Of a stretch of 64,000 bases of DNA, positions 1 to 64,000 are shown in pieces. Numbering within the stretch: position 1 is the first letter of the stretch; every line of letters starts with the position of its first letter. Source of the stretch: Botryllus schlosseri (taxonomy: Eukaryota); NCBI GenBank assembly GCA_051294905.1, contig CM119373.1, positions 4,652,001-4,716,000 on the forward strand. Reading direction: 5' to 3'. The notes beneath the pieces were generated by a model. The model saw only the letters and a list, made by a program, of their open reading frames with translations. It did not search any database and was not told the DNA's origin. The position numbers and the translations under genes were made by a program.

Positions 1-2023
1 AATTCAATCTACTCGCTATTTTTACACACAGAAGACTCTTTTAAATCAAACTACAGCAACAGCATTATATTTAGAAGTAATAGATTTATCATAGTTACAG
101 ACTTCCACGGATATCATGTACATAACTAAACTCCAATCATGTATATAAGTATTTAAATAGATACTCAAATAACGTGGCATTAATTCAATCAGTTTTACGT
201 CAACCACCTATTGTAAATTTGAAATAAACTGTTGGAATATAATATTATTGATATATTTTAAATTACAATTGTTTCTGTGTGATTTTCGCTTGTAAGCTAT
301 TTCGTTCAGTTTCTCGGAAGGTTCCGGCCATGGTCTGATATAATATGTTCAATTGCTCATCTCATCTGCCCTGATATCTTTCTTTTGTTGCTCTGATGTC
401 TTGGTAGAACCTCCCTCTCCCCCTTGCTAATCAACAAGATAATCAGGATATATATAAAGATGACCGAACAGGAAGTGAACTTCTATGCTCATGTTCGTGC
501 TCAAGTTTTCGATATGCAGATACGAATTTTGGTACCAAAGGTTTGTAGTTGGGTGCTTTGTCATCATCTAAAAAGTTTAATTTACTACATCCAAGGAGAA
601 ATTACATGAAGTGAACTCCTTTCTAATGTGAAATTGGAATCTTTCATCCATATTCGAATATACCAGATAACAGATTTAAGCTTCTCGTTTGATAGGATTA
701 CTAGGTATACCCACTTTGTTGACTCAGCGGAAAATTATCCATTTACCAGTCAAAAGAAATGAGACTTATATGAGTATCGTAGTTAAGCCTTTCAAGGACA
801 AATTTTACAGCTTTATACTCCTCTTTAATCTTGGTAGAATTACCAATTGATACCGGAGAACATGTATTTCCGTTGTGGAATAGTACAATTTTTAGGCTAG
901 ACAAACTGCTTTTTTGATAAACAAATAATTCGCATCATGTCATGTTAATATTGATAGAATGACTGAGAATGACAGTAGGGTTCTTCAAAGTCAATTAGAT
1001 ATTTATGCGCAGTATAGAATTAGAAAAAAGTACGATTTTCTTCCTACCAAGTGAAATATATATGGGTAAATACCGTAATTTTGGGCTTTTTTAGGGGTAT
1101 TAATATCTTCTGACGAAGAGCCAATCTGACAAAGCTAATGTGATATTCGTAATCAGCAACCTCAAAAACTCCAAAAACGGCTGTCAGATGTTCTGCCTAA
1201 AATTCTTTTTTTCATCTTGTTGATCAGTGTAATCGACTGGAATGTGTTTTCCCAGCGACAATATTTGACCTTACCTCAATTCACATTTCATGAATTCGAT
1301 CATTCGCATATGCGACGGAATTAGTAATGTATCCATGTTTTTTACGTCATGTGTATTTGATCTATATCTTACACATTATCCTACGGGTATTTTGTTATTT
1401 AACCACGTGATTTAGGCTACATAAGTGAACAAACATACATTAGGGTTGATCAGTAGCAAAGTACTCATACTTATGCAAAGTACTACAAAGGTCTTCCACG
1501 TGTACTTTAGTAGCATTTGAAGCCGAACTCCACAATTTCGTATTTCGATAATGGTAGTTAGAAATTACCATCTGGGAAGATTCTCATCAATATCATGCTT
1601 CAGAATCGAAGACCTCGTGAAAACATGGCAGATCTTTTGATTGACTAACAAATTCTGTGACGGCTTGTCCCGGTTCACAATTTCTGGGTAAGGAAATGAT
1701 TGAAAAAATTGTGTTCGTCACTTGGAATTGAATCGAATTCACTAAAGGGAATCTACCATGACACATTTCGACTATCGAGGCTGCTGTAAAGAGCTTTCAC
1801 AGTAACGACGGAATACATTCGTCCCTTTCTAATAAGTCAGAATAAAGAGATACCATTTTAGTAGTCTTTTTATAGCTTCAACCGAATTAGAATTGATTCA
1901 ATATAACACCAACGTCAAACTTAGTTTCTTTCTCTTCGACAAAGTATCCAGTTCAAAGTAGAAACACCCAAAAATACCCATAGCGAATAACTGTAACGAA
2001 TGAGCGATTCAAAACGTTTGCAG

Positions 2024-2099
2024 GGCGGAAAAACCATGGATGCGATCAGATCTGACTTTCAGAAACGCGTAGATGAAGAAATACCTTTCAATCCAAAAG
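2024..2099 (+). CDS. Candidate internal exon of gene A (GGKTMDAIRSDFQKRVDEEIPFNPK)
   Basis: tttgcag acceptor and aag|gtatac donor; 76 nt, open, ends in phase 1 so it would join the pentraxin exon at 3032 in frame. No recognisable homology to exons of genes B-D. Confidence 0.3.
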
Positions 2100-3031
2100 G
2101 TATACTTGGCTTTGGTTTGCATGAAGTGAGTTGGCGCGTATAAATCGCTTTTCGTGTGACACATCTACCACCGCGTACGATGTAATTAACTTTATAAAAA
2201 CAAGATATAGTTCACTAATAAGAGTACAGTGATTCTCATTGAACTAGTTGTCGGACTCTGAACATCTGAAAGTTTCATAGGATTAAGTGTAGGACACAAA
2301 CAATCAGCGCTAAGTCCCAAAGCCAGACATTTCCGTCTGCTTTCATCCAACACCCAACCAGATCGCATCTAGGTTACTTATGTAAATCATTGCCTCGTCA
2401 ACAATATTCTCAACTTGCTATCGCATGCCGATGACAGGTGGACGGTTTCAGGGCTATGCGTATGGTAAAAAGACTCATTTTAAACGTACATGCCTTTAAT
2501 CACGTTTTTATTTGATGAAATAGAATATTGATGTTGTTTATTGCGGTATACTAAGAAATATGGCGATAGGAATTGTGATCGAAGCAGCTACCCCTATCAC
2601 GCATTTCACGCATTACGTCGGTAAATGCCGATCCTCGAAGTCAATTGCCGAATATTATTATAATCCTGCCCCTAACGTCGTATCCCATTATTATGAAACA
2701 TAATAGACGCCTTGATGTTCACCTGACAGAAAACATAATAGTCAAGCATTACATAACTTATAACACTATATTATTACTATACATGAAATGTCTTTTGTGC
2801 AAAGTAGCGTAATATAGGCGTTATAAGCCGGATAAACCGAATTGCACCAGTGAACAAAGCTGTATTTCCGGCCCACGGTCGAAATTGAGTGTAATACCCT
2901 GGTGATGCGCCCTGTATAGACTCATTCCAATATTGCCGGGTATATTTTTCTGTTTGCCGAATACCTATTCTCCAGTAATAGAATATAACTTCTTCACTGA
3001 TTGATGGTTGAGAAATACCACTACCTTCCAG

Positions 3032-3702
3032 CGTGCAAAATATCTCGCTTCCGGTTTCCAAACGAAGAACATCTTCATTACGCGAAATACAACGGTACAT
3101 TGCCGACAATGGTGTCGTTCACGGCGTGTGTCTGGGTGAAATCACTGGACGAATCATTCACCGGAGAGCAAGCAATCTTCAGTTATTGTAAATATGGCTC
3201 AGTAGACTGTAATACCATCGCTGTGTGGTTAGAGAACAGAAACATCAAAGTGTACGTCAATATCAATACATTGACACATACATTTCGCTTTGGGGATACT
3301 GGAAATTACGGATATCTTACACACCTGTGTATAGTGAAATCTGCTAGCATGTTAAGTGCGTACATCAATGGTTCTGCGTATGCCGGCGGAGAACTTCCAT
3401 TAGAAATACCGGGAGGAGGTGATCTCATCTTAGGACAAAATCTGGATGATGACAACGTATATTCAAATATACCCCTTCACCCTACACAGGGTTTCCGGGG
3501 GGACATAGAAAAATTTCAGCTTTGGAAAAGAATCCTAAATTCCTCTGAAGTCACTTTGCTCAACGAATCGGTTTGTAGCTGTGTGCATGGGACGATAGTG
3601 ACTTTCCACAAAGAAAATTCAATCCTAAAAGGCAAAATAACAGCATATTGGAATTCATCATATCCGAAAACGGAACTGCTTTCTTCGGCATATGGAAATT
3701 AA
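3032..3702 (+). CDS. Terminal exon of gene A encoding a pentraxin (CRP/SAP-like) domain
   Basis: ORF 3001-3702 has pentraxin motifs SFTACVWVK, AIFSY, HLC, YING, GGDLILGQNLD, FRGDIEKFQLW. cttccag acceptor at 3031 (phase 1), same position as in the 37935 paralog; stop TAA. Confidence 0.85.
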
Positions 3703-3823
3703 TCAGAATTCCGAAGAAACTCACTGATGCAAAGAATACAATCCGAGTTATAGTCAGTGTTTACAAGTTTTTGGGATGAAAGAATGGCAAGTCGGGCTTG
3801 AGATTTCGAGATCGGGTAATATA

Positions 3824-4168
3824 TAGAGTTACCATACATCTTCCTTTAGGAGGATTTGTCCTCCTTATTCGGGATTTTGGGTTAAACACAGGGGAAAATT
3901 CGACCGAAATACAATAAAATAGCACTGAACTGACGCTCAGGCGAGACTAGTGGGTTTTTCAGAATCCGAGCGAACGTTGACCTCTTTTTTTAGTCAACCA
4001 CCTGATAAAGTGAAGGAAAACCGGTATTTTGGGCGCTTTTTTTAGTCAACCGACTACGAAGTGGGAATAATTGACTTATTTTCCAGAATTTTCCACCGTT
4101 ATTTTTCCACCGTTTGAAAATGTTGACAAACTGCTCTCCTTTCCCGATTCCAAAATAGGGCAACCCCA
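3824..4168. mobile_element. hAT-type MITE (TAGGGTTACCATA family), opposite orientation to the other copies
   Basis: Degenerate TIRs tagagttacc / gcaacccca; TSD gtaatata/gtagtatc; similar to 7574, 11942, 17362 and 27036 copies. Confidence 0.65.
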
Positions 4169-4524
4169 GTAGTATCCGATTCGGGAAAAATAGTTCGTGC
4201 CGAAATCATACTCAATTAGTCAAAGATACAAATTGTTCTTTATATTATGGGACTGAAATCAAACTGCGATATGACGATTCAGTTTTGGGTGCAATGTTCG
4301 TGGCACTATTTCACCAGTAGAACGGCTTAAGGATATTATATGTGAAATTTATTCATTGCGGAAAGACTGCTACTTCGTTCATGCCGCAGTACAGCATGCC
4401 AACTTGATTGCTTGTATATGCATGATTACCTGTTCATATATTCGGGCATCACGATACGAAAAACCTGTAACTGCTGAAAATTGCAAGCCACGTTCGTCGG
4501 CTTATGTTGTCGACATTTCAGCAT

Positions 4525-4712
4525 ATTTTCGTGCTGGTGACGTCATATTTTGTGTTACGATTGTTGATATACGCTGTTCTTTCGAATTCTCTACTAGTTG
4601 CTGACGATTAACCCTGACGAGTGTCAGCCGAAAATATTCGGGTTCATTTCAATATGAATATACTATTCAATTGTATATTGAAGTTCTGTACCTCAAAGAA
4701 GCTGTTTAAAGT
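4525..4712 (+). mobile_element. Solo Penelope-like pseudo-LTR fragment
   Basis: Homologous to the pLTR of the PLE remnant (reverse complement of 24245-24390 plus 25686-25735) and to 26070-26172 and 63920-64000. Confidence 0.75.
4600..4645 (+). ncRNA. Minimal type-I hammerhead ribozyme motif, intact core
   Basis: aacc CTGACGA g-tgtcagc-c GAAA atat TC gggtt: core 4614-4620, GAAA 4630-4633, palindromic ATAT stem III, predicted cleavage after C4639; stem I has one mismatch. Confidence 0.75.
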
Positions 4713-5214
4713 CAATCTGTTTTTCCAACTGTATTGTCATAGAAGTTTGTACTGTCGGTGAACGTATCATTTTACATTTTATAGCTTGTTGCCTACTTGA
4801 TAGGATTGCAGTTGTATACAGCAGATTGTCTCCTCATTGTGAACAAAAACGATCAAATGAAAGAAATAGTTTGACCAGGCGTTTGCTCAATGTACCGCAA
4901 TATCCTAACTGAAGCAAAGCTGTGTGAACATTGCTTTTATATCAAGAACCGCTTGAAAAACAATTTTGATGTACACAACATTGTCAGAATGAAGCAACAC
5001 GGTGTATTACAAGCACTGTACGCCCAACTTTAATGTTGCCAGCCAACAGCTGCTGCTGCTGAAGGTTCCTTGTATATGAATGATGATCGGCTATCAGCTC
5101 CATCCATTGTTTCTGTTCAAAAACTCGATTTTGAGGATATTGCCACTGATTTCGCTTTTAAAAGCCCGAAAAGTTCAGTTTCAAGGCGGCTCGTGGCTTT
5201 TTATTCGCCTAATA

Positions 5215-6117
5215 CAGGGGGCCAACCTTTTCGGCCAAAGGGCCACATGAGATTTGCGAGTCATTGCGCCGGTCATCTGGATGTTGAATGTTGATGCCAT
5301 TTCTTTAGTCGTCCGATAGGAGCGACCTGTATTATACGTAGCGATGAAAACACGTCATATATTACTACGCATCCAAATCGATAACAATTATGTCATGAAG
5401 AGTCAGCGTGCATATAGTGCACCCATGAATTAACCGCGCGAAGCGCTAACATTCTTCAAAGTTAATGAATGAGCTCGGCTAATACTAATGTCACTTGCAT
5501 ATATTGCGGGTCGCCTCTGTATGCCGCTGGGCTTGTTCGACAAGGACAGGATTATTTAGCGCGTATACATATGAATATCGAAAATTCCGGCGCAGATGCG
5601 TCTATCATTTTGTGCAAAGATTTCATCCCCTACCATCCTTCTGCAAGTGCAGATGCGAAGTCGGATGTTGGACGACACTTTCTCTCATAATTGAGAGTGT
5701 TGTCAGACCGAATTCGGTAAATTTTCAGGAGCGTTATCAGAATTATGAAATTAAGTGACAATAAATCGGGCTAAGTGCTGAGAGAAATATCAAGTCAAAT
5801 TAATCTACCTCGAAATATTCTACTTCATGGTCATATGCGAAGATCTGCGAAAATTGTGGCTGGCCCCTGGGTACACCAATGCGTCGGAACTGATGCTCAA
5901 GACATCGATAACCCAAATTTTGCGTTCAAGCTAATCAAATGTCTGGTGACATTGCAAATTCACAATAAATTACATACTTTTCTCTGCCCATAGCAGACGA
6001 TATAAATAAATGTAATAAATTACATGGAATATTCATTATTTGACATTACAGCTATTTTATGGAATTATCTCGCGGTCCACTCCAAACCTTCTCGCGGGCC
6101 ATAGGTTGGCCGCCCCG
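5215..6117. mobile_element. hAT-type MITE
   Basis: TIRs cagggggccaacc / ggttggccgccccg; TSD gcctaata/gcataata; left end shared with the 54559 element. Confidence 0.75.
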
Positions 6118-6871
6118 GCATAATACATTCGTTCACCATTTCTTGTCTTCATTCTTTTTCGCCTTTTAAACGCTGAGACGGTGAGGCATCTTTCTCAAGT
6201 AATAATGAACTTATGAGACGCGGCATATGATTTGTAATTATTTTTATTGAAAATATTGCTTGAACATGAAACTATGTCGAAATTTGCTGCGGTCTAGGCT
6301 AACTTAGGGAGGGGGGATTTTTAACGAAAGTCATTGGCGGCAGCACATGTGGCTACGCCACTGCTCGCATTCGCACCGGCCGTAGTGAATTGATATTAGC
6401 GCACTTATATTATTACGTAATCGAAAGCGGATGTAGCGACAGGCATACAGTGCCTAAGCACGTCTGAGTCTGAGACAAGCAGACTAATGTCGCCAAATTG
6501 ACGTTCTGATTTCTTTGTCTGAACATGCATCAGATTTTCGTAATAGCGCAGCGGTCCGCGTAACCCGAGGGGTCCGCGAGACCTTTAAATTTGCAAAAGA
6601 ACTGATACACAATTGATACCTTTTTTAAACTTGCAACAACAGAATAGCCGTTTGAATTGACATATCATATACTGTGCTAACTCATTTTAATTGCCAAGTT
6701 CCTAATAGCCTACGGGTACAAACATATTGCGGTTTAGAGTTATCTGATAATAGTTTTTCCTTATCTGACTCAACAAAGGGGTAAGACCGCGTCACAAAAG
6801 CCATTTTCTCCTGTGATATAGGCCTACATACAACCACTATTCCAGAATATCTTGAAGATGAGCTGCTAGAT

Positions 6872-7993
6872 TAGTGGTTCTCAAACTTTTCAAAGAAATT
6901 CATGAAACGGTCCCTGGGCAATCAAAAAAAGATCACAAAACCAACACAAAACAATGCTTTAGAGTTTATAGTGACAATGTGACATAAATATAGTCAATTG
7001 TTTGAGACTAGCTCGGCTATGTGTGGCTGCGATTTCGAGAACGCAACTCTAATATTGTGAATCACATTCAAACGATTCAAATTCACAGTCAATACCCGAA
7101 AACGGTGGTCATGGCCCTCATATTTTGTTTTCAAACTAATCACTAGGGGACAAGCCCTTCACACCCCTCTCACCTTTACTTGTGATTTCATAACTGCCCT
7201 TTATACATTCTATTCACAAACGATATTACGCGATTCACGGACCAACCTAAATTACTAACGGCAAACGCAAGGCTTATTGATTTATTTCTATATGGGCTTA
7301 GTAAGCACCAACCAGTGTTATGAAAATCAGCGTGCAGCTAATTTCTTGTCGCGCGAACCGCGAGGTTTTTCCAATTTAAGGAATAGATTCTGCACCAAAA
7401 TACTCTATTTTAGCCTGATTAATGATATAATGTTGGGCAATTATCGGGTTTAGTTCGAAAATGAGTTGCCTGATTTTTTTTATATTACCTTTTTTCTGGA
7501 TCGTGTGATTTTTGTAGAACTTGCTTCGCGGACCAAGAAAATTGTATCGCAGATCCCAAAAGGACCGTGGAACTAGGCTTACCATATTTTGGAAATCTGA
7601 AAAGAGGACACTTTTTCAGAAATTTGCAAGTTGCAAAACCGGAGTAGAATTCTCAAAAAACGGTGAATTTCTCCCACTTTGTGATCGGTTGACTAAAACA
7701 AAAGGTCATCTATCCCGCTCAGAGCTCAAAAGACCGTTTTTCTCTCCACATTGTCAGGTGGATGATTGAAAAAAAAAGGTCATCTTTTCGCTCAGAGCTG
7801 AAGTCACCGTTTTTCACTCCGAAATACCCGCCGGAGCTTCACTTCTGTGCTAATTTGCGGTATATCACACGCAATTTGCTCTAAATCTGACCTAAATTTT
7901 CAAAAAAGAGGACAAAATCTCAAAAAAGAGGACAAATCCTCTTAAAAGAGGACGTATGGTAAGCCTACGTGGAACTCAGTTTGAGAACCACTG
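6872..7993. mobile_element. hAT-type MITE nested in 6549-8411
   Basis: TIRs tagtggttctcaaact / agtttgagaaccactg; perfect 8-bp TSD tgctagat. Confidence 0.85.
7574..7967. mobile_element. hAT-type MITE (TAGG family) nested in 6872-7993
   Basis: TIRs taggcttaccata / tatggtaagccta; perfect TSD cgtggaac; gaggac subterminal repeats. Confidence 0.9.
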
Positions 7994-8585
7994 TGCTAGA
8001 TAGAAATGACTATAGTCTGGACGTGATCGCTTCATTTAAAATCTGTTTCTCCATTTGCTGTCTGCGATCATACCCAAAGGTGTCGTCGACGGTAATATTA
8101 TATTCGCCGCAACCCATCTTTGTGGATATGGATCAAATCGAAGGCGGGAATTTTCAAGACATATATTCAAGAAATGCAGCTGCAGAATTAGCTTCAAAAT
8201 AATATAAACCTACCCCATTTCTTCTTATAGTATGATCTTATTTTCATTCTCATTTTGTCGCTGTTTATCGCCAGCCTGCATTGATATTTGCACAAGACAG
8301 ATGGCGGTTGCACAATAATTAAGCTAAACTTAATTAAATCTTGAGGGTGTCCTCGGAGGTCCGTGAAGGTTCAAAAGGGGTCCGCGAAGACACAAAGGTT
8401 GAGAACCACTGTAATACCGGTTCTATTAGCTCGAGGCACGAAGAATCAACTTTTCTCCTTCACGCCGATTTGTCGTACACTGAACATTTGTAAACAAGGA
8501 ACTGACGTTCGTGGTTGAAACATTTGATTTGTGATCTCTATTTCTCATTATCACATGACAAAATTAGCTGTGCTTGTCATTTAGC

Positions 8586-8730
8586 GGGGGAGTTAGCGTA
8601 GTGGTGACGATAATCAACTGCTGTGGGCGGCCCGGATTCGATTCCGCGTCGGAGGTTATTCTGGTCTCCTCTTCACCCGCGTCGATGTTCTTAACTCGAC
8701 CAAAATGCTCAGGAAAAACACTCGACGTAA
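8586..8730 (+). mobile_element. Probable tRNA-derived SINE head
   Basis: A-box-like tagcgtagtgg (8594-8604) and B-box-like ggattcgattcc (8634-8645); no complete cloverleaf. Confidence 0.45.
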
Positions 8731-9109
8731 GAACGCATACACAAGGCATGAAAATAGCATGAACCACCCGCGGAATAGATATTACCATTTAAAAAGAACT
8801 GCGACATCGGGCAAAAGGTCGAGAGGGATGCCAGTTCAAGAGACCGCAACTGCTGGTCGTTCGGCATGCAGCTTCTATCTGTTCAATACATCGCATCGTG
8901 TCTTATCGCATTATACATTGAACGCATACACAAGGCATGAAAATAGCATGAACCACCCGCGGAATAGATATTACCATTTAAAAAGAACTGCGACATCGGG
9001 CAAAAGGTCGAGAGGGATGCCAGTTCAAGAGACCGCAACTGCTGGTCGTTCGGCATGCAGCTTCTATCTGTTCAATACATCGCATCGTGTCTTATCGCAT
9101 TATACATTG
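8731..9109. repeat. Perfect 189-bp tandem duplication
   Basis: 8731-8919 is identical to 8920-9108; seen as a duplicated peptide in ORF 8705-9142. Confidence 0.95.
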
Positions 9110-9704
9110 TGTGCGTCTTGTTCAGATGTAAATATATTTTGACGATTATTAATTATTGCGTCTCGAGTGATAGATTATGAACACGTAGTCGGGAGATATT
9201 CTATGTAGTGGTATGATTGAGAAAACCACTGACGAGTATCCTGTCATTAAGAATATATACCACTTGCTATGAAAAGGAGGGTGATATAGCCTACACTGTC
9301 TACTAGAGAGTTAAATAGTATCGTAATGATCGATGTTTGATGTTTGGTTGTGCTTAAAGAAATCCGGTCCCGACTTTGCTGCTAGAAAAATAATTTGTAT
9401 ACTGGACAAGTGCCATGTAACAGAAGATTTAAGATTTTGCACCAAACGAATAAAACATAGGGATTTTCATATCAAATGATTAAAACTCAGCGGTTGCTGA
9501 TTCAAATTGAAACCTAACCGCTTGTTGTTCTCAACCTTTTCCACCTTGCTGACAGCTGATATTTCAAAAAAAGTATTTGGCGGACTGATGGACTTTCAAA
9601 AATTGAAATCAATTCAAAATGTAAAGTATGCAACCGTTTTTTGAATGTATATATTTGGAAAGGTTTGATAGTAACTAATTATAATCATGATGGCTTCTAT
9701 GTGA

Positions 9705-9830
9705 TCTGACAGTAGGGAGTCTGCTGGGTGTAGGTAAAGTTACCTTGCCCAGATAAACGTGCTACCGCCGAGATTCGTTTACAGTCTTCCGCGTCGAAGG
9801 CCGCGGATTTAACCGACCACGCCAACTCGC
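9705..9830 (-). mobile_element. Degenerate tRNA-derived SINE
   Basis: Minus strand starts gcgagttggcgtggtcggttaa (A-box-like), has a decayed B box, then a ctgggcaaggtaac segment. Confidence 0.35.
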
Positions 9831-10729
9831 ATAATCTCAGTCTCGTCGACAATATCCAGAGAAGTAGCGTTTCGGAGTCAAACCAAGCACCTTGTCGCGC
9901 TACCTTGTTTATTGCCCACTGCCACTAGAAGTAGCTAGTTTGGGTACTACGAATAAAATGAGCCATCCGAAAACACCAGGAATTCACAAAATCAGGGCCA
10001 AAAAAGTACATCGTCTGTCCACCCCTCAAAAGCGTTGGTCTTTGGCCCCACAGCCGATATGAAAGTCGTATTATAAGCATGAGATTGATGATACGAATAC
10101 ACCGCCTGAATTAAATTTCAGTCAGTTGGAAATCTATAACACCATCATCGAATTTGTATATTAGAGTAATATATAAGTACATGTGCTTAGTAGTAGTGTT
10201 ACTTGCAATTTGGAATAGTAAGTGATGTAGCGGTGCAAACGGTATTCCCGCTGTCGCGAAACCGATTGCATATAACGATCTGGAGGAGGGGATTTTCCGA
10301 ACGAATAAATTGCATGTTGTGACAATTTAAAATCAATCGTTACGCGAGCTTACAATGTAATATTATGTGTCGTCAAATGAGCTTTTGGGTGGTTTTAACA
10401 CCCTGAACGTATAGTGTTGTCGTAAGATCTCGTATAAAAGGTAGCGTCAATTTATCGGAGTTCTCAAATTATCGGCTGCCTCATGTTATGTTTCAATAAA
10501 GCAAGAACCAGTACAAGCAACCAGCGTATGGCGGTGGTTTCATTGTTCGAATTATTATTATTGTTACTAGTACGGTGGTGTTATTGAGAAGAATCTACCA
10601 ATGGATACCTGAAAAGAAATTGTTGGCCGTTTTAAGTGTTAACGGTAATTATTATATCAATGGCAGTTTTCCCTCGACATTAATATACGAGTCCACGTAG
10701 TTTAATCAACAAGTCCATTTAGTGTAATG

Positions 10730-11470
10730 CTGGGGTGTCAAATTCAACTGTGGTTGCGGGCCGGATTCAAACCTTCAGACAGGTCGCGGGCCAGACCAAT
10801 CCAATTCCAAGATGCTACCTCCTAATCCAAGCCCTTGCTTTTCATTCGACTACGTATCAAGCCTATATACGAAATATTAAATTACATAATATATAGGATC
10901 ATATGGACTCTATTCTATAGCCACACCGTTATTTGTAAATACCGTAATTGGCGAATAAGATACTTGGCTGGCTAAATATGGTGGCTCTAACGACGATATG
11001 AGTTTGCATATTTCTATGCCCTCTTTGCTCTCGCATTAGCCCTGCGTATGCATTGTGAGAAATACTGTAAACGTAGTGCGAAACCGCGCATATTTTAATT
11101 ATATTTTTTGTAACTGTTTCAGTCTCCATGTAGCCGGCATATAATGGTTTCGCGGTGGCGTTTTCGCTTCTGTGAATAACTACATTTTGATCCATATTTC
11201 TATAAAACTCTGAACTCGGTGAGCCCATATTTGCCTTCTTGGAATTGGGTGTCAATACCATCGACTTGCATCTACTGGGGACCACAGTGAAACCACAACA
11301 CCGCTGTCTGATGGTTATAATGCGGCGTATGAACATGTTCGACAATTGCCATATTGTGGGAATATTTATTGATAGTATTTTTACTTAAAATCTCAGAATT
11401 GCTTCGTGGGCCGGATGAAAACGCTTGGCGGGCCGGATGCGGCCCGCGAGTCGTATGTCTGACACCCCAG
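10730..11470. mobile_element. hAT-type MITE
   Basis: TIRs ctggggtgtcaaa / tctgacaccccag; perfect TSD gtgtaatg; gcgggccgg repeats; related to 39410-40237. Confidence 0.9.
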
Positions 11471-11941
11471 GTGTAATGTAATTGTTCTCAGTTATTTCAG
11501 AACCCAACCCAAATCTTAGTTTCATTAGCATCTCACGACCCAAGCCTCACACATCGAACAAATGGAGATATATTGCTACCATGCTAAGATTTCACAGACA
11601 TATGACATACAGAAGGTGTAGGCAACCAGTTGCATGCTGCGAAGTTCTGTGAAGCATTAATCAATAAAAATAGGTCATCGATGCAATATTTCGCGCATCA
11701 ACAGTTTCCATCTGTATTCTAATCATAATCTCCTTGCTGACAATTTTCAATCTCACGTCATCGAATTTGACTATGAAACAGAAACTCCAGTTTTTCTATT
11801 GTTAGGTCACGCTTGATTAATTCTACCGGTTTGGGTCTATCGCAATAATTTGCCGTAAGTGAGATGCCATATCACACGTATAGATACTTGATTTCATGAC
11901 GAAATTACAACCCTAATTAGTTAGTGGTAATCTTGTAACTT

Positions 11942-12339
11942 TAGGGTTACTATATTTTGCCAAATCGTAAAAGTTACTTGATCGAAACTGAAAACAGTCG
12001 ATTTTGTAATATTTACTGGAAATCTTGTTGAGTTGACTGGAAAAAATTCATTCGACTCCAAATTTACCCACTTTTTACTTGAATTCAGTGGCGTTGACTA
12101 AAACAAGTCGTCATTTTCGTTCGAACCCCGAATGACCAGCTCGAACTGCCATATTACCTATTTCCCGTCATTTATCCCTATTTTCCGTCGAACCTGTCCG
12201 TTATCCTAGCTGCAAAAGCTGTAAAGGAGGACGAATTACCAAAAAGGAGGACATTTAGGTGTCCTAGGAAGACATTTTGAGAAACCTAAAAAAGGAGGGA
12301 AAATCCTCCCAACGGAGGACATATGTATGTATGACCCTA
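11942..12339. mobile_element. hAT-type MITE (TAGGGTTAC family)
   Basis: tagggttac ... atgacccta ends; perfect TSD tgtaactt. Confidence 0.85.
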
Positions 12340-12567
12340 TGTAACTTGCTACAGCGTTGGATCACATCATCAAAATATACAATTCGAAAGCTAGTCGCTG
12401 ATATCGGTATGCAACACCGTTAAAATCCATACATACCAGTACTATAGATAACTAACCCACGGATAGACTCGCAACACGTGATTTACGGTTGAGTACCGTG
12501 ATGAATCTACCGATTACTGATCGCTTCGTAAACAGATATTGTATGTCAACGATCGGACAGCATTATA

Positions 12568-12686
12568 TCTGGGGTATATTCGGACTGTATTGCAACTAGG
12601 ACATCATGTCTGGGGTATGTTCGCACTGTGTTCTGACACTCAGACATAATTTGGTATGTTCGGAATGTGTTGATACTAGGACAAAA
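12568..12686. repeat. Three imperfect ~41-bp tandem units
   Basis: Unit resembling ggtat(a/g)ttcg(g/c)a(c/a)tgt...act(ag/ca)gaca occurs three times. Confidence 0.6.
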
Positions 12687-12749
12687 TAGTATTTACAGTG
12701 AGCAGAACTATAATAAATAAAGAAAGAATCGGTCACCGTAAATACTATT

Positions 12750-13066
12750 TTATTCAAATCCAAATTCTTCGACGGCAATAACTCCGCTTCCACTGGTTGG
12801 AATTGAACCAAATTTGGTGAGCATCGTTTCTATAGAAAGCCTAACACTTTCATGGGGTGAACAGAAAACTTTCAAATTTTTTATCATTTATTTTTATATA
12901 ATAAATAGAAACTTTCTTCTCCTGTAGCAAAGCGATTACTGGCTGGAATTGAACCAAATTTTGTGTGTAGGCTTAAATTAGGTAACCTAAGAATTTTATC
13001 AAGTAGCCAGTACGATTTGAGAAAAAAGTCATTTTTGAAGAGCCCTATTGAACACGTTCTTCGTTT
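12750..13066. mobile_element. Single decayed arm of the foldback family seen at 21942-22558
   Basis: Shares aataactccgctt, ggaattga.ccaaattt, ttcatggggt with that element and ends in ccct. Confidence 0.65.
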
Positions 13067-13274
13067 GCTATATGTTGAGGGATTATTTACGTGTAAGCAT
13101 TTCTTAATAAAAGATTTAGCTTTGAAAAAATCTCCTGAATACACCACCATTTCTTCATCTATTCAGCATTAGAATTCCAGAATAACAACGCAAAGTTTAA
13201 TGTAGCCTACATACATTGCTCTGTAAGTTTTCAAATAAATCTTGTCTTACCCGGACGTAATGCGGAATCTGAAC

Positions 13275-14835
13275 CAGAGTTGGATCAATTACATTATTTC
13301 AGTTCAATTACAATTACAATTACAATTACTTTCATGCAAGTTTCAATTACATTACAATTACAATTACTCCATGCTAAAAATATCAAATTACAATTACAAT
13401 TACAATTACTCCTTGCATGCTTCAATTACATTACAATTACAATTACAATTGCTGCTGTTGAACATGTAATTGAATAATCATAAATTCAACCGTGCTCCTT
13501 GACAACCGTAGCGTCGTATTTAACAACAATTCAAGTCTACTTCAGATTGTGTAGTAATAAATGCGTTTATGTGCGTACATAGTATGCTATGTAAGATGTC
13601 ATTGTGACGTAATATAATCGTGTTTTGTATGCTCGGTAATTATGGCTCACGTAATTGGAAATGTAAAATGTTATTTACCTAATTTCCTATGGGTTAGGAT
13701 TAAGGATAGGGTGCAGTATGTCGTTGAAAAAGGATTATAATATATGCGCGTGTTGGATTTGCGTATATAGTATATAATTGAAGAAATAATATTATTTTCA
13801 TCGAGGGACGTAGGAATTAGGATGAGGAGTAAAAACAAAATCGTGCTTTGTCAGATAAGACGTTATATAATATCCAGAGGTCTGGTTAGTTAGCCAGACG
13901 AAGTAACGATGCAGCATCGTGATCTGAAATCGTATTGCAGATTGCCAACCCACGGATAGATGCGCAAGTGTGAGTCACGGATGAATGCACCGACAAACGT
14001 ACCGCAGAGCCGGCTAAAAGCAGCAAACTTTGTAGTCCTAGAGCTGGCGATCCATGCGTCCAAATTTGATGCATCTGGTTTTTATCGTAAGCTATTGATG
14101 TACTAATTCCGAAAATACAAAATAAAATCTCGTCAGGGCAATGTAACTGCTCCAAAATAGCCGTTTAAGGCCGACTGTTCTGAAAAGTGAGAGCGCTGCA
14201 GCAGCATGACCACAACAATTACCAATTACGCCCAGCGATTGTTCAGAACAATGCCGATTCCCAGACTTTCACGACTATTTTGGGATGGTACCATTTGCCT
14301 GGAAATATACTTTTATTGCGGAATCAGTGCGACACTACCTCTCGATTAGGACCATACATATAAAATTTCGACGCTTGGATCGCCAGCTATGGGACTATCA
14401 ATTCTGCTGCTTTTAGCCGGCTCAGCAGTCCGCTTCCCGGCGTATTCAATCGTGAGTCACGTGTTGCGAATCCTTCCGTTGGTTAGTAATCTAAAAATTG
14501 TATACAATGGCAGCCGAGGCCAGCATAGCGGTAAAAATAAAAAAAACTTCGCCCGTAAGGGCGCAGTCAAGGGCTTCGGCGAATGGATTCACCAAATTCC
14601 TTGTCGACATTTAAAGAGAATGCATTATAAATCTATTTTATGTTGTGCTTGTCAGGTCTCAATAGCAATTTAATGTAATTGAAATTGTAATTGAGCAAAA
14701 TTTTTGTCAAATTACTATTACAATTACAATTACACAAAATAAAAATGATTCAATTACAATTACATTACAATTACATTGAAAAGTGTAATCAATTACATTG
14801 AATTACATTTACAAATTACAATTGATCCAACTCTG
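13275..14835. mobile_element. hAT-type MITE with (caatta)n subterminal arrays and an internal inverted repeat
   Basis: TIRs cagagttggatcaatt / aattgatccaactctg; perfect TSD atctgaac; internal inverted pair ~13945-14070 vs ~14363-14490. Confidence 0.9.
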
Positions 14836-16464
14836 ATCTGAACTACCGATTCAGGTCTACATTGTTAACGGAAAGGGTCCTAAATTGCTCAATCCGTCAA
14901 CGATTGTGATGGCGATGTATCTCGGTGCATGAATTCAGTGCACGAATTTAAATTTCTATATAATCGCCAATGTCAGGCACACCTCAATAACCCTAATGTC
15001 GAAGGAAAGCTTTTTTTATCGGCCTGAAGATCTTTATACTAATTTGCACGAGATATGGGAAACTTTTGCGGATGAAACAAAAGTCTAATGTGTCAATAAA
15101 TTGGTCGTCTTTCTTTTCCCGATTCACTACCGGAAAAAATGAACCTCTTAGACGAGGTTATTTTAATACTTGTCATATGTATATTAAAATATCATTTAGG
15201 ATTATGCCTTCCATTAGAAATCATGGCATAATTCATCGTCTCTTTTCCCGTGGTTCCTATCTTTTTCGTCTCGTGGACCACTTTGACAGATATATGCGTC
15301 GAAATTCCCCCCTAAGTGAAGGGAGGCCTCTGAGTAAAAAGGGTCATTTTCCCCGTACAACCATCTTTTAACGGACTGCGCCGCGGCTTTAAAGCTCCAC
15401 GACAAATATGTCCCAACTATTCCGAAAGTGGACACTTTGGTAATACATCACTGCCCACTTCCGACTCGATTACTTACACATTACACAAAGTGTAATGATG
15501 CCCCAAGGTATAGCCACGAAATAATTGGAATAGTGGTAAATATCTTATGAGTTTAAGTTTATTATAGAGTGTGCAACAAGACGTTCCTTCTCCATTTTTG
15601 GCAAGCTACTTAGTAAGGGCACACAATTTTCACCCGATAATGTAGGAAAGTATTTTTCGTTGTACTACAACAGATTTTGATTATTTTTACCATAATACGT
15701 GATATAACTGCTGGAATTCTTCATTTAAGGCCGGATTTCGTTAAAATCAAGTTTTTTTCATGAAAATACTTGTCAGTTTTTTAGTCGAAAATATTTTCAG
15801 ACCGAACTTCTTCGTAAGAACACCCTAAAGATCAGATTTACAGAAAGAGCTGATGGAAATGGCATCTTCTAAATTCTTATTCACCCATGCCGAAAAGTGA
15901 AGTTCTCGAGAGGTTCTCGCAAGGTAGCTAATTGTGGATCTATTGGTAATAATTACTTTGTTGAAGAATATAGAAGCAATTTAGTCGAGTGTCTGTCGCG
16001 AACTCAACAATATCGTCTCTCGAGCCGCAATATTGCTACACCGGAACCACCAGATGAAAATTAACCAAGAGGAATTTCTACGAAAGAAAATATTTCAAAT
16101 TGCGTTTAAACACACTTCTAGCTGAAGATCGGTGACACAATTGGGATGAACTCGTATACGTTACAGTTCGGCATTAAAAATGAAAAATATTGTGAATGGC
16201 ATAGGGAACCTTTACTTGCTATCCTGCAGCCAGATCCCCCCTAAAAGTTACAAAATTCCATCTAAGTGAGGAATTCCCCCCCGGTCGGGAGCAAATATTT
16301 GATACGATCACATTCATGATCTATTATACTGTACTTGGTAATTTTCTAATAAGTATTGCATGCCAAGTCAATATAAACTGTAAAAACTCGAATGATCAAT
16401 ACTATTATTCGTACAGGTTATGAGGCACGTTGGTCGATTCTAATGACTTAGCAGTGGTGCCAGC

Positions 16465-16488
16465 CGATAAGGAAATTACATGAGCGTG
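16465..16488 (+). promoter_or_regulatory. Conserved upstream element with GATA and GGAAA motifs
   Basis: cgataaggaaattacatgagcgtg is identical at 61239-61262, about 200 nt before each ATG. Confidence 0.5.
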
Positions 16489-16681
16489 ATAACAAGAACA
16501 ATGGACTGCTGTAATGATTCAAGCCACGTGATTTCAAATTTTGATCATGACTTATGTTACTTATATACCTATACGTTACCTGCTGATAGGCGACACAAAT
16601 CCTATTAGCACGTGTCATAGTTATCGGACGTTTGTTCGCTACGGGTGATAAATTTTATATCAATATCTTCAACGACTTGGG

Positions 16682-16730
16682 ATGAAAGTGGAAAAGTATC
16701 AGTTGCTAGCTCTGATGCTATATATTACAG
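16682..16730 (+). CDS. Gene B exon 1, signal peptide MKVEKYQLLALMLYIT
   Basis: ATG, hydrophobic core, cag|gtttga donor in phase 1; paralog at 61449. Confidence 0.75.
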
Positions 16731-19700
16731 GTTTGACGGCTGCATATGTTATTGAATGTCGAGCCAGACGGAAAACAGCTAGGGTGTAGCGTACCAGCTG
16801 ATTGCTAGCAGCACGGATCGTGTTCAGCTATTATTGTTTGCGAGCCAACATGGACCACTTTTGTATTTTGTCTTGATTTATACTAGTCGAAGATGTGGAT
16901 TATTGATGTTTTATACGCAATTTACACCTATAGTTATACTGATCATACATTGATAATACGACTAGTGCATCGATGTGAAAACAACCTGAAGTTTGAATTT
17001 GCATAGAGTCCGTGGGCTTTTATATTTGTGAATGAAGATCAAATGACATGAATATTTGCGGTAACATATCATTGCATGAGATGCGCCAGTAATATGAGTG
17101 CGTCAATCGGTGAAATAGTGGACGTGTCTACAAGCTGAGTGGTGTTGTTGAGAACGGGGGCAGTTATTCCGCGTATACTGCTTTATTCATGCAACAGCTC
17201 TGGTATTGTGGTGTTAGTAACCATTGTTTAGGTACATATTACGCTCCTTTGTATTGCACCCGATGTCGTAGACATGGTCATTCGTTATTTGCCGAGATGG
17301 TATTAAAGTGGTATTGGACTCAGCGGCATGCGTTCCTGATCATAGGATATAGGATCTAAGTTACGGTTACAATATTCGGGAATTTAGGAAATCTGAAGAG
17401 CACATTTTTTTCAAAATTTTCAGACTCAGAATACTGGCGTGAAATTCGGAAAAAATAGTGAATTTTACCCTGCTTTGTGGTTGGTTGAATAAAATAAGGT
17501 TCTTTTTTCGGCTCGGCTCCATAAATCCGCACTTTTGTTGAATTCTCCGCTGGTTAACTAAAAAAAATAAAAATAAAAAAGGCCAGCTTTCCGTCGTCGC
17601 TCCCGAAATAGCTGCCTGGACGTCACTTCAGTGCTGATTTACTGTATTTCATTCGATATTTACCCTATATTTAATCAAAATTCTCAAAAAGAGGACATTT
17701 GGGAGTCATCCGAGGAGAAATCCTCTTGAAAGAAGACAAATCCTATGGTGACCCTAGTCTAAGTCAGAACAGTTATAATATTTGCACACATTGTATTTTG
17801 TGATATGGTGGTATGACGACGTCTATAGTTTCATTAAATCTGTGGGTTGCGCTACTTTTCGATTCATACAGCACTGGATATGACGTCTGATAGAATCCAG
17901 ATTAAGTAATTGAGGAGCATACCATATTAAATACAATATTTTGAAAAAATTGAAGTATCATAAGAAAGTTACTGCAACAGCCAAGTTTAGAGCGGAACAA
18001 AAAGACGAATCGAATTATCCTAGCTTAAGTACATAGTACTGCCGTTATGGCTCTGCTGGGGCGATTCGTGCGGTGTTATTTCTCGCAATATCGTTATTGT
18101 GCGACATCGTTGAATGCGAAGCATTCCTTTTTAATTCGATCATCGACCGTGGTGCAGAAGAGCACAGGCGATGAGAAACAAATTATCTGTTTAATGAACA
18201 ACAACAACGCAACATCAACAACTGGAGTATTGGGAAATGATGAACAAGGTCGCCGACTATAGACCACGCTGTAAACCTTGAAACATGAATGACTATATTG
18301 GGAGGGAATCATCATAATTTCCAATCCTACTATAAAGTCAGTAACAGCTCTCCATAAATGATAGCATTATGTTCGAATTTCTCGATATTCCTCATCGATT
18401 ACATTGACTTCGAATAATAACAACCTGCACATATTTCATTCAGGTCATCGTTCATCAAGTGGATGCGAATATCACAAAAAGCTTCACTTGGTAAGCAGGT
18501 TAATAACAAATATTGAATATAATGCCAGATACAATATCATATCGCCCGAGCGCAAAATTTGCAGTGTAGTCTCGTAATTTCCATGGCCCGCTCTTCAATT
18601 ACAATATTCATCGGCACATTTTACAAGTAGGATTGCAGGATCTTTCGGGTGAGAATACACTTGCTTGCGTGAATCCACTTTAGGGGAATCCAATATCCGA
18701 GTGGATGAGTGACGATATCGAGTTGCTGGTATATCAGTCTTCGTCACATTATCCGCCAATAGAAAAGAAATTACGGTGATGTTAAGTAGACAGGACCTTT
18801 AAGGTATGCGAATTCAATTCAAGCATTTGTATAATATATGATGCGCGTTGCGGCTGATCTGTGACGACTTTTGTTATTGCAAATTCCGTTAGACTTTCGT
18901 TTCTGAGTATCAATAGTTAGATCAGCTTTCTCATCTATTTAGATGATCTAATCATTGGTTCTGATAATATCCATATATCAGTACATTGAAGTCTAAGTCT
19001 CAACTGGAATATGTTTTATATGAAACAGACTTCCGCCTCAAGAAAATGTGGCATTATCGCAATGCTAAGGATTAATCCTATTGATTTGGATATTTATTTT
19101 GCCCCTGCCTTCACTTTTTCCCGCGAGTTTCGGAGGTGCGGTAACCGTTATAGTTTGTGTAGCTGGTTAAACATACACAGTCATGAAAGTTTGAAATCTG
19201 TTAAACCTAGTGTCGGATAGTAGTAGTTGTATGTCCGATTCAACTAGATTGACAATAGCAAGATTGTTGGTGCAGTCTGACAAACATTTGGCTACGTGGG
19301 GGAAGCCGTTCGAAAGCAAATTATTAAATTTATGATAAAAGTAATTTAACTCGATATAGTACATTTGGTTCATATTGAAATAGGACTATATATATTGATA
19401 AAGATAAATTGGTATATTCGAAATCACGCAGTCAGTAGCTTATATAGCAGGGGCGGCCGACATACGGCCGGCGGGCCGGATCCAGCCCGCGAAGGGATTT
19501 TGAGTGGCCGGCAGACAGTTTCCGGTCTTGCATGATAATGCGGACCGCAACCACAGTCTACGGCAGACCGTGGCAAAGTGCAATTCTGTTGCGGCCAGCG
19601 AAAGGTTTCTTGAATTTAAAACATAAAACTTGCTTAATGAATGACTAAAACCACTGGCTGTATCAACTGAACAGAAAATTCGTTAACTTTGAAGCCAGTT

Positions 19701-22700
19701 CACTAATATGTCACGATTCCGCTGCCTACTTACCTCGCATGCGTAATACTCAGATTAAAAATATAGGCAATGTGGCAAAGAACGAGTAGTAATTAAAGTC
19801 ACAAGAAATCACACTCTCCATATAGTTGAGTTCAAATCTTCTTTGATGCAATTGTCACCATACGCATTATACGGTATGCATTTCAAATAGTGACGTGATG
19901 CGTTTCCAAATCCGTTATTAGTAAAACAAGTCAATCAGTGCTCGCAATTACCATATGACTCATCATATTTATTACCCATAAACAGGCCGTGTTATTTTTG
20001 GCATTTCAGGAGCCAGATGCCAAAACTGCCAAAAATAAAAATTTGAAAATGCCAAAATTAAGCAATTTTTGGCATATGCCAAAAATAACACGACCTGCCA
20101 AATAGTGTATTTCGTTCATGGTGTTGTGTTAACAGGACCGCGTTACAAGCGAGAAGAGCGTTTGTGAAAGGCAGGTTTCTTAATCTGGGTCCAGCCCACC
20201 CATTAGGGCTGAAAGCATGGTGTCCTAAATGGTGTGGGCAGAGCGAGATTGAACGGCTGACTGCATGTGGTTTACGTCATACTTTCCATTTGTCCGAAGG
20301 CAATTTTACGACCATTTTGACCGGCTAGTCGAGCGCTAAATTTGATAAAACGGGTATCAATGAGAAGCTGCCGCAGTACTGATTATTAAAATATAAATTA
20401 TATTCTGCTCATGAAACTGGAACCCCCAAAATCAACCACGATTTTTGCATTGTGATCGAGGTGAACATTGTGACGCAAGAAACTGACTGGCTATTTCTGA
20501 GCTGCATCGTCTCGTTTTGCCAGACAGTCTTGTTGCGTCAATGTTCTTAAACAAGCTAACCTTCCCAGGACTCTTCCATGCGAGTTGGTAATATTAAAGC
20601 CACCTGAAGTGAAAAAATATCGGTAGACTGAAGGAGAAATGATAGTCGGGCTACTAAATAGAATGTGTTGAGAGACAACACAGGAAACTCCTGGAAAAGG
20701 ATCAGGAAGAAAATTATTTCCGCGACGAGGTCGATGGCACTGGCGGAGTGATCTCTTTTCATGATGTATGGAAGCCGGTTCGGCCTTCCAAAGATTTTGA
20801 AGCTCTGAAAACCTTTTGTGGATGACTGGCAACATTCTTTCCCTCAGCGGCTACTGTTGAAGCCGATATTTCCAAGATTCGCTGGGCGAGAAATGAATTT
20901 AGGAGAAACTTAGCTGACCTGAGTTTGGAAGCACTGCTACAGTGCAAACGATTAAAGTCTATTCAACAGCTGTGACAATCAGCTGTTGAGCGTGTTTGTT
21001 AGGCTTTTCTTTCATTTTTTTGGCTTTTCTTTCATTTTTTTGCTTATTGGCACCGATTCCGATGGATACTGCACATTTTGAGGTTTCGTTTGATATAATT
21101 AACCAATGAAATCGTTAGGTTTATTCTTCTCTTATTGTTTGTTGGCATTGATTATACGTGGATGCTGCGCATTTTGTGGTGTCTTTTGACAAACTAGCCC
21201 AAATAAAGCGTTTTTGTGACTAATTCGAGGCTGAAACTATCTATTTAGAGGACGATGCCAAAACTGCCAAAAATAAAAATCGAAAAATGCCAAAAATAAG
21301 TTATTTTTGGCAGTTTTGGCATATGCCAAAAATAACACGTCCTGCCCATAAAGGATGACCGGGCACGTCAAAAAAGAAAGCATAAAACTGATACTCAAGG
21401 AAGGTTTAGAATACTAAATATTGGTATATACTGGAGTCAGGAGTAAACCCGCCCTTTTAGTTTTTGCCGAGCATGTCGGAAAGATTAAGGAAATTAATCA
21501 AAGTCGGTCTTTTGACAAAAACACGGAACACTCAGTCAAGAGAAGGTGAATTTCAGAAAAACTGCAAGCTTCGATCAACATTTAGACTACTGCTCGGAAG
21601 GCATCGACCAAAACAATAAGCTTTGTACCAACATTGGGATCTAGTCACTACCTTCGAGTCACGAGTCATTTCGAGTCATTGCACATTTTGACTCGAGTCA
21701 AGTCATGTCAATCGGTTTTCGAAGGTGACTCGAGTCAAGTCAAGTCACTCGATTTTTGGAGGGGACTCGAGTCAAGTGCAGTCAAGTCAATTCAAGTCAA
21801 GTCACGAGTCAAGTCAAAATTCAAGTCAAGTTGCCTATTCGTATTATAAGGCATGATTACGTCATTACATTTTGCTAGCTGTCTGAAATACATATTGAGT
21901 GGTCATTGATTTTAAACCGATGAACGAATATAGAGTTGAATAGGGTTGTTCACTAGGGTTGTTCAAAAAAAACTTTTTTTTCCAAATCTCACTCGCCTAC
22001 TGACTAAATCGTCAGGTTGTCCAAGAAAACGATGCACACCAAATTTGACTCAATTCCAACCAGTCAAGGCCGTGCAATCTTGAATTGAAATTTTTAATTT
22101 ATTAAAATAAATTAAAAAAAAAATTTCTCAAATTTTTCTGTCAACCCCATGAAATTGTTGAGCTGTCTTCAAAGACGATGCAAAACAAATTTGAGTCAAT
22201 TCCGACTTGTAGAAGCGGAGCTATTTGAGTTTTTCGTTGATAATCCCCGGATCAAGGATAATCCGGCAAATATCAACGAAAAACGCGAATAACTCCGCTT
22301 CTACTGGTCGGAATTGACTCAAATTTGTTTTGCATTGTCTTTGAAGACAGCTCAACAATTTCATGGGGTTGACAGAAAAATTTGAGAAATTTTTATTTTT
22401 ATTTTTTTTAATAAATTAAAAATTTCAATTCAAGATTGCACGGCCTTGACTGGTTGGAATTGCGTCAAATTTGGTGTGCATCGTTTTCTTGGACAACCTG
22501 ACGATTTAGTCAGTAGGCGAGTGAGATTTGGAAAAAAAAGTTTTTTTTGTACAACCCTAATATACACCTAAGAAGGCGCTGTATCGCTCACATATACGTA
22601 GCCTCAGTTTATAGTTACCAACCAAAATAGGGAATAGAGAAACTAATTGATAAGACGCAATACTCTACCCTTTACTCATTTACATATTGATATGATACAA

Positions 22701-25700
22701 TTCGAGCCTGCACCAAAGGTTGAGGAGTATATAAACTATATTCGAAATCAAAATCAATAAAACAAAAGGCTTGGTTAAGGTAAAAACAGAGAACAGAAAT
22801 AGATAATTTTCTATTATATTACTTTACTGCTCGTTTACAACAACGTAAGCTGTAAGGTTCGATCACTTCGTTTGTGGTCAATTTATTTGTGTAGCCTCAG
22901 CAAAACGCACCATCTCTCCCGAGTTACACCAGCCTTCCGCGAAAAATCCTAACATATGCAAGATACAGTGATTTTCATCGATACTGTTTAATTTATGACT
23001 TGGAAATTAACTCGGGAATTTTCCTTCGAGTCACGAGTCAATCCACATTTCTGATACGCCGAGTCAAGACATGTCAAGTTATGTTAGCAAAGTGACTCGA
23101 GTAAAAGTCAAGTCATGCAAAAAATGTGATTCGAGTCATCCCAACATTGCTTTGTACATCGCATATATACTTTTCAGAGCAGGGGTTCTCGAACTTGGGG
23201 CGTGAAAGCATCTGTAGGAGGCGCGAAGCCGAAGTTTGATGAATTTTTTTTTTCGCGCTCGGCATGATCTATCCCAAGCTTATACTTGTTGCACTGGTTG
23301 CACTGTGTATTGTCTGACTTTTATAATTCAGAATTCTCTCATCAACAGCCATAACCTTTCATGCCACCAGACCATCTATTGGGATTGCTAGCATAGCGGT
23401 TGAACCGATAATATTTTGTGATATCAAGTTAAGGGGGCACGAAATTTGTCACTATAATAAAGGGAGGCGTACCTAAGAAATTTGAGAATCACTGTTTGAG
23501 AGTCTTAATGAAAGAACGTAGATGGGGATTTAAAGAAAGTTAAAATGTATCATGTTTAACATTTTCTCGAATCACGAGGGCAAATGTATATTTTGTTAAT
23601 TAACCGTCACTTTCTCATTACTTTAAATCAACACATTCACTGAGCAACATTTATTAAAAATGTAGTGAAGAAATATAATTAAAACACGCTGGAGAATACA
23701 CGCTGGGGGCGTGTCTAGAAAAGTTTGAAACCGCGGCTATAGGTTTTTGTCACTTTTTTCCGTGATAAGCTTTACATCCTAAAAGGCCTTTCCATTTTCC
23801 CTTCAGTATCATGCCTTGCCTTAAGCCGGAATATATCGAATAAAGATTTAAAGTGAATTATGGGCTTATTGTAATAATTAACGGCAGAATGGACACAAAT
23901 AATAGCGATTGTTCGTTACTCTTTAGTTCTACGTTTTCTTTCTTTCCGACATGCAACCAGAGTTCAAAGAACTTTTTCACCACTTTGATCGACCACGGAT
24001 GTCTCACATTCACTTCAAGAGTTATTGAAGTAGCCTACAGAACGTCAATATATTCATTGAATACTGTTTTGGTCTGTATGCTTTAATCTTGAAGTTTACT
24101 TTAAATACGATTAATCCTTGTATAAGTGGATAAATGCTCGATGTATATATAGATTCAGGATTCAGACCCGCCAATTATTTCATTTTCCGATATCCGGCCC
24201 GCCGGCTGGAGTAGTTTCCCTCCCCTGTCATATGGTATTTTATTTAAAGAGCTTTTTGAAGGTACAGAACTTCAATATACAATTGAATAGTATATTCCCA
24301 TTGCAATGAACCCGAATATTTTCGACTGACACTCGTCAGGGGTAATCGTCACCAAAGCAACTACTAGTAGAGAATGGGAACGAACATTGTAATACAGACT
24401 TGGACAACTAGAAAATTGTCAGCTTTTCCAAGTTAGATTAGAATTAGAATTAGAGCTACAGAAGCTGTTCCAAATTAGATTAGAATTAGAATAAGAGTTA
24501 CATAATTTTTCCGAATTAGATTAGAATTAGAATTAGGGCTACAGAGATTTTTCCAAATAAGATTAGAATTAGAATTGTAGCTACGCATTTTTTTCCAAAT
24601 TTGATTAAAATTAGAATTAGAATTAATTCGCTAAAATTTTGAATTTGACTGAAATTGTGAATGAGAAATACATACAGCAAAAATCGAGTTCGGTTCTCAT
24701 CCAATTACAATGCATTCTCATACGCATGAGAACGGTTAACGTATGTAAGTGTCGTGATGACTCGAGTCATGACTGGACTCGAGTCACTTTTCCGAATGAC
24801 TTGACATGACTCGAGTCACTTGGCCAAAATGACTGGACTTGACTCGGCGTTTCAAAAATGCATATTCACTCGTGACTCGGAGCAAAATTTACGAGTAAAT
24901 TTTAAATCATCAAATAATTTGTGTCGATCAAAATCGCGGTATCTTTCATATATTCGAATTGTTCTCGATACGCTGGTGTGACCTGTGAGAGTGACCAATT
25001 TCATTCGTTCAATGATTTCCCGTTTTACTGAGCCTCCATTGTCCTATCACAAATATATTAACCCCAAACGACGTGATTGGAGCTTACAGCATACATTTTC
25101 GGTAAAGTAAGAAAGCAATAAAATAGCAAACTATCCATCTCTGTTCTGAGGACTATGGTCATTGGTGCCCGGTGCTCAACTTAACGCCTAATCAAACCTC
25201 TTGTATGATTTAAATTGAATCTGAAACAATCATCATCTTTTCGCTTGATGTAGTTGAGGGCATGGAATTGAACAATCTGTTAACTATCTCTCTTTCTTCG
25301 CTGCTGTGCTGTTTGTGATCGAAACTAGAATGTTGTTCGCAGACTACCTGCTACTATGCGAGCATGGCTATTATTCGTCACAATAACTACTATGATTGTA
25401 CTTGTGCAGTGTAAGTAATGCGATGGAGGCTTGGCACTGGATTTTCCGGCGCGAGAAGGATATTATCGTTAACTCGCTGCAAAATGCCGCGAACAAAGAG
25501 GCATTTTCAGGAAAAGAAAAAATAGATTAGAACTAAAATTATAGTATAGAAACATTTCACAAATCAGATTAGAATTGGAATTGGAGCATATGAATAATTC
25601 ACAAGTTAGATTAGAATTAGATTACTGGCATTTTGTTCTGATTCAGAGAAATTAGATAATATAAATATCTAGTTGTCCAAGTCTGCATTGTATATCAACA

Positions 25701-28700
25701 ATCGTATCACAAAATATGACGTCACCAGCATGAAATGAGATCTCAAATAAGAAAGCGTTCAGTGTACTATTTTAAGATGGTACACGAACTCCTTTTGTAA
25801 ACGAAGCATGGGCTGATGTATTTTAATGAAGGTCGACTTCAAGGCACTCAGATAAAAGTGTGAGCGGCTCCTCCCGATGACGCGAAAACTGTCATCTCGA
25901 TAGTTTCTCGCACAGTGGGATTACCCAATATAGATGCTTGCCAATGGCAAGATTTATGGCCTTCGAACGCTCAGCCTCAAGCTTCAGCGAATAAGTAAAG
26001 GTTGGGCTTTAACCGAGGGTGATGCACGTGCTCTGATAAATCTAGAGACATGCTCTGATGCTGGCTAATGTGTTCCTGCGTTCCAATTCTCTACTATAGT
26101 TGCTGATGTTTACTATTGACGAGTGTCAGCCGAAAATAATCGGGTTCATTTCAATATGAATATACTATTCTATCGTATAGTAATTTATGAAGACCGTATC
26201 ATGATGAGTGATCCCATTTCCAAAACTTCACTACCAATGATTTATGTTATGCCACTAAGCCTCATAGCGTACGCGTACACTTTTTCAGAGTCGCGTTGTT
26301 ATTCTACGTCTGCATAACTGACGGAATGTTCCGGCGAATGCTCGTTATGTTGACCGAATGGTTATACACTACAGATGCCAATAGCCTGGAACAACTGACG
26401 GAATTTCTTCGGGGTCAGAATGGTTCAATTACTTCCATTGCAACTAATGTTGTGAAGGATGAGCTGTCAACTGCAGCAGCGACTACTGCCATGGTTTCGA
26501 CAACGATAGATTACAAGTTGACAGCACCGACTTCGCAGAGCACAAATGCATCAGGTAACTGAAATACGTCATAGCGAAGTAATCGGAAAGCATAAATGAG
26601 TGTTGGTATTTAGGATTGAATCTCAACATTACCATGTTCATTCCAATTTTCATGCCCATGGGTAGTCGAAGTTTAGAGCGGTGAGAATCAAAAGCAAGTA
26701 AACGTACTCCCGAATTCAAAACGCCCCACAAGTAGAGAGGAAGATATTTTTAAATCACACCAAAACTACTACAGGAGTAGCAGAATAAAAATGCGTTGCT
26801 TCTGGAATTCAATACAAATAAGCAGATTGAAGTCGTAGATGGAGACGAGACTTGTCAGACTTTCGTTACTCGATTGCTGGTGAAAGGTAACATATTTACT
26901 ATGGAGGGTATGAGCTCGAGGTTCACGTTCGCTTTCATTATAACATCTTTGGTTGAAATTCTTTGCATTTGAGCTTCGAACTTCGAATCACTCTGAGCAT
27001 GGAACAGGCAGCATGTAAATGTGAACGCTGAACAATAGGGTTACCATATTTTGGAAGTATGAAAAGAGTACACTTTTCAAAATTTCGAGACTTGAAAAAC
27101 CCGAAATAAATCCTCGGAAATTGGTAAATTTTTCCCACTTCGTAGTCGGTTGAATGCAAAATTAGAACAATAGGTTAACTTTCAGCTTCAACTCCCGAAG
27201 TTCAGTTTTTCTTTCGCATTATTGGCTGGTTGATTAAGAAATAAATTCAAAAAAGGTCAACCTTCCGGCTCAGCTCCGGAAATACCCGCCGGAGCTTTAC
27301 TTCAGTGCTCTCAACTAGGAAGACAAAATTTCAAAAAAGAAGACATTTGGGAGTCCTCCGAGGATACTTTCAAAAAAGTAAAAAGAGGACAAATCCTCTT
27401 AAAAGAGGACGTATGGTAACCCTACTAAACGAGCATGCACCGTGCCAATCTCAAAAATCTTACTTGCTTTGTTACAAAAGTTTGCTCGAAACATTTTGCT
27501 TTCCGTTTGTGAATATCTCGCGACTCTCTGTTGTGAACTTGACCCGCAGTCACACAACACCAAGAACGAAATACACTATGCACAGGCCGTGTTATTTTTG
27601 GCATATGCCAAAACTGCCAAAAATAACTTATTTTTGGCATTTTTCGATTTTTATTTTTGGCAGTTTTGGCATCGTCATCTAGATAGATAGTTTCAGCCTC
27701 GAATTAGTCACAAAAACGCTTTATTTGGGCTAGTTTTTCAAAAGACACCACAAAATGTGCAGCATCCACGTATAATCAGTGCCAACAAACAATAAGAAGA
27801 AAAAACCTAACGATTTCATAGGTTAATAATATCAAACGAAACCACAAAATGTGCAGTATCCATCCGACTCGGTGCCAATAAGCAAAAAAAAAGAAAGAAA
27901 AGTCTAACAAACACGCTCAACAGCTGATTGTTACAGGTGTTGAATAGACTTAAATCGTTAGCACTGTAACAGTGCTTCCAAACTCTGGTCAGCTAAGTTT
28001 CTCCTAAATTCATTTCTCGCCCAGCGAATCTTGGAAATATCGGCTTCAACAGTAGCCATTGAAGGAAAGAATGTTGCCAGTCATCCACAAAAGGTTTTCA
28101 GAGCTTCAAAATCTTTGGAGGGCCAAACCGGCTTCCATGCATCATGAAAAGAGATCATTTCGCCAGTGCCATCGATCTCATCCCGGAAAGAATTTTCTTC
28201 CCGATCCTTTTCCAGGAGTTTCCTGTGTTGTCTCTCAACACATTCTATTTAGTAGCCCGACTATCATTTCTCCTTCAGTCTACCGATATATTTTCGGAGG
28301 ACTTTTGTCACTTCAGGTGGCTTTAATATTATTTGTTGCGTCACAATGTTCAACTCGATCACAATGCAAAAATCGTGGTTGATTTTGGGGGTTCCAGCTC
28401 CATAAGCAGAATATAATTTATATTTTAATAATCAGTACTGCGGCAGCTTCTCATTGATACCCGTTTTGTCAAATTTAGTGCTCGACAAGCCGGTCAAAAA
28501 TGGTCGTAAAATCGCTTTTGGACAAATGGAAAGTATGACGTAAACCAAATGCAGTCAGCCGTTCAATCACGCTGTGCCCACACCATTTAGGACACCATGC
28601 TTTCACCCCTAATGGGTGGGCTGGACCTAGATTAAGAAACCTGCCTTTCACAAACGCTCTTCTCGCTTGTAACGCGGTCCAGTTAACACAACACCATGAA

Positions 28701-31700
28701 CGAAATACACTATTTGGCCGGCCGTGTTATTTTTGGCATATGCCAAAAATTGCTTATTTTTGGCATTTCCAAATTTTTATTTTTGGCAGTTTTGGCATCT
28801 GGCTCCTGAAATGCCAAAAATAACACGGCCTGACTATGCATGTAGGTATAGTCAGCGAATGATGCTTATGCAACCAATCGAATAAATTGATATAAATAAT
28901 GCATCGTCACCTGATGTAAAAAATCGAGCAGCCGTGCGGCATCCATCTTTATTTGATTTGTTGGTTGTATCATAAAACCCAAATCTGTGCGTTTGTGGTG
29001 TTGGCTACTGCATTACTTTATGGGGTAATATCGGAAGCAAGTGTATAATCCCGTTTTGCACTCTGCTCAATATCAATGTAGCAATAGTCAGACGCCGAAT
29101 TCATTGTCCGGTAGGGCACTTACAGTTAAGCAGTGGTTCCCAGCCTTTTTGTCTTCATTCCCCACTTCAGATTTATTCCGAGCCTTCATTCCCCACCAGG
29201 ACCGTAACAGCACTTAGTCAGCCCTGCCAAAAAAAAACGTGGATTTTTACCCCACAGGGTGATAAACCCAACTAATCCCCCCAGCCCCGCTGAGCCTGTA
29301 CACTGTAAAAAATCTGGTAGATTTACTGGGAAATCTCTGTAAATTTTACAACGAATTACCGGTCGCAGCCAATAACTGTGCGTAGCTTGTAATTTTACAT
29401 TTTGATATGTGATATTACCTTAGTTTAGCTGTGAAGTCAAGTTGCCAGAATTTCCTCGCAAAATTACTGACAGTTACTCGTAACTGCAGTTTACAAGGCT
29501 ATTGGGAAGATTGATTAGCTTCATAATCGCTGCAGCCAATATATACGTGGAAATGAATGTTACTGATATATCATTCTCGTGGTGATTTGACTTGATTCAA
29601 CCTCGTTCGCGAAACTGGGGTCTGTCGTACGGAAATTGTTGGCCCTGGTACCAATTTCAGTATAGTACATAGTAAGTAGGGTACAAGAAACAACTGACAA
29701 TCGTAGCTAATGTAGTTACACCATAGCCATTATAATATATTATAAGGCTATATGGCCGTTCTCGCTGGTTACATTCGTTGTTACGGATACGGCTGATAAG
29801 TTAGAAAATCAGTTTAGGATGTATAATATTGTTCGGGAAACTAGAAATATCAGCACCGCATGCTCAGTTGACCATTTGCTAATTGGCGGACAAGGCGACC
29901 TGTAATAGGTTACAATAGGTTACCGTTACGCGTTACTGGTTTTCTGAGATTTGTAGTAAACAGCCAACGCACAACTGTGACATCACAAGGAGCGTCTCGT
30001 TTAGTAAGTACAGAAAGTAGTGAACAACACTTGGGATAAATATCAATTTATACGAAATTAGACGGAAAAGAAAGGAACTATATGTACTGATAAATGTTTC
30101 TGTATGAAAGAGAAATAACCTAAGTCAAACATTATAACGTGGCCAGCAAATATTATTGGTGGCATGTCAGCGGATGAATACGACTTATTTCGAAATCGTT
30201 CGAGTGTCGTATCGTTATCTGACCATTATTGAGATTTGAGCAAAGGGTGATGCGAAGCTTGTTGTGCTTGAAGAAAGTGGACACGATCGTGGAAGATTCC
30301 TAGGAACGCTGAATGGAATACGCATCGTAAAAGGTACAGTACTACATAGTACTTGTTACCGTGAATATCTGCGACTGTGCAATGTGCACACCACTTTGAT
30401 TTCATGATTGAAATATTTCATTCTCCGCATTCTCTGTTCTATTTTGGGATACTAGCAGTGGCGGCTCGTCCTATAGGGCAACTGGGGCATTGCCCCACCT
30501 AAAATTCTGTTCAATAACAATTTAACCATTTATAGACGCACAGCAATCAATATATACCGAGATCACAGCGAAACCCGCGTTCTTCTTGTGCTTTCGCTTG
30601 CAAACGCCCATACATAGCGAAGTCTCTGCGAAAATCGAATTCTCTTCTGTGTTTTCGCTTTGTGAATGCCTAGCCGGGGCTTGCCCCGGTAGCGCTCATA
30701 ACAAGCTTTCACTATCTATTCTCTCAAAGCCGCGCACAATAAAGAAACGGTGATTTACTCTCTCCTATTCGTAAAATGGCCGAGCAACCGGGGCAAATAT
30801 GCCTACTCGCCCTTAAGGTGTGATGTAACAATCGTATCTATATCTGAACTCGGTTACCGTAATATGCGTTGAGTCGACCTTTGCTGGTATAGGTCGATTT
30901 TGACGGTGTTTCGCACCATGATAATTCTTGAAACTTGGTATGATATGTCGTGAAGGTAGTATTTAACACTGCTCCAAGTTTCAGGCTTGCTACTTAAAGA
31001 TAATGGTAGTAATTCCGTTTCCGAAGTTCAGTGTGTGCTGATCTATCATGTACATAGTACAGCAAACAGATTTTACTCAAAAGCCGGTATTGGTCTCCAT
31101 TGATTTTGACGATGTTCTATACCGAGGTCGGTCATGACATTTGGCACGGTAAGTGTTAGTATCGACCGCTGTAACAAGTTTTAAGTTTGTCACTGAACTA
31201 TGTGGGTGGTAATTTCGTTTCCAAAGTCGAGTAAGAGCTGACTCTTCATTTGTCGCCAACAAATTTACGCAAAAGCCGTTATTGGTCTCTATTGATTTTA
31301 ACGATGTTCCATACCTAGATCTGTCATGAGCCTTCACACGGTATGTCTTGATTTTAGTATCGAACGCGGTGCCAAGTCTTAAAGTTGACACTCAACGATT
31401 GAGGCAGTTATTTCGTTTTCGAGGTCGAGTATGGTAGAGATGCGCGCTGATCTGATACTTAGCCTACCTACGTCATTGCGGATCTCACGCAAAAGCCGGT
31501 GTCGGTCTGTGCTAATCTATAGTCTGCGTTCCATAACGAGATCGGTGATGATATTTCCATGATGATCGCATGAAACAGCTAATTAAGATTCTCGGTTTGC
31601 ATTCAAATATTCACATAATTTTATGTTCGCCAATGTCCATTTCACTGTGAATATGTGGCCTTCAAACCATTTGCTTACAATCCCCTGTCAATTGCGATAG

Positions 31701-34700
31701 CTATTTCATTTTCGATGTCGGCTAACAGCTGATCATTCGATCAGCCTATTCCTCGATCTATTTTACTGAAAGTTCGGTGTTCGTCTGTTTGCATTGATTT
31801 TGACAGTGTACCATACCGGAATGGGTTATGAGATTGCGTATGCTACTTCTCGATGATTTCTTGTAACAGTATACTAAGTTACGGCTTTTATTCATGTATT
31901 TATATATTAATATATTTTCCAACGGCGATTTCGCAGCAGACTTATAGACAGTAAGCCGTATGTGTTGTGTCACAGCAGTGTTGGGATCAAGTCACTACCT
32001 TCGAGTCACGAATCATTTCGAGTCATTGCACATTTTGACTCGAGTCAAGTCAAGTCAATCGATTTTCAAAGGTGACTCGAGTCAAGTCAAGTCACTCGAT
32101 TTTTGGAGGTGACTCGAGTCAAGTCGAGTCAAGTCAAGTCAAGTCACGAGTCAAGTCAAATTTCAAGTCAAGTTGCCTTTTCGATGTATGTATGAGGCAT
32201 GATTACGTCATTGCAATTTGCTAGCTGTCTGAAATACAGTTTGAGTGGTCATTGGTCATTGATTCCGAACCGATGAACGAATATAGAGTTAAATATACAC
32301 GCAAGAAGGCGCTTTATCGCTCACATATACGTAGAACTGTTACACTACGTAATTGCATAGCCTCAGTTTATAGTTACCAGCCAAAATAGAGAATAGGGAA
32401 ACGAATTGATAAGGCAATACGTTACCCATTTACAAATAGATATGATACCATTCGAGCCTGCGCCAATGGTTGAGGACTATATAAACTATATTCGACTTCA
32501 ATTTCAATAAAACAATCGGTTTGGTTAAGGTAAGATAGAAATAGACATTTTGCTATTCTATTACTTTACCACTAGAGTTACGACAACGTAAGCTTTAAGC
32601 TTCAATCACTTCGTTTGCAGTCAATCTATTTGTGAGAGAACAATCGAGGCTCGGTGAAATGCACGCTTATTGAATGAATGATTGGTCGCTCTCAGTCTCA
32701 CGGGTTACGCAAGCGTTTCGCGAACAATCCGAGCATATCCAAGATACAGTGATTTTTATCGACACCGATTACTTTATGACTTGAAATTGACTCGTGAATT
32801 TTGCTCCGAGTCACGAGTCAATCCACATTTCTGATTCGCCGAGTCAAGTCAAGTCAAGTCATTTTGGCAAAGTGACTCGAGTCAAGTCAAGTCATGCGGA
32901 AAAGGTGACTCGAGTCTGACTCGAGTCAAGTCATGACTCGAGTCATCCCAACACTGTGTCACAGTCTCCAGTTTCAAGGCCAAAATGTCCTACGTTGATC
33001 CGAGACCGAAGTTCCGAGGCTGCTGTCCTTAGTTCTTCAAAGACCATTCAAATTGATGTTCTGGATTCAATATGACAGGCCCAATCTATGACATAACAAT
33101 TGCGTATGTGTCCGAACTCGTTGACCTTTCCAGTTAGGCTTACGCAATCTCTCGAGTTCTGGTCATTGGAATTAGTCAGGTCAAGTCAAGTGCGAACATG
33201 AATCGTATTGAATCTTTATTCCGTACGTAGTTTACGCAGCTGCCTTTAGAGCGAAAATGAGAGGTCTAGAAGTTGTCCAGTCTATTGATCCAATCGTACG
33301 CCGGGTGCCTCCGCTTTGGTTGCCTATTATCACCTGGTCGTAACCAGAGATGGCCACAGTCCGGTTCAGGAGCCGGAGCAGGATTTCAATGTTTTTTTAC
33401 CTGGCCGGACTGGATCCGGATTTCGAATTTGGGGTGACGGTCGGATTTTAGGGTCTATCGATTTGCGTAATCTATAACTCTACCATGAAATCAAAACGCA
33501 TGCTACTAAGGATGACCTGATACTTGATTCGTGGCATAGGGACGATTCTTAGTTCACGTACATTTTGTAAAATAATCCTTTGATTAAAAATAAATGAATA
33601 AAACATTTGTTACCACACTTCAAGTCACGGCTCACCGGCAAACCTCTCGCGGCACCTACGTTAAAATCACTGTTGTCGGGAAATTCATGTGACCATCATA
33701 AAGTTACTTTTTTGCGTTGGAAAACGCCATTGTGACGTCATGTTGATAAAAGTCGCTCGCAGCCCTTGCCCCACCACCCGATATCGTCACGAGCCGCCAC
33801 TGGATACTAGTCGACTTAGTGACCTGTGACACCACATACTCCGCCGTGGAGGAGTTGAAACTGTTGGCTTGTTTATGTCATTTTCGGGCCATAGCATAGA
33901 GATGTTTTCATCCACTACTGGATTTGTTTGGCACACATGCCACCTCGTATCCAGAGTGGAATTGGTGAGGATGAGGAACCTTTTGCTTCAATACATTGAT
34001 AAATTAAGTCATGAATCTCTGCTATATCATGTACAAGGCGGAGCCTTCATCACACAATGTACCAGTACCGGTACTTCAAAACATGTTACCATATATTTTT
34101 GTTTGCCTATTTGTCTTGGTAGTCTTTATAATGTCATGTCTAGGTTAGGAACTTTGCTTTATATAGCGACTTACTCATGAATTCTTTTTAGTGGAACTGC
34201 AAGATACTAGTTACACAGAAGGAATGAGGAAGATAAAAAGAAACAATTGGAAGTTTCGCCGGTGGTGGAATTAATTCACCTTTTCTTGCGACCGCTCGTG
34301 TTACTGCATGTCTCCTAAAGAAGAATTAGACCTCCAGCAGCAATTCTTTTCCATCGATTACCACTTCATCGTGATATCAAGAATAAATATACAGTTTGTT
34401 CCAATGTCGTTTTGGGAGTGTGAAGAAAATTTTGCGATATTTTAGCATCGGGTTGCTTTGCGATAGGTATGGGTGTACGTGAATTTACAAGCTGGTATGT
34501 ATCCTGATTTGCAGGGACAGCATGTAAGTAGGTAGGTAGGTAGGTAGGCGGTCTCGGTCTCAAATGTACAGGAGAACATGTAGATTGGATATACCCGGAG
34601 GGGACTGTAACATTACAGTCTGTCGTGTAAAGTGAGATTACCGGACGAGTGTAAGTTGGATTTGCATTGACCAACGGTAATGTTAGATTACCACGAAATG

Positions 34701-37700
34701 TCTGGCTACCGTGCTTCCAAACATTTCGCGGTAAATCGAGGTTTTTATTTTTTACAGTGTACGCTTTTTTCCACGCTACTTATCAGCTACATTGGGTATA
34801 CTGTTTAGTGCGTCGCATTATTTGGACTAAACGCGCGAAGCGCGAAAAATGTATATAGTTCGTGTTTGAATCGGTAAATATGATCGGGAATTGCATATAT
34901 TTTGTTTTAAATTTTTTATCCCCTCTCTGCTCACGCAATCAGATTTACTGGTAAAGCTGAGTGAGGTGTGTTGGAAAAGGTGATGGCTGGTGGTACCTCA
35001 AGGGTGGTATATTGACTTCATTACATCATGCTATTTCGTGACCTATATCTGCTATGTCAAAAGATATGAAAATCGCCCAAACTGAAAAGCACACACGATT
35101 TCAAATTGGTAATGCTTTACTGGCAAATAATTTATTCCTATACGGGATGGCATTTGCGCTGTGGGGTTCAGATCGCCAGGACAGGAACATTCGGTCCCAA
35201 TCATTTAGCCGCACATGGACAAATAAACACTTATGTATATTGTATATATATCGAAGATTTCGGTCACTACAAGGCAATTCCTTCTCGGCCAAGGTATTCT
35301 CGCTGCTGATCGTTCTGACGCACTTCTCGGAGTTGCATGTTACTTGGGCTTGGTGCGTCGTGGCGCAGTAATGGCCGACGCCGAAGTCTCCATTTCTATA
35401 AATTCTACGTATTTTCGTGGGGGAAAGTTACCGAATAAACAGATATTCGGCAATATTAAATCGTGCTCCCAGAGCGAAAATTTTTTGATAAAGTGGCATA
35501 AATTTAAAAAAAAACTTTATATTTATGTTATTTCACGAAAAAAGTTTGGGCCTCTTCGAGATCGCCCCCCTCCAATGGGGGTTCAGGGTGCGGCAGTTAC
35601 GGTCCTGCTCCTCACTATACCCAGCACTTTTGTCATCACAGAGCGGCTATCTGCTGGTTTGACTACACAAGACACACAACTCACCAGTACGCAAGACAAT
35701 CGCATTTAACTGCAACATAAAACGTATTGTGAACCGATACGAGTAACGCTCAAAATTTCGCGAAAACGTTATTTCACGTCAAACTAGTCGTGCTGGATGC
35801 GTTTGTGACGCCATGATTGGCCATCCAGAGTTAAAAATGAGGTTTTGTGAATAACACGCAATATCATTTTCGATACATACATTCCAGAGCAGGTAACTGG
35901 TAGCGGTAATTGCTAGGGATGGTGTGAACGTGAGGTTCGCGTTCGCGTTCTGTATGTGAACCTCGGAAATTTAGAGGTTCGCGTTCACAACAGAACCTTG
36001 ATAGGTTCTGCACTGTGAACCTTTTTCATATATTACAATTATAACATCTTTGGTTCACATTTATTGCATTTCAACTGCGGGCCGCTGTGTGGATAGCGCT
36101 GGTAGCATTAAAAATCAACACTAAACGAGCATGCACTTTGACAATCTCAAAAGTTTTACTTGCTTTGTTACAAAAGTTTGCTCGAAATATCCAGCTTTCC
36201 GTTTGTGAATATTTAGTGACTCTCTGATGTGAGCTTGACTCGCAATCACACAACATCACGAGCGAAATACGTAGTCAGCTCATGAATGCTTATGAACCAA
36301 TCAATAAGATTGATATCGTTTTCTGATGTAAAAATTCGAGAAGGCGTACGGGGTCAATCTTGACTCAATATCCGTGCGATTGAGGGGTCGGCTACTGGTG
36401 TATAACTTCTTAATGGAGTAATATCGGTAACAAGTATAGTAACACAATGTAGCAATACTCATACGCCGAATACATTGCCTGGTCTGGCCTAGACCGTTAA
36501 GGGGTAAGCGTATATTCCCTGATAAGTCCTCGTCGAAATTGTTGGCAAAGCGACGGAAGATATTGATTTTATGGGAGTATTATATACTTTGATTGCCTCA
36601 GTTGATACATTTGGCGACGTTTAAAACGCATTAGCATTGTTGCATTATGTGACCCAAGTCGTCGCTAGGTATCGTGTACAACTGTACATTAATATAGGCT
36701 ATCACTTCATTGAAAGATATGGTTAGAATTAGCAATATAACGTCACGTGACGTCATGAGGTTCACATTCGCGTTCACACAGAACCTTTCAAAAAGGTTCG
36801 CGTTCACACGAACCTGAACCTTTCAGAGGTTCACACCATCCCTAGTAATTGCGCATGTGTCTCCGTGAATATGTTGACTGTCCTGTATATAATTTTGAAC
36901 AAATTCGTCTATTCCCCACCAGAAATCATTGAATTCCCCACCAGTGGGGAACTCCCCGCCGTTTTGGAACCACTGAGTTAAGGCGTAAGCTTACAGGTCC
37001 TCGTCGAAATCGTTGGCAAATCGACGAAATATATTGATGTTATGGGAATATTATAGCATTTGATTGCCCCAGCTGATACATTTGGTGACGTTAAAAAGTC
37101 AACGCATGTTCTTCAGCATTGTAACATAATGTGACCTGAGTCGTCGCTAGGTATCGTGCATAATAATATATCGCTTCAGTCAAATGTTGGGTTGGAATTA
37201 GCAATATGACGTCACGCGGTCACATGAACCTGGCCGTTTGATGAGTTCACACCATCCCTAATAGTCCTGTAAAAACGTTGTATGCCCGTTGCTTATGACT
37301 TTGCTCACAGCATGCCCATTGCCCAATCCCGTACGAACTGGCAGTCGTCAATGCGAGATAATCAATGCAGATGAAATGGGAAACTAATTCTTGGCCACAG
37401 CCAGTTTCTTCAGAAATCCACCGGAATGGAGCTGCAGCTACATGAAAATTTCAACTATCCTTCTTATTTGCTAATTGAATTAATAGTGTTCAATGGTGGC
37501 GCGGCTGTGAGTCTCAGAGTCTACTTGACCCGTTGCGATTTTGCGAAATTGCTGAAACTACGTCTTCGCGACTAACGCAAAATAGCTAATGACACTTCTG
37601 AGATGTTCCAGTTACTGAGATATATTTAGTTTCCCTTATATAAAACAGCTACATTGCCAGGTTAGTAGAGCAGTTTCACTTGTCAATGTGATGAAAGCTT

Positions 37701-38587
37701 ATTTCAAACTACTTTCCAATTTTCGTAATCCAAAGGCGTGAAAAAGTAGTTCCACCAAACAAACTATCAAGGATTAGTCTATTATTCTTAATATATAACA
37801 ATTTCAGTTAGTAATACAAAAGTTACTTAAGCTCTTCGCAAAACCAGAAGGACGCCGTTACTGACCACTTATATGTTTTTGAATTTACCCAGTCTAAATG
37901 AACAATCCTTCTGCCACTATCATTTTGATTACAGCATGCGCCATTCCTCGTTTCACCTTTAAGGATGCATACCACCTCGATTACATCCGCTACAGCGGCA
38001 CTGTACCGGATATGGCATCATTTAGTGTATGCTTCTGGATTCGATCTGCCTTATCGTCGTCAGAACAACAGGCCATCGTCAGCTATTGTGTACCTTGTGA
38101 CTCCGACTGCAATACCTTTATGATCTGGTTGCAAAACAAGAACATCAAAGTGTCTTTCAAATCAGCAAGCCATAGTAGCAATTGTGTAGTCGGGAACGGC
38201 AATATTTACCACTATCGTACCCATATGTGCGTCGTTAAATCAGGAACCTCATTGTTTTTGTACACTAACGCATCGTGTCATAAGTGCAAGAATAAAGCTC
38301 CAGCAACATTGAACGGTGGTGGCGTCTTAATCTTGGGTCAGAATTTGGATGGCGGAGAAGGCGAATCTGCACCGGAACCGGAGCATGAAGAGCAAGGATT
38401 TCGCGGTGATATCGGAGGATTTCAACTGTGGAATAAATCTTTCAGCGATGATGAAGTTACTGATGTATATCAGTCTGGGGAATGTGCTTGTCCGGGCGGC
38501 ACGGGACTGATTGTTTCGTTGAATAAGTCAAACTCAGTAGCAAAAAGGAATGCATCAGTCGCCAATTGGAGCGCTACTTGCCCGTGA
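16682..38587 (+). CDS. Gene B: predicted secreted 312-aa protein with signal peptide, Ser/Thr-rich stalk and C-terminal pentraxin domain
   Basis: join(16682-16730,18444-18490,18639-18648,26375-26554,37935-38587) = 939 nt, all GT-AG, in frame to TGA. The first four exons have paralogs in genes C and/or D. Confidence 0.75.
17362..17756. mobile_element. hAT-type MITE (TAGGG family) in gene B intron 1
   Basis: tacggttac ... ggtgacccta; TSD atctaagt/gtctaagt; not seen in the gene D paralogous intron. Confidence 0.8.
18444..18490 (+). CDS. Gene B exon 2 (GHRSSSGCEYHKKLHL)
   Basis: ttcattcag acceptor, ttg|gtaagc donor; paralogs at 45851 and 62279. Confidence 0.8.
18639..18648 (+). CDS. Gene B exon 3, 10-nt micro-exon
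   Basis: ttgcag|GATCTTTCGG|gtgaga; bridges phase 0 to phase 1; present in three paralogs. Confidence 0.75.
19983..21344 (+). mobile_element. hAT-type element with (tttggca) arrays and a transposase remnant
   Basis: TIRs caggccgtgttatttttggca / tgccaaaaataacacgtcctg; perfect TSD cccataaa; inverted sister copy at 27583-28832. Confidence 0.9.
20555..20975 (+). pseudogene. Decayed C-terminal part of a hAT-like transposase
   Basis: Manual translation across stops and frameshifts: LPRTLPCELV...IECVERQHRKLL...FHDVWK...LKTFCG*LATFFPSAATVEADISKIRWARNEFRRNLADLSLEALLQCKRL, resembling a hAT dimerization region. Confidence 0.65.
21629..23149. mobile_element. hAT-type MITE with (caagt/ctcgagt) arrays
   Basis: Ends caacattgggat / atcccaacattg; perfect TSD ctttgtac; uninterrupted copy at 31976-32956. 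Confidence 0.9.
21942..22558. mobile_element. Near-perfect ~600-bp foldback MITE with 3-bp AAT TSD (PIF/Harbinger-like)
   Basis: 21955-~22250 is the reverse complement of ~22260-22558; termini AGGG...CCCT; the empty site in the sister element near 32290 implies TSD aat. Confidence 0.85.
23180..23494. mobile_element. Old hAT-type MITE carried inside its host element (also at 47424-47732)
   Basis: caggggttctcgaact / tttgagaatcactg; TSD tttcagag/tttgagag. Confidence 0.75.
24308..24352 (-). ncRNA. Minimal type-I hammerhead ribozyme motif, intact core
   Basis: Reverse complement reads accc CTGACGA g-tgtcagt-c GAAA atat TC gggt, with a 4-bp stem I. Confidence 0.8.
24395..25685. mobile_element. 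MITE with (agaatt)n arrays inserted in the PLE pLTR; contains a reversed fragment of the (caagt) family at ~24755-25200
   Basis: 17-bp perfect TIRs cagacttggacaactag / ctagttgtccaagtctg; flanks cattgtaata/cattgtata. Confidence 0.85.
26102..26146 (+). ncRNA. Degenerate hammerhead motif (C3 changed to U, stem I disrupted)
   Basis: acta TTGACGA gtgtcagcc GAAA ataa TC gggtt. Confidence 0.6.
26375..26554 (+). CDS. Gene B exon 4 (DANSLEQLTEFLRGQNG plus Ser/Thr-rich stalk)
   Basis: ctacag acceptor, cag|gtaact donor, 180 nt, phase 1-1; N-terminal part homologous to the exon at 58380. Confidence 0.8.
27036..27424. mobile_element. hAT-type MITE (TAGGGTTACCATA family)
   Basis: TIRs tagggttaccata / tatggtaacccta; TSD ctgaacaa/ctaaacga. 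Confidence 0.85.
27583..28832 (-). mobile_element. hAT-type element, inverted sister of 19983-21344
   Basis: TIRs caggccgtgttatttttggca / tgccaaaaataacacggcctg; perfect TSD actatgca. Confidence 0.9.
30456..33802. mobile_element. hAT-type element, level 4, with internal ~200-bp tandem units (~30880-31560)
   Basis: 14-bp TIRs cagtggcggctcgt / acgagccgccactg; perfect TSD gatactag. Confidence 0.9.
31976..32956. mobile_element. hAT-type MITE with (caagt) arrays, level 5
   Basis: TIRs cagtgttgggat / atcccaacactg; perfect TSD tgtcacag. Confidence 0.9.
35914..36844. mobile_element. Intact hAT-type MITE with (gttcac/gttcgc) arrays
   Basis: 16-bp TIRs tagggatggtgtgaac / gttcacaccatcccta; perfect TSD gtaattgc. 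Confidence 0.9.
37935..38587 (+). CDS. Gene B terminal exon, pentraxin domain
   Basis: ttacag acceptor (phase 1); motifs SFSVCFWIRS, AIVSY, HMC, GGGVLILGQNLD, FRGDIGGFQLW; paralog of 3032-3702. Confidence 0.88.
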
Positions 38588-38785
38588 AATTGTTCTACAG
38601 CTGCAATCGATTGTGGACAAGCCGTCGATTAACGAGTATACCTTAACGTTAACATATAACTCAAGTAATGCAAAATTTAGTTGTGCTCTTTTAAAAACTA
38701 GAAGGACACCGTTACTGACCACATATGTTTTTGAATTCATTCAGTCGAAATGAACAATCCTGTGCCATTATCATTTCCATTACAG

Positions 38786-39076
38786 CATGTGCCATCCTTC
38801 GTTTCACCTTTAATGATGCATACCACCTTGATCACATCCGTTACAGAGGCACCGTACCGGATATGGTGTCATTTGGTGTATGCTTCTGGATTCGATCAAA
38901 TTCATCGTCGTCGGAACAACAGGCCATCGTCAGCTATTGTGTACCTGGTAACCACGCCTGCAATACCTTTGTGATCTGGGGTTACAAAACATTCACATCC
39001 AAGTGTCTTTCAAATCGGGGTTACTGTCGCAAAATGAAATGCATCAGTCGCCGATTGGAGCGCCACTTGCCCGTGA
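38786..39076 (+). pseudogene. Decayed tandem duplicate of the gene B pentraxin exon
   Basis: Closely matches 37935-38165, has a 2-nt insertion near 38980, then jumps to the equivalent of ~38540 (about 370 nt deleted); acceptor and flanks are also duplicated (~38640-39135). Confidence 0.85.
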
Positions 39077-39409
39077 AATTATTCTACGACTGTAATCGAT
39101 TGGGGAAAATCAGTCAGTTAACGCGACATTACCTGAAATTGGAACACGAGTAGGCTATACCTTCGTGTTTTCATCCCCTTCAACTTATTGTACCTTTACG
39201 TGAATGCCTGTGCAACGTGTTCCTTATCCTCTGACTTGTGGCATGCCTTGGTTCGATATAATCCTACGACTACACAGGACTGTATTTTTAACCGTGCCCG
39301 AAGACATGAGAAAACTATTGTTATAATATTGCATTCGATATGGCATTGCAGTCAGAGCGGCAGTTTCTAATATTTCTATCACGCTGGGTAGCACCAGTAA
39401 TCTATAGAT

Positions 39410-40237
39410 CAGGGGTGTCAAACTCAACTTACAACCCGAGTTGGATTCAAATTTTCGTATCGGTCGCGGACCGGACCGGTCGAATGATTCCAAAATGTGA
39501 CCTTAAATTTTATGCCCTTTTTTTTCACTTATGTACTTTAATACCAGGTCGATATAAATAAAAGTTTAATTATTATATTTCGGATTGTTCTATTTCGGTT
39601 CTGTTGTAGCTACTACGTTATTTTGAAATATCGGATTTAGAAAAATAGTGTGATTGTCCTGTTAAATACAGTTAAATACAGTGGCTTTAACGACATTAAC
39701 AGTAGGCATATTTATGTGTTTCCTTTGATTTAGTCGTAATCTGGCGTTGATGCTACGTATGCGTTGTGAGGAATACAAGACATCAATTTGTAAATGCGGA
39801 TGTTGGAATTTGGTTCATTGTTATTTAATCGCGATTCAGTTGGGGACCTTTTGAGTCAGGTGATACGGCAGTGCCACCACCGATATTTTATATTTTTGTG
39901 TAACTATTACTGTATCCAACTATCCATGTACCCTGCATACAAGAATTTCGCATGGCATTACGCTCCAATTACCTTATGGTCAATATTTGCATAAAACTCT
40001 TAACTCGGTGTGCACATTCTTGCCTTTTCGGAAATGGGGGTCAATGTCACATACTCGTACTAGAGTGAACCACAACAACTCTGTCGGATGATGATGCCTA
40101 TGAACATGCTCGACATTTGCCGTCTTGAGGGATTATTTGACGAAAGTAATTTTTTTACTATAAATCTCAACATCTACTCAGAATTGCCTCGCGGGTCGGA
40201 TGCGGCGCACGGGCCGTATGTTTGACATGCACCCCTG
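39410..40237. mobile_element. hAT-type MITE related to 10730-11470
   Basis: caggggtgtcaaac / gtttgacatgcacccctg; TSD ctatagat/cgttagat. Confidence 0.8.
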
Positions 40238-40621
40238 CGTTAGATGATCTCATATCGCAGTCTTGAAGCAAATAGCTCAAAAACAAAATGTAACCGATTT
40301 CAAAAGTCGGCTGTGATTGTTCTATTCGCATCTGCGGTTTAGTTGCTATTGAGAACACTGAAGAAAGTCAATAGCTTATATGTATATAATTGTTCACAAA
40401 ATCCAAGGTCTTGACGCTTAAAATAGCAAAGCTGATAATACCTTAAAGAGTTTTGGTTCTCTTACTCACCGGCTGACGGTGTGATCCATTCCGGATCCGA
40501 CCCACAAGACGATACAATCTGGCCCGTGAAGAAATGTTGAATAAATAGATTATTAAGTAATTGATCCGGTCCCTGGAGTGTGTTATATGACACAACCGAA
40601 CTGGAGTATTGCTGTCACGAG

Positions 40622-40769
40622 CACTGTTCCCTCTAATCTGCGCGCGTGCGCAATTGCGCAGTGCTTCCACGGTCTCTACGCACAGAAAAAGCCGAAGTGA
40701 GTAGTCCAAGGTACCGCGCAGTGAGTTGATGAGTGCGCGCCAACTCGTGAAAACTTGGAGGGAACATTG
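40622..40769. mobile_element. Short hAT-type MITE (second copy at 58861-59055)
   Basis: cactgttccctc / gagggaacattg; TSD gtcacgag/gtcgcgag; internal palindrome tgcgcaattgcgca. Confidence 0.8.
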
Positions 40770-41602
40770 GTCGCGAGTATGACTGACTATTCAGTATTGG
40801 TAATTAACTAACTGTTTTATTTACAGCCGGTACAGAGTCTATGACAACTGATTATGCATTTAAACGATTTCATGTCTTAATTTGTGGCACCATTCTCATA
40901 GTCAGTAATAGGCTATACAATGCCCAAATAATTCTCTAACATTATAAACTCATTTTCCCTTTTACCAACTTCGACAAATCCTTATGACCTTTCCTCCAGC
41001 CCTTTGGAACCATACGTCATCAGTATCGAGCTAAATCCAGTTTTTGGGAGTGTACTCAAGTCGCTTTATCTTTTTGTAATGATTTCTCAGATAGTATTAT
41101 GTGTTCATTACTTCGACTTCACCAAATTGACGCCGAAATACTGAATTTTGTATACTTGATCTTGTGAAGACTGGTATAGATGAAGAGAATAGACTATATA
41201 ATTCGTATATCTACGAATATCAAATCTGGCGAGGTAGGAGTTCATACGATCCTAATGTGCTTCGTGGAAATTTGTAGAAGGAAATTTGCATGACACACTG
41301 GACCTTCTTCAGGTGTGATTCTTATACCTCTAATGAGTAAATTAGTAATTTCGATAGATGTAAAGATAATAGCCGCGATACGTCTAGTTTTAGCAGCAGC
41401 TTTTCTGGTACAGCATTTATAAAGCCAATAGCGCGCAAGTCAGTTTCGGTGTTCGCTGAAACCATTATTATATATAATATATTTTCTATAGCTGATGTGG
41501 AATAGTCATGCCGTCTGAAATCACCCCACCATTAGCTGATCACCTGGACTGTGAAAGGATGAAAAGGAAATTGCAATATATGCAATTACCAATATTATAG
41601 AC

Positions 41603-42258
41603 CAGGGACGGGCGAGTTCTCCAGTCGAAGGGCCGGATATGGGAAGACGAAGTAGCCTACTTGGAGGGCCGGATTCCTGAATCGATACATTAAACGCGTA
41701 TTTATGCACTTATACAAATATTAATTGTATTTAATGTGAACATTGAGTATGAAAGCATAGACACCAAAACGGTATTGAATGTATTTAATAACGGAAGTAG
41801 CCTACTTCACTAGCTGTAAAAGTCCATGAGACATCTGTGGTCGATCAAATTTGCGAACAAATTCTTTCAACTCTGGTAGCATGTCGGACACAAAGAAAAC
41901 GAAGAACAAAAGAATAACTTACAATAACTATTATTTGGGTCCGTTCCGCCTCTAATAATGTCACTAGTCAGTCGAAAATTCACTGTGAATCTTTGATCTA
42001 TATTATCTGGATTGATGCAAGGTAGGACAAATGGAAATAAGGCCCTTTCAAACGCAACATAACATGATTGTCACGTGACCAAAAACCAAACAAAAAATAA
42101 AAGCCTATATTAGTCACCATAATTTGAGGTAGGAAATAGTGGGAGATTGCGGTGTAGTGTTGGTAGATTGTGACCGCGGGCCACATTATCAATAAAGACC
42201 GGAGACTGTCGGCGGACCGCTCAAAATCCATTCGTGGGCCGTATGTTGCCCGCCCCTG
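41603..42258. mobile_element. hAT-type MITE
   Basis: cagggacgggc / gcccgcccctg; perfect TSD ttatagac. Confidence 0.85.
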
Positions 42259-43063
42259 TTATAGACAATAATCGATCCTGAATATGAAATTATTTCGAGA
42301 CAACGTATACGTCGCCGCCCCCTTCCCACCCATAATTATGGTTTATGATCCAGTGGGCGGGGCGCTGACGAAATTCTGTTAAGGCCCTGTATATGAATTT
42401 ATAGAGCAGATGTGCAAAGGATGGTATTTTCGTGTGAATCATCAAGAAATATAAAAATAATGGGGGATAACATTATTATAATTAGGCCTATACCCTGATT
42501 ATACGACGGATAAGGGATTGCTGCGCTCAGAACCACTAACTCTACTTTACTTACTGCATTTGGATATATATGCGCATTGATATATTATAGGAGCACTGAG
42601 CAGCTACCCATGTATATTGTACAATGTATATTCATTGTACATCGGGAAAACTTGAAATAGTCTTGATAACATAATCGCCACTGTGCAAGTGCGCATATCG
42701 TTAAATATGAGCTTGTCTGGTCATACTCAGACAGTATAGCAGTCTTTGTCTATTTGCGTGACTGTCCAATCTGATGGCGTCTTACGCATCAACTTCTGTT
42801 TTCAAATTACGAAAAGACAATAGAATAGTTCTCGTGTGATGTTAACTTCCTTGTAATGAAGATGAATTTACAATATCGGTATGTTTTCAATCTTTTCTAA
42901 ATATAGCGCTCTTGAAAACTGAGCTGTATTTGTATGTATCATGCATTATATAGGCATGCAGCAGGAAGGATTCATGCAAATTAGAGGCCAGTTTTGACGC
43001 TGCAGATATAGGGATTGGTACACATTGCCGTCCTGTAGGCCAACATTTGCGATTGGGATTCAG

Positions 43064-46000
43064 ATGATGGATGGAACAATTGAAGGACTCTGCAAATTTG
43101 CAGCTTTAATATTTTGCTCCACAGGTATGTATTTTGTGTTAGCAAAGGTATATTTGAGTGATTTGAAGCAGCCAGGTATTCAGGTTGTTAAGTAAAATCT
43201 ACGTTTATACGGGATAGTTTAGAGCCCTCATATTCGTAATAATGGTCAGGATGCGTGTGTTGATGACGAAACGCGGTTGCATGCACTTCCTTGCACAATG
43301 ATTTAACGGGGCAACCGGCTCTAATATGATGCGGTCTCAAATTTGAGATAAAATCAGGAATAAACTTTTGGCTGCAGCTGAGTCCGGGATGTCGCATCAT
43401 GTCGATGCGAAGTCAGTGACGCATCACATATTGTCCACGCACTACTAAAAGAAGTGGGACTACAAGATGTCGGTGCTCCAGTAATTTCGCAATCGCAACT
43501 AGCCGCCACAACAGCATGCAGATTTACTTTCAAGCTAGAGTAGAATGGCGTGTTTCGGAAAAAGGATATAGCTGCAGTTCCATTGCGATGGCTTTCTGAA
43601 GAAAATGGCGTCGCCCAAAATGCATTCCCGATTTTATCTTTAATTCGAGTTCACGTGATATTCAGAGTGCAGTGACCTTTGAACTGTCATGTACCTTCAC
43701 AGAATTAGGAAGTCTAGCATTCGAATAAATGAGCAACTGTGACTAGGCCTACATATTCAAATTTATTCCAGAAGCTTTTCGGCTGATACTGATCAAGGGA
43801 TACCGTCACCAATAATGCGAGCAATCAAATAACTATGCTCAACAACAATTATTATCGCTAACTATGACGTCATAAGGAGTTAATGGAAAGTTCGAAAAAC
43901 GAGAGTACAGTAGCGCAGGACCGGAGATAGCGAAACAGAACAAGTTAATCCGCAATTTTCAAATGATACACAAATTTTTTCTGTTGGCATAGAATAGGTT
44001 GACTCATAGTGATGATGGTGGACTCAAGAACAGACAAATGAAATAAATGGCGACCATTGTTCAATATACAGAACGTTGCCCCATGATTATTAGCAGCCCA
44101 CGTATGATTTTCTAGTAAATGTATGCGGATGCGGATAGAAGGCTTTTGATCCATGGCCTGGTTGTGTTCGAGAACAAGCAGATTGTTTTGCTGCGATTTC
44201 CAGATAAAAGTTTTGACAGACGGTTGGATGGTTTCTTTGATAAGGCACTGCAACCGTTTGAAAGTTCTCCCTGCGTACCGACAATGGCAGTGGCTCCTGA
44301 ATTCATCAATGACGTTACTTTGTCGTAAAACGGGGAGAACAGCCTTTCGAGTTGCAGCAAACATTGGTATCGTGGTGAAAATAACATTGGCTTCCACCGC
44401 TGGATAACAGCGGTAGACTGCTGAAGTTGAATGTTTCTCAAATCGATCCAAGGAAGATGGATGTACAGTTGTACACATCTCTACTTTCACGAGAAACTTC
44501 TTCGGAAGTTTCGTTAGGTTTCGTATCATACGACTGACGTAACTTATTATTCATTGTCCGCTTGATGACATCCATCTGGGTATCCGTTGTCAGTGAAAAT
44601 TGTGCGGATATACTCAAGTTTACAATTCAAGATATACTCATAATAAGTCGTCAACGCCCGGTGGACCATGCAAGTTGCCGATAAATTGATTTTACGACTT
44701 TGTGGACTAAAAGAGTTCCATCGGAGGTAATGAACTGCCAATGTGGGCCTCCTGTAAGCAGAGGTTAGGAATTGACAGTTCCTTTTCCCCACCAGATTCC
44801 AGAACGTCAAGGAATGCCAGGCGGTTAGTAATTTGAATGCTCGCAAATCGCAATATGGCTGACGCCATCCCCTGATGAGTGTCAGACGACGAGCTTCGGG
44901 AAAAATATGTATATATTATTCAAATGTGTCATAAAGTTCTGTACGACAAAGCGTCTCAATATGTCAGTCGCAATGCCATTAATGACAAAAAAATGCAATT
45001 TCTCGTGTTGAACATTGATTCGATATGGATGAAGGCGACGATGCTGAGCCACATCATTTTAGATGCCGCCATACTGTTTACCTAGGACGTGCTATCTGAC
45101 CAGCTACATGAAAACGCTTCACAAACAGGGTGGCACTGACTAGAGTTGTAAATTGACTTGATGAGCAATTTTTTGATGACTCGTGGTCATTCACATTGTG
45201 TATTGACTCAATTTTCCTTTCCGTTGACGATAAATTTAGTGAAACACTATACCTGCGCAGTTCTGTTGGTGATTAGCATAGAGCAGGGCTGTAATGACCC
45301 GACTCGAGTCAGACTCGAGTCACGATTTACTGATGACTCGACTTGACTCCGGTCATTTTCCCAAAATACGGAAATGAATCAACTCGACTCGAGAAAATGT
45401 GTGTATTGACTCGACTTGGACTCGAGACTCAGACGGCCAAGAGCGACGTTTCATTATAATTTCGAAGAGTAGTAAAGTATAACCACCCTATTGGGAGTTC
45501 GTCTATTGGTAAAGGTACTTGAAAATGCCACCAGAAACTATCATAAGTGAGGAAAATTAGTAGCCTATATTATAATTGTGAATCCTTCGATATCAACAAA
45601 CATACTTATAACTGTGGGTTTAACAAGACATTGTCTGGAAACGGAGCAGTCAACACAACTCGAACCTCTGCTCGCTGACTTGGACTCGGACTTGACTCCT
45701 TGGCGAATTGAAAATGACTTGACTGGACTCGATTCAAAACTAAAAAAAAGTGAAATTGACTTGTGACTCGGAGCCTTGTGACTTGGTTACAACCCTGGTA
45801 CAGAGTACATCATCATGACAAGCTTGATTTGTGACTTCTTTATTTCACAGGTCAGATCGTTATATCAGAAGACCACAAGTATCGCAAAACATTCCACATT
45901 GTACGTATGTTGATTGATGCCGATTGAAAAATCATATACATTCTCAAAGCATGCTGCAAATTTATTAACAAATTTCATTCACCATATTACACTGTCTATT

Positions 46001-49000
46001 TACAACAATGAACAACAACATTGGCTATTTTATTTCCGCTCTAGGATCATTCGGGTGAGAAAAGTTTTGTTTGAAAACTTTCAGAGCAATGTAAGTACAT
46101 TGAACGTTGCGATATTGTTCTTGAACTCGGCCAATATCTTTGGAATCCGCATTGAAAAGAGATTTCCAGCATTCGGAGCTTGGGCCGGATCCTACCCGCT
46201 GGAAGGTTCTATCCGGCCCACGATGCAATGCAGATTAGAAGAAGAAATGGTAGTATTTTCGGCACATCAATATCAAAGCTAAGATTTTTGTTAGGAAATG
46301 CTTACTGGTAAATAACCCCTCCACATATAGCAAACGTCGAAAATATTCAACTGGACCTAAATGACGTAACAAGCATCCTGTGGCAATGTTGCATTCTTAA
46401 CCTTGTTATCATTTGTAAAATGTCTCTGACATAGACGCCAAATTGATGGAAATAGATTAAATATTGCATATTCCTGTATTCTTAGAAAAATGGGCCACAG
46501 GATTGCTATTCGGAGGCACAACGCCAAGGCACAAACCGCACACTAAGTACGGGACTGTGTTCAACAAAATATAAAAATATCCTTATGTTCGTATTCTTGC
46601 ATTAGTCCTGACTAGATAGGTCCGAGCCCTAAAAAGTAATTCGGACGAATTCGATCTATTAAATTCGCGATAGGTTTTATAGCAGGCCTGGGCAAAGTAC
46701 GGCCCGCGAAGCTATTATGTGCGGCCCGCGTGAGGTTGCTTGGAATTCAAAACATAAAACTTGCTTTTTGAATGAGTAAAACCATAGGCTGTATCGAATG
46801 AACAGGCAATTCGTTTACTTTGAAGCCTGTTCATTATTATGCCACGATTACGCTGCCTACGTACCTGGCATGTGTAATCCAGATTTATAATAAAAACAAT
46901 GTGGCAAAGTATGAGTAGCAATTGAAGTCACAAGAAATCACTCTTTCCGTATAATTTAATTCAAACCTTCCTTGTTGACATTGTCACGTTACGCATTACG
47001 GTATGTGTTTCAATTTGTGACGTGATATGTTTCCAAATCCCTAATTCGTGAAGCAAGTCAATCAGTGCTCGCGATTACTATATGACTCATCATATCTATC
47101 ACCCATAAAGGATAAACGGGCATGCCTAAAAAAGAAAGCCGAAAACTGAAATTCAAAGATGGTTTAGGTTAAGAAATTAGAGCACTAAATATTCGCATAA
47201 TGGAGTCGTGGGTCAAGATATCCTTTCAGTTTTTGTCGATCATGTCGCCGACATTAAGGATTTTAATTAAAGTCAGTCTTATGACAAAGGTACCAAACAG
47301 TCGGTCAGGGCTGGAGAAGTTAAAAAAAAATGCAAGCAACATAAAGGCCATTTAAACTGCATACTGCTCGAATGGCAGCGACCAATAAAATATGCTTTGT
47401 ACTATTGCATATACATTTTAGTGCAGTGGTTCTCGAACTGGGATACGTAAAAGCATCAGAAGAGTGACGCGAAGCCGAAGTTAATTGAAATTTTTTTTCG
47501 CGCGATGTGCGATATACAGCCAGATTATAGTTGTTGCTCTGTGTATTGTCCGACTCCGATATTTCACAATTCTATAATCAACAGCTATGATTTTCCATGC
47601 CATCAAACTATCCGTTGGGATTGCTAGCATTCTGGTTGCACTTTTTATCAATTTGTGATAGCATGATAAGTGGGCGCGAAATTATTCACTATCATAAAGG
47701 GAGATGTGCCTAAAAAAGTTTGAGAACCGCTGTTTTAGAGTCTTAATAGAAGAACGTGGATATATGTTTAAAGATACCTAAAAGGTTTTATGTTTAACAT
47801 TGTTTGGAATCATGACAGCTAATAGATATTTTTTTAATTAACCGTCACTTTTTCATTACCTAATATCCACACACTGAGCAGCATTTATTAACAATGTAAT
47901 TTACAAATAAAATTAAAATACGTTGGAGGCTATAGCTATTTTTTTCACTCGGTCTGCCAACGTATTTATTTTTCTCATTTGGCGCGCGGAGGAAAATAAT
48001 TGCCCACCCCTGGTTTATACACTGTAAAAAATAACCGTGGGTTTTGGGGTGGAATAGGAGTGGATAGGAATTATCCACCGTAACGTAGGGGTGTACCTTT
48101 TTGCTCCACCCCGTTTTAGAGTGAAATAGGCGTGGATTGTTGCTCCTACCCCTGCATTACGGTGGATGACATCCTGCCACCCTGGATTAAGCATGGTACG
48201 GCGACCCCACCGCTGATCAATTGAGGAAACAAATATGTTTCCGCTGTGATCATTCCAATCACCTGTGGTGTATAGGCTATGTACGCGCGAGATGCTTGCA
48301 CGGCGTTGATGTCGCGAGATTGAATGCATATGTGCTCAAAGTCTCTGCTGGTGCAAATCAACATATCGGACGGCCGATCTGACAGACATATCATTTATCG
48401 AGAGAGATTCAGTTATTCAGTTTCGTCTGCACCATCGAGGTGCTTTTGGCGACGGAGATGCGACACTAGTCATCTATAGTCAGCACCCCCGCTTTTTTTC
48501 TCCTCCATGCTATCCGTGGATGCTGAGCGTCTAGCAGGATCATCATCATCATCATTGGTTTATTAGCAATTTTATCAGTTCAATACACCACAAAAATGCG
48601 ATACAATGAAAAGACAGGAAGATGTCGAAGCGACAAGGAGTAGTCTATGGAATCTGACACCCACCTTGGCCTAGGCGATGTAAAGAGGAGGCATGCACAC
48701 TAAATGAAGGTAAAGAAGATAGTATAGAAAAAGACTGCGACAAGAAATAGGGCGGCATGTCATGGGAAGCGAGATCGATAGGTCAGTCGTGGTCCGGTAA
48801 TCTTGAGGATGGACTGAGGATAGCGGCGGATACCAGTTTTCGAGTCTTTGGTCTCACACGGCCGGGGATCGAACCCACGACCTACCGATCAAGTTGCCGG
48901 ACGCATAACCATTACGCTATCTTGCTCGGTAAACAGCGGGAGAGCGGGATTGATAGAATATTCATCGGTCAGCCGTGCAAATCAGCACCGTTAAAGAGGA

Positions 49001-52000
49001 ATTGAATGAGTTGAGGGAAGATATAATAGTTTGTTCATTTCAAAATTTAGCAGTGAGCTTATATCAGGAAATAGCAACATCGTTTTTGTTTTAAACTCAC
49101 AAATTTATACAATAAAATTTAGGCGATATACCGATCTACCGTATAAAGTTTGATCTAAAATTCTAATATCGTTTTGCACGGTATCGAGATAATATGATTC
49201 AAAATTACCGTAATGCAACGCCTCAGTTATTTGCGCGGCGATCCCACGAAATCAGCTGTGTTTCCGCGGGAACCAAATTGAAGCGGCAAACACCTTTCAA
49301 CCACCGAGTTTTATAAACACAGATGACCTAATGGTTCGACTTACATCTTACCATCATATTCGATCAACTTCTACTCTGAACTCAATAATGATAGTTATAA
49401 TATTCATTTAGTGAATGTAGGAAGTGGCACGCACACAAAGCGAAGATCTTAATATCTGATGCTGATTGATCAACCGGGTCGGTTACGCTTTAGTGACTCA
49501 GAAATCGAGGATCGAAAGCGAGAAGCGGAAAGGGAAAGATGGCGAATATGTCTTGCAGTTTTACTATGATGCGAATTTCTTATCCTCACTGCACAGGGCA
49601 ATAGTTGTACGCTTTAGAATATGATTCCTGTTCATCCTGTTAAGGGATGCGTTATGAACGCATTCTATTCTCGCTGGCCTATACCGGTTACGATATTTGC
49701 TCTATCTGACGGTCGGACGCCATATTGGATATTACGTTACGTGAAGAAATTGAAGGTGAGACGATAATGCACTCATGAGTGTATTTTGCATGCTTCTAAT
49801 TTGCCTTTTCAAATTTGCATGCTTGAGTTAGAGTCATTGAGTCAGATTTGTTCGGTTGAATTATATAGTTGATAACAAGAAGTTACTGCAATTCAATGTC
49901 ATTTTCTAGTATGAAACCATGCTGGTATATCCAGTATGGAATTGGTGTCGGAAGCACACTTGATTGGTCGTCTGGCAGGCTGAATATCACTATCATGAAA
50001 ATTCGACTGGTTTACCAAGTCACCGTAAAAGCTATAAATTATATCTGCTCCAGCCATAGCAGTCACCACAGACCCCTGATTGGAATCGCTAGCCTTTTTG
50101 CCTGATATATCAGGGGAGCAGCGATGATTTAACTTGCTTCCTTACCAACGAAAAAGACATTGGCCGCATATTCCAGGAATTCAACAAATTCGAAAGAGCA
50201 ACAGGACAGAAACTAAATGCGGAAAAAAACGAAATCTTGCATATCAACCAGAATAAGTGTTCGAGCCGAAACCCGATTTACGATAATAAGAAAAAACGAA
50301 GCATAAAAATATTAGGTCAACACTATGGAAAAAATCAGATTGAAGAAACCTGGAGCGAGAAAATTGCGAAAATCAAACGAACACTATATGGCTACCGTGA
50401 TAGAAAACTGACATGGGTAGGAAAGCTTACTATCCTGAACTCCCTGGCATCAAGCCAGATCATATATAATGCGAGGGTAATAACAGCACCCAGAGAATTA
50501 AAAAAAGAGCTAGAAAAGCTATATTACAACTTCTTATGGCACCCCCAAAAGATGGAAGCAATAGCCAGACGAACGCTTATTGCAGAAAAAAAGAGAGGGG
50601 GGGTCGCAATGCCGGACGTGGAATCAAAGTTCAAAGCGTGTGAACTTGAAAAAATTGTCGCGCTGAAAAAATTGGATCAACCGAAGGAGATATGGCATCA
50701 ACATGCCATATACGAAATCGGAACAAAATTGAAACAAATTAACCCCGTGCTCTATAATAACTCTGAGCCGCATAAATTCCCGACACCCAAAAACTGGGTG
50801 GAAAACCTGGAATTAACAAAAAAAATAAAACTCACAAACGATGAATGGGAAGTCGCATCTCACAAAACGCTATACAAAGAAGTCAAGAAACTGAAAGAAA
50901 ACAATCCAAATATTAGAACAAAAAACGGAGACGAAATCAACTGGAATAAAATTTGGCAATCGAAACATGTGGGACATAAAGTAATAACCAACGAGGAAAT
51001 AATTATAAACTACAAAGTAGTCCACGAAGGATTCATATTTGGGGCAAAACGGAAAAGCAGAAACTTGACCCATGACAAAGATAATAAACCGCTCAACCTT
51101 AATTGCAAATTTTGCAATAACGAAAAAGATGACATAAGACACATACTAACAGAATGTAAATATACAAACGAAATTAAACTCCATGTTGAAAGAGCGCTCG
51201 GAATAACAATAATCGAAAATAACATACTCTACAACCATAAAACGGCGAAATTAATGTGGATAATACTATCCATATTAAAGAAGGTTGTGATAAAATTCAA
51301 AATAGCTCTAGATATTGATAATAGAAAAGCAGGAGAGGAAAAAATTGGAAGAAAGATCCTGGAAAAATTCATTACCAGAATGAAAAGAGTACCAGAAAAT
51401 GAAAACATCAGCGAAATTATCGCAAAAACTGACGGATACCTACAAATTCTGTAGAAATTTTTAAAAGTAAAACCATTGAGATTACAGTGGGGGGAGTAAA
51501 ACATGAGTATAGCAGTAAAATAGAGAAGTTAAAAAGAATGAGAGAAACCGTTTTATCAAGTTGAACCATTTAATCACCTAAGTTGGAAAATATAAAAAAC
51601 AAACTAAAAAAAAAAAAAAAAGAAAGTGTAATCAAGACCCCGAGCGCGAGACAGCCCTACACATACGAGAGGGCTGCCGAACGCCGGCGGATACGGGGAG
51701 CCGTATAAAAAAAAAAAAAAAAAGGAGCAGCGATGATTTTCCAAGTTAAAGTAATTTAATAAAAAATAATTAGAAAAATAAATATAGTGTGAGCACAGGA
51801 CGCCGATTCCAAACAGGCACAGACCTTGGTAATGTAAATATCGTCATTTCTGCATGAGAGTGTGGGCATCGTGCTATTATATTTCATGTGTATGAATGCG
51901 AGTGCGCGCGATAAAATTATAAAACATAAATTGAAATTATATGTACGGTATTGAAATTATTTAGCCTAAGCAATAAATATGTTGGCAGACAGCCAAAAGA

Positions 52001-55000
52001 TGAAACATCTTGATCCGGACATGCTCTAGGTAAGAGTGATGCTTTCAAACTTACCATCATTAGAAAGAATGGTTAGTGCCTGTGGTACAGTTTGAGTTGA
52101 AGGGGCACTGCTCTCTAAATATGACGTGGTCTCAAATTAATCAGTACAAAAATTTCATTCGCATCAGCTATTCCGTACAGAAAGCCACTGTAAAGAAATT
52201 GTAGCTAAAAGATAATTGAAACTATCTCCATTTCACACTAGCTGCCTAAATCAATGTACTATATTGTATCGAGGTTGCTTTGTTTTTATTGCTTCACCTG
52301 TTGCAAAAATGTTTGAGTTTCGGTTCCACACATTCAATCTCCTAATGAAATTTTAATTCCGGTTCAGTGCATATTTCAAAATTTGACTGCTTTGCTTTGT
52401 AGAAAGCTGTTTCGACTTATGTACCTGAAGACGAAGTAAGCGAGATCAACGCGGTTCGAAATATCCTGGTTGATAGAATGAAGCGGGCGTTGATATCCCG
52501 AGGAGACAAAATGCTGTAATGTTATGGGTATGTTCTTCTCTTTCTGTTATCTATGTATTTGTTCCAATAAAGCTGTTGATTTTGAGAGAAGCCGTGATCT
52601 CTTCAAATATTTGTACCAAGTAGTTAATCTCTATCTATTAATTGCCTCTCATGATATATCGTATTCATTAGTCATGCTGAAATTGCATGACAATCGAAAT
52701 CAGGCCATACCTCAATACGTGCACCGTTTTTTATCTAAAGAAATACGTGTATATGAAGCGACACGTCGATGCACTCTTCGATATGCTGTGTCTTGTAATG
52801 AGTTAATGCTCATCTGCATATATCAAGTGATGAACTTTGACTCAATAAGATATTTTGTGATTGTGTTACAGCATCTCCAAATCTAGACCGGATTGTTTCT
52901 ATACCTACCATTCTGCATGAAAGATAATATGTTGATCAGGTACGTCAAATAATCTTTGTTTTTTTTTGAAAGGTTTACATTTGATTCTGATGGAATATAA
53001 TTTAGAGAAGTGTTTGCATGGGAATGAATCACCATTGACATTTTATTGCCGCAACCGCAACCAATGGAATAAGTTCAATGTTGATTACTAAAATAGGTCT
53101 CCACTTTCACCTGGCTACCAAATCAGCATATATGTATTTTGGCTGGAAATTGGGGCTATTCCGTTACTTTCGTCGTTTGGCAGGTCTACTTATGGTGAGC
53201 GATACGACAACTTTTTGCGTCAATACTATATTCATATTGTGTCTGAAAAAAGCAATGCCTGGTCCATGCCTGATCATACCCTATATTTCATAAGCTGAAT
53301 ACTATATAGCAGTGGTCGGGAACCTATGGCTCTTTTGGGTATAAGATATGGCTATTTACCAAATATTTATTTTTGTATTGAATTGATCAATATTGCAACG
53401 AGTTGTTGGTAAATTTTAATCGCGGCCAAAATAATTATTCTCGTGGCAGTACAAGTCTTTGAGAGGTAAGGACAATGTCGTGTTCATGTTTGAGTGCTCG
53501 GACCCCCTCTTTTCAAAATCATCAAATTTAAGTAACTGTCACGCCGGTGGCCAATATCACTCGCGACTTCTATGTACCCAACTCGAAATCTTGAATTGCG
53601 CGATACGTTAAGTAATGAAAGAGCATAGCAGATACGGCGGCGCCCATTTCAAAACGCAGTTTTCAAATACGCATTGTCTTCCTGATCTATGTCACGAAAT
53701 GAACTGTTGAGAATGTGACAATTAAAAATTCGAATTACAAACAACGCCATAGCTATCCACGTGTAGTCGCGGCGATAAAATGTATACGTGTAACGCAACT
53801 TTATGTTGACGTCGAATACTTTGAGAAGTCAATAAGTATTTAGATTTTCGTAATCAGTGTGACAGTCACATTCGATTAATATCAGTTGTAAAAAATTCTA
53901 AGCTACATATGAATTGCGTTATCAAGGGTGAGGCTTGGCCCGTCTGTTCTATACCTCTCGTTTCGACCTTCCTTTCCGAACAATAAATACCAGATTTTAC
54001 TGAGAAAATGTAGCGCTCACGAGGAATCCCATGCAGTGAGCTCGAATTAGTGCTACCATGACGTCTTGAATTTTCAATTGTGACGTAATAGTTGATTGAC
54101 ATGTATAGCTCTTTGTTAGTTGGGATGGAAAAAAATAGGGCCAATATGGCTCTTCGGACAAAAAGGTTCCCGACCACTGCTATATAGGCTAGGCTAGGCT
54201 AGTCTAGTCGATATGTATGTTTGCGTGTATATGTTTGACCCTTATTCTTTTTTGTTATATCAACAGACACCCAAGTATGGACCCTGTCCTCTGCTTCGAT
54301 ATGGCGAATGAAGAGTGGGCAGTCAGTTTTGAAGCGGAACACATGACACAAATACACAGCATTCATGAGGTATTGGCAGTGATGATATCAGTTCATTGAG
54401 TATTCAACATGCTATTTTTTACCCAAAATTATAAAATCTCCGACTTTCATGTCAATTAATTTTCATAAGCCGTGATTTGCTCGGTATTGATTAGTCATCA
54501 AAATCAGATATGGCACCCATTTGAAAATTCCTTAGCAAACAAAGCACTTGCTCTATAGCAGGGGTGGCCAACCTTTTCAGCCAAATGGCCACACGAAATT
54601 GACGAACCGTTGCGCGGGCCACTTGAATGTTGATGTCATTTTTTTCATTGTCCGATAGGAGCAAACCAGATTAGGTAATGGTAGTAATAGAACCTATAAT
54701 CAAAATCAATAACAATTTGCCATGTGCTAGCTATTGACGTAGCCAGGAGCCAGACACGTTTTCGTAAATTTTATTTGTTGGTATATGACCATAAAGTAGA
54801 ATATTTCGCAGCGGATTTATTTGACTTGGAATTTTTCTTAGCCCTTTGCGCGATTTATGGTCACTTGATTTCTTGCCCCTAATTTACAGAAACGAGTTCA
54901 ACTATAGTGACACGCGCAATGGTTTGTTGGATTATTGTGGCCCTCTGGCCGAAAAGGCTGGTCGCCCCTGAACTATAGTAATTGAAAGATTACAGCAATG

Positions 55001-58000
55001 TCACTTGCTAATAAACTAGCTCCCCGCAATAACTAACTCCTGACTTCAATATTGTATTGTTTACAGAATCTCAGATGGTCGCTACCGGCCGTTTTTCATG
55101 AAGAGTATTGCCACTTCCTATTCATTGATCAGGTACGAAGCTCATCAATGTTATTAGCCTATGAATCGATTATCAACTCCACTATGTAAATTATGCACCA
55201 TTGGTATTTTATTGCCGCAACTAATATAATTCGTTCAATGTTGGCGACTAAGAAAAGATCGCCACTTTCACCTGGCTGCCAAATCTGCATATTTTATTCC
55301 AGCTGTACCAAGTTTAATTTTTTTTCCAAAATCCGTTGTTGCTCTGATATTTTGACTGACTCTCCATTTATGTGTCACAAATACATTGACCGCAACCAAT
55401 GTGATCAAAGTTATGTTGTCATCAACTAGTAAACTTTTGCTCCCCGCAGTACCCAATTTTATTATTGTATTTCTAGATTGGATGGTCGCACTTCGCAGTA
55501 CCCGCCGTTTTTCACGAAAATTATGACCACTTCCTATTGATTGATCGGGTACGAAGTTCATCAATGTTAAATTAGCATGTGAATCTATTATCAATTATCC
55601 TATGTAAATTACGCACCATTGGTATTTTTTGCCGCAACTAACATAATTAGCAATGTTGGTGACAAAAAAAGATTGCAACTTTCACCTGGCTGCATAATCT
55701 GCTTAGTTTATTCCAGCGATTCCCAAACTGTGTGTCGCGGATTTTGAACAAAAAACATGGTATAATATTGAATATAAGCAAAATGTTCACACAAACCTGA
55801 ACCTTTCAGGGTTCTTACCATCCCTTTATTCACGTTATTCTGTTTATATAAGCTCTGAGAGTTTTACTAGTAATGAAGCGAAACTGCCTCGTGATTTCCC
55901 GAATTTAAAAAAATACAAATTAGGTTATCAACTATTTTGAGGCTTCGCGAACCCCCTGAAAATGCTTTGCGGACCCCCGGTTGGTAATGATACATCTTAC
56001 TTCGAAAAGGCAACTTGACTTGTGACTTGACTCGAGTCACTTGAGACGTAATCATACATCTTACTTCGAAAAGGCAACTTGACTTGAATTCTGACTTGAC
56101 TCGAGTCACTTGAGACATATTCATACATCTTGCTTCGAAAAGGCAACTTGACTTGAATTCTGACTTGACTCGAGTCAAAATGACTCGTCACTCGAAGGTA
56201 GTGGCTTGATCCCAACACTGCTGATAGCTAGAAGTATGTGTCTGTGTGATGTGCTGTGTAGATTTGTCCTAATTCTTTTTTGATATAATAACAGACACCC
56301 AAACACGGAAATGGATACCCTGTCATTTGTTTTGATACGACGAATGAAGAGTGGACAGTCGGTTTTGAAGGGCAACGCATGACACAAATACGCAGCTTTC
56401 ATCAGGCATTGGCGGTGATGATATCAATTCATTGGGTCTTCAACATGACATTTTCACCCACGATTGAAAGATCTCTCACTTTCATGTCGATTTTTCTTGC
56501 TCGCGTGCCTAATTTAAAGGCCAGTTTTGCAGTTCGCACCAAACTTCGCGAGATTAGTGACTAATTTGCAAATGAGTTGCCTGAAATAATGACGATGTTT
56601 GGTAATTTATGTCAGCATGTGAGGCATAATGAACACTTCAATAAACATCACAAAAACCGATATGGTATATAAGAGTGCAGCAGGAATAGGCGTTTGACAA
56701 AGATATGGGTTGGTATTGGCAACCGGAGATTGAGCGTTTGATGAAGATTTTCGGGCAGGATATAGGTTGTAATGCCTTGAATTTACTTTTGTCAATAATA
56801 TCCCAAGGTTGATATATCCGGATAGGTAAGGGTTATATCCGGATAGGGGTGGTTAGACCAGTCTACCCTGTGGCGTGGTTGGACCAGTCTACCCTGTGGC
56901 GTGGTTTGACTAGTCTACTCTGTGGCGTGGGATGACCAGTCCACCCTACCCTTCTGATCATGGGGTGGCATTTTGAACCACCTCTAGGGGTGGGCCCAGT
57001 TTTTGCAGTGTAGTATGGATTGTGTGAACGTAAGGTTCAGGTTCGCGTTCCGTGTGTGAACCTCGAAAATTTGGAGTTTCGCGGTCACAGACGCACCTAT
57101 GCAGGCTCTGCACCGTGAAACTTTTATAATATATTGCTATTTTTTCACGTCATTATAACGTGTTTGGTTGAAATGCTTTTGATTTCAAATTCGGACCTCT
57201 CTCTGCACGGCGCGTGCAGTATGAAAAGAAATTCATCACTAAACGACCAGGCACCTGGCCAATTTCAAAATTCATTTGCTCGGAAGTTTGCTCAGAATAT
57301 TCAGCCTTCCGTTTGTGAATCTTTAGTGACTCTTCGCAGTGAGCTTTTTTCACAATCACGCAGTTGCAAGAACGAAATATACTAAATGTAGTAACTCATT
57401 GATTTGTACTTAGTCAGTTAATCAATTATTTTCATCAACAAAATTGATATAAAGTATACATTGATGTCTAATGTAAAAATCTGTCAGGCGTACGGGACCT
57501 ATATTGATTTGATATCATTATTGGATACCCGATTAAGGCGTTGGCTACTGTATAACTTGTTTTTGAAATAATGTCTGGCGCATGTAGAGAAACCGCTGTT
57601 TTACTCTTAGGTATGCATCTGTCCGGTTCCAGCCTAGTCCTCATCGAAATTGCAGGCAAAGCGACGGAGTATATTGATTTTATACAATTATTATTGCATC
57701 TGATTGATTGATGTGCAATGTGCATTATTATATTTCTTTTCGGAAATTCAGGCTTAGAACTAGTAACATGACATCACGTGTAGATTGGTCCTCACACGAC
57801 CCAGAAACGTTCAAGGGTTCGCACAATCCTTACTATATAGTTTCCACAGTGAGTTCTAGTGTGGAGCGGATCCAGAAATTCTCTGGTCTTACTCCGATCC
57901 TGTATTTTAAAGCTCTGGTCCGACTCCGGTCCGAATCCTAGGACGGATTCTAGAAATTACCGTGATCTGCTCCTAAAAACTTCGATAATAATTATCTACT

Positions 58001-58468
58001 CACGGGATGGTATTGGATATTGATCAAACAATGCAAACACGAAATTTGAAATCAAAGATCAAGACCCACCTTTATCTGAAGTAATTGTGCCAATTTGGAC
58101 TTAGCATGTGGTTTATTTCCGTGAACGTTTCACTTTAACTATTGATTCGAGGGTGGAAGAGGGTAAGGCTGTCTTATTCTTCGTAAAAAGTACTGATCCT
58201 GCTCGGATCCGACTCCGGCAGTATCAGAAAAAAGTGTGTTCACGCCATTGATTCATGTGCCAGAATGACGGATACATGACTTCACCTTCAACAACGCGAA
58301 TCAAGATATTTGTGATGGAAAGATATCGACCCCTTCGTTGCGATCCCCATACCTTTATATTTTTGCTATATAACTGCAGACAAAAGCAGCCTTCAACAAC
58401 TTGAGGCATTTTCGGAAAGTCAGAACGGCATTCCTTTCGCTGAATTGGCTCTATTTTTTGAGATTTGA
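43064..58468 (+). CDS. Gene C: divergent paralog; predicted 69-aa product without pentraxin domain, possibly a pseudogene
   Basis: join(43064-43124,45851-45900,46045-46054,58380-58468) gives MMDGTIEGLCKFAALIFCST-GQIVISEDHKYRKTFHI-DHS-DKSSLQQLEAFSESQNGIPFAELALFFEI*; same exon phases as gene B, all GT-AG. Confidence 0.6.
43766..43808 (-). ncRNA. Degenerate hammerhead motif in the PLE 3' pLTR
   Basis: Reverse complement reads atccc TTGATCA g-tatcagc-c GAAA agct TC tgga; two core substitutions. Confidence 0.55.
44858..44902 (+). ncRNA. Degenerate hammerhead motif in the inverted pLTR
   Basis: tccc CTGATGA g-tgtcaga-c GACG agct TC ggga; GAAA changed to GACG; stem I tccc/ggga intact. Confidence 0.6.
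45284..45797. mobile_element. hAT-type MITE with (gactc/gactt) arrays
   Basis: cagggctgtaa / ttacaaccctg; TSD gcatagag/gtacagag. Confidence 0.8.
46045..46054 (+). CDS. Gene C 10-nt micro-exon
   Basis: tatttccgctctag|GATCATTCGG|gtgaga. Confidence 0.75.
46683..48012. mobile_element. hAT-type MITE containing the older MITE 47424-47732
   Basis: caggcctgggcaa / ttgcccacccctg; TSD ttttatag vs gtttata[insertion]g. Confidence 0.8.
48470..48930 (-). mobile_element. tRNA-derived SINE interrupted by a LINE 3' fragment
   Basis: Minus strand A box tagcgtaatgg and B box ggttcgatccc, then accaaagac...ggtatccgccgctatcct|gctagacgctcagcat resuming below 48540. Confidence 0.75.
48540..48820 (-). mobile_element. 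Short LINE-like 3' fragment ending aataaa-(tga)n
   Basis: Minus strand ends aataaaccaatgatgatgatgatg; flanked by duplicated atcct. Confidence 0.55.
50131..51454 (+). pseudogene. Truncated ORF2: RT C-terminal half, thumb and CCHC zinc knuckle
   Basis: DDLTCFL...FERATGQKLNAEK, ILG, LTWVGKLTILNSLASSQ, KRGGVAMPD, CKFC-x8-H-x4-C; no internal stops. Confidence 0.9.
50131..51723 (+). mobile_element. Young 5'-truncated L1/Tx1-type non-LTR retrotransposon
   Basis: 16-bp TSD ggagcagcgatgattt (50115-50130 and 51724-51739); poly(A) tail; uninterrupted ORF2 fragment. Confidence 0.92.
53310..54179. mobile_element. hAT-type MITE
   Basis: 16-bp TIRs cagtggtcgggaacct / aggttcccgaccactg; perfect TSD ctatatag. 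Confidence 0.9.
54559..54970. mobile_element. hAT-type MITE with long imperfect TIRs
   Basis: caggggtggccaaccttttcagcca / tggccgaaaaggctggtcgcccctg; TSD ctctatag/aactatag. Confidence 0.8.
55989..56220 (-). repeat. One end of the (caagt) MITE with a 64-69-bp unit triplicated
   Basis: tacatctt(a/g)cttcgaaaaggcaacttgacttg...ctcgagtca three times, followed by TIR atcccaacactg. Confidence 0.8.
56850..56947. repeat. 26-bp minisatellite, ~3.7 copies, subterminal in the CACTG element
   Basis: Unit ggtt(a/g/t)gaccagtctaccctgtggcgt. Confidence 0.85.
57014..57832. mobile_element. Decayed copy of the (gttcac) MITE
   Basis: tatggattgtgtgaac / gttcgcacaatcctta; collinear with 35914-36844. Confidence 0.75.
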
Positions 58469-58860
58469 GATTTTTTATTAAAAAATAAATAAAAATCGTT
58501 AACTTTAGTAACTGCCAAATGTAAACAGAAGTATCAGTAACATACATATTGGAAATGTCTGTGAAGGCAATGCATTACTTATTCTTGACCATATATTCCA
58601 CTATGTCTATTTGCTATTGTAGCATCCCATTGCATCAGCAACAAGACATTGAAGACACGCTATTTTGGACAGCACACATCATTTAGCTGTATCCTATACA
58701 CAATATGTTGCTGTATTGTATATCTCCACCATTATGAGCGATTTCCTCAACTTTCTGCAAACTGTACATCATAAGACAGTAAACCAGGCGTTGGAAGTGT
58801 AACAGTAGAAGCATCATTCTGATAAGATGAAGTTTCCTTGTATTCTTAACCAAATGTATA

Positions 58861-59055
58861 CACTGTTCCCTCTAATCTGTGTGCCTGCGCAATTGCGCAG
58901 TGCTGACACGGTCTCTGCGCACAGAAAATTCAAGCTGCGCACAAAAAAACGAAGTGATGACTTTTTCTTTAGTCGTTACGCACTATGTTGGTGAAGAAAC
59001 CGCGCAGTGAGTTCGTGAGTGCGTGCAGACTCGTGAAGAATTAGAGGGAACATTG
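58861..59055. mobile_element. Short MITE, same family as 40622-40769
   Basis: cactgttccctctaa / ttagagggaacattg. Confidence 0.8.
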
Positions 59056-59580
59056 CTATGTACAGTGTCGAGTACTCCCTTCAGTTATCACACTACACCA
59101 AAATCTCATTTTACAGCTATGTAGCTATAGCTTAGTTCTATAGTTGTGTAAGCTGCTTTGATACACTACTAAATGTACTTTGGGCGTTACTAAATGTAGT
59201 GCTTGTGCTTTGACGTCATCTGTTTTGGTTTAACTGCTAATATCGCATAATTTTGGCTTGATCTTCACATGAAACATATGATTCCCGTTTACAAGGCTCT
59301 TCGTGTTAACGATTGCGTGTTTAGCGATATTGCTTCAGAATTAGAAAAATACGGTATGCAAACGCTTGAAGACACAGAGGTAGATTCACCAAAGTTGTAG
59401 AAAAAGAGAACTTCACTTACGCAAGATCATTTCATCAATCTGCACTAGTTGTGTCAACATTTTGGAATTTGTCATTTCACTTTGCCCGATTTTAGTATTT
59501 GTAATATGTTATAATAAAATATAATTTCGGAATGATGGTTGCTATTAGAAAATCATGACATAAAACATTGTCTCTTATAC

Positions 59581-61038
59581 CAGGGGTTCTCAAAACATTT
59601 CGCCTCGTGGACCACTTCGGTCTATTTCTGAGTCAAAGTTCTCCCTAAGAGAAAGAAGCTATCAGAGTAAAAAAGGCCATTTTCTCATACAAACATCTTT
59701 TGACCGAAAGATGAGACTGGCGCCGCGGCTTTAAAGCGCTAGGACAAAGATGCCCAAACTATTCCGAATGTGGACCGCATGACACTTTGGTAATGCACCA
59801 CTGACCACGTCCGACTCAATTATAAAAAAAAACAAGGTGTAGCCTACTAATGTCCAAGGGCTTACCCACGAAAAAATTGGAATAGTGGCAAATATTTAAT
59901 GAGTTTGAGTTAATTTTACCGTGTTTGTTTTAAGCCGGTCATCAGTACGTTGTCAACCCCCAAAAGACGACACTCTGGCCCACCATAGGGGGATCAATAG
60001 AAGTTTTCGGGAGTTGGCCATCTGACTTAAACTAGGAAATTCATCACTACCATTCATATAAACAATTTACAAACATGAACAGTACACCCACACCATTTCT
60101 GTAGCGAACCAAGTACCATTTTACGCGATACACGAACGTGGTCGGATGAAGAATGATGACTTATTCATTTATGGATAGTTACTACGGACCATTCTCACAC
60201 AAATTATGTTATGAAAAATGAGTCACATTACTTTACTGGGCCTTTAAAGTCAGTGAATGAATTTGGGCAATTATATTGGTTCTGGCGTATATATTGCATG
60301 TACAGTACATGATCGGATGTACTGGATGTTGTTCTTTGTGGTATTCATGGCGTAAATCGCATATACGTTATCGGATGTATTGATAGAGCTTATGGAAATA
60401 ATATCCTCTAAAATTCTGACCACCCCCGCCTAAAAGAAGTTCTCGAGAGGTCCTCGCAAGTTGTCGTCACGTGGGTGTACTGGTTTGTTTTATTGAATAA
60501 TCTTGGCGCTTATCGCCTAATCTGGTTATTTGCGCCATGATATTGAATGATGTGATGTTCATTCGTCTTTGCCTTTGGTAGTCTTTTCGGACGATTTCCT
60601 GATGCGCATCCATTCATCATATATCTCTCTCGCTTGCATGTGAGTGTTTTGCCGCAGATTTTCGAAATTCGACTTCGCTCTATCAATCTGGGCGTACGAC
60701 AACCTGCAGCACTTGAAAATTTGGCAGAGCCGTGTCTAGAACGTAAAGCCATTGGTGCCGTGACGGTCTCGCTTAGCATAGTGCGGCACTCGCTTCCCGG
60801 CGTGTATTGCTAATAATTTCTTTGTGAAAGCATACAAGCAATTTGGTCGAGAGGCTGTCGCGGAACCAATAAAATCGTCTTACGAGCCGGAATTTTAGCA
60901 CACCTGAACCATCAGTTCAAAGGAAATCAGGGGGGTTTCTACTAAGGGGAATATTCAAAACAACATTTAAACATTATTATAGCTAACTTTCAGGCACGCA
61001 ATTGGAAAGAACTACTATACTCCAGTTGAGAACCACTG
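59581..61038. mobile_element. hAT-type MITE upstream of gene D (decayed counterpart at ~15250-16170 upstream of gene B)
   Basis: caggggttctcaa / ttgagaaccactg; TSD tcttatac/tcttatat. Confidence 0.8.
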
Positions 61039-61448
61039 TCTTATATACGATTACATACATTATATACTACTATGCTCTTGGTGGTTATAAAAACCATTTC
61101 ATGGCAGGTTAATGCAACCTGTGAACACTCGAATGACGAGTGCTATTATTCGTAAACGTCATGAGGCACTTTGCCAAAATGATTGATGCATCTACATCAC
61201 ACGTTCATCCACTTCAATCACTTGGAAGTGTTGCCTATCGATAAGGAAATTACATGAGCGTGGAAATCATTACAATCGACTACTTTAGTGATTCGAGCCC
61301 CGTGTTTGCGCATGACTTATATGACTATACTATGGTATACGCTTACCTCATGGCAGGTGATACTAATACTAGTAAGTAGTGGCTTAGTTATCGGAGGCTT
61401 CATCGCTAAGCGTGATAAATTAAATAGCAATACATCGAAAGTCTTGGG

Positions 61449-62485
61449 ATGAAAGTGGATACGTATCAGCTCCTAGCTCTGATGCTATTTGTGGCAGGTT
61501 TGATGGTTACATATGTTTTTGAATGTCATACGATATAAGCATAAAACTCATTACCGCTATAGATGGAAACAACAAGGCTGTAGCGTATACCAGTATCAGT
61601 GTGCCAGCTGATTGCTAGCCAGCACGGATGATGTTCAAACATTGTTTTTCGCAAGCCGACGTGGTCGACTTTTACGATCTCAACTATCCTTGCCGTGCTT
61701 TTCGTTGTTTTAAATATAAGAAATAATAAGGTTTTAACTAGATTTTATAACATTCTTTGGACCTTCGAAAACGCGCCTTGGGAGATCACGCGATATATTA
61801 CCACTGTGAATCGATATCAAAACGTAAAGTTCCTAATTTATAATGGTCGTAGATGTGGATTATCAGAGTTTTTATACGCAATTAAGAGCTATTAATATAT
61901 TGATCATAGATTTATAATCGATAACTGCACCGATGTAAAAACGGCCATGATATTTCTAACGACTGGAGTACACTTGAACCTTACTGCATAACTGAAGTTT
62001 GAATTTGCATATAGTCCGTGAGATATTATATTTGTGAATAAAGGTGAAATGACATGACTATTAGCGGTAACATATTATTGAAATCCGCCAGTCAAGTAAG
62101 TGCGTCAATCGATGAAATAGTGGACGTGTCTACAAGCTGAGAGGTATTGTTTAGAACGGGGGCCATATTTCCGCATACAATGATTCGTTCATGCAACAGC
62201 CCTGTTGCATTATTCACACGCATCGGATATTGTGATATGGTGATATGACGACTTTTAGAAATTCAGAGTTTCATTCAGGTCATCGTTTCTCAAAGGGATG
62301 CGAATATCAAAGAAAGCTTAACTTGGTAAGCAGGTTAATTGCAAATATTGAATTTAATTTAAGATCCAATATCACTCTCCCGATCACAAAAGCTTCAAGA
62401 AACTTGTATTTTCCATTGCCCGTTCTTCATTTACAAAACTCGGCAGATACATTTGACATGTATTTCCTGTTGCAGGATCTTTCGG
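61449..62485 (+). CDS. Gene D, first three coding exons; continues beyond the window
   Basis: join(61449-61497,62279-62325,62476-62485) gives MKVDTYQLLALMLFVA-GHRFSKGCEYQRKLNL-DLS; splice sites conserved with gene B. Confidence 0.75.
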
Positions 62486-63565
62486 GTGAGAATGTATTTG
62501 CTTGCATCGATCCACAATAGCGGAATCCAGTATCCGAATGTATTGTTGACGATACCGAGTTGCTGAAACGCAACGAAATTCGTCGATTAAACATAAGTTA
62601 CGGTGATGTATTATTGATATATTACCACTTCAAGCTAAACATTCGTATAATATACGATGTGCGTTACGGCTACGTCATATATGATCTGTGAGAAATGTTG
62701 TTGCTTCAAGGTTTATTAGACATTCGTCTTGACGAATCGGCGGTATGCTTTCTTTTCTCGCCTATGCAGCTGATTTAACGCTTGGTTCAGATAGCACCCA
62801 TACATATCAGTTTATTGTGTGGTACACTATACCTTGATAGTTTATTGATACGAACATAACATAAGATCCTTACGCGCAGGACTGCAGAACACGACTGACT
62901 ATCGTCGGTTGCTCGACGCGTTAGAACACAATGTAGTAAGCCAGTAACTGTTATCAAGTAAAAATATTGTCCAATGACAATACAGATGACATTGAAAAGT
63001 GAATTTCTACTGAATTATGTGTACATGAAATTGACTTCTGCTCAAATTAAATATCGCATTGTTGTAATGTAAATAAGTAATCGAGATGTTTGACTATATC
63101 TTTCGCCACTACCCCAACTTTCCCAGTCTTATCAGTTTGAAATCTTTTCAATCTAATGTTCAAGAGGAGTGCAGTTATACCCAATCCTATATGCTATGTA
63201 AAGACCGATTTCAATACATTAATCATGACAAGATGATTTCACTGTTCTGACTGAGACTTAATAACAATCTTGTTCAAAGCAAATGATCAAATTTGTGATG
63301 ACAACGATTTTACTAACAATATTGTCCATGTGCCTATATGTATGGATAACGATACATTGTTATATTCGACATCACACCCTCCGTAGGTTGTATGGTATTT
63401 TATCAAGAACATATAATGAAGAATGATTCCAATTTCATAACTTCACTGCCGCCGCATATGTAATATATATATATACATGATGTGACGCCAAGCCTCACAT
63501 GGTATGAATACTCTTCGTCAGAGTCAAAGACAACGATATTAGTTATTATTTTCAATGGAATGAAG

Positions 63566-63700
63566 CAGGGCTATGAAGCAGCCGTAAATTTTAAGTGCTC
63601 GAGCTCCAGCTCCGGAGCTTTCTTCTATCATAGATTAGCTGAAGCTCCAGCTCCGGAGCCGCATTATTACCACTGCTCCGGCTTCGGCTCCGGCTCTGAA
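63566..63700. mobile_element. Left end of a MITE with (gctcc(a/g)) arrays
   Basis: cagggct start followed by gctccagctccggagc and ggctccggctc repeats; no right end seen. Confidence 0.5.
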
Positions 63701-63949
63701 AATTATCGAATGGGTCTGTCTATATAAGGGGTGACCAAGCCGCGGCCCGCGGGCTGGATGTGGCCCGCGAGGTAATTTCCTATTATATCATCGAAGTCCT
63801 GCTATATTATCGAAAATGAATTGCTGTGTGAACTTGCAAGGCCAACCAAACATTACAAGTCTTGCTGCGACACTTTGGATGTTGATGACTAAAATATCAG
63901 TTCCGACGCATTGGCAGATTACAATTAAATAGTATATTCATATTGAAAT

Positions 63950-63995
63950 GAACCCGAATATTTTCGGCTGACACTCGTCAGGAGTAATCGTCAGC
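63950..63995 (-). ncRNA. Minimal type-I hammerhead ribozyme motif, intact core, in a pLTR cut by the window edge
   Basis: Reverse complement reads gctgacgatt actc CTGACGA g-tgtcagc-c GAAA atat TC gggt; stem I has 4 bp including one G-U. Confidence 0.8.
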
Positions 63996-64000
63996 AACTA

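Follow-up and report, generated by a model that had tools for sequence, protein, structure and literature searches.

Small hammerhead ribozymes of type I with a palindromic helix III are known from the pseudo-LTRs of metazoan Penelope-like elements (PLEs) and are believed to work in dimeric form (Cervera & de la Pena 2014, PMC4209133). As described there, these minimal hammerheads have a short stem I, a conserved core CUGANGA / GAAA / UH with a G10.1–C11.1 pair and no real helix III, the palindromic 15.2–16.2 stretch being suited to dimers. They lie in the flanking repeats of the elements, in thousands of copies per genome which are mostly solitary, some being close together on opposite strands, and families within one genome differ by compensatory changes. 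In all these points the sequences reported here resemble them. Even as dimers the metazoan PLE hammerheads are reported to cleave weakly (PMC4209133). Dimer-active PLE hammerheads with a palindromic, extremely short stem III are also cited in PMC6765202 and PMC6466107, and the PLE association and the palindrome are the same here. Inverted partners and an optional tail are described as hallmarks of PLE insertions in PMC8557442 and PMC11167929.

The stretch analysed here, called the window, comprises 64,000 nucleotides of Botryllus schlosseri DNA. An original prediction had placed six minimal hammerhead motifs in it, and on reading the window site by site we found all six where they had been placed and with the predicted layout: CUGAnGA, G, a 7-nt loop, C, GAAA, a tetramer, UC and then the 3′ strand of stem I. 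They very probably are hammerhead sequences in terminal pieces of 5′-truncated PLEs, an association that is the known one of minimal hammerheads and PLE pseudo-LTRs. The window copies belong to two PLE families, family A with the palindrome AUAU (copies 1, 2, 3, and 6) and family B with AGCU (copies 4 and 5). The features are the following; the identity of copy 1 refers to L035, a natural full-length copy.

3001..3702, + strand: host context, pentaxin-domain ORF (Pfam Pentaxin E 3.9e-9, Laminin_G_3 E 1.1e-11)
4527..4710, + strand: copy 1, 184-bp family-A PLE 3′ terminal piece, 97.3% identity to L035
4600..4643, + strand: hammerhead of copy 1 (pattern and covariance model)
4600-4605, + strand: pseudoknot box GCUGAC of copy 1, pseudoknot perfect
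4610-4613 and 4640-4643, + strand: stem I of copy 1, 5′ strand AACC and 3′ strand GGGU
4614-4620 and 4630-4633, + strand: core of copy 1, CUGACGA and GAAA
4621, 4622-4628 and 4629, + strand: helix II of copy 1, G10.1, loop UGUCAGC and C11.1
4634-4637 and 4638-4639, + strand: palindrome AUAU and U16.1-C17 of copy 1, predicted cut after 4639
4654-4656, + strand: ORF ATG of copy 1
24241..24386, − strand: copy 2, hammerhead and tail, 3′ part of an old family-A insertion, 84% identity
25690..26058, − strand: 5′ part of the copy 2 insertion (tblastn 50.5% identity, E 1e-21)
26081..26179, + strand: copy 3, inverted 5′-truncated partner, head to head with the 26058 end, 49.6 bits
37898..38587, + strand: host context, second pentaxin-domain ORF (Pfam Pentaxin E 4.9e-11)
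38779-38979, + strand: partial duplicate of the second pentaxin-domain ORF (tblastn)
43763..44816, − strand: copy 4, 5′-truncated PLE of the second family (AGCU type), 41.9 bits
44855..44951, + strand: copy 5, partner of copy 4 in inverted, head-to-head orientation, 39.2 bits
63919..64000 and a further 53 bp beyond the window, − strand: copy 6, family-A 3′ piece, 135 bp in all

When the pattern CTGANGAGN7CGAAAN4TC was searched with mismatches counted, three exact matches were obtained (4614-4639 +, 24314-24339 −, 63956-63981 −), and these are the cores near 4.6k, 24.3k, and 63.9k that had been named as intact. The other three cores are broken: copy 3 differs at one position (26116-26141 +, C3>U), copy 4 at two (43771-43796 −, C3>U and G8>C), and copy 5 likewise at two (44872-44897 +, GAAA>GACG). 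Stem I is perfect in copy 2, has one A·G mismatch in copy 1 (AACC/GGGU) and one G·U pair in copy 6 (ACUC/GGGU), is lost in copy 3, has one mismatch in copy 4 (UCCC/UGGA), and is kept in copy 5 (UCCC/GGGA) together with the palindrome AGCU. Thus, the proposed covariation between subfamilies stands insofar as palindrome and stem I differ between the families and stay paired, but the perfect pairing accc/gggt is found in copy 2 only, and the tetramer predicted to be palindromic is AUAA in copy 3. C4639, proposed as the cut-site position, is indeed C17.

That a loose hammerhead descriptor picked up the motifs by chance, with no RNA structure behind them, has a practically negligible probability. 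Near-matches do arise by chance, as is shown by a seventh match with two mismatches at 36519, unrelated to the six. Moreover, the Rfam hammerhead families, proposed as a check with Infernal, gave no match, either in the whole window at gathering score or, with E allowed to reach 10, in the surroundings of copies 1 and 2; the search is empty because Rfam's hammerhead models do not accommodate such minimal forms. Folding of the monomers gave no hammerhead and a stability no better than that of shuffles (z −0.33 to −1.18); the minimum-energy fold of copy 1 consists of two competing hairpins which lock up core and cut site. Against chance, the seven pattern matches in the window compare with a shuffle mean of 0.37, at least seven being reached in 0 of 100 shuffles, and the 495.5 Mb genome holds 7008 exact matches (3521 + 3487) versus 0 + 0 for the reversed pattern. 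The association with PLE ends is constant, and the compensatory changes in stem I, pseudoknot, and palindrome appear in the correct register only. The genome control and the covariation tests of stem and pseudoknot refute the chance reading.

A covariance model trained on 69 rows, copies 1, 2, and 6 being among them, agrees with the site-by-site reading and scores the six window sites at 39–70 bits. Copies 3, 4, and 5, which lie outside the training set, reach 49.6, 41.9, and 39.2 bits (E 2e-12 to 3e-9), and beyond the six the search of the window returned nothing with E <0.2, the next hit having 12.8 bits and E 0.21.

The structure which covariation supports is a type I hammerhead whose stem I has 4–6 bp, whose helix II consists of the single pair G10.1–C11.1, and whose helix III is formed by A15.1–U16.1 around the palindromic tetramer. 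Six of the seven loop-II nucleotides are predicted to pair with a box 3–5 nt upstream of stem I; this 6-bp pseudoknot, likewise supported by covariation, would supply the missing strand of helix II and tie stems I and II together. In the alignment of 63 distinct rows, all of which match the exact core pattern as required and which represent few lineages (about 3 to 6), 86.2% of the cells are paired versus 19–40% with the partners slid by 1–3 columns, and the covariation score of 0.351 compares with ≤0.100 for the slid partners and is equalled in 0 of 500 shuffles. Stem I shows changes on both sides in all five pairs. For the pseudoknot alone 84.1% of the cells are paired (9–35% when slid) with double changes in five of six pairs, the pairings being GCUGAC/GUCAGC, ACUGAC/GUCAGU, ACUGGC/GCCAGU, UCUGGC/GCCAGA, ACUGGU/ACCAGU, and G·U intermediates.

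The flanks of the copies match a family whose ORF encodes a reverse transcriptase followed, on the C-terminal side, by a GIY-YIG-like motif, which bears out the prediction that the motifs reside in PLE ends. A 501-aa ORF with YVDD, whose end lies about 100 nt upstream of the hammerhead, matches RVT_1 with 32.6 bits (cut-off 29.6); a genome search with it gave 88 matches from 9051 candidates (86 scored). C-terminal to the reverse transcriptase there is a GIY-YIG match of 20.6 bits (E 5.5e-4), and the protein-atlas neighbours of the element ORF are clusters of animal reverse transcriptases, and in one of these 27% of the members have GIY-YIG. Several genomic copies have open frames of 857–863 aa, some of them in tandem 2683 bp apart. 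In full-length open-frame copies the unit consists of an 845-codon ORF and a spacer of about 145 nt, and partial tandems of this unit create the pseudo-LTR. The hammerhead lies in the spacer, about 100 nt past the stop codon and ahead of the next ATG, the predicted cut site being 14 nt upstream of the ATG in family A, 10 nt in family B, and 21 nt in a third family, C. In L035 the first hammerhead spans 413-439, the ORF runs from the ATG at 454 to the stop at 2991, a second hammerhead follows about 100 nt further on, and the element ends near 3157. As the hammerhead sits in the spacer just before the ORF, every insertion ends with the UTR, the hammerhead, and the first ORF codons, with or without a tail of 33–37 bp.

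The 146-bp family-A unit has at least 1696 candidate loci in the genome, and all 40 that were scored show 93–100% identity. Thirty loci share a common 3′ end, their 5′ ends lie at many different places, and many have an inverted partial copy directly upstream. Together with the tail, which is optional at insertion ends, these are the expected hallmarks of a PLE origin. At the DNA level family A and the element of copies 4 and 5 match only in the hammerhead and ORF-start stretch; their ORFs match as protein only (44–49% identity). A palindrome ATAT or AGCT was counted in 88 of the 100 first-listed genome matches, and AGCT is present in 528 of all 7008 exact ones.

In the window, copy 1 contains the end of the 3′ UTR, the hammerhead, ORF codons 1–19, and the optional tail. 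Copy 2 has an intact core and a mutated pseudoknot box (GGUGAC vs loop GUCAGU). Its 5′ part, which comprises ORF residues 762–857 and the 3′ UTR to about 40 nt before the hammerhead, lies beyond about 1.3 kb of other sequence (24387-25689). As unit positions 2506–2856 are found at 25690..26058 and position 2859 onwards at 24386, the element has the two pieces adjoining each other. Copy 4 retains an ORF remnant (43954-44816, with a frameshift near 44445 in the translation) that matches residues 569–855 of the family-A protein (tblastn, 44–49% identity, E 9e-54), and copy 5 is 71.7% identical to the family-A unit over 99 bp. Copies 3 and 6 have the short 3′ end without the tail, and the pseudoknot of copy 6 is perfect. 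The six motifs amount to four insertion events, copies 2 and 3 and copies 4 and 5 each being one head-to-head inverted pair; no copy has a same-strand partner nearby or is in tandem.

It is very improbable that the copies derive from a hammerhead-bearing retroelement of the non-autonomous kind, be it an animal retrozyme or a SINE-like element, instead of being pieces of autonomous PLEs. Admittedly the copies are short (99–184 bp), very numerous, and begin near the ribozyme, a 534-bp tandem array with one hammerhead per unit is present elsewhere in the genome, and a 2026 preprint (10.64898/2026.07.22.740005) argues for a derivation of animal retrozymes from PLE pseudo-LTRs. These non-LTR retrozymes, hammerhead repeats that coexist with PLEs, are described as short tandem repeats with canonical type I hammerheads that are expressed as circular RNAs (PMC7229834). 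In contrast, the window copies are solitary or inverted and carry the minimal form, and copies 1, 2, and 6 are collinear with the 3′ UTR and ORF start of the autonomous element at 84–97% identity. Across loci the length of the pieces grades continuously from 150 bp to >1200 bp with 5′ ends reaching into the ORF, which is the opposite of a shared fixed 5′ boundary, and ORF remnants are present in copy 4 and in 25690-26058.

The surroundings had been described as a pentraxin gene cluster; this reduces to two pentaxin-domain ORFs and one partial duplicate. Some 0.8 kb separate copy 1 from the 3001-3702 ORF, which lies upstream of it on the same strand, and a figure legend of PMC6155905 mentions hammerheads in the 3′ UTRs of Clec2 genes in rodents. 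That the host has taken over at least one intact copy, for example to regulate the neighbouring pentaxin-domain gene, is nevertheless hardly credible: position and strand are all that speaks for it, copy 1 is not connected to the ORF by any gene model or transcript, three of six cores are already broken, and with about one exact motif per 71 kb genome-wide, three in a 64-kb window need no special explanation. Young copies do not show excess conservation of the ribozyme either. The original prediction had named a lack of preferential core conservation across genome-wide copies as speaking against catalysis, and in the narrow sense of 43 young family-A copies such conservation is indeed lacking (minority letters 8/516 in the core vs 64/4665 in the flanks, Fisher p 0.69). 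Inserted copies decay neutrally.

As pieces of PLEs, the six window copies would be dead-on-arrival fragments that drift neutrally, and nothing suggests a host function for them. In active elements two ribozymes may pair by the 6-nt palindrome AAUAUU or AAGCUU to form a full helix III, each dimerised ribozyme would cut after C17, and multimeric or read-through transcripts would thereby be trimmed immediately ahead of the ORF. No pile of molecule starts or ends was seen at L035 439/440 in the RNA reads of one bulk and two single-cell runs, so efficient cleavage of transcribed copies is not seen. Neither these reads nor the position of the window copies, which have no same-strand partner close by, supports the suggestion that the three copies with intact cores may still be catalytic. 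The depth across the cut site is the highest of the stretch (about 146 reads per strand in the bulk run), and the ORF body has almost none. Since 738 of 745 bulk reads pass over into dissimilar sequence and coverage is equal on the two strands, most of the reads stem from fragments that are part of other transcripts.

These reads also fit the view that PLEs retain the motif for another role of its RNA structure, cleavage being weak or incidental. The structure could serve the element's own reverse transcriptase/endonuclease as a signal for recognition or positioning near the start of reverse transcription, or act as a translation-start device for the ORF 10–21 nt downstream. The green-anole Poseidon element PAc, as reported in PMC11167929, likewise has no RNA-seq reads starting or stopping at the cut site, and its ribozyme mutants were without effect on in vitro insertion; for the minimal hammerheads of metazoan PLEs, low activity in vitro has been published (PMC4209133). 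In three families the motif is fixed in place just before the ATG, and PMC13725137 reports that pre-ORF ribozymes which cut 7 nt before the start codon promote RNA-virus translation and cites a translation role for non-LTR retrotransposon ribozymes. However, the translation effect in that report is itself cleavage-dependent, and in PAc the ORF starts inside the ribozyme with the cut 26 bp after the start codon, so that the position relative to the ATG is not general. The catalytic-core nucleotides are all kept across families despite changed stems and pseudoknot, which is hard to explain by shape alone. Thus, we regard a role other than self-cleavage as unlikely and favour hammerhead sequences in PLE ends.

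In its location the hammerhead agrees with that of PAc, which likewise lies at the junction of pseudo-LTR and ORF start in an element with an optional tail of 30–40 bp (PMC11167929). The structures differ in helix II: that of the metazoan min-HHR is described as larger than usual (6–8 bp) with an unpaired nucleotide after A9 (PMC4209133), whereas here it has 1 bp and its loop is predicted to pair upstream. In a review from the group behind that paper (PMC6155905), PLE hammerheads are said to lack, as a rule, the characteristic tertiary interactions, whereas here covariation supports a pseudoknot between stem I and stem II. Perreault et al. 2011 (PMC3088659) describe pseudoknots of stems I and II as such in about 40% of hammerheads, all three types included, the example tested there being a metagenomic type II ribozyme whose helix III is normal. 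The present hammerheads differ from that example in being of type I, in using the 5′ flank of stem I as pseudoknot partner, and in having helix III shrunk to the palindrome, so that dimerisation and pseudoknot would both be needed. What these elements would add to the known PLE hammerheads is therefore a less familiar twist, a helix II formed with upstream sequence as a pseudoknot.

At every one of the six sites for which minimal hammerheads had been predicted, the same order of elements can be read directly: CUGAnGA, one G, a loop of seven bases, one C, GAAA, a 4-mer, UC and the 3′ strand of stem I, the bases before CUGA being complementary to the strand that follows UC. The catalytic core C3-U4-G5-A6-N7-G8-A9 ... 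G12-A13-A14-A15.1 ... U16.1-H17, in type I order, is exact in three of the six copies, and the remaining three carry one or two core changes each. The pattern CTGANGAGN7CGAAAN4TC matched at these sites as follows.

Pattern matches at the six hammerhead sites (positions in the window, strand)
4614-4639, +, copy 1, exact match
24314-24339, -, copy 2, exact match
26116-26141, +, copy 3, one mismatch
43771-43796, -, copy 4, two mismatches
44872-44897, +, copy 5, two mismatches
63956-63981, -, copy 6, exact match

The pattern total of the window is seven versus a mean of 0.37 in shuffled sequence, and none of 100 shuffles reached seven. A covariance model returned precisely the six sites with 39-70 bits (next match in the whole window at E 0.21), and copies 3, 4 and 5 were recovered although they lie outside its training set. 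Thus the original prediction neither missed nor invented a site, and its assignment of intact cores to the copies at 4.6, 24.3 and 63.9 kb agrees with the exact matches there. The G10.1-C11.1 pair closing helix II is present in all six copies, of which copies 3-5 were identified without requiring it. In five of the six, AAUAUU or AAGCUU is found, that is, helix III is cut down to a palindrome and a dimer is possible. A further two-mismatch match at 36519-36544 (+) stands without context of a Penelope-like element (PLE), and about 0.4 such matches per window are expected by chance; as the similarity search found no PLE there and its covariance model score lies below E 10, we attribute it to chance.

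The Rfam families, proposed as a check of the prediction, did not recognize the motifs. No hammerhead family (presumably Hammerhead_1, _3, _II, HH9 and HH10) reached the gathering score in the whole window, and none appeared near copies 1 and 2 when E values up to 10 were allowed. Around these two copies a Tombus_3_IV match (E 4.4) was treated as chance. Two sub-threshold matches to mir-7360 (4646-4700 (-), 23.4 bits, and 24250-24307 (+), 17.0 bits; gathering score 47) lie antisense to the hairpin formed by the ORF start and tail, and probably arise because an AU-rich hairpin happens to resemble the model. Thermodynamic folding of the hammerhead monomers and the tail region gave no signal (z -0.33 to -1.18), nested folding being blind to a pseudoknot or a dimer.

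The motifs belong to a large repeat family. In the 495.5-Mb animal assembly containing the window the exact pattern occurs 7008 times versus 0 for a reversed control; the 4-mer is palindromic in 88 of the first 100 matches listed and is AGCU in 528 of the 7008. The 146 bp around copy 1 gave at least 1696 candidates at first look, and the 40 that were scored yielded 42 matches with 93-100% identity. Thirty fetched loci share their 3′ end, and their 5′ ends are scattered over many points, as homology extends upstream for anything between about 150 bp and more than 1200 bp. At many of the loci an inverted partial copy lies immediately upstream. The longer copies continue into an ORF with a YVDD motif and the motif VVYEFKC..C.GYVGRT, which we take to be the PLE endonuclease signature. 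In this ORF Pfam RVT_1 scores 32.2-32.6 bits, above the cut-off of 29.6, and GIY-YIG, at residues 726-753 and thus C-terminal to the reverse transcriptase (RT), narrowly misses its cut-off of 22.6 with 20.6 bits (E 5.5e-4). When the genome was searched with a 501-aa ORF, 86 of 9051 candidates were scored and 88 matches obtained; several keep an open frame of 857-863 aa, and some are arranged in tandem at a distance of 2683 bp. The element hence has a single ORF with an RT followed by a GIY-YIG endonuclease, the order of the canonical C-terminal endonuclease type, together with pseudo-LTRs formed by partial tandems, 5′ truncation, adjacent inverted copies and an optional tail. All of these are named as PLE features in the available parts of two publications (PMC8557442, PMC11167929). 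Thus the flanks bear out the PLE origin proposed for the motifs, and this interpretation is supported.

The anatomy of the unit is best seen in L035, a locus with a full-length ORF of family A (palindrome AUAU, as in copies 1, 2, 3 and 6). The ribozyme pattern ends at C439, the ORF runs from the ATG at 454 to the stop at 2991, another ribozyme lies about 100 nt past the stop and the element ends near 3157; a hammerhead spacer is therefore found at both ends of the ORF. Between cut site and ATG, family A has 14 nt, family B (palindrome AGCU, copies 4 and 5) has 10 nt and family C, a third family found elsewhere in the genome, has 21 nt. Because the ATG follows the ribozyme, the post-ribozyme sequence of every insertion is the beginning of the ORF, and copy 1 accordingly translates to HFNMN.LFNCILKFC... 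The insertions end either near the equivalent of window position 4673-4677 (copies 3 and 6, L035) or at about 4710 (copies 1 and 2 and most of the genome matches to the 146 bp), and these two classes are 33-37 bp apart, in agreement with the published PLE tail of 30-40 bp.

For the structure of the ribozyme we fetched 60 genome places from two match listings, picked for variety in the 26 nt with the flanks unseen beforehand, and assembled a covariation set of 63 distinct rows, each held to the exact core pattern. The full structure, including a pseudoknot between six loop-II nucleotides and a 6-nt box situated 3-5 nt before stem I, has 86.2% of its cells paired versus 19-40% with slid partners. 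Its covariation score is 0.351 versus at most 0.100 for slid partners, and none of 500 shuffles scored as high, a control inflated by kinship among sequences from few lineages. Stem I is paired in 80.2% of the cells with all five pairs changed on both sides, and occurs as ACCC/GGGU, UUCCC/GGGAA, CACUG/CAGUG, CACUC/GAGUG and CGCUA/UAGCG. The central pair of the palindrome (alignment columns 41-42) is G-C in some rows and U-A in others. The covariation that had been noticed between the families in stem I and palindrome is thus upheld in the 63 rows, and complementarity is likewise retained, despite change between families, between the upstream box and the last six bases of loop II. The pseudoknot alone is paired in 84.1% of the cells versus 9-35% with slid partners, with double changes in five of its six pairs; besides G.U intermediates it occurs as GCUGAC/GUCAGC, ACUGAC/GUCAGU, ACUGGC/GCCAGU, UCUGGC/GCCAGA and ACUGGU/ACCAGU.

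One could also think of a helix II of two base pairs, with 10.2 paired to 11.2. These positions pair in 37 of the 63 rows, with U/C, C/C and A/A among the combinations, as compared to 54 of 63 for 11.2 and its pseudoknot partner in the upstream box. Since the 10.2/11.2 pairing is inconsistent, we regard helix II as a single pair; the count of G10.1-C11.1 in the alignment is uninformative because this pair is fixed by the selection pattern. In the published PLE consensus helix II has 6-8 bp and A9 is followed by an unpaired base, an arrangement that is absent here. A single linker base across the 6-bp stem, and a link of 3-5 nt that joins its far end to that of stem I, would suit parallel stems I and II.

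A hairpin between CUGAC of the core and GUCAG of the loop was considered as a conserved inhibitory element and rejected as such, since just 26 of the 63 rows have it in full and the GCCAG families lack it; in families A and B it may nonetheless rival the active fold. At 4600-4620 the pseudoknot box lies within a second exact CUGACGA, 14 nt upstream of the CUGACGA of the core, and the same holds for family A and B copies. Because of this duplication the loop GUCAG can pair with either box or core, and the pairing of core and loop, a 5-bp hairpin, is the minimum-energy fold. Judged from the sequence, the alternative pairing could constitute a folding switch, one that is absent from the GCCAG families.

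Transcripts were inspected on L035:1-1500 with three raw-read runs (one bulk, two single-cell) and one contig run under the same species label. Read depth peaks over the ribozyme region, equally on both strands, the ORF body is almost without depth, and 738 of 745 bulk reads continue into unrelated sequence. Because of these run-on reads and the nearly empty ORF body, most of the reads derive from element fragments lying within other transcripts. In the bulk and the two single-cell runs no pile of read ends was found at the cut site 439/440, and thus the embedded-fragment transcripts are not visibly cut. The same negative, without RNA-read ends at the cut site, is given for an anole element in the available part of one report (PMC11167929). 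The original prediction had further named preferential core conservation; in a set of 43 young copies the flanks are kept as well as the core. It follows that inserted copies drift neutrally, a null result which is expected for dead copies and does not decide on function. Signs of selection are confined to the comparison of active lineages, namely the covariation and the stretch of ribozyme and ORF start, which is the sole match between families A and B at the DNA level. From the literature and the architecture, the most likely role of the ribozyme pairs would be to trim multimeric or read-through transcripts of the element.

The six copies in the window go back to four insertion events.

PLE insertions in the window (positions, strand)
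4527-4710, +, copy 1, 184-bp end piece with 97% identity to L035
24241-24386, -, copy 2, continuous with the piece 25690-26058 (-), junction at unit positions 2856/2859
26081-26179, +, copy 3, head-to-head partner of the copy 2 insertion
43763-44816, -, copy 4, frameshifted ORF remnant with 44-49% protein identity to family A
44855-44951, +, copy 5, head-to-head partner of copy 4
63919-64000, -, copy 6, extends 53 bp beyond the window end

The cores of copies 3, 4 and 5 are broken. Among the copies with intact cores, stem I of copy 1 has one mismatch, the pseudoknot box of copy 2 contains a mismatch, and the sole deviation of copy 6 is a G.U pair in stem I; no same-strand partner is found near any intact copy in the window. 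The motifs are ordinary debris of an abundant and apparently recently amplified retroelement family. They had been placed in a pentraxin gene cluster, and nothing in the window analysis suggests that they act on the pentaxin-domain genes.

Some further features of the window may be mentioned. The old insertion of copy 2 is interrupted at 24387-25689 by about 1.3 kb of unrelated sequence, which contains a 42/83-bp tandem repeat (24424-24621), repeats of 32-33 bp (24771-24846) and related short ones (25523-25668). At 38779-38979 (+), about 200 bp past the second full pentaxin-domain ORF, lies a partial duplicate of such an ORF (68 aligned residues, 46% identity). A 453-aa ORF at 50093-51454 (+) with weak matches to RVT_1 and zf-RVT (E about 1e-3) is probably a LINE-type element unrelated to PLEs; around it, between window positions 48 and 52 kb, the AT skew is high (0.188).

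All this has little consequence for the window itself. In an invertebrate-style genome with abundant PLEs such motifs are nothing unusual, and more use lies in the family taken together. We tentatively put forward, as a reading we ourselves hold to be rather doubtful, that the minimal PLE hammerhead of B. schlosseri has a tertiary structure made up of a helix II of one pair and a 6-bp pseudoknot with the upstream box, forms helix III only as a dimer and is cut 10-21 nt before the ATG, an architecture possibly undescribed for PLEs. If true, this suggests that the ribozyme would make a short uncapped leader for translation of the element protein. The three related lineages in one genome constitute a natural mutagenesis series for a hammerhead of about 44 nt (box to stem I), whose predicted activity should rest on two separable contacts, the intramolecular pseudoknot and the intermolecular palindrome. 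A pseudoknotted variant just before a start codon is also a sharper object for separating the possible roles of PLE hammerheads in RNA processing and in translation.

With regard to known systems, an animal non-LTR retrozyme would be built from short repeats in tandem, every unit bearing a type I hammerhead of canonical form. The window copies are solitary or inverted and their ribozyme is of the minimal form, and we therefore reject this assignment. At another fetched locus, L008:741-2343 (G000:C6), we observed a tandem array with a period of 534 bp and hammerheads at L008 1011, 1545 and 2079. Its units, 98-99% alike, consist of 351 bp of PLE 3′ end with the hammerhead and about 183 bp of unrelated sequence; this layout is retrozyme-like, and same-strand ribozymes would stand 534 nt apart.

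The minimal hammerheads of PMC4209133, in the available portion of that study, share with ours the location in PLE pseudo-LTRs, the dimer logic, the thousands of solitary copies and the close inverted pairs. Their consensus has a long helix II (6-8 bp) in contrast to the single pair found here, which is a departure from that consensus and not from hammerheads generally. PLE hammerheads usually lack tertiary contacts according to an excerpt of PMC6155905, and since the published helix II is long as well, one pair together with a pseudoknot looks like a variant. For PLE hammerheads the accessible text of PMC4209133 describes weak activity in vitro, and that of PMC11167929 describes ribozyme mutants without effect on insertion in vitro. 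In the papers examined from our literature search the word pseudoknot stood for other things than a feature of PLE hammerheads, which does not show the feature to be unpublished, and a one-pair helix II with a pseudoknot may already be described for them. Hammerheads of the bacterial type with such a pseudoknot cleave fast at physiological magnesium. In a type II hammerhead, as stated in the part of PMC3088659 at hand, a stem II of one pair was tested together with a pseudoknot of six pairs, the pseudoknot being essential for fast cleavage.

Follow-up and report, generated by a model that had tools for sequence, protein, structure and literature searches.

The hammerhead ribozyme at 4.6 kb of the analysed window (the whole 64,000-nt stretch of Botryllus schlosseri contig CM119373.1, positions 4,652,001 to 4,716,000 of the forward strand) belongs to a Penelope-like element (PLE), and combines a stem II of a single base pair with a six-pair helix that joins the 5' flank (4600-4605) to loop II (4623-4628). 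Judging by its covariation across families this helix is formed, a result that does not imply its formation together with stem I. The sequence-only reading had offered two roles for the pairing, an activating pseudoknot or a rival hairpin that sequesters the core. The first is quite probable in our view: the helix would be an activating pseudoknot, standing in for the hairpin that forms helix II in ordinary Penelope hammerheads. This role is favoured because both strands change in a matched way across families, because the same arrangement has a precedent in a type II ribozyme (Perreault 2011), and because the bases involved are free of the core and the stems.

The 4.6-kb copy (4510-4706, + strand) is the 5'-truncated 3' end, pLTR plus tail, of a Penelope-like element of family A. 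It measures approximately 190 bp, shares its sequence with genomic copies from about 4510-4527 to about 4706, and displays no ORF remnant upstream of the ribozyme. The conserved blocks stand in type I order (core CUGANGA at 4614-4620, GAAA at 4630-4633, UH at 4638-4639), which together with the pLTR location upholds the earlier identification of a PLE hammerhead with a 1-bp stem II. The core from C3 to A9 reads CUGACGA (4614-4620), C3 at 4614 placing the flank 7 nt ahead of it, as had been noted. Stem I (4 bp) is formed by 4610-4613 and the 3' strand GGGU (4640-4643) and is supported by covariation; in the window copy an A at 4611, where the family has C, introduces an A.G mismatch that is absent from the family. 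G10.1 (4621) pairs with C11.1 (4629) as the only pair of stem II, and closes a 7-nt loop II (4622-4628), the loop length that dominates genome-wide, which is composed of a variable unpaired base (4622) and the 3' strand of the pseudoknot (4623-4628). G12, A13 and A14 (4630-4632) are followed by a stem III of the palindromic, dimer type (AAUAUU, 4633-4638) and by C17 (4639). From the hammerhead numbering, cleavage is predicted after 4639, 14 nt ahead of the element's start codon (ATG, 4654-4656); the tail of the copy (4654-4706) comprises this start codon and the first codons of the element ORF, a segment whose homologue is the N-terminus of the 850-aa ORF that is intact at locus L309. None of the six copies in the window matched the Rfam hammerhead models at E values up to 1. 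The 4.6-kb copy itself, a truncated relic with a mismatch in stem I, is probably inactive. A second CUGACGA in its flank (4601-4607) was considered as a core and rejected, having no stem II and not being CUGANGA in families B-D.

The complementarity had originally been drawn with seven pairs, between GCUGACG (4600-4606) and UGUCAGC (4622-4628). Six Watson-Crick pairs stand, between GCUGAC (4600-4605) and 4623-4628, and the seventh, G4606.U4622, does not: it is unpaired in 38 of the 115 distinct rows of our alignment and is G.A or G.G in whole families. Position 4606 is a G in all 10 family representatives, facing U, A or G, and this G is no true partner of 4622; it is assigned to a short linker (4606-4609) leading to stem I.

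For the test of the pairing, copies were gathered with patterns that fixed the core, including G10.1 and C11.1, and left flank and loop free, and were clustered on the sequence outside the helix; 40 of the collected stretches were picked for unusual loops. A single register, with the helix 14 nt upstream of C3, is shared by all families, both the related ones with ORFs about 35-80% identical and the one from metagenome records. Their flank/loop haplotypes are GCUGAC/GUCAGC in family A, ACUGGC/GCCAGU in family B (UCUGGC/GCCAGA in a subfamily), ACUAAC/GUUAGU in family C, GCCGAC/GUUGGC in family D, and UCUGAC/GUCAGA in family F, which comprises 67 of the 119 metagenome hits and probably comes from another host species. 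All six pairs are present in 26 of 28 distinct family F copies. The full set of six pairs is present in 99 of the 163 distinct genomic copies, five pairs in 28 and fewer in the other 36; the 64 copies missing at least one pair include three mismatched haplotypes that occur in two to three copies each.

After 21 copies with fewer than three of the four stem I pairs were dropped and four of the 28 F copies added, the alignment contained 146 rows, of which 115 were distinct. Over these 115 rows, 85.3% of the helix cells are paired and 62 cells are changed on both sides; shuffled alignments gave 80.4% and 21.1 cells, none of 500 reaching the observed values, although the relatedness of the families means that this test overstates significance. 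Sliding the register lowered pairing to 17-31%, with 3-21 two-sided cells. Stems I and III, used as positive control, displayed 84.0% paired and 89 two-sided cells, and the covariation of the helix is comparable to that of stem I. Two further measures, the number of pairs with a two-sided change and the number of further pair types, were not above the shuffles (91 and 271 of 500 reached them). Mapping the changes onto a midpoint-rooted ORF tree (48 fragments) yielded, when counted by eye, at least six two-sided events: pair 1 changed among G-C, A-U and U-A three times, pair 3 from U-A to C-G (D), pair 4 from G-C to A-U (C) and pair 5 from A-U to G-C (B), in addition to one G.U. No family departs from C-G at pairs 2 and 6, the lone two-sided change being that of a single copy (L279). 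In ten hand-picked representatives, 12 of 2,485 column pairs were fully paired with a two-sided change, four of them belonging to this helix, three to stem I, one to the stem III palindrome and four lying outside the model. Chance pattern matches carried the helix in none of 49 metagenome rows (the 50th being an unclustered F copy) and in one of 120 viral ones. The first and last loop bases could pair in several families, lengthening stem II to 2 bp, though not in A, D and B3; pair 1 holds in all. The evidence of pairing thus comes from related families that change both sides at a fixed spacing, and not from the agreement of copies within the window.

The six pairs use no base of the core or of stems I-III, and for this reason the helix is compatible with the active fold and can coexist with every stem. 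This removes the ground for the second role, a plain hairpin of flank and loop II that traps the core, keeps the monomer silent and opens for an active dimer, which we consider highly improbable. Nested folding of monomers gave inactive folds in all eight families tried and, in four of them (B3, D, G and F), placed the helix without stem I and with inner pairs to the core, as such a hairpin would require. These inner pairs vary from family to family, and nested programs, which cannot draw pseudoknots, are forced to pick one helix. Silencing might well be useful to an element whose template RNA remains uncleaved at the site, as is also the case in Frangione 2024 (available portion of PMC11167929), but silence is already explained by the dimer requirement. 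An opened helix would moreover leave a 7-nt loop II closed by one base pair, and a plain hairpin has no need of a fixed 14-nt offset.

Loop II has a second potential partner in the ribozyme's own core, with which CUGAN (4614-4618) could pair to 4623-4627. In family A the core sequence CUGACGA recurs in the flank at a distance of 13 nt, and folding of the monomer predicts this core hairpin, with a mean pair probability of 0.76. Both points speak for a two-state gate, with loop II paired to the core (off) or to the flank (on) and their competition under selection. The loop changes of families C and D retain the core pairing by G.U, and 88% of its cells pair; transitions opposite G and U, though, preserve wobble pairs anyway. 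No covariation was seen for this pairing, its one two-sided cell being reached by 397 of 500 shuffles, and an invariant core cannot covary. Family B breaks the pair of A6, which is unpaired in 20 of 115 rows, and the predicted energies are -5.4 kcal/mol in A, -1.2 to -1.5 in B and +0.1 in D. We therefore regard the gate as very improbable: the loop II:core hairpin would sooner be a misfold, outcompeted by the flank, than a gate that has been conserved, and it is a likelier inactive fold in family A than the flank hairpin.

A third possibility is that the helix serves as binding site for the element's RT-endonuclease, by which the protein would recognise its template close to the 3' end, and contributes little to cleavage. 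The distance from the helix to the copy ends is indeed no more than about 100 nt, four positions of the flank show no or almost no sequence variation, and in the Anolis element, according to the available part of PMC11167929, ribozyme mutants left in vitro insertion unaffected and cleavage required protein. Four of the six pairs, however, vary freely in sequence, and conservation extends to the core, to stem I and to the palindrome of stem III, next to a 1-bp stem II that would otherwise be unsupported. We consider this binding-site reading extremely improbable.

The activating pseudoknot can be described in structural terms that start from what was established directly, namely the sequence, the pLTR location, the covariation of the six-pair helix and its compatibility with stems I-III. 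Six paired bases in a 7-nt loop correspond to the geometry of kissing loops. The flank strand would pair with the 3' six bases of loop II, and the resulting helix would stack on the lone G10.1-C11.1 pair, so that helix II would reach about 7 bp; such stacking is possible because the 3' loop base runs directly into C11.1. The length reached in this way equals that of the long helix II in ordinary PLE hammerheads, as though the 5' strand of the latter had been shifted to a place upstream of stem I. The variable first loop base would span the groove, and the short linker would join the far ends of the helix and of stem I, keeping stems I and II side by side if both form simultaneously. The pseudoknot would thereby favour the active fold and might enhance the rate; in family A it would in addition draw loop II off the ribozyme's own core. 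Stem III, palindromic and too short alone, most likely makes cleavage dependent on two copies (in a tandem transcript or on two RNAs) or on protein. The cut would fall 14 nt before the element start codon, where it may have some role in transposition.

Approximately 8,150 pattern matches were found in the 495-Mb genome against 5 in controls. They were obtained with three non-overlapping patterns having a 7-nt loop II, which matched 6,293, 473 and 1,387 times; when reversed, the same patterns matched 0, 0 and 5 times. Loops of 4-6 nt gave 77 matches against 19 in the control, and loops of 8-12 nt gave 329 against 34. In longer copies the stop codon of an RT-GIY-YIG ORF lies 108 nt upstream of C3, and in families A-D and F the ribozyme is located 100-200 nt past the ORF stop, in the pLTR of the RT-GIY-YIG element. 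Locus L309 (G000:C1:22033529-22041111, family C) is an intact tandem array of 2,778-bp units with 850-aa ORFs. In 8 of 10 representatives the first ATG past the cleavage site, 3-21 nt on, opens the homologous N-terminus. Among the Pfam domains of the ORF, RVT_1 scores above cut-off (E 7e-10) and GIY-YIG below it (E 0.014). A CxxC zinc finger between RT and endonuclease, which in the accessible part of PMC8557442 marks the Neptune and Nematis PLEs, was absent by eye in L020 and L309, and this lack of a linker finger points to the Penelope/Poseidon clade for the pseudoknot-bearing element. The stem III palindromes AAUAUU, AAGCUU and AACGUU change as palindromes between families, including a change from AU to GC.

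The ends of the copies cluster about 31-33 and 64-70 nt beyond the predicted cleavage site. Since integrated copies carry sequence on both sides of this site, their template RNA was uncleaved there, as is likewise described for the Anolis element in the portion of Frangione 2024 available (PMC11167929). Two RNA runs and two contig sets contained reads on both strands with no pile of ends at the site, which such libraries are not expected to show. In families B, C and G, an AAUAAA occurs 5-7 nt past the cleavage site and ahead of the start codon, where it might serve the unit upstream as a polyadenylation signal; it is absent in A, D and F. At 46 genomic places (e.g. L131, L140, L127/L133) a deletion has removed what lies between the CUGACGA of the flank and that of the core, with loss of stem I and the pseudoknot strand, and the short CUGACGA repeat seems to cause recurrent slips.

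The pairing is shared by the related families and by metagenome family F, but does not extend to PLEs in general. A second PLE family of the same genome, which has the CxxC linker (Neptune-like; L312), displays an ordinary hairpin helix II without the flank helix, as does a stray PLE contig 37% identical to L309, read by eye. The ordinary hairpin form yielded 402 matches against 143 in the control, and seven full-length copies of the hairpin-type family, approximately 3 kb apart, make up an intact tandem array at G000:C2:26986152-27006426. ORFs of 35-45% identity, those of the decayed single copies L060 and L294, still go with the pseudoknot form, and by these comparisons this form is the mark of one PLE lineage. 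In prokaryote genomes two relatives were found, one being the stray PLE contig with a hairpin helix II. Viral contigs gave 120 pattern hits, one of them with a stem I of at least 4 bp and none of this hammerhead kind, and no relatives of the ORF. A 1,451-bp contig of a cyanobacterial MAG (L460) carries a Penelope-like ORF end and a hammerhead with a U3-A8 core variant; the contig is probably DNA of an animal that was binned with the MAG. Repeat family E (L092 and 10 other loci), whose core-like match is accompanied by a 9-bp upstream complement, was set aside as a chance resemblance: this young repeat of 1.7 kb, which contains subrepeats of 170 nt, lacks both a PLE ORF and a proper stem III, and its second copy is degenerate.

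The closest structural parallel is offered by the pseudoknot hammerheads of Perreault 2011 (types I-III, including human C10), in which, as described in the available sections of PMC3088659, a Watson-Crick helix likewise links the stem I side to the strand after G10.1. At least four covarying pairs between the stem I and stem II sides, the hallmark of pseudoknot hammerheads, were also found here. One of those ribozymes, a metagenomic type II hammerhead with a stem II of 1 bp, depends on its 6-bp pseudoknot: breaking that helix slows the ribozyme, compensation restores it, and changes of spacing are harmful. The 6-bp helix and the tight spacing are shared with the present case, while that ribozyme was assayed with a stable stem III; here a type I hammerhead has a closed loop II and a dimer-type stem III, and is present in thousands of copies of an animal retrotransposon. 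A helix joining the stem I and stem II sides, required for cleavage, is similarly described in the accessible text on the non-circularly permuted hammerheads SGC and CSG (Eckert et al. 2023, PMC10085705), whose block order is permuted, whereas ours is ordinary type I. In the same text, type CSG is reported from only two metagenome sequences. Craig 2021, as far as its available part extends, describes Naiads as lacking canonical hammerheads; three Naiad consensus 3' ends in the accessible supplement of PMC8557442 (two of them directly before the headers Naiad-3_Nbra and Naiad_Hcon) were set beside type CSG.

In genomic setting, the ribozyme resembles the min-HHR of metazoan PLEs (Cervera and de la Pena 2014; available parts of PMC4209133), which are of type I, lie in the pLTR behind an RT-GIY-YIG ORF, have a short stem I, G10.1-C11.1 and a palindromic stem III implying dimers, and occur as thousands of dispersed truncated copies. 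Helix II is a hairpin of 3-8 bp in all 56 motifs of its Fig. S3, in most of which an additional base follows A9, and its descriptor requires a paired helix II; here, by contrast, stem II is 1 bp, a 6-bp covarying pseudoknot is present and there is no extra base after A9. Dimer cleavage was proposed there for hammerheads with a palindromic stem III, and PLE variants with a short stem III cleave as dimers (Lunse, Weinberg and Breaker 2017, as relayed in the available portions of PMC6765202 and PMC7761336); with the latter our family shares the diminished palindromic stem III, the PLE association and the dimer type. A 2020 review describes PLE motifs as being without tertiary contacts, from which the present pseudoknot family differs. 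Non-LTR retrozymes also carry type I hammerheads in animal repeats linked to PLEs (PMC7229834; bioRxiv 10.64898/2026.07.22.740005; both in the portions available), and are short non-coding tandem units with non-canonical loop contacts, in contrast to the 2,778-bp coding unit of L309. The short non-coding tandem unit of a retrozyme is not the form of the element; a lone run at L057:1004-1502 contains five retrozyme-like tandem hammerhead copies, 123-129 nt apart and derived from family A pLTRs, and could form dimers within one transcript.

In the literature searched, no description of a Penelope hammerhead with a 1-bp stem II and a flank pseudoknot was found, although the survey of Lunse 2017 may contain one. 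Pseudoknotted hammerheads with a 1-bp stem II are known; it is their presence in Penelope elements that may be new. A more ambitious proposition, which in its entirety we hold to be rather unlikely, is that an undescribed architecture (1-bp stem II, 6-bp flank pseudoknot, dimer-only stem III) is what a single Penelope/Poseidon lineage carries as standard in several animals, escaping both Rfam and descriptors of helix II, much faster than hairpin-type PLE hammerheads, and gated in the most expanded family by competition of flank and core for loop II. If true, it would provide a first handle on why and when Penelope elements cut their RNA, their hammerheads being reported as slow, without a contact joining stem I to stem II, and of a role that is not known. 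The six-pair brace, kept through matched changes, argues for selection on efficient ribozyme folding, and the families supply, ready-made by nature, the wild-type, disrupted and compensated sequences with which it could be tested directly. The commonest hammerhead of this genome, with approximately 8,150 matches versus about 260 above background for the ordinary form, is missed by surveys that rely on Rfam or on a paired helix II, and PLEs called 'core' only consequently merit re-examination.

The window contains six copies; seven pattern matches at up to two mismatches, against 1.3 expected, include one ascribed to chance. The second copy (63920-64000, - strand; hammerhead 63956-63981) belongs to family A and has an intact pseudoknot, both strands of its helix being identical to those of the 4.6-kb copy, in line with the full pairing claimed at 63.9 kb. 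The pairing called partial at 24.3 kb corresponds to a G.G mismatch at pair 2 of the third copy (24243-24386, - strand; hammerhead 24314-24339). At 26.1 kb, the flank GCUGAUG of a decayed copy (26081-26179, + strand; hammerhead 26116-26141) forms two G.U pairs, though its core (C3 to U) and stem I are broken; an endonuclease remnant lies nearby at 25762-25917 on the - strand. The copy assigned to another subfamily at 44.9 kb is part of an older insertion of another family (43752-44957), comprised of an ORF remnant (43954-44816, - strand), a decayed hammerhead (43771-43796, - strand) and an inverted pLTR whose hammerhead (44872-44897, + strand) has six pairs, with G.A at pair 1, and a mutated GAAA. 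Among 27-nt stretches taken at random from the window, 0.4% contain an exact 6-mer complement; the agreement among the window copies, which represent one or two close families, is inheritance and no evidence of pairing.

Several other sequences of the window were recorded. A weak Rfam Hammerhead_3 match (62533-62584, + strand; E 0.18), with a 5-bp hairpin followed by GAAA and no intact CUGANGA, is either a decayed ribozyme or due to chance. A repeat with a core-like CUGAAGA...CGAAA (52425-52465, + strand), also present at four other listed genomic places and without a stem I, is probably not a ribozyme. Long inverted repeats at 19977-21350 and 27577-28838, which are 94-96% complementary, and a 306-bp near-perfect palindrome at 21947-22566 are probably DNA transposons or MITEs.

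Follow-up and report, generated by a model that had tools for sequence, protein, structure and literature searches.

A probable constitutive 10-nt micro-exon in a tandem family of predicted pentraxin genes of the ascidian Botryllus schlosseri

The closest described counterparts of the element analysed here are the 4-nt exon of human MPC1 and the micro-exons of TNNI1, KSR1, TMEM237 and MUSK. As parts of PMC9929638 describe them, these are shorter than 12 nt, of a length not divisible by three (non-3n), conserved, needed for the reading frame and, if skipped, followed by a premature stop codon, all of which they share with the ascidian element; five human non-3n micro-exons of less than 10 nt tested there were all constitutive. 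Unlike these human exons, the ascidian one recurs in more than 20 paralogues of a single tandem family, its inclusion is predicted from genomic features, and its flanks are not conserved, whereas parts of the same report describe the introns flanking the MPC1 exon as conserved. Sections of PMC8831610 report that plant coding micro-exons of 1–15 nt are usually included, that about half are non-3n, and that they often go unannotated and leave frameshifted models; the ascidian case differs in belonging to an animal gene family. Regulated neural micro-exons (SRRM3/4, RBFOX, PTBP1) and that of Bak1 are alike in being very short and in a possible link to nonsense-mediated decay (NMD), according to portions of PMC4317164 and PMC9929638. 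In those portions, however, regulated exons mostly preserve the frame (Bak1 acts by inclusion) and have conserved flanks, whereas the ascidian flanks drift and the associated motifs are absent.

The window, a 64,000-nt stretch of contig CM119373.1, contains gene B on the + strand. Its exon 1 (16682..16730; 49 nt coding) provides the start codon, a hydrophobic signal-peptide-like stretch and a phase-1 donor (gtttga), and is 84% identical to exon 1 of gene D. Exon 2 (18444..18490; 47 nt, phase 1 to 0), the homologues of which measure 41, 44, 47 or 50 nt in paralogues, is followed by the micro-exon (18639..18648; 10 nt, phase 0 to 1), encoding D-L-S plus one base. Exon 4 (26375..26554; 180 nt, phase 1-1) encodes a conserved N-terminal segment and then a Thr/Ser-rich linker, and exon 5 (37935..38587), entered through a phase-1 acceptor, holds the whole pentraxin domain and the stop codon, with Pfam PF00354, PDB and fold matches. 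The earlier note had claimed that the phase 0-to-1 bridge formed by the 10 nt makes gene B a 939-nt ORF, and the five exons do sum to exactly this length (49+47+10+180+653; 312 aa, open throughout). Its expectation of a frameshift on skipping was also borne out, as the gene B frame without the micro-exon stops after 39 aa.

The motif ag/GATCTTTCGG/gtgaga starts at window positions 18639 and 62476, and ag/GATCATTCGG/gtgaga at 46045, the three places where it had been noted. A search allowing up to two mismatches returned these 3 matches in the window against a mean of 0.01 over 100 shuffles, and AGGATCNTTCGGGTGAG has 3 matches in the whole 495.5-Mb genome, all of them window copies. Intron 2, which separates exon 2 from the micro-exon, measures 148 nt in gene B, 144 nt in gene C and 150 nt in gene D, consistent with the spacing of about 145–150 nt previously given.

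Gene C (+ strand) consists of exon 1 (43067..43124; 58 nt, phase-1 donor), homologous to the exon-1 regions of three upstream paralogues, exon 2 (45851..45900; 50 nt, phase 1 to 0), a micro-exon (46045..46054; 10 nt) encoding D-H-S plus one base, and a truncated exon-4 remnant (58380..58428). Gene C is a fragment lacking its 3' part: exon 4 is broken off after approximately 50 nt, the predicted product is 68 aa long, and the interval up to gene D contains no pentraxin exon. Gene D (+ strand) includes exon 1 (61449..61497; 49 nt), exon 2 (62279..62325; 47 nt) and a micro-exon (62476..62485; 10 nt), while its exon 4 (L010:1360-1539) and pentraxin exon (L010:2914-3677) lie just beyond the window; the full model has an ORF of 1050 nt (349 aa). 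Of the three loci described earlier as paralogous genes, gene C is thus incomplete, and genes B and D are recent copies whose introns are also 60–80% identical per column, so that they are not independent evidence. Gene A (window position 3034) was considered as a further member of the micro-exon type and set aside, its subfamily carrying a different, Cys-containing upstream segment.

The micro-exon recurs throughout the family. Across 914 kb of pentraxin family loci we counted 23 ten-nt copies, a figure that excludes a 9-nt copy, an inverted copy with a decayed donor (C3:4547830) and 10-nt matches at C3:5446316 and 5552958, which sit within pentraxin exons and were removed beforehand. The gene layout is a signal exon, exon 2 (41–50 nt), the 10-nt micro-exon, a Thr-rich linker exon and the pentraxin exon. 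Micro-exon sequence drifts across copies (D/E-x-x); length and phase (0 to 1) are constant. The 10-nt pattern YAGGAT-N6-GGTGAG has 11 of its 54 genome-wide matches within the 0.66-Mb pentraxin cluster (0.13% of the genome), three of the 11 being the window copies that defined the pattern, compared with one of 38 for a 9-nt pattern and none of 31 for an 11-nt pattern. Among YAG/GAY../GTRAG elements of 5–16 nt, 12 of 25 in 544 kb are 10 nt long, as are 10 of 15 in an additional 370 kb, two of the latter being false (inside pentraxin exons). These copies are related by descent, and the counts are not independent.

Similar results were obtained starting from exon 4. Of 28 exon-4 homologues listed, 21 reach E<=0.01 (the profile was built from 10 of the 21), and 19 of these have a 10-nt candidate starting with GA upstream, including three that start with Glu and are undetectable by the Asp pattern. 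The remaining two are gene B, lost to the acceptor filter, and a 9-nt pseudogene. The sole 9-nt copy belongs to a broken gene, as evidenced by the in-frame stop in its exon 4. Several pentraxin exons of the cluster had no micro-exon of the 10-nt type upstream.

In the gene models, the micro-exon fits the frame of the coding exons on either side and is needed to join them, and four complete models have uninterrupted ORFs of 311–349 aa. Exon 2 measures 41, 44, 47 or 50 nt in all 14 copies analysed; in distant copies it was chosen as an open frame running from phase 1 to 0, and the donor search required GTRAG, so that exon-2 length and donor counts are partly circular. The alternative frames of exon 2 were rejected, stops occurring in 4/14 copies in frame 0 and 5/14 in frame 2, against 0/14 in frame 1, partly by selection. 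Added to exon 2 (3n+2 nt), the micro-exon (3n+1 nt) would complete a frame-neutral unit of 51, 54, 57 or 60 nt, placed between the phase-1 signal exon and the phase-1 linker exon. The micro-exon would contribute D/E-(I/L)-(S/T/N) to the centre of a short N-terminal segment that is conserved, and its length and phase would be maintained since no other length preserves the frame.

We screened the interval between exons 2 and 4 for open 3n+1 candidates; in gene D (3.0 kb; 4–219 nt, open, YAG and GTRAG sites) the micro-exon is the sole one (1/1), and in gene B it is one of seven, the other six all being absent from gene D. Because a drifting sequence of fixed length and phase, a 9-nt copy confined to a broken gene and a sole candidate in gene D all support the exon reading well, the 10-nt piece is very probably a real protein-coding micro-exon, judging from the genomic comparison. 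The contrary reading treats the 10 nt as unused and the motif as inherited intron sequence, with transcripts either omitting exon 2 and the micro-exon jointly or using another bridge. It draws on the in-frame joining of exon 1 to exon 4 (293 aa in gene B), on sparse RNA coverage from which the micro-exon is absent and on the failure to find database proteins with the joined segment. This reading is very improbable, as the 10-nt length between canonical sites is constant in 23 copies in which inner sequence and flanks drift, exon 2 varies solely in 3-nt steps, and a broken gene harbours the 9-nt copy.

We give a probability of about 0.72 to the explanation that this element is a constitutive coding micro-exon and forms the third of five exons in an ascidian pentraxin gene type. 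The earlier note had instead proposed an on/off splicing switch, a role that the testable genomic features do not favour, as they match those of constitutive micro-exons; the frameshift that suggested it is a property of every non-3n exon and says nothing about regulation. All 23 copies, of no more than 30 nt between canonical sites, have YAG and GTRAG (the donor being part of the search), whereas GTRAG is found in 5 of 13 correctly bounded exon-4 donors, a count that omits g5598, whose boundary was mis-set. Intron 2 is 90–169 nt long in 9 of 14 copies and 361–2056 nt in the other five. Strong splice sites and a short flanking intron, the features that passages of PMC4317164 attribute to human constitutive micro-exons, alternative ones having conserved flanks, appear to be present here, the gene B acceptor being an exception.

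In paralogue comparisons, conservation of the flanking sequences does not exceed that of introns elsewhere. Between genes B and D, identity around the micro-exon is 60–80% per column versus 72–74% in other introns. Between genes B and C, 51% of intron 2 columns are identical (100 random pairs: mean 46%, maximum 52%), as are 53% over the first 100 nt of intron 3, so that the flanks are near random while the micro-exon is identical at 9 of 10 positions, in line with the reported divergence of the gene C flanks. UGC just upstream and UGCAUG downstream are motifs of SRRM3/4- or RBFOX-type neural micro-exons, which are usually of 3n length. TGC at -25 to -5 and downstream TGCATG each occur in 1 of 23 copies, and the micro-exon does not appear to be of this type, although these motif tests are borrowed from vertebrates. 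Strong donors, a usually short upstream intron, unconserved flanks and missing motifs together fit the profile of a constitutive micro-exon, so that the element resembles an ordinary exon that is always included, and not a switch.

We infer that near-universal inclusion would rely on the consensus GTRAG donor and, in most copies, on removal of the short upstream intron first, and that molecules skipping the micro-exon would be errors cleared by NMD. A premature stop more than 50–55 nt before a junction qualifies for NMD. Skipping creates a stop inside exon 4, 108–165 nt before its end, in 14/14 copies tested, which would equally suit a regulated switch, in which a splicing factor sets inclusion and skipping turns pentraxins off through NMD in some cells or states; yet such a stop in a shifted 40-codon frame would arise by chance in most cases (approximately 85% by our estimate). 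A switch would also agree with the age of the micro-exon, fixed at a non-3n length, and with the YCAY words that 18 of the 23 copies carry in the 60 nt before the micro-exon, but YCAY is expected by chance in an estimated 60% of 60-base AT-rich sequences, and the copies are related. Parts of PMC9929638 cite Bak1 as a known case of regulated NMD through a micro-exon, there by inclusion. With unconserved flanks and skip peptides, strong donors and no skipping joint among 15 of 581 joints listed, a switch is improbable. A functional short peptide produced by skipping was rejected, as the shifted peptides are unrelated between subfamilies.

Four of 24 listed RNA runs were aligned to window positions 16401-36400, spanning gene B, with repeat-derived reads dominant. 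In the bin containing the micro-exon (18402-19068), three of the runs had zero depth and the remaining one a depth of 0.11, and no read or contig covered gene B exons 1–3 in these shallow runs (approximately 6% and 13% of two raw runs sampled; exons of 10–49 nt). The 15 joints listed likewise include none with gene B exons. In gene B, a 4-nt deletion and substitutions removed the pyrimidine tract of the micro-exon acceptor and created an extra AG 8 nt upstream of the normal one, use of which would give an 18-nt, out-of-frame exon. For genes B and D, the 5' halves have a dS of 0.20 and a dN/dS of about 1.07 (95 codons), against 1.26 and 0.30 for the pentraxin exon; another pair gave a dN/dS of 0.29 (74 codons). 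Because dN/dS is about 1.07, at least one of the two 5' halves may be free of selection. Gene B appears to be mosaic, its 5' half being young and its pentraxin exon old.

It is possible, though doubtful, that the family generally includes the micro-exon constitutively while the copies in the window are mis-spliced or silent, gene B (its 5' half a recent duplicate of that of gene D) using the upstream AG or skipping and gene C being dead, which is compatible with a constitutive explanation for the family as a whole. The altered acceptor, the contrast in dS and dN/dS, the lack of reads and the truncation of gene C point this way; against it, the gene B ORF is intact across 939 nt, a branch-point-like TTTAC approximately 16 nt before the normal AG may leave the upstream AG too close for use, and RNA sampling was shallow.

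A more remote proposal is that 5' modules are combinatorial, orphan exon 1-2-3 sets such as that of gene C being spliced onto the phase-compatible exon 4 and pentraxin exon of the next gene, gene D, which would yield alternative N-termini. Phases are identical in all modules, gene C exons 1–3 are open and keep canonical sites, and the mosaic gene B would fit. However, the broken exon 4 of gene C, with an intact acceptor, precedes gene D, and unequal crossing-over in tandem arrays commonly leaves orphan halves and mosaics behind, which makes such splicing highly unlikely. It is likewise unlikely that one factor, or chance inclusion in each cell, picks the members of the pentraxin repertoire that are made, through skipping and NMD, with copy-specific acceptor strength (gene B) and orphan 5' modules (C onto D) tuning or diversifying the output. 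Were inclusion regulated, splicing would gate the immune-lectin repertoire of an invertebrate, a surprising outcome. The 23 natural variants, whose intron 2 ranges from 90 nt to 2 kb and one of which has a decayed acceptor, offer a series in which to study recognition of a 10-nt exon. A troponin mini-exon may be a precedent for exon-intron-exon recognition.

For annotation, the point that most likely matters is that an in-frame model of more than 20 ascidian genes for predicted secreted pentraxin-like proteins requires the 10-nt exon. That gene predictors would miss it, as the earlier note supposed, is plausible by analogy with the plant cases in parts of PMC8831610. No spliced full-length relative was found among 61 candidates in a protein search with P0001, and a 15-sequence profile search returned one exon-only protein but no such relative; an exon-4 profile found none among 8000 longer candidate proteins. 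A HMMER search gave 127 matches (best single-domain match 39% identical), and the segment spanning exon 2, micro-exon and exon 4 was absent by eye from 21 of the 127; this segment had no match in the databases searched. A sequencing-run search with the gene B pentraxin exon listed six contig sets (shares 0.05-0.18) and no RNA set. The literature searched held no description of the micro-exon or the pentraxin family, nor of the family traits seen here, namely approximately 100 pentraxin-like exon matches in the B. schlosseri genome, mosaic 5' and 3' halves and altered calcium ligands. A second 10-nt AG..GT element at 18794 was rejected as a duplicated or mutually exclusive micro-exon, as it is absent in gene D and contains a stop; its alignment score was matched by 2 of 300 shuffles.

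The family shares its pentraxin domain with CRP, SAP, PTX3 and neuronal pentraxins, by Pfam, PDB sequence and fold. Gene B exon 5 matches PF00354 (E 4.9e-11; 43.1 bits versus a cut-off of 25), a profile search matched NPTX1 (E 1.3e-18), and the predicted domain model (pLDDT 84) has a TM of 0.77 to a zebrafish short pentraxin and 0.76 to human CRP. The genes form a tandem family of predicted secreted, CRP-like pentraxin-domain proteins, which may have a lectin-like role. A strict C-reactive protein shows two of three properties: cyclic oligomer, Ca-dependent phosphocholine binding and cross-reactivity (PMC6503050). Judged by the calcium ligands of human CRP (Asp60, Asn61, Glu138, Gln139, Asp140, Glu147 and Gln150), gene B is probably not a C-reactive protein in that sense: the alignment retains Asn61, Asp140 and Gln150, but Glu138 has become Asn and Gln139 Leu, a Cys lies opposite Asp60, and the position of Glu147 lies beside a gap. 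Two Styela clava 'C-reactive protein-like' RefSeq models (XP_039271740.1, XP_039271742.1) likewise have an N-terminal extension and Thr-rich linker before the domain, although identity to the S. clava model is only 27%.

Exactly three copies of the 18-mer AGGATCWTTCGGGTGAGA are present in the window, with 10-nt cores at 18639 (gene B), 46045 (gene C) and 62476 (gene D), against a mean of 0.01 matches in 100 shuffled windows. For a related pattern, these three sites, all within C3:4652001-4716000, are the only matches in the whole 495.5-Mb genome. The cores follow the end of exon 2 by 148 nt in B, 144 nt in C and 150 nt in D, in line with the ~145-150 nt given in the earlier note. The 939-nt reading frame proposed for gene B was recovered from five exons (312 aa), and skipping causes the expected frameshift, as the frame stops after 39 aa without the 10 nt. 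The flanks of gene C had been described as diverged; indeed, the introns of B and C are no more similar than random pairs, whereas B-D identity per column is 60-80%, introns included. Consequently, inside the window only the comparison of B/D with C is informative. The description of three paralogous genes holds for the motif, which B, C and D all carry, but gene C is incomplete: exon 4 ends abruptly at ~58428, the product is 68 aa long, and no pentraxin exon was found between genes C and D. The micro-exon observation is correct, and wider than originally stated.

The survey covered 914 kb, made up of the window and 850 kb from around it and farther out, and recovered 23 10-nt copies in total. 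Of 54 genome-wide matches to the 10-nt pattern, 11 fall inside 0.66 Mb of the pentraxin cluster; for the 9-nt and 11-nt patterns, 1/38 and 0/31 genome-wide matches, respectively, map to the same 0.66 Mb. Twelve of the 25 AG/GAY../GTRAG elements (5-16 nt) in a 544-kb block are 10 nt long, as are 10/15 in the other 370 kb, two of which are false hits located inside pentraxin exons. Searches anchored on exon 4 revealed a 10-nt candidate upstream of 19/21 homologues (E<=0.01), three of these candidates starting with Glu. The remaining homologues are gene B, which was filtered out because of its weak acceptor, and the single 9-nt copy, which resides in a gene whose exon 4 has a stop. Identity among the pentraxin domains of micro-exon-bearing genes goes down to ~30%. 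Across the 23 copies, the micro-exon encodes Asp or Glu, then mostly Ile or Leu, then mostly Ser, Thr or Asn; its length is constant while the inner sequence drifts. Successive genes repeat the arrangement of micro-exon, exon 4 and pentraxin exon; exon 4 is of phase 1-1, and all 18 pentraxin exons inspected have a phase-1 acceptor. Between exons 2 and 4 of gene D, the micro-exon is the sole open 3n+1 candidate with consensus sites. Comparison of the copies supports the reading of the 10 nt as an exon well. The micro-exon type is not universal among the pentraxin genes of the cluster, and for at least 8 pentraxin exons of the 544-kb block no micro-exon of the 10-nt type was found. No published description of the micro-exon, or of this pentraxin expansion, was found in the literature searched.

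Exon 2, which measures 41, 44, 47 or 50 nt across copies, and the micro-exon together form a frame-neutral unit of 51-60 nt, in which a phase-0 intron separates the final 10 nt from the rest. Any transcript with exon 2 would require the micro-exon, a dependence that explains its conservation without regulation. The earlier note had suggested that the micro-exon could act as an on/off splicing switch, and in 14/14 copies skipping does bring a stop within exon 4, 108-165 nt from its end. However, a stop in exon 4 is the usual outcome of a shifted frame, the shifted peptides lack conservation, and nothing apart from this stop speaks for regulation. Such a switch is improbable. Regulated micro-exons feature conserved flanks and motifs; the pentraxin micro-exon fails both tests, as its flanks show no higher conservation than other introns, and UGC or UGCAUG words are not enriched near it. 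The testable hallmarks fit constitutive splicing. Micro-exon donors match the consensus in 23/23 copies, although the consensus was a search requirement, compared with 5/13 exon-4 donors, and the upstream intron is short in 9/14 copies. The short intron would be removed first, and skipped molecules would go to NMD. PMC4317164 attributes strong sites and short introns to human constitutive micro-exons and conserved flanks to alternative ones, and rates ~81% of human exons of <=51 nt as constitutive. Five non-3n micro-exons <10 nt were tested and found constitutive in PMC9929638, and PMC8831610 describes about half of plant micro-exons as non-3n, and plant micro-exons as often unannotated. Most likely, the micro-exon works like constitutive non-3n coding micro-exons, with which the genomic tests place it. 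RNA read depth over exons 1-3 of gene B is essentially zero in four runs (~6% and ~13% of the two raw runs sampled), and no joint touches gene B exons among the 15 of 581 joints listed. The micro-exon is probably spliced into transcripts.

The last exon of gene B encodes an entire pentraxin domain (Pfam PF00354), the best PDB sequence matches of which are neuronal pentraxins, PTX3 and CRP. Its structure model (pLDDT 84) has TM scores of 0.76-0.77 to a zebrafish short pentraxin and human CRP. Among ten of 127 database hits looked up, the only two with names are models from Styela clava, CRP-like or neuronal-pentraxin-like, an indication of ascidian DNA; one of these is 27% identical. The calcium ligands of CRP, as listed in PMC6503050, are kept only in part in the alignment; the proteins thus have a pentraxin fold, yet should not be named CRP. 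The genome contains 103 pentraxin-exon matches, which are not copy numbers, with a dense cluster on C3 (~4.07-5.85 Mb). Pentraxins are noted in Ciona and Didemnum in PMC5465252. At a Styela clava CRP-like locus, RefSeq isoforms P0129 and P0131 are distinguished by three residues near the N-terminal end of the protein, possibly reflecting a 9-nt micro-exon or a shifted splice site in this distant relative, with no homology implied.

The pentraxin array is mosaic, to judge from substitution rates. B (16682-26554) and D have a young 5' half in common (dS 0.20, dN/dS 1.07), whereas their pentraxin exons (B: 37935-38587) are old (dS 1.26, dN/dS 0.30); gene B would thus combine a recent 5' half with a far older pentraxin exon, which is nearer to a paralogue ~295 kb upstream (C3:4395255; dS 0.76) than to D. 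The gene B 5' half may be decaying. Relative to D, its micro-exon acceptor (18624-18638) has lost the pyrimidine tract, and a competing AG was gained 8 nt upstream, the use of which would give an 18-nt out-of-frame exon. Gene D is the cleanest of the three copies. A second 10-nt AG..GT element in gene B only (18794-18803; 7/10 like the micro-exon) contains an in-frame stop and is probably a chance match. A partial tandem duplicate of the gene B pentraxin exon, with an internal deletion, lies at 38764-39073. Gene A has an intact pentraxin exon of a different subfamily (3034-3702); ~16 kb upstream, a Cys-containing segment that it has in common with two paralogues replaces the micro-exon module. 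Outside the window, exon 2 of one paralogue (C3:4550931-4550977, L022/L023 region) has a GC rather than GT donor, while purifying selection (dN/dS 0.29) acts on the remainder of that paralogue's 5' half. Inverted orphan modules of exon 2 and micro-exon occur on the minus strand at C3:4605866 (L005) and C3:4547830 (L022), where neither exon 4 nor a pentraxin exon is present in intact form on the same strand.

Intron 4 of gene B holds a young interspersed repeat of ~2.1 kb (29298-30455 and 33802-34762), into which 3.3 kb have been inserted. The first exon of the repeat has 534 candidates genome-wide, 40 of which were scored and are 93-100% identical. RNA of the family is abundant and spliced, with 5' ends at ~30225-30230 (template-switch adaptor in loose ends), and a GT..AG joint from 30333 to 34192, supported by 12,010 reads in read set X13 and by 220 in X9. 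An AATAAA is present at 34382. The reads are not identical to the window copy and therefore stem, in part at least, from copies elsewhere. No long ORF was seen by eye; the RNA is strongly expressed and spliced, comes from a mobile element and is apparently non-coding. Intron 3 of gene C contains a 5'-truncated LINE-like element with a poly-A tail (50093-51600), in which RVT_1 and zf-RVT matches are weak and below cut-offs. The introns 3' of the micro-exon in C (46711-47928) and B (19580-23694) contain matching repeat-like segments (72-83% identity) in an identical arrangement; gene B alone carries later insertions.
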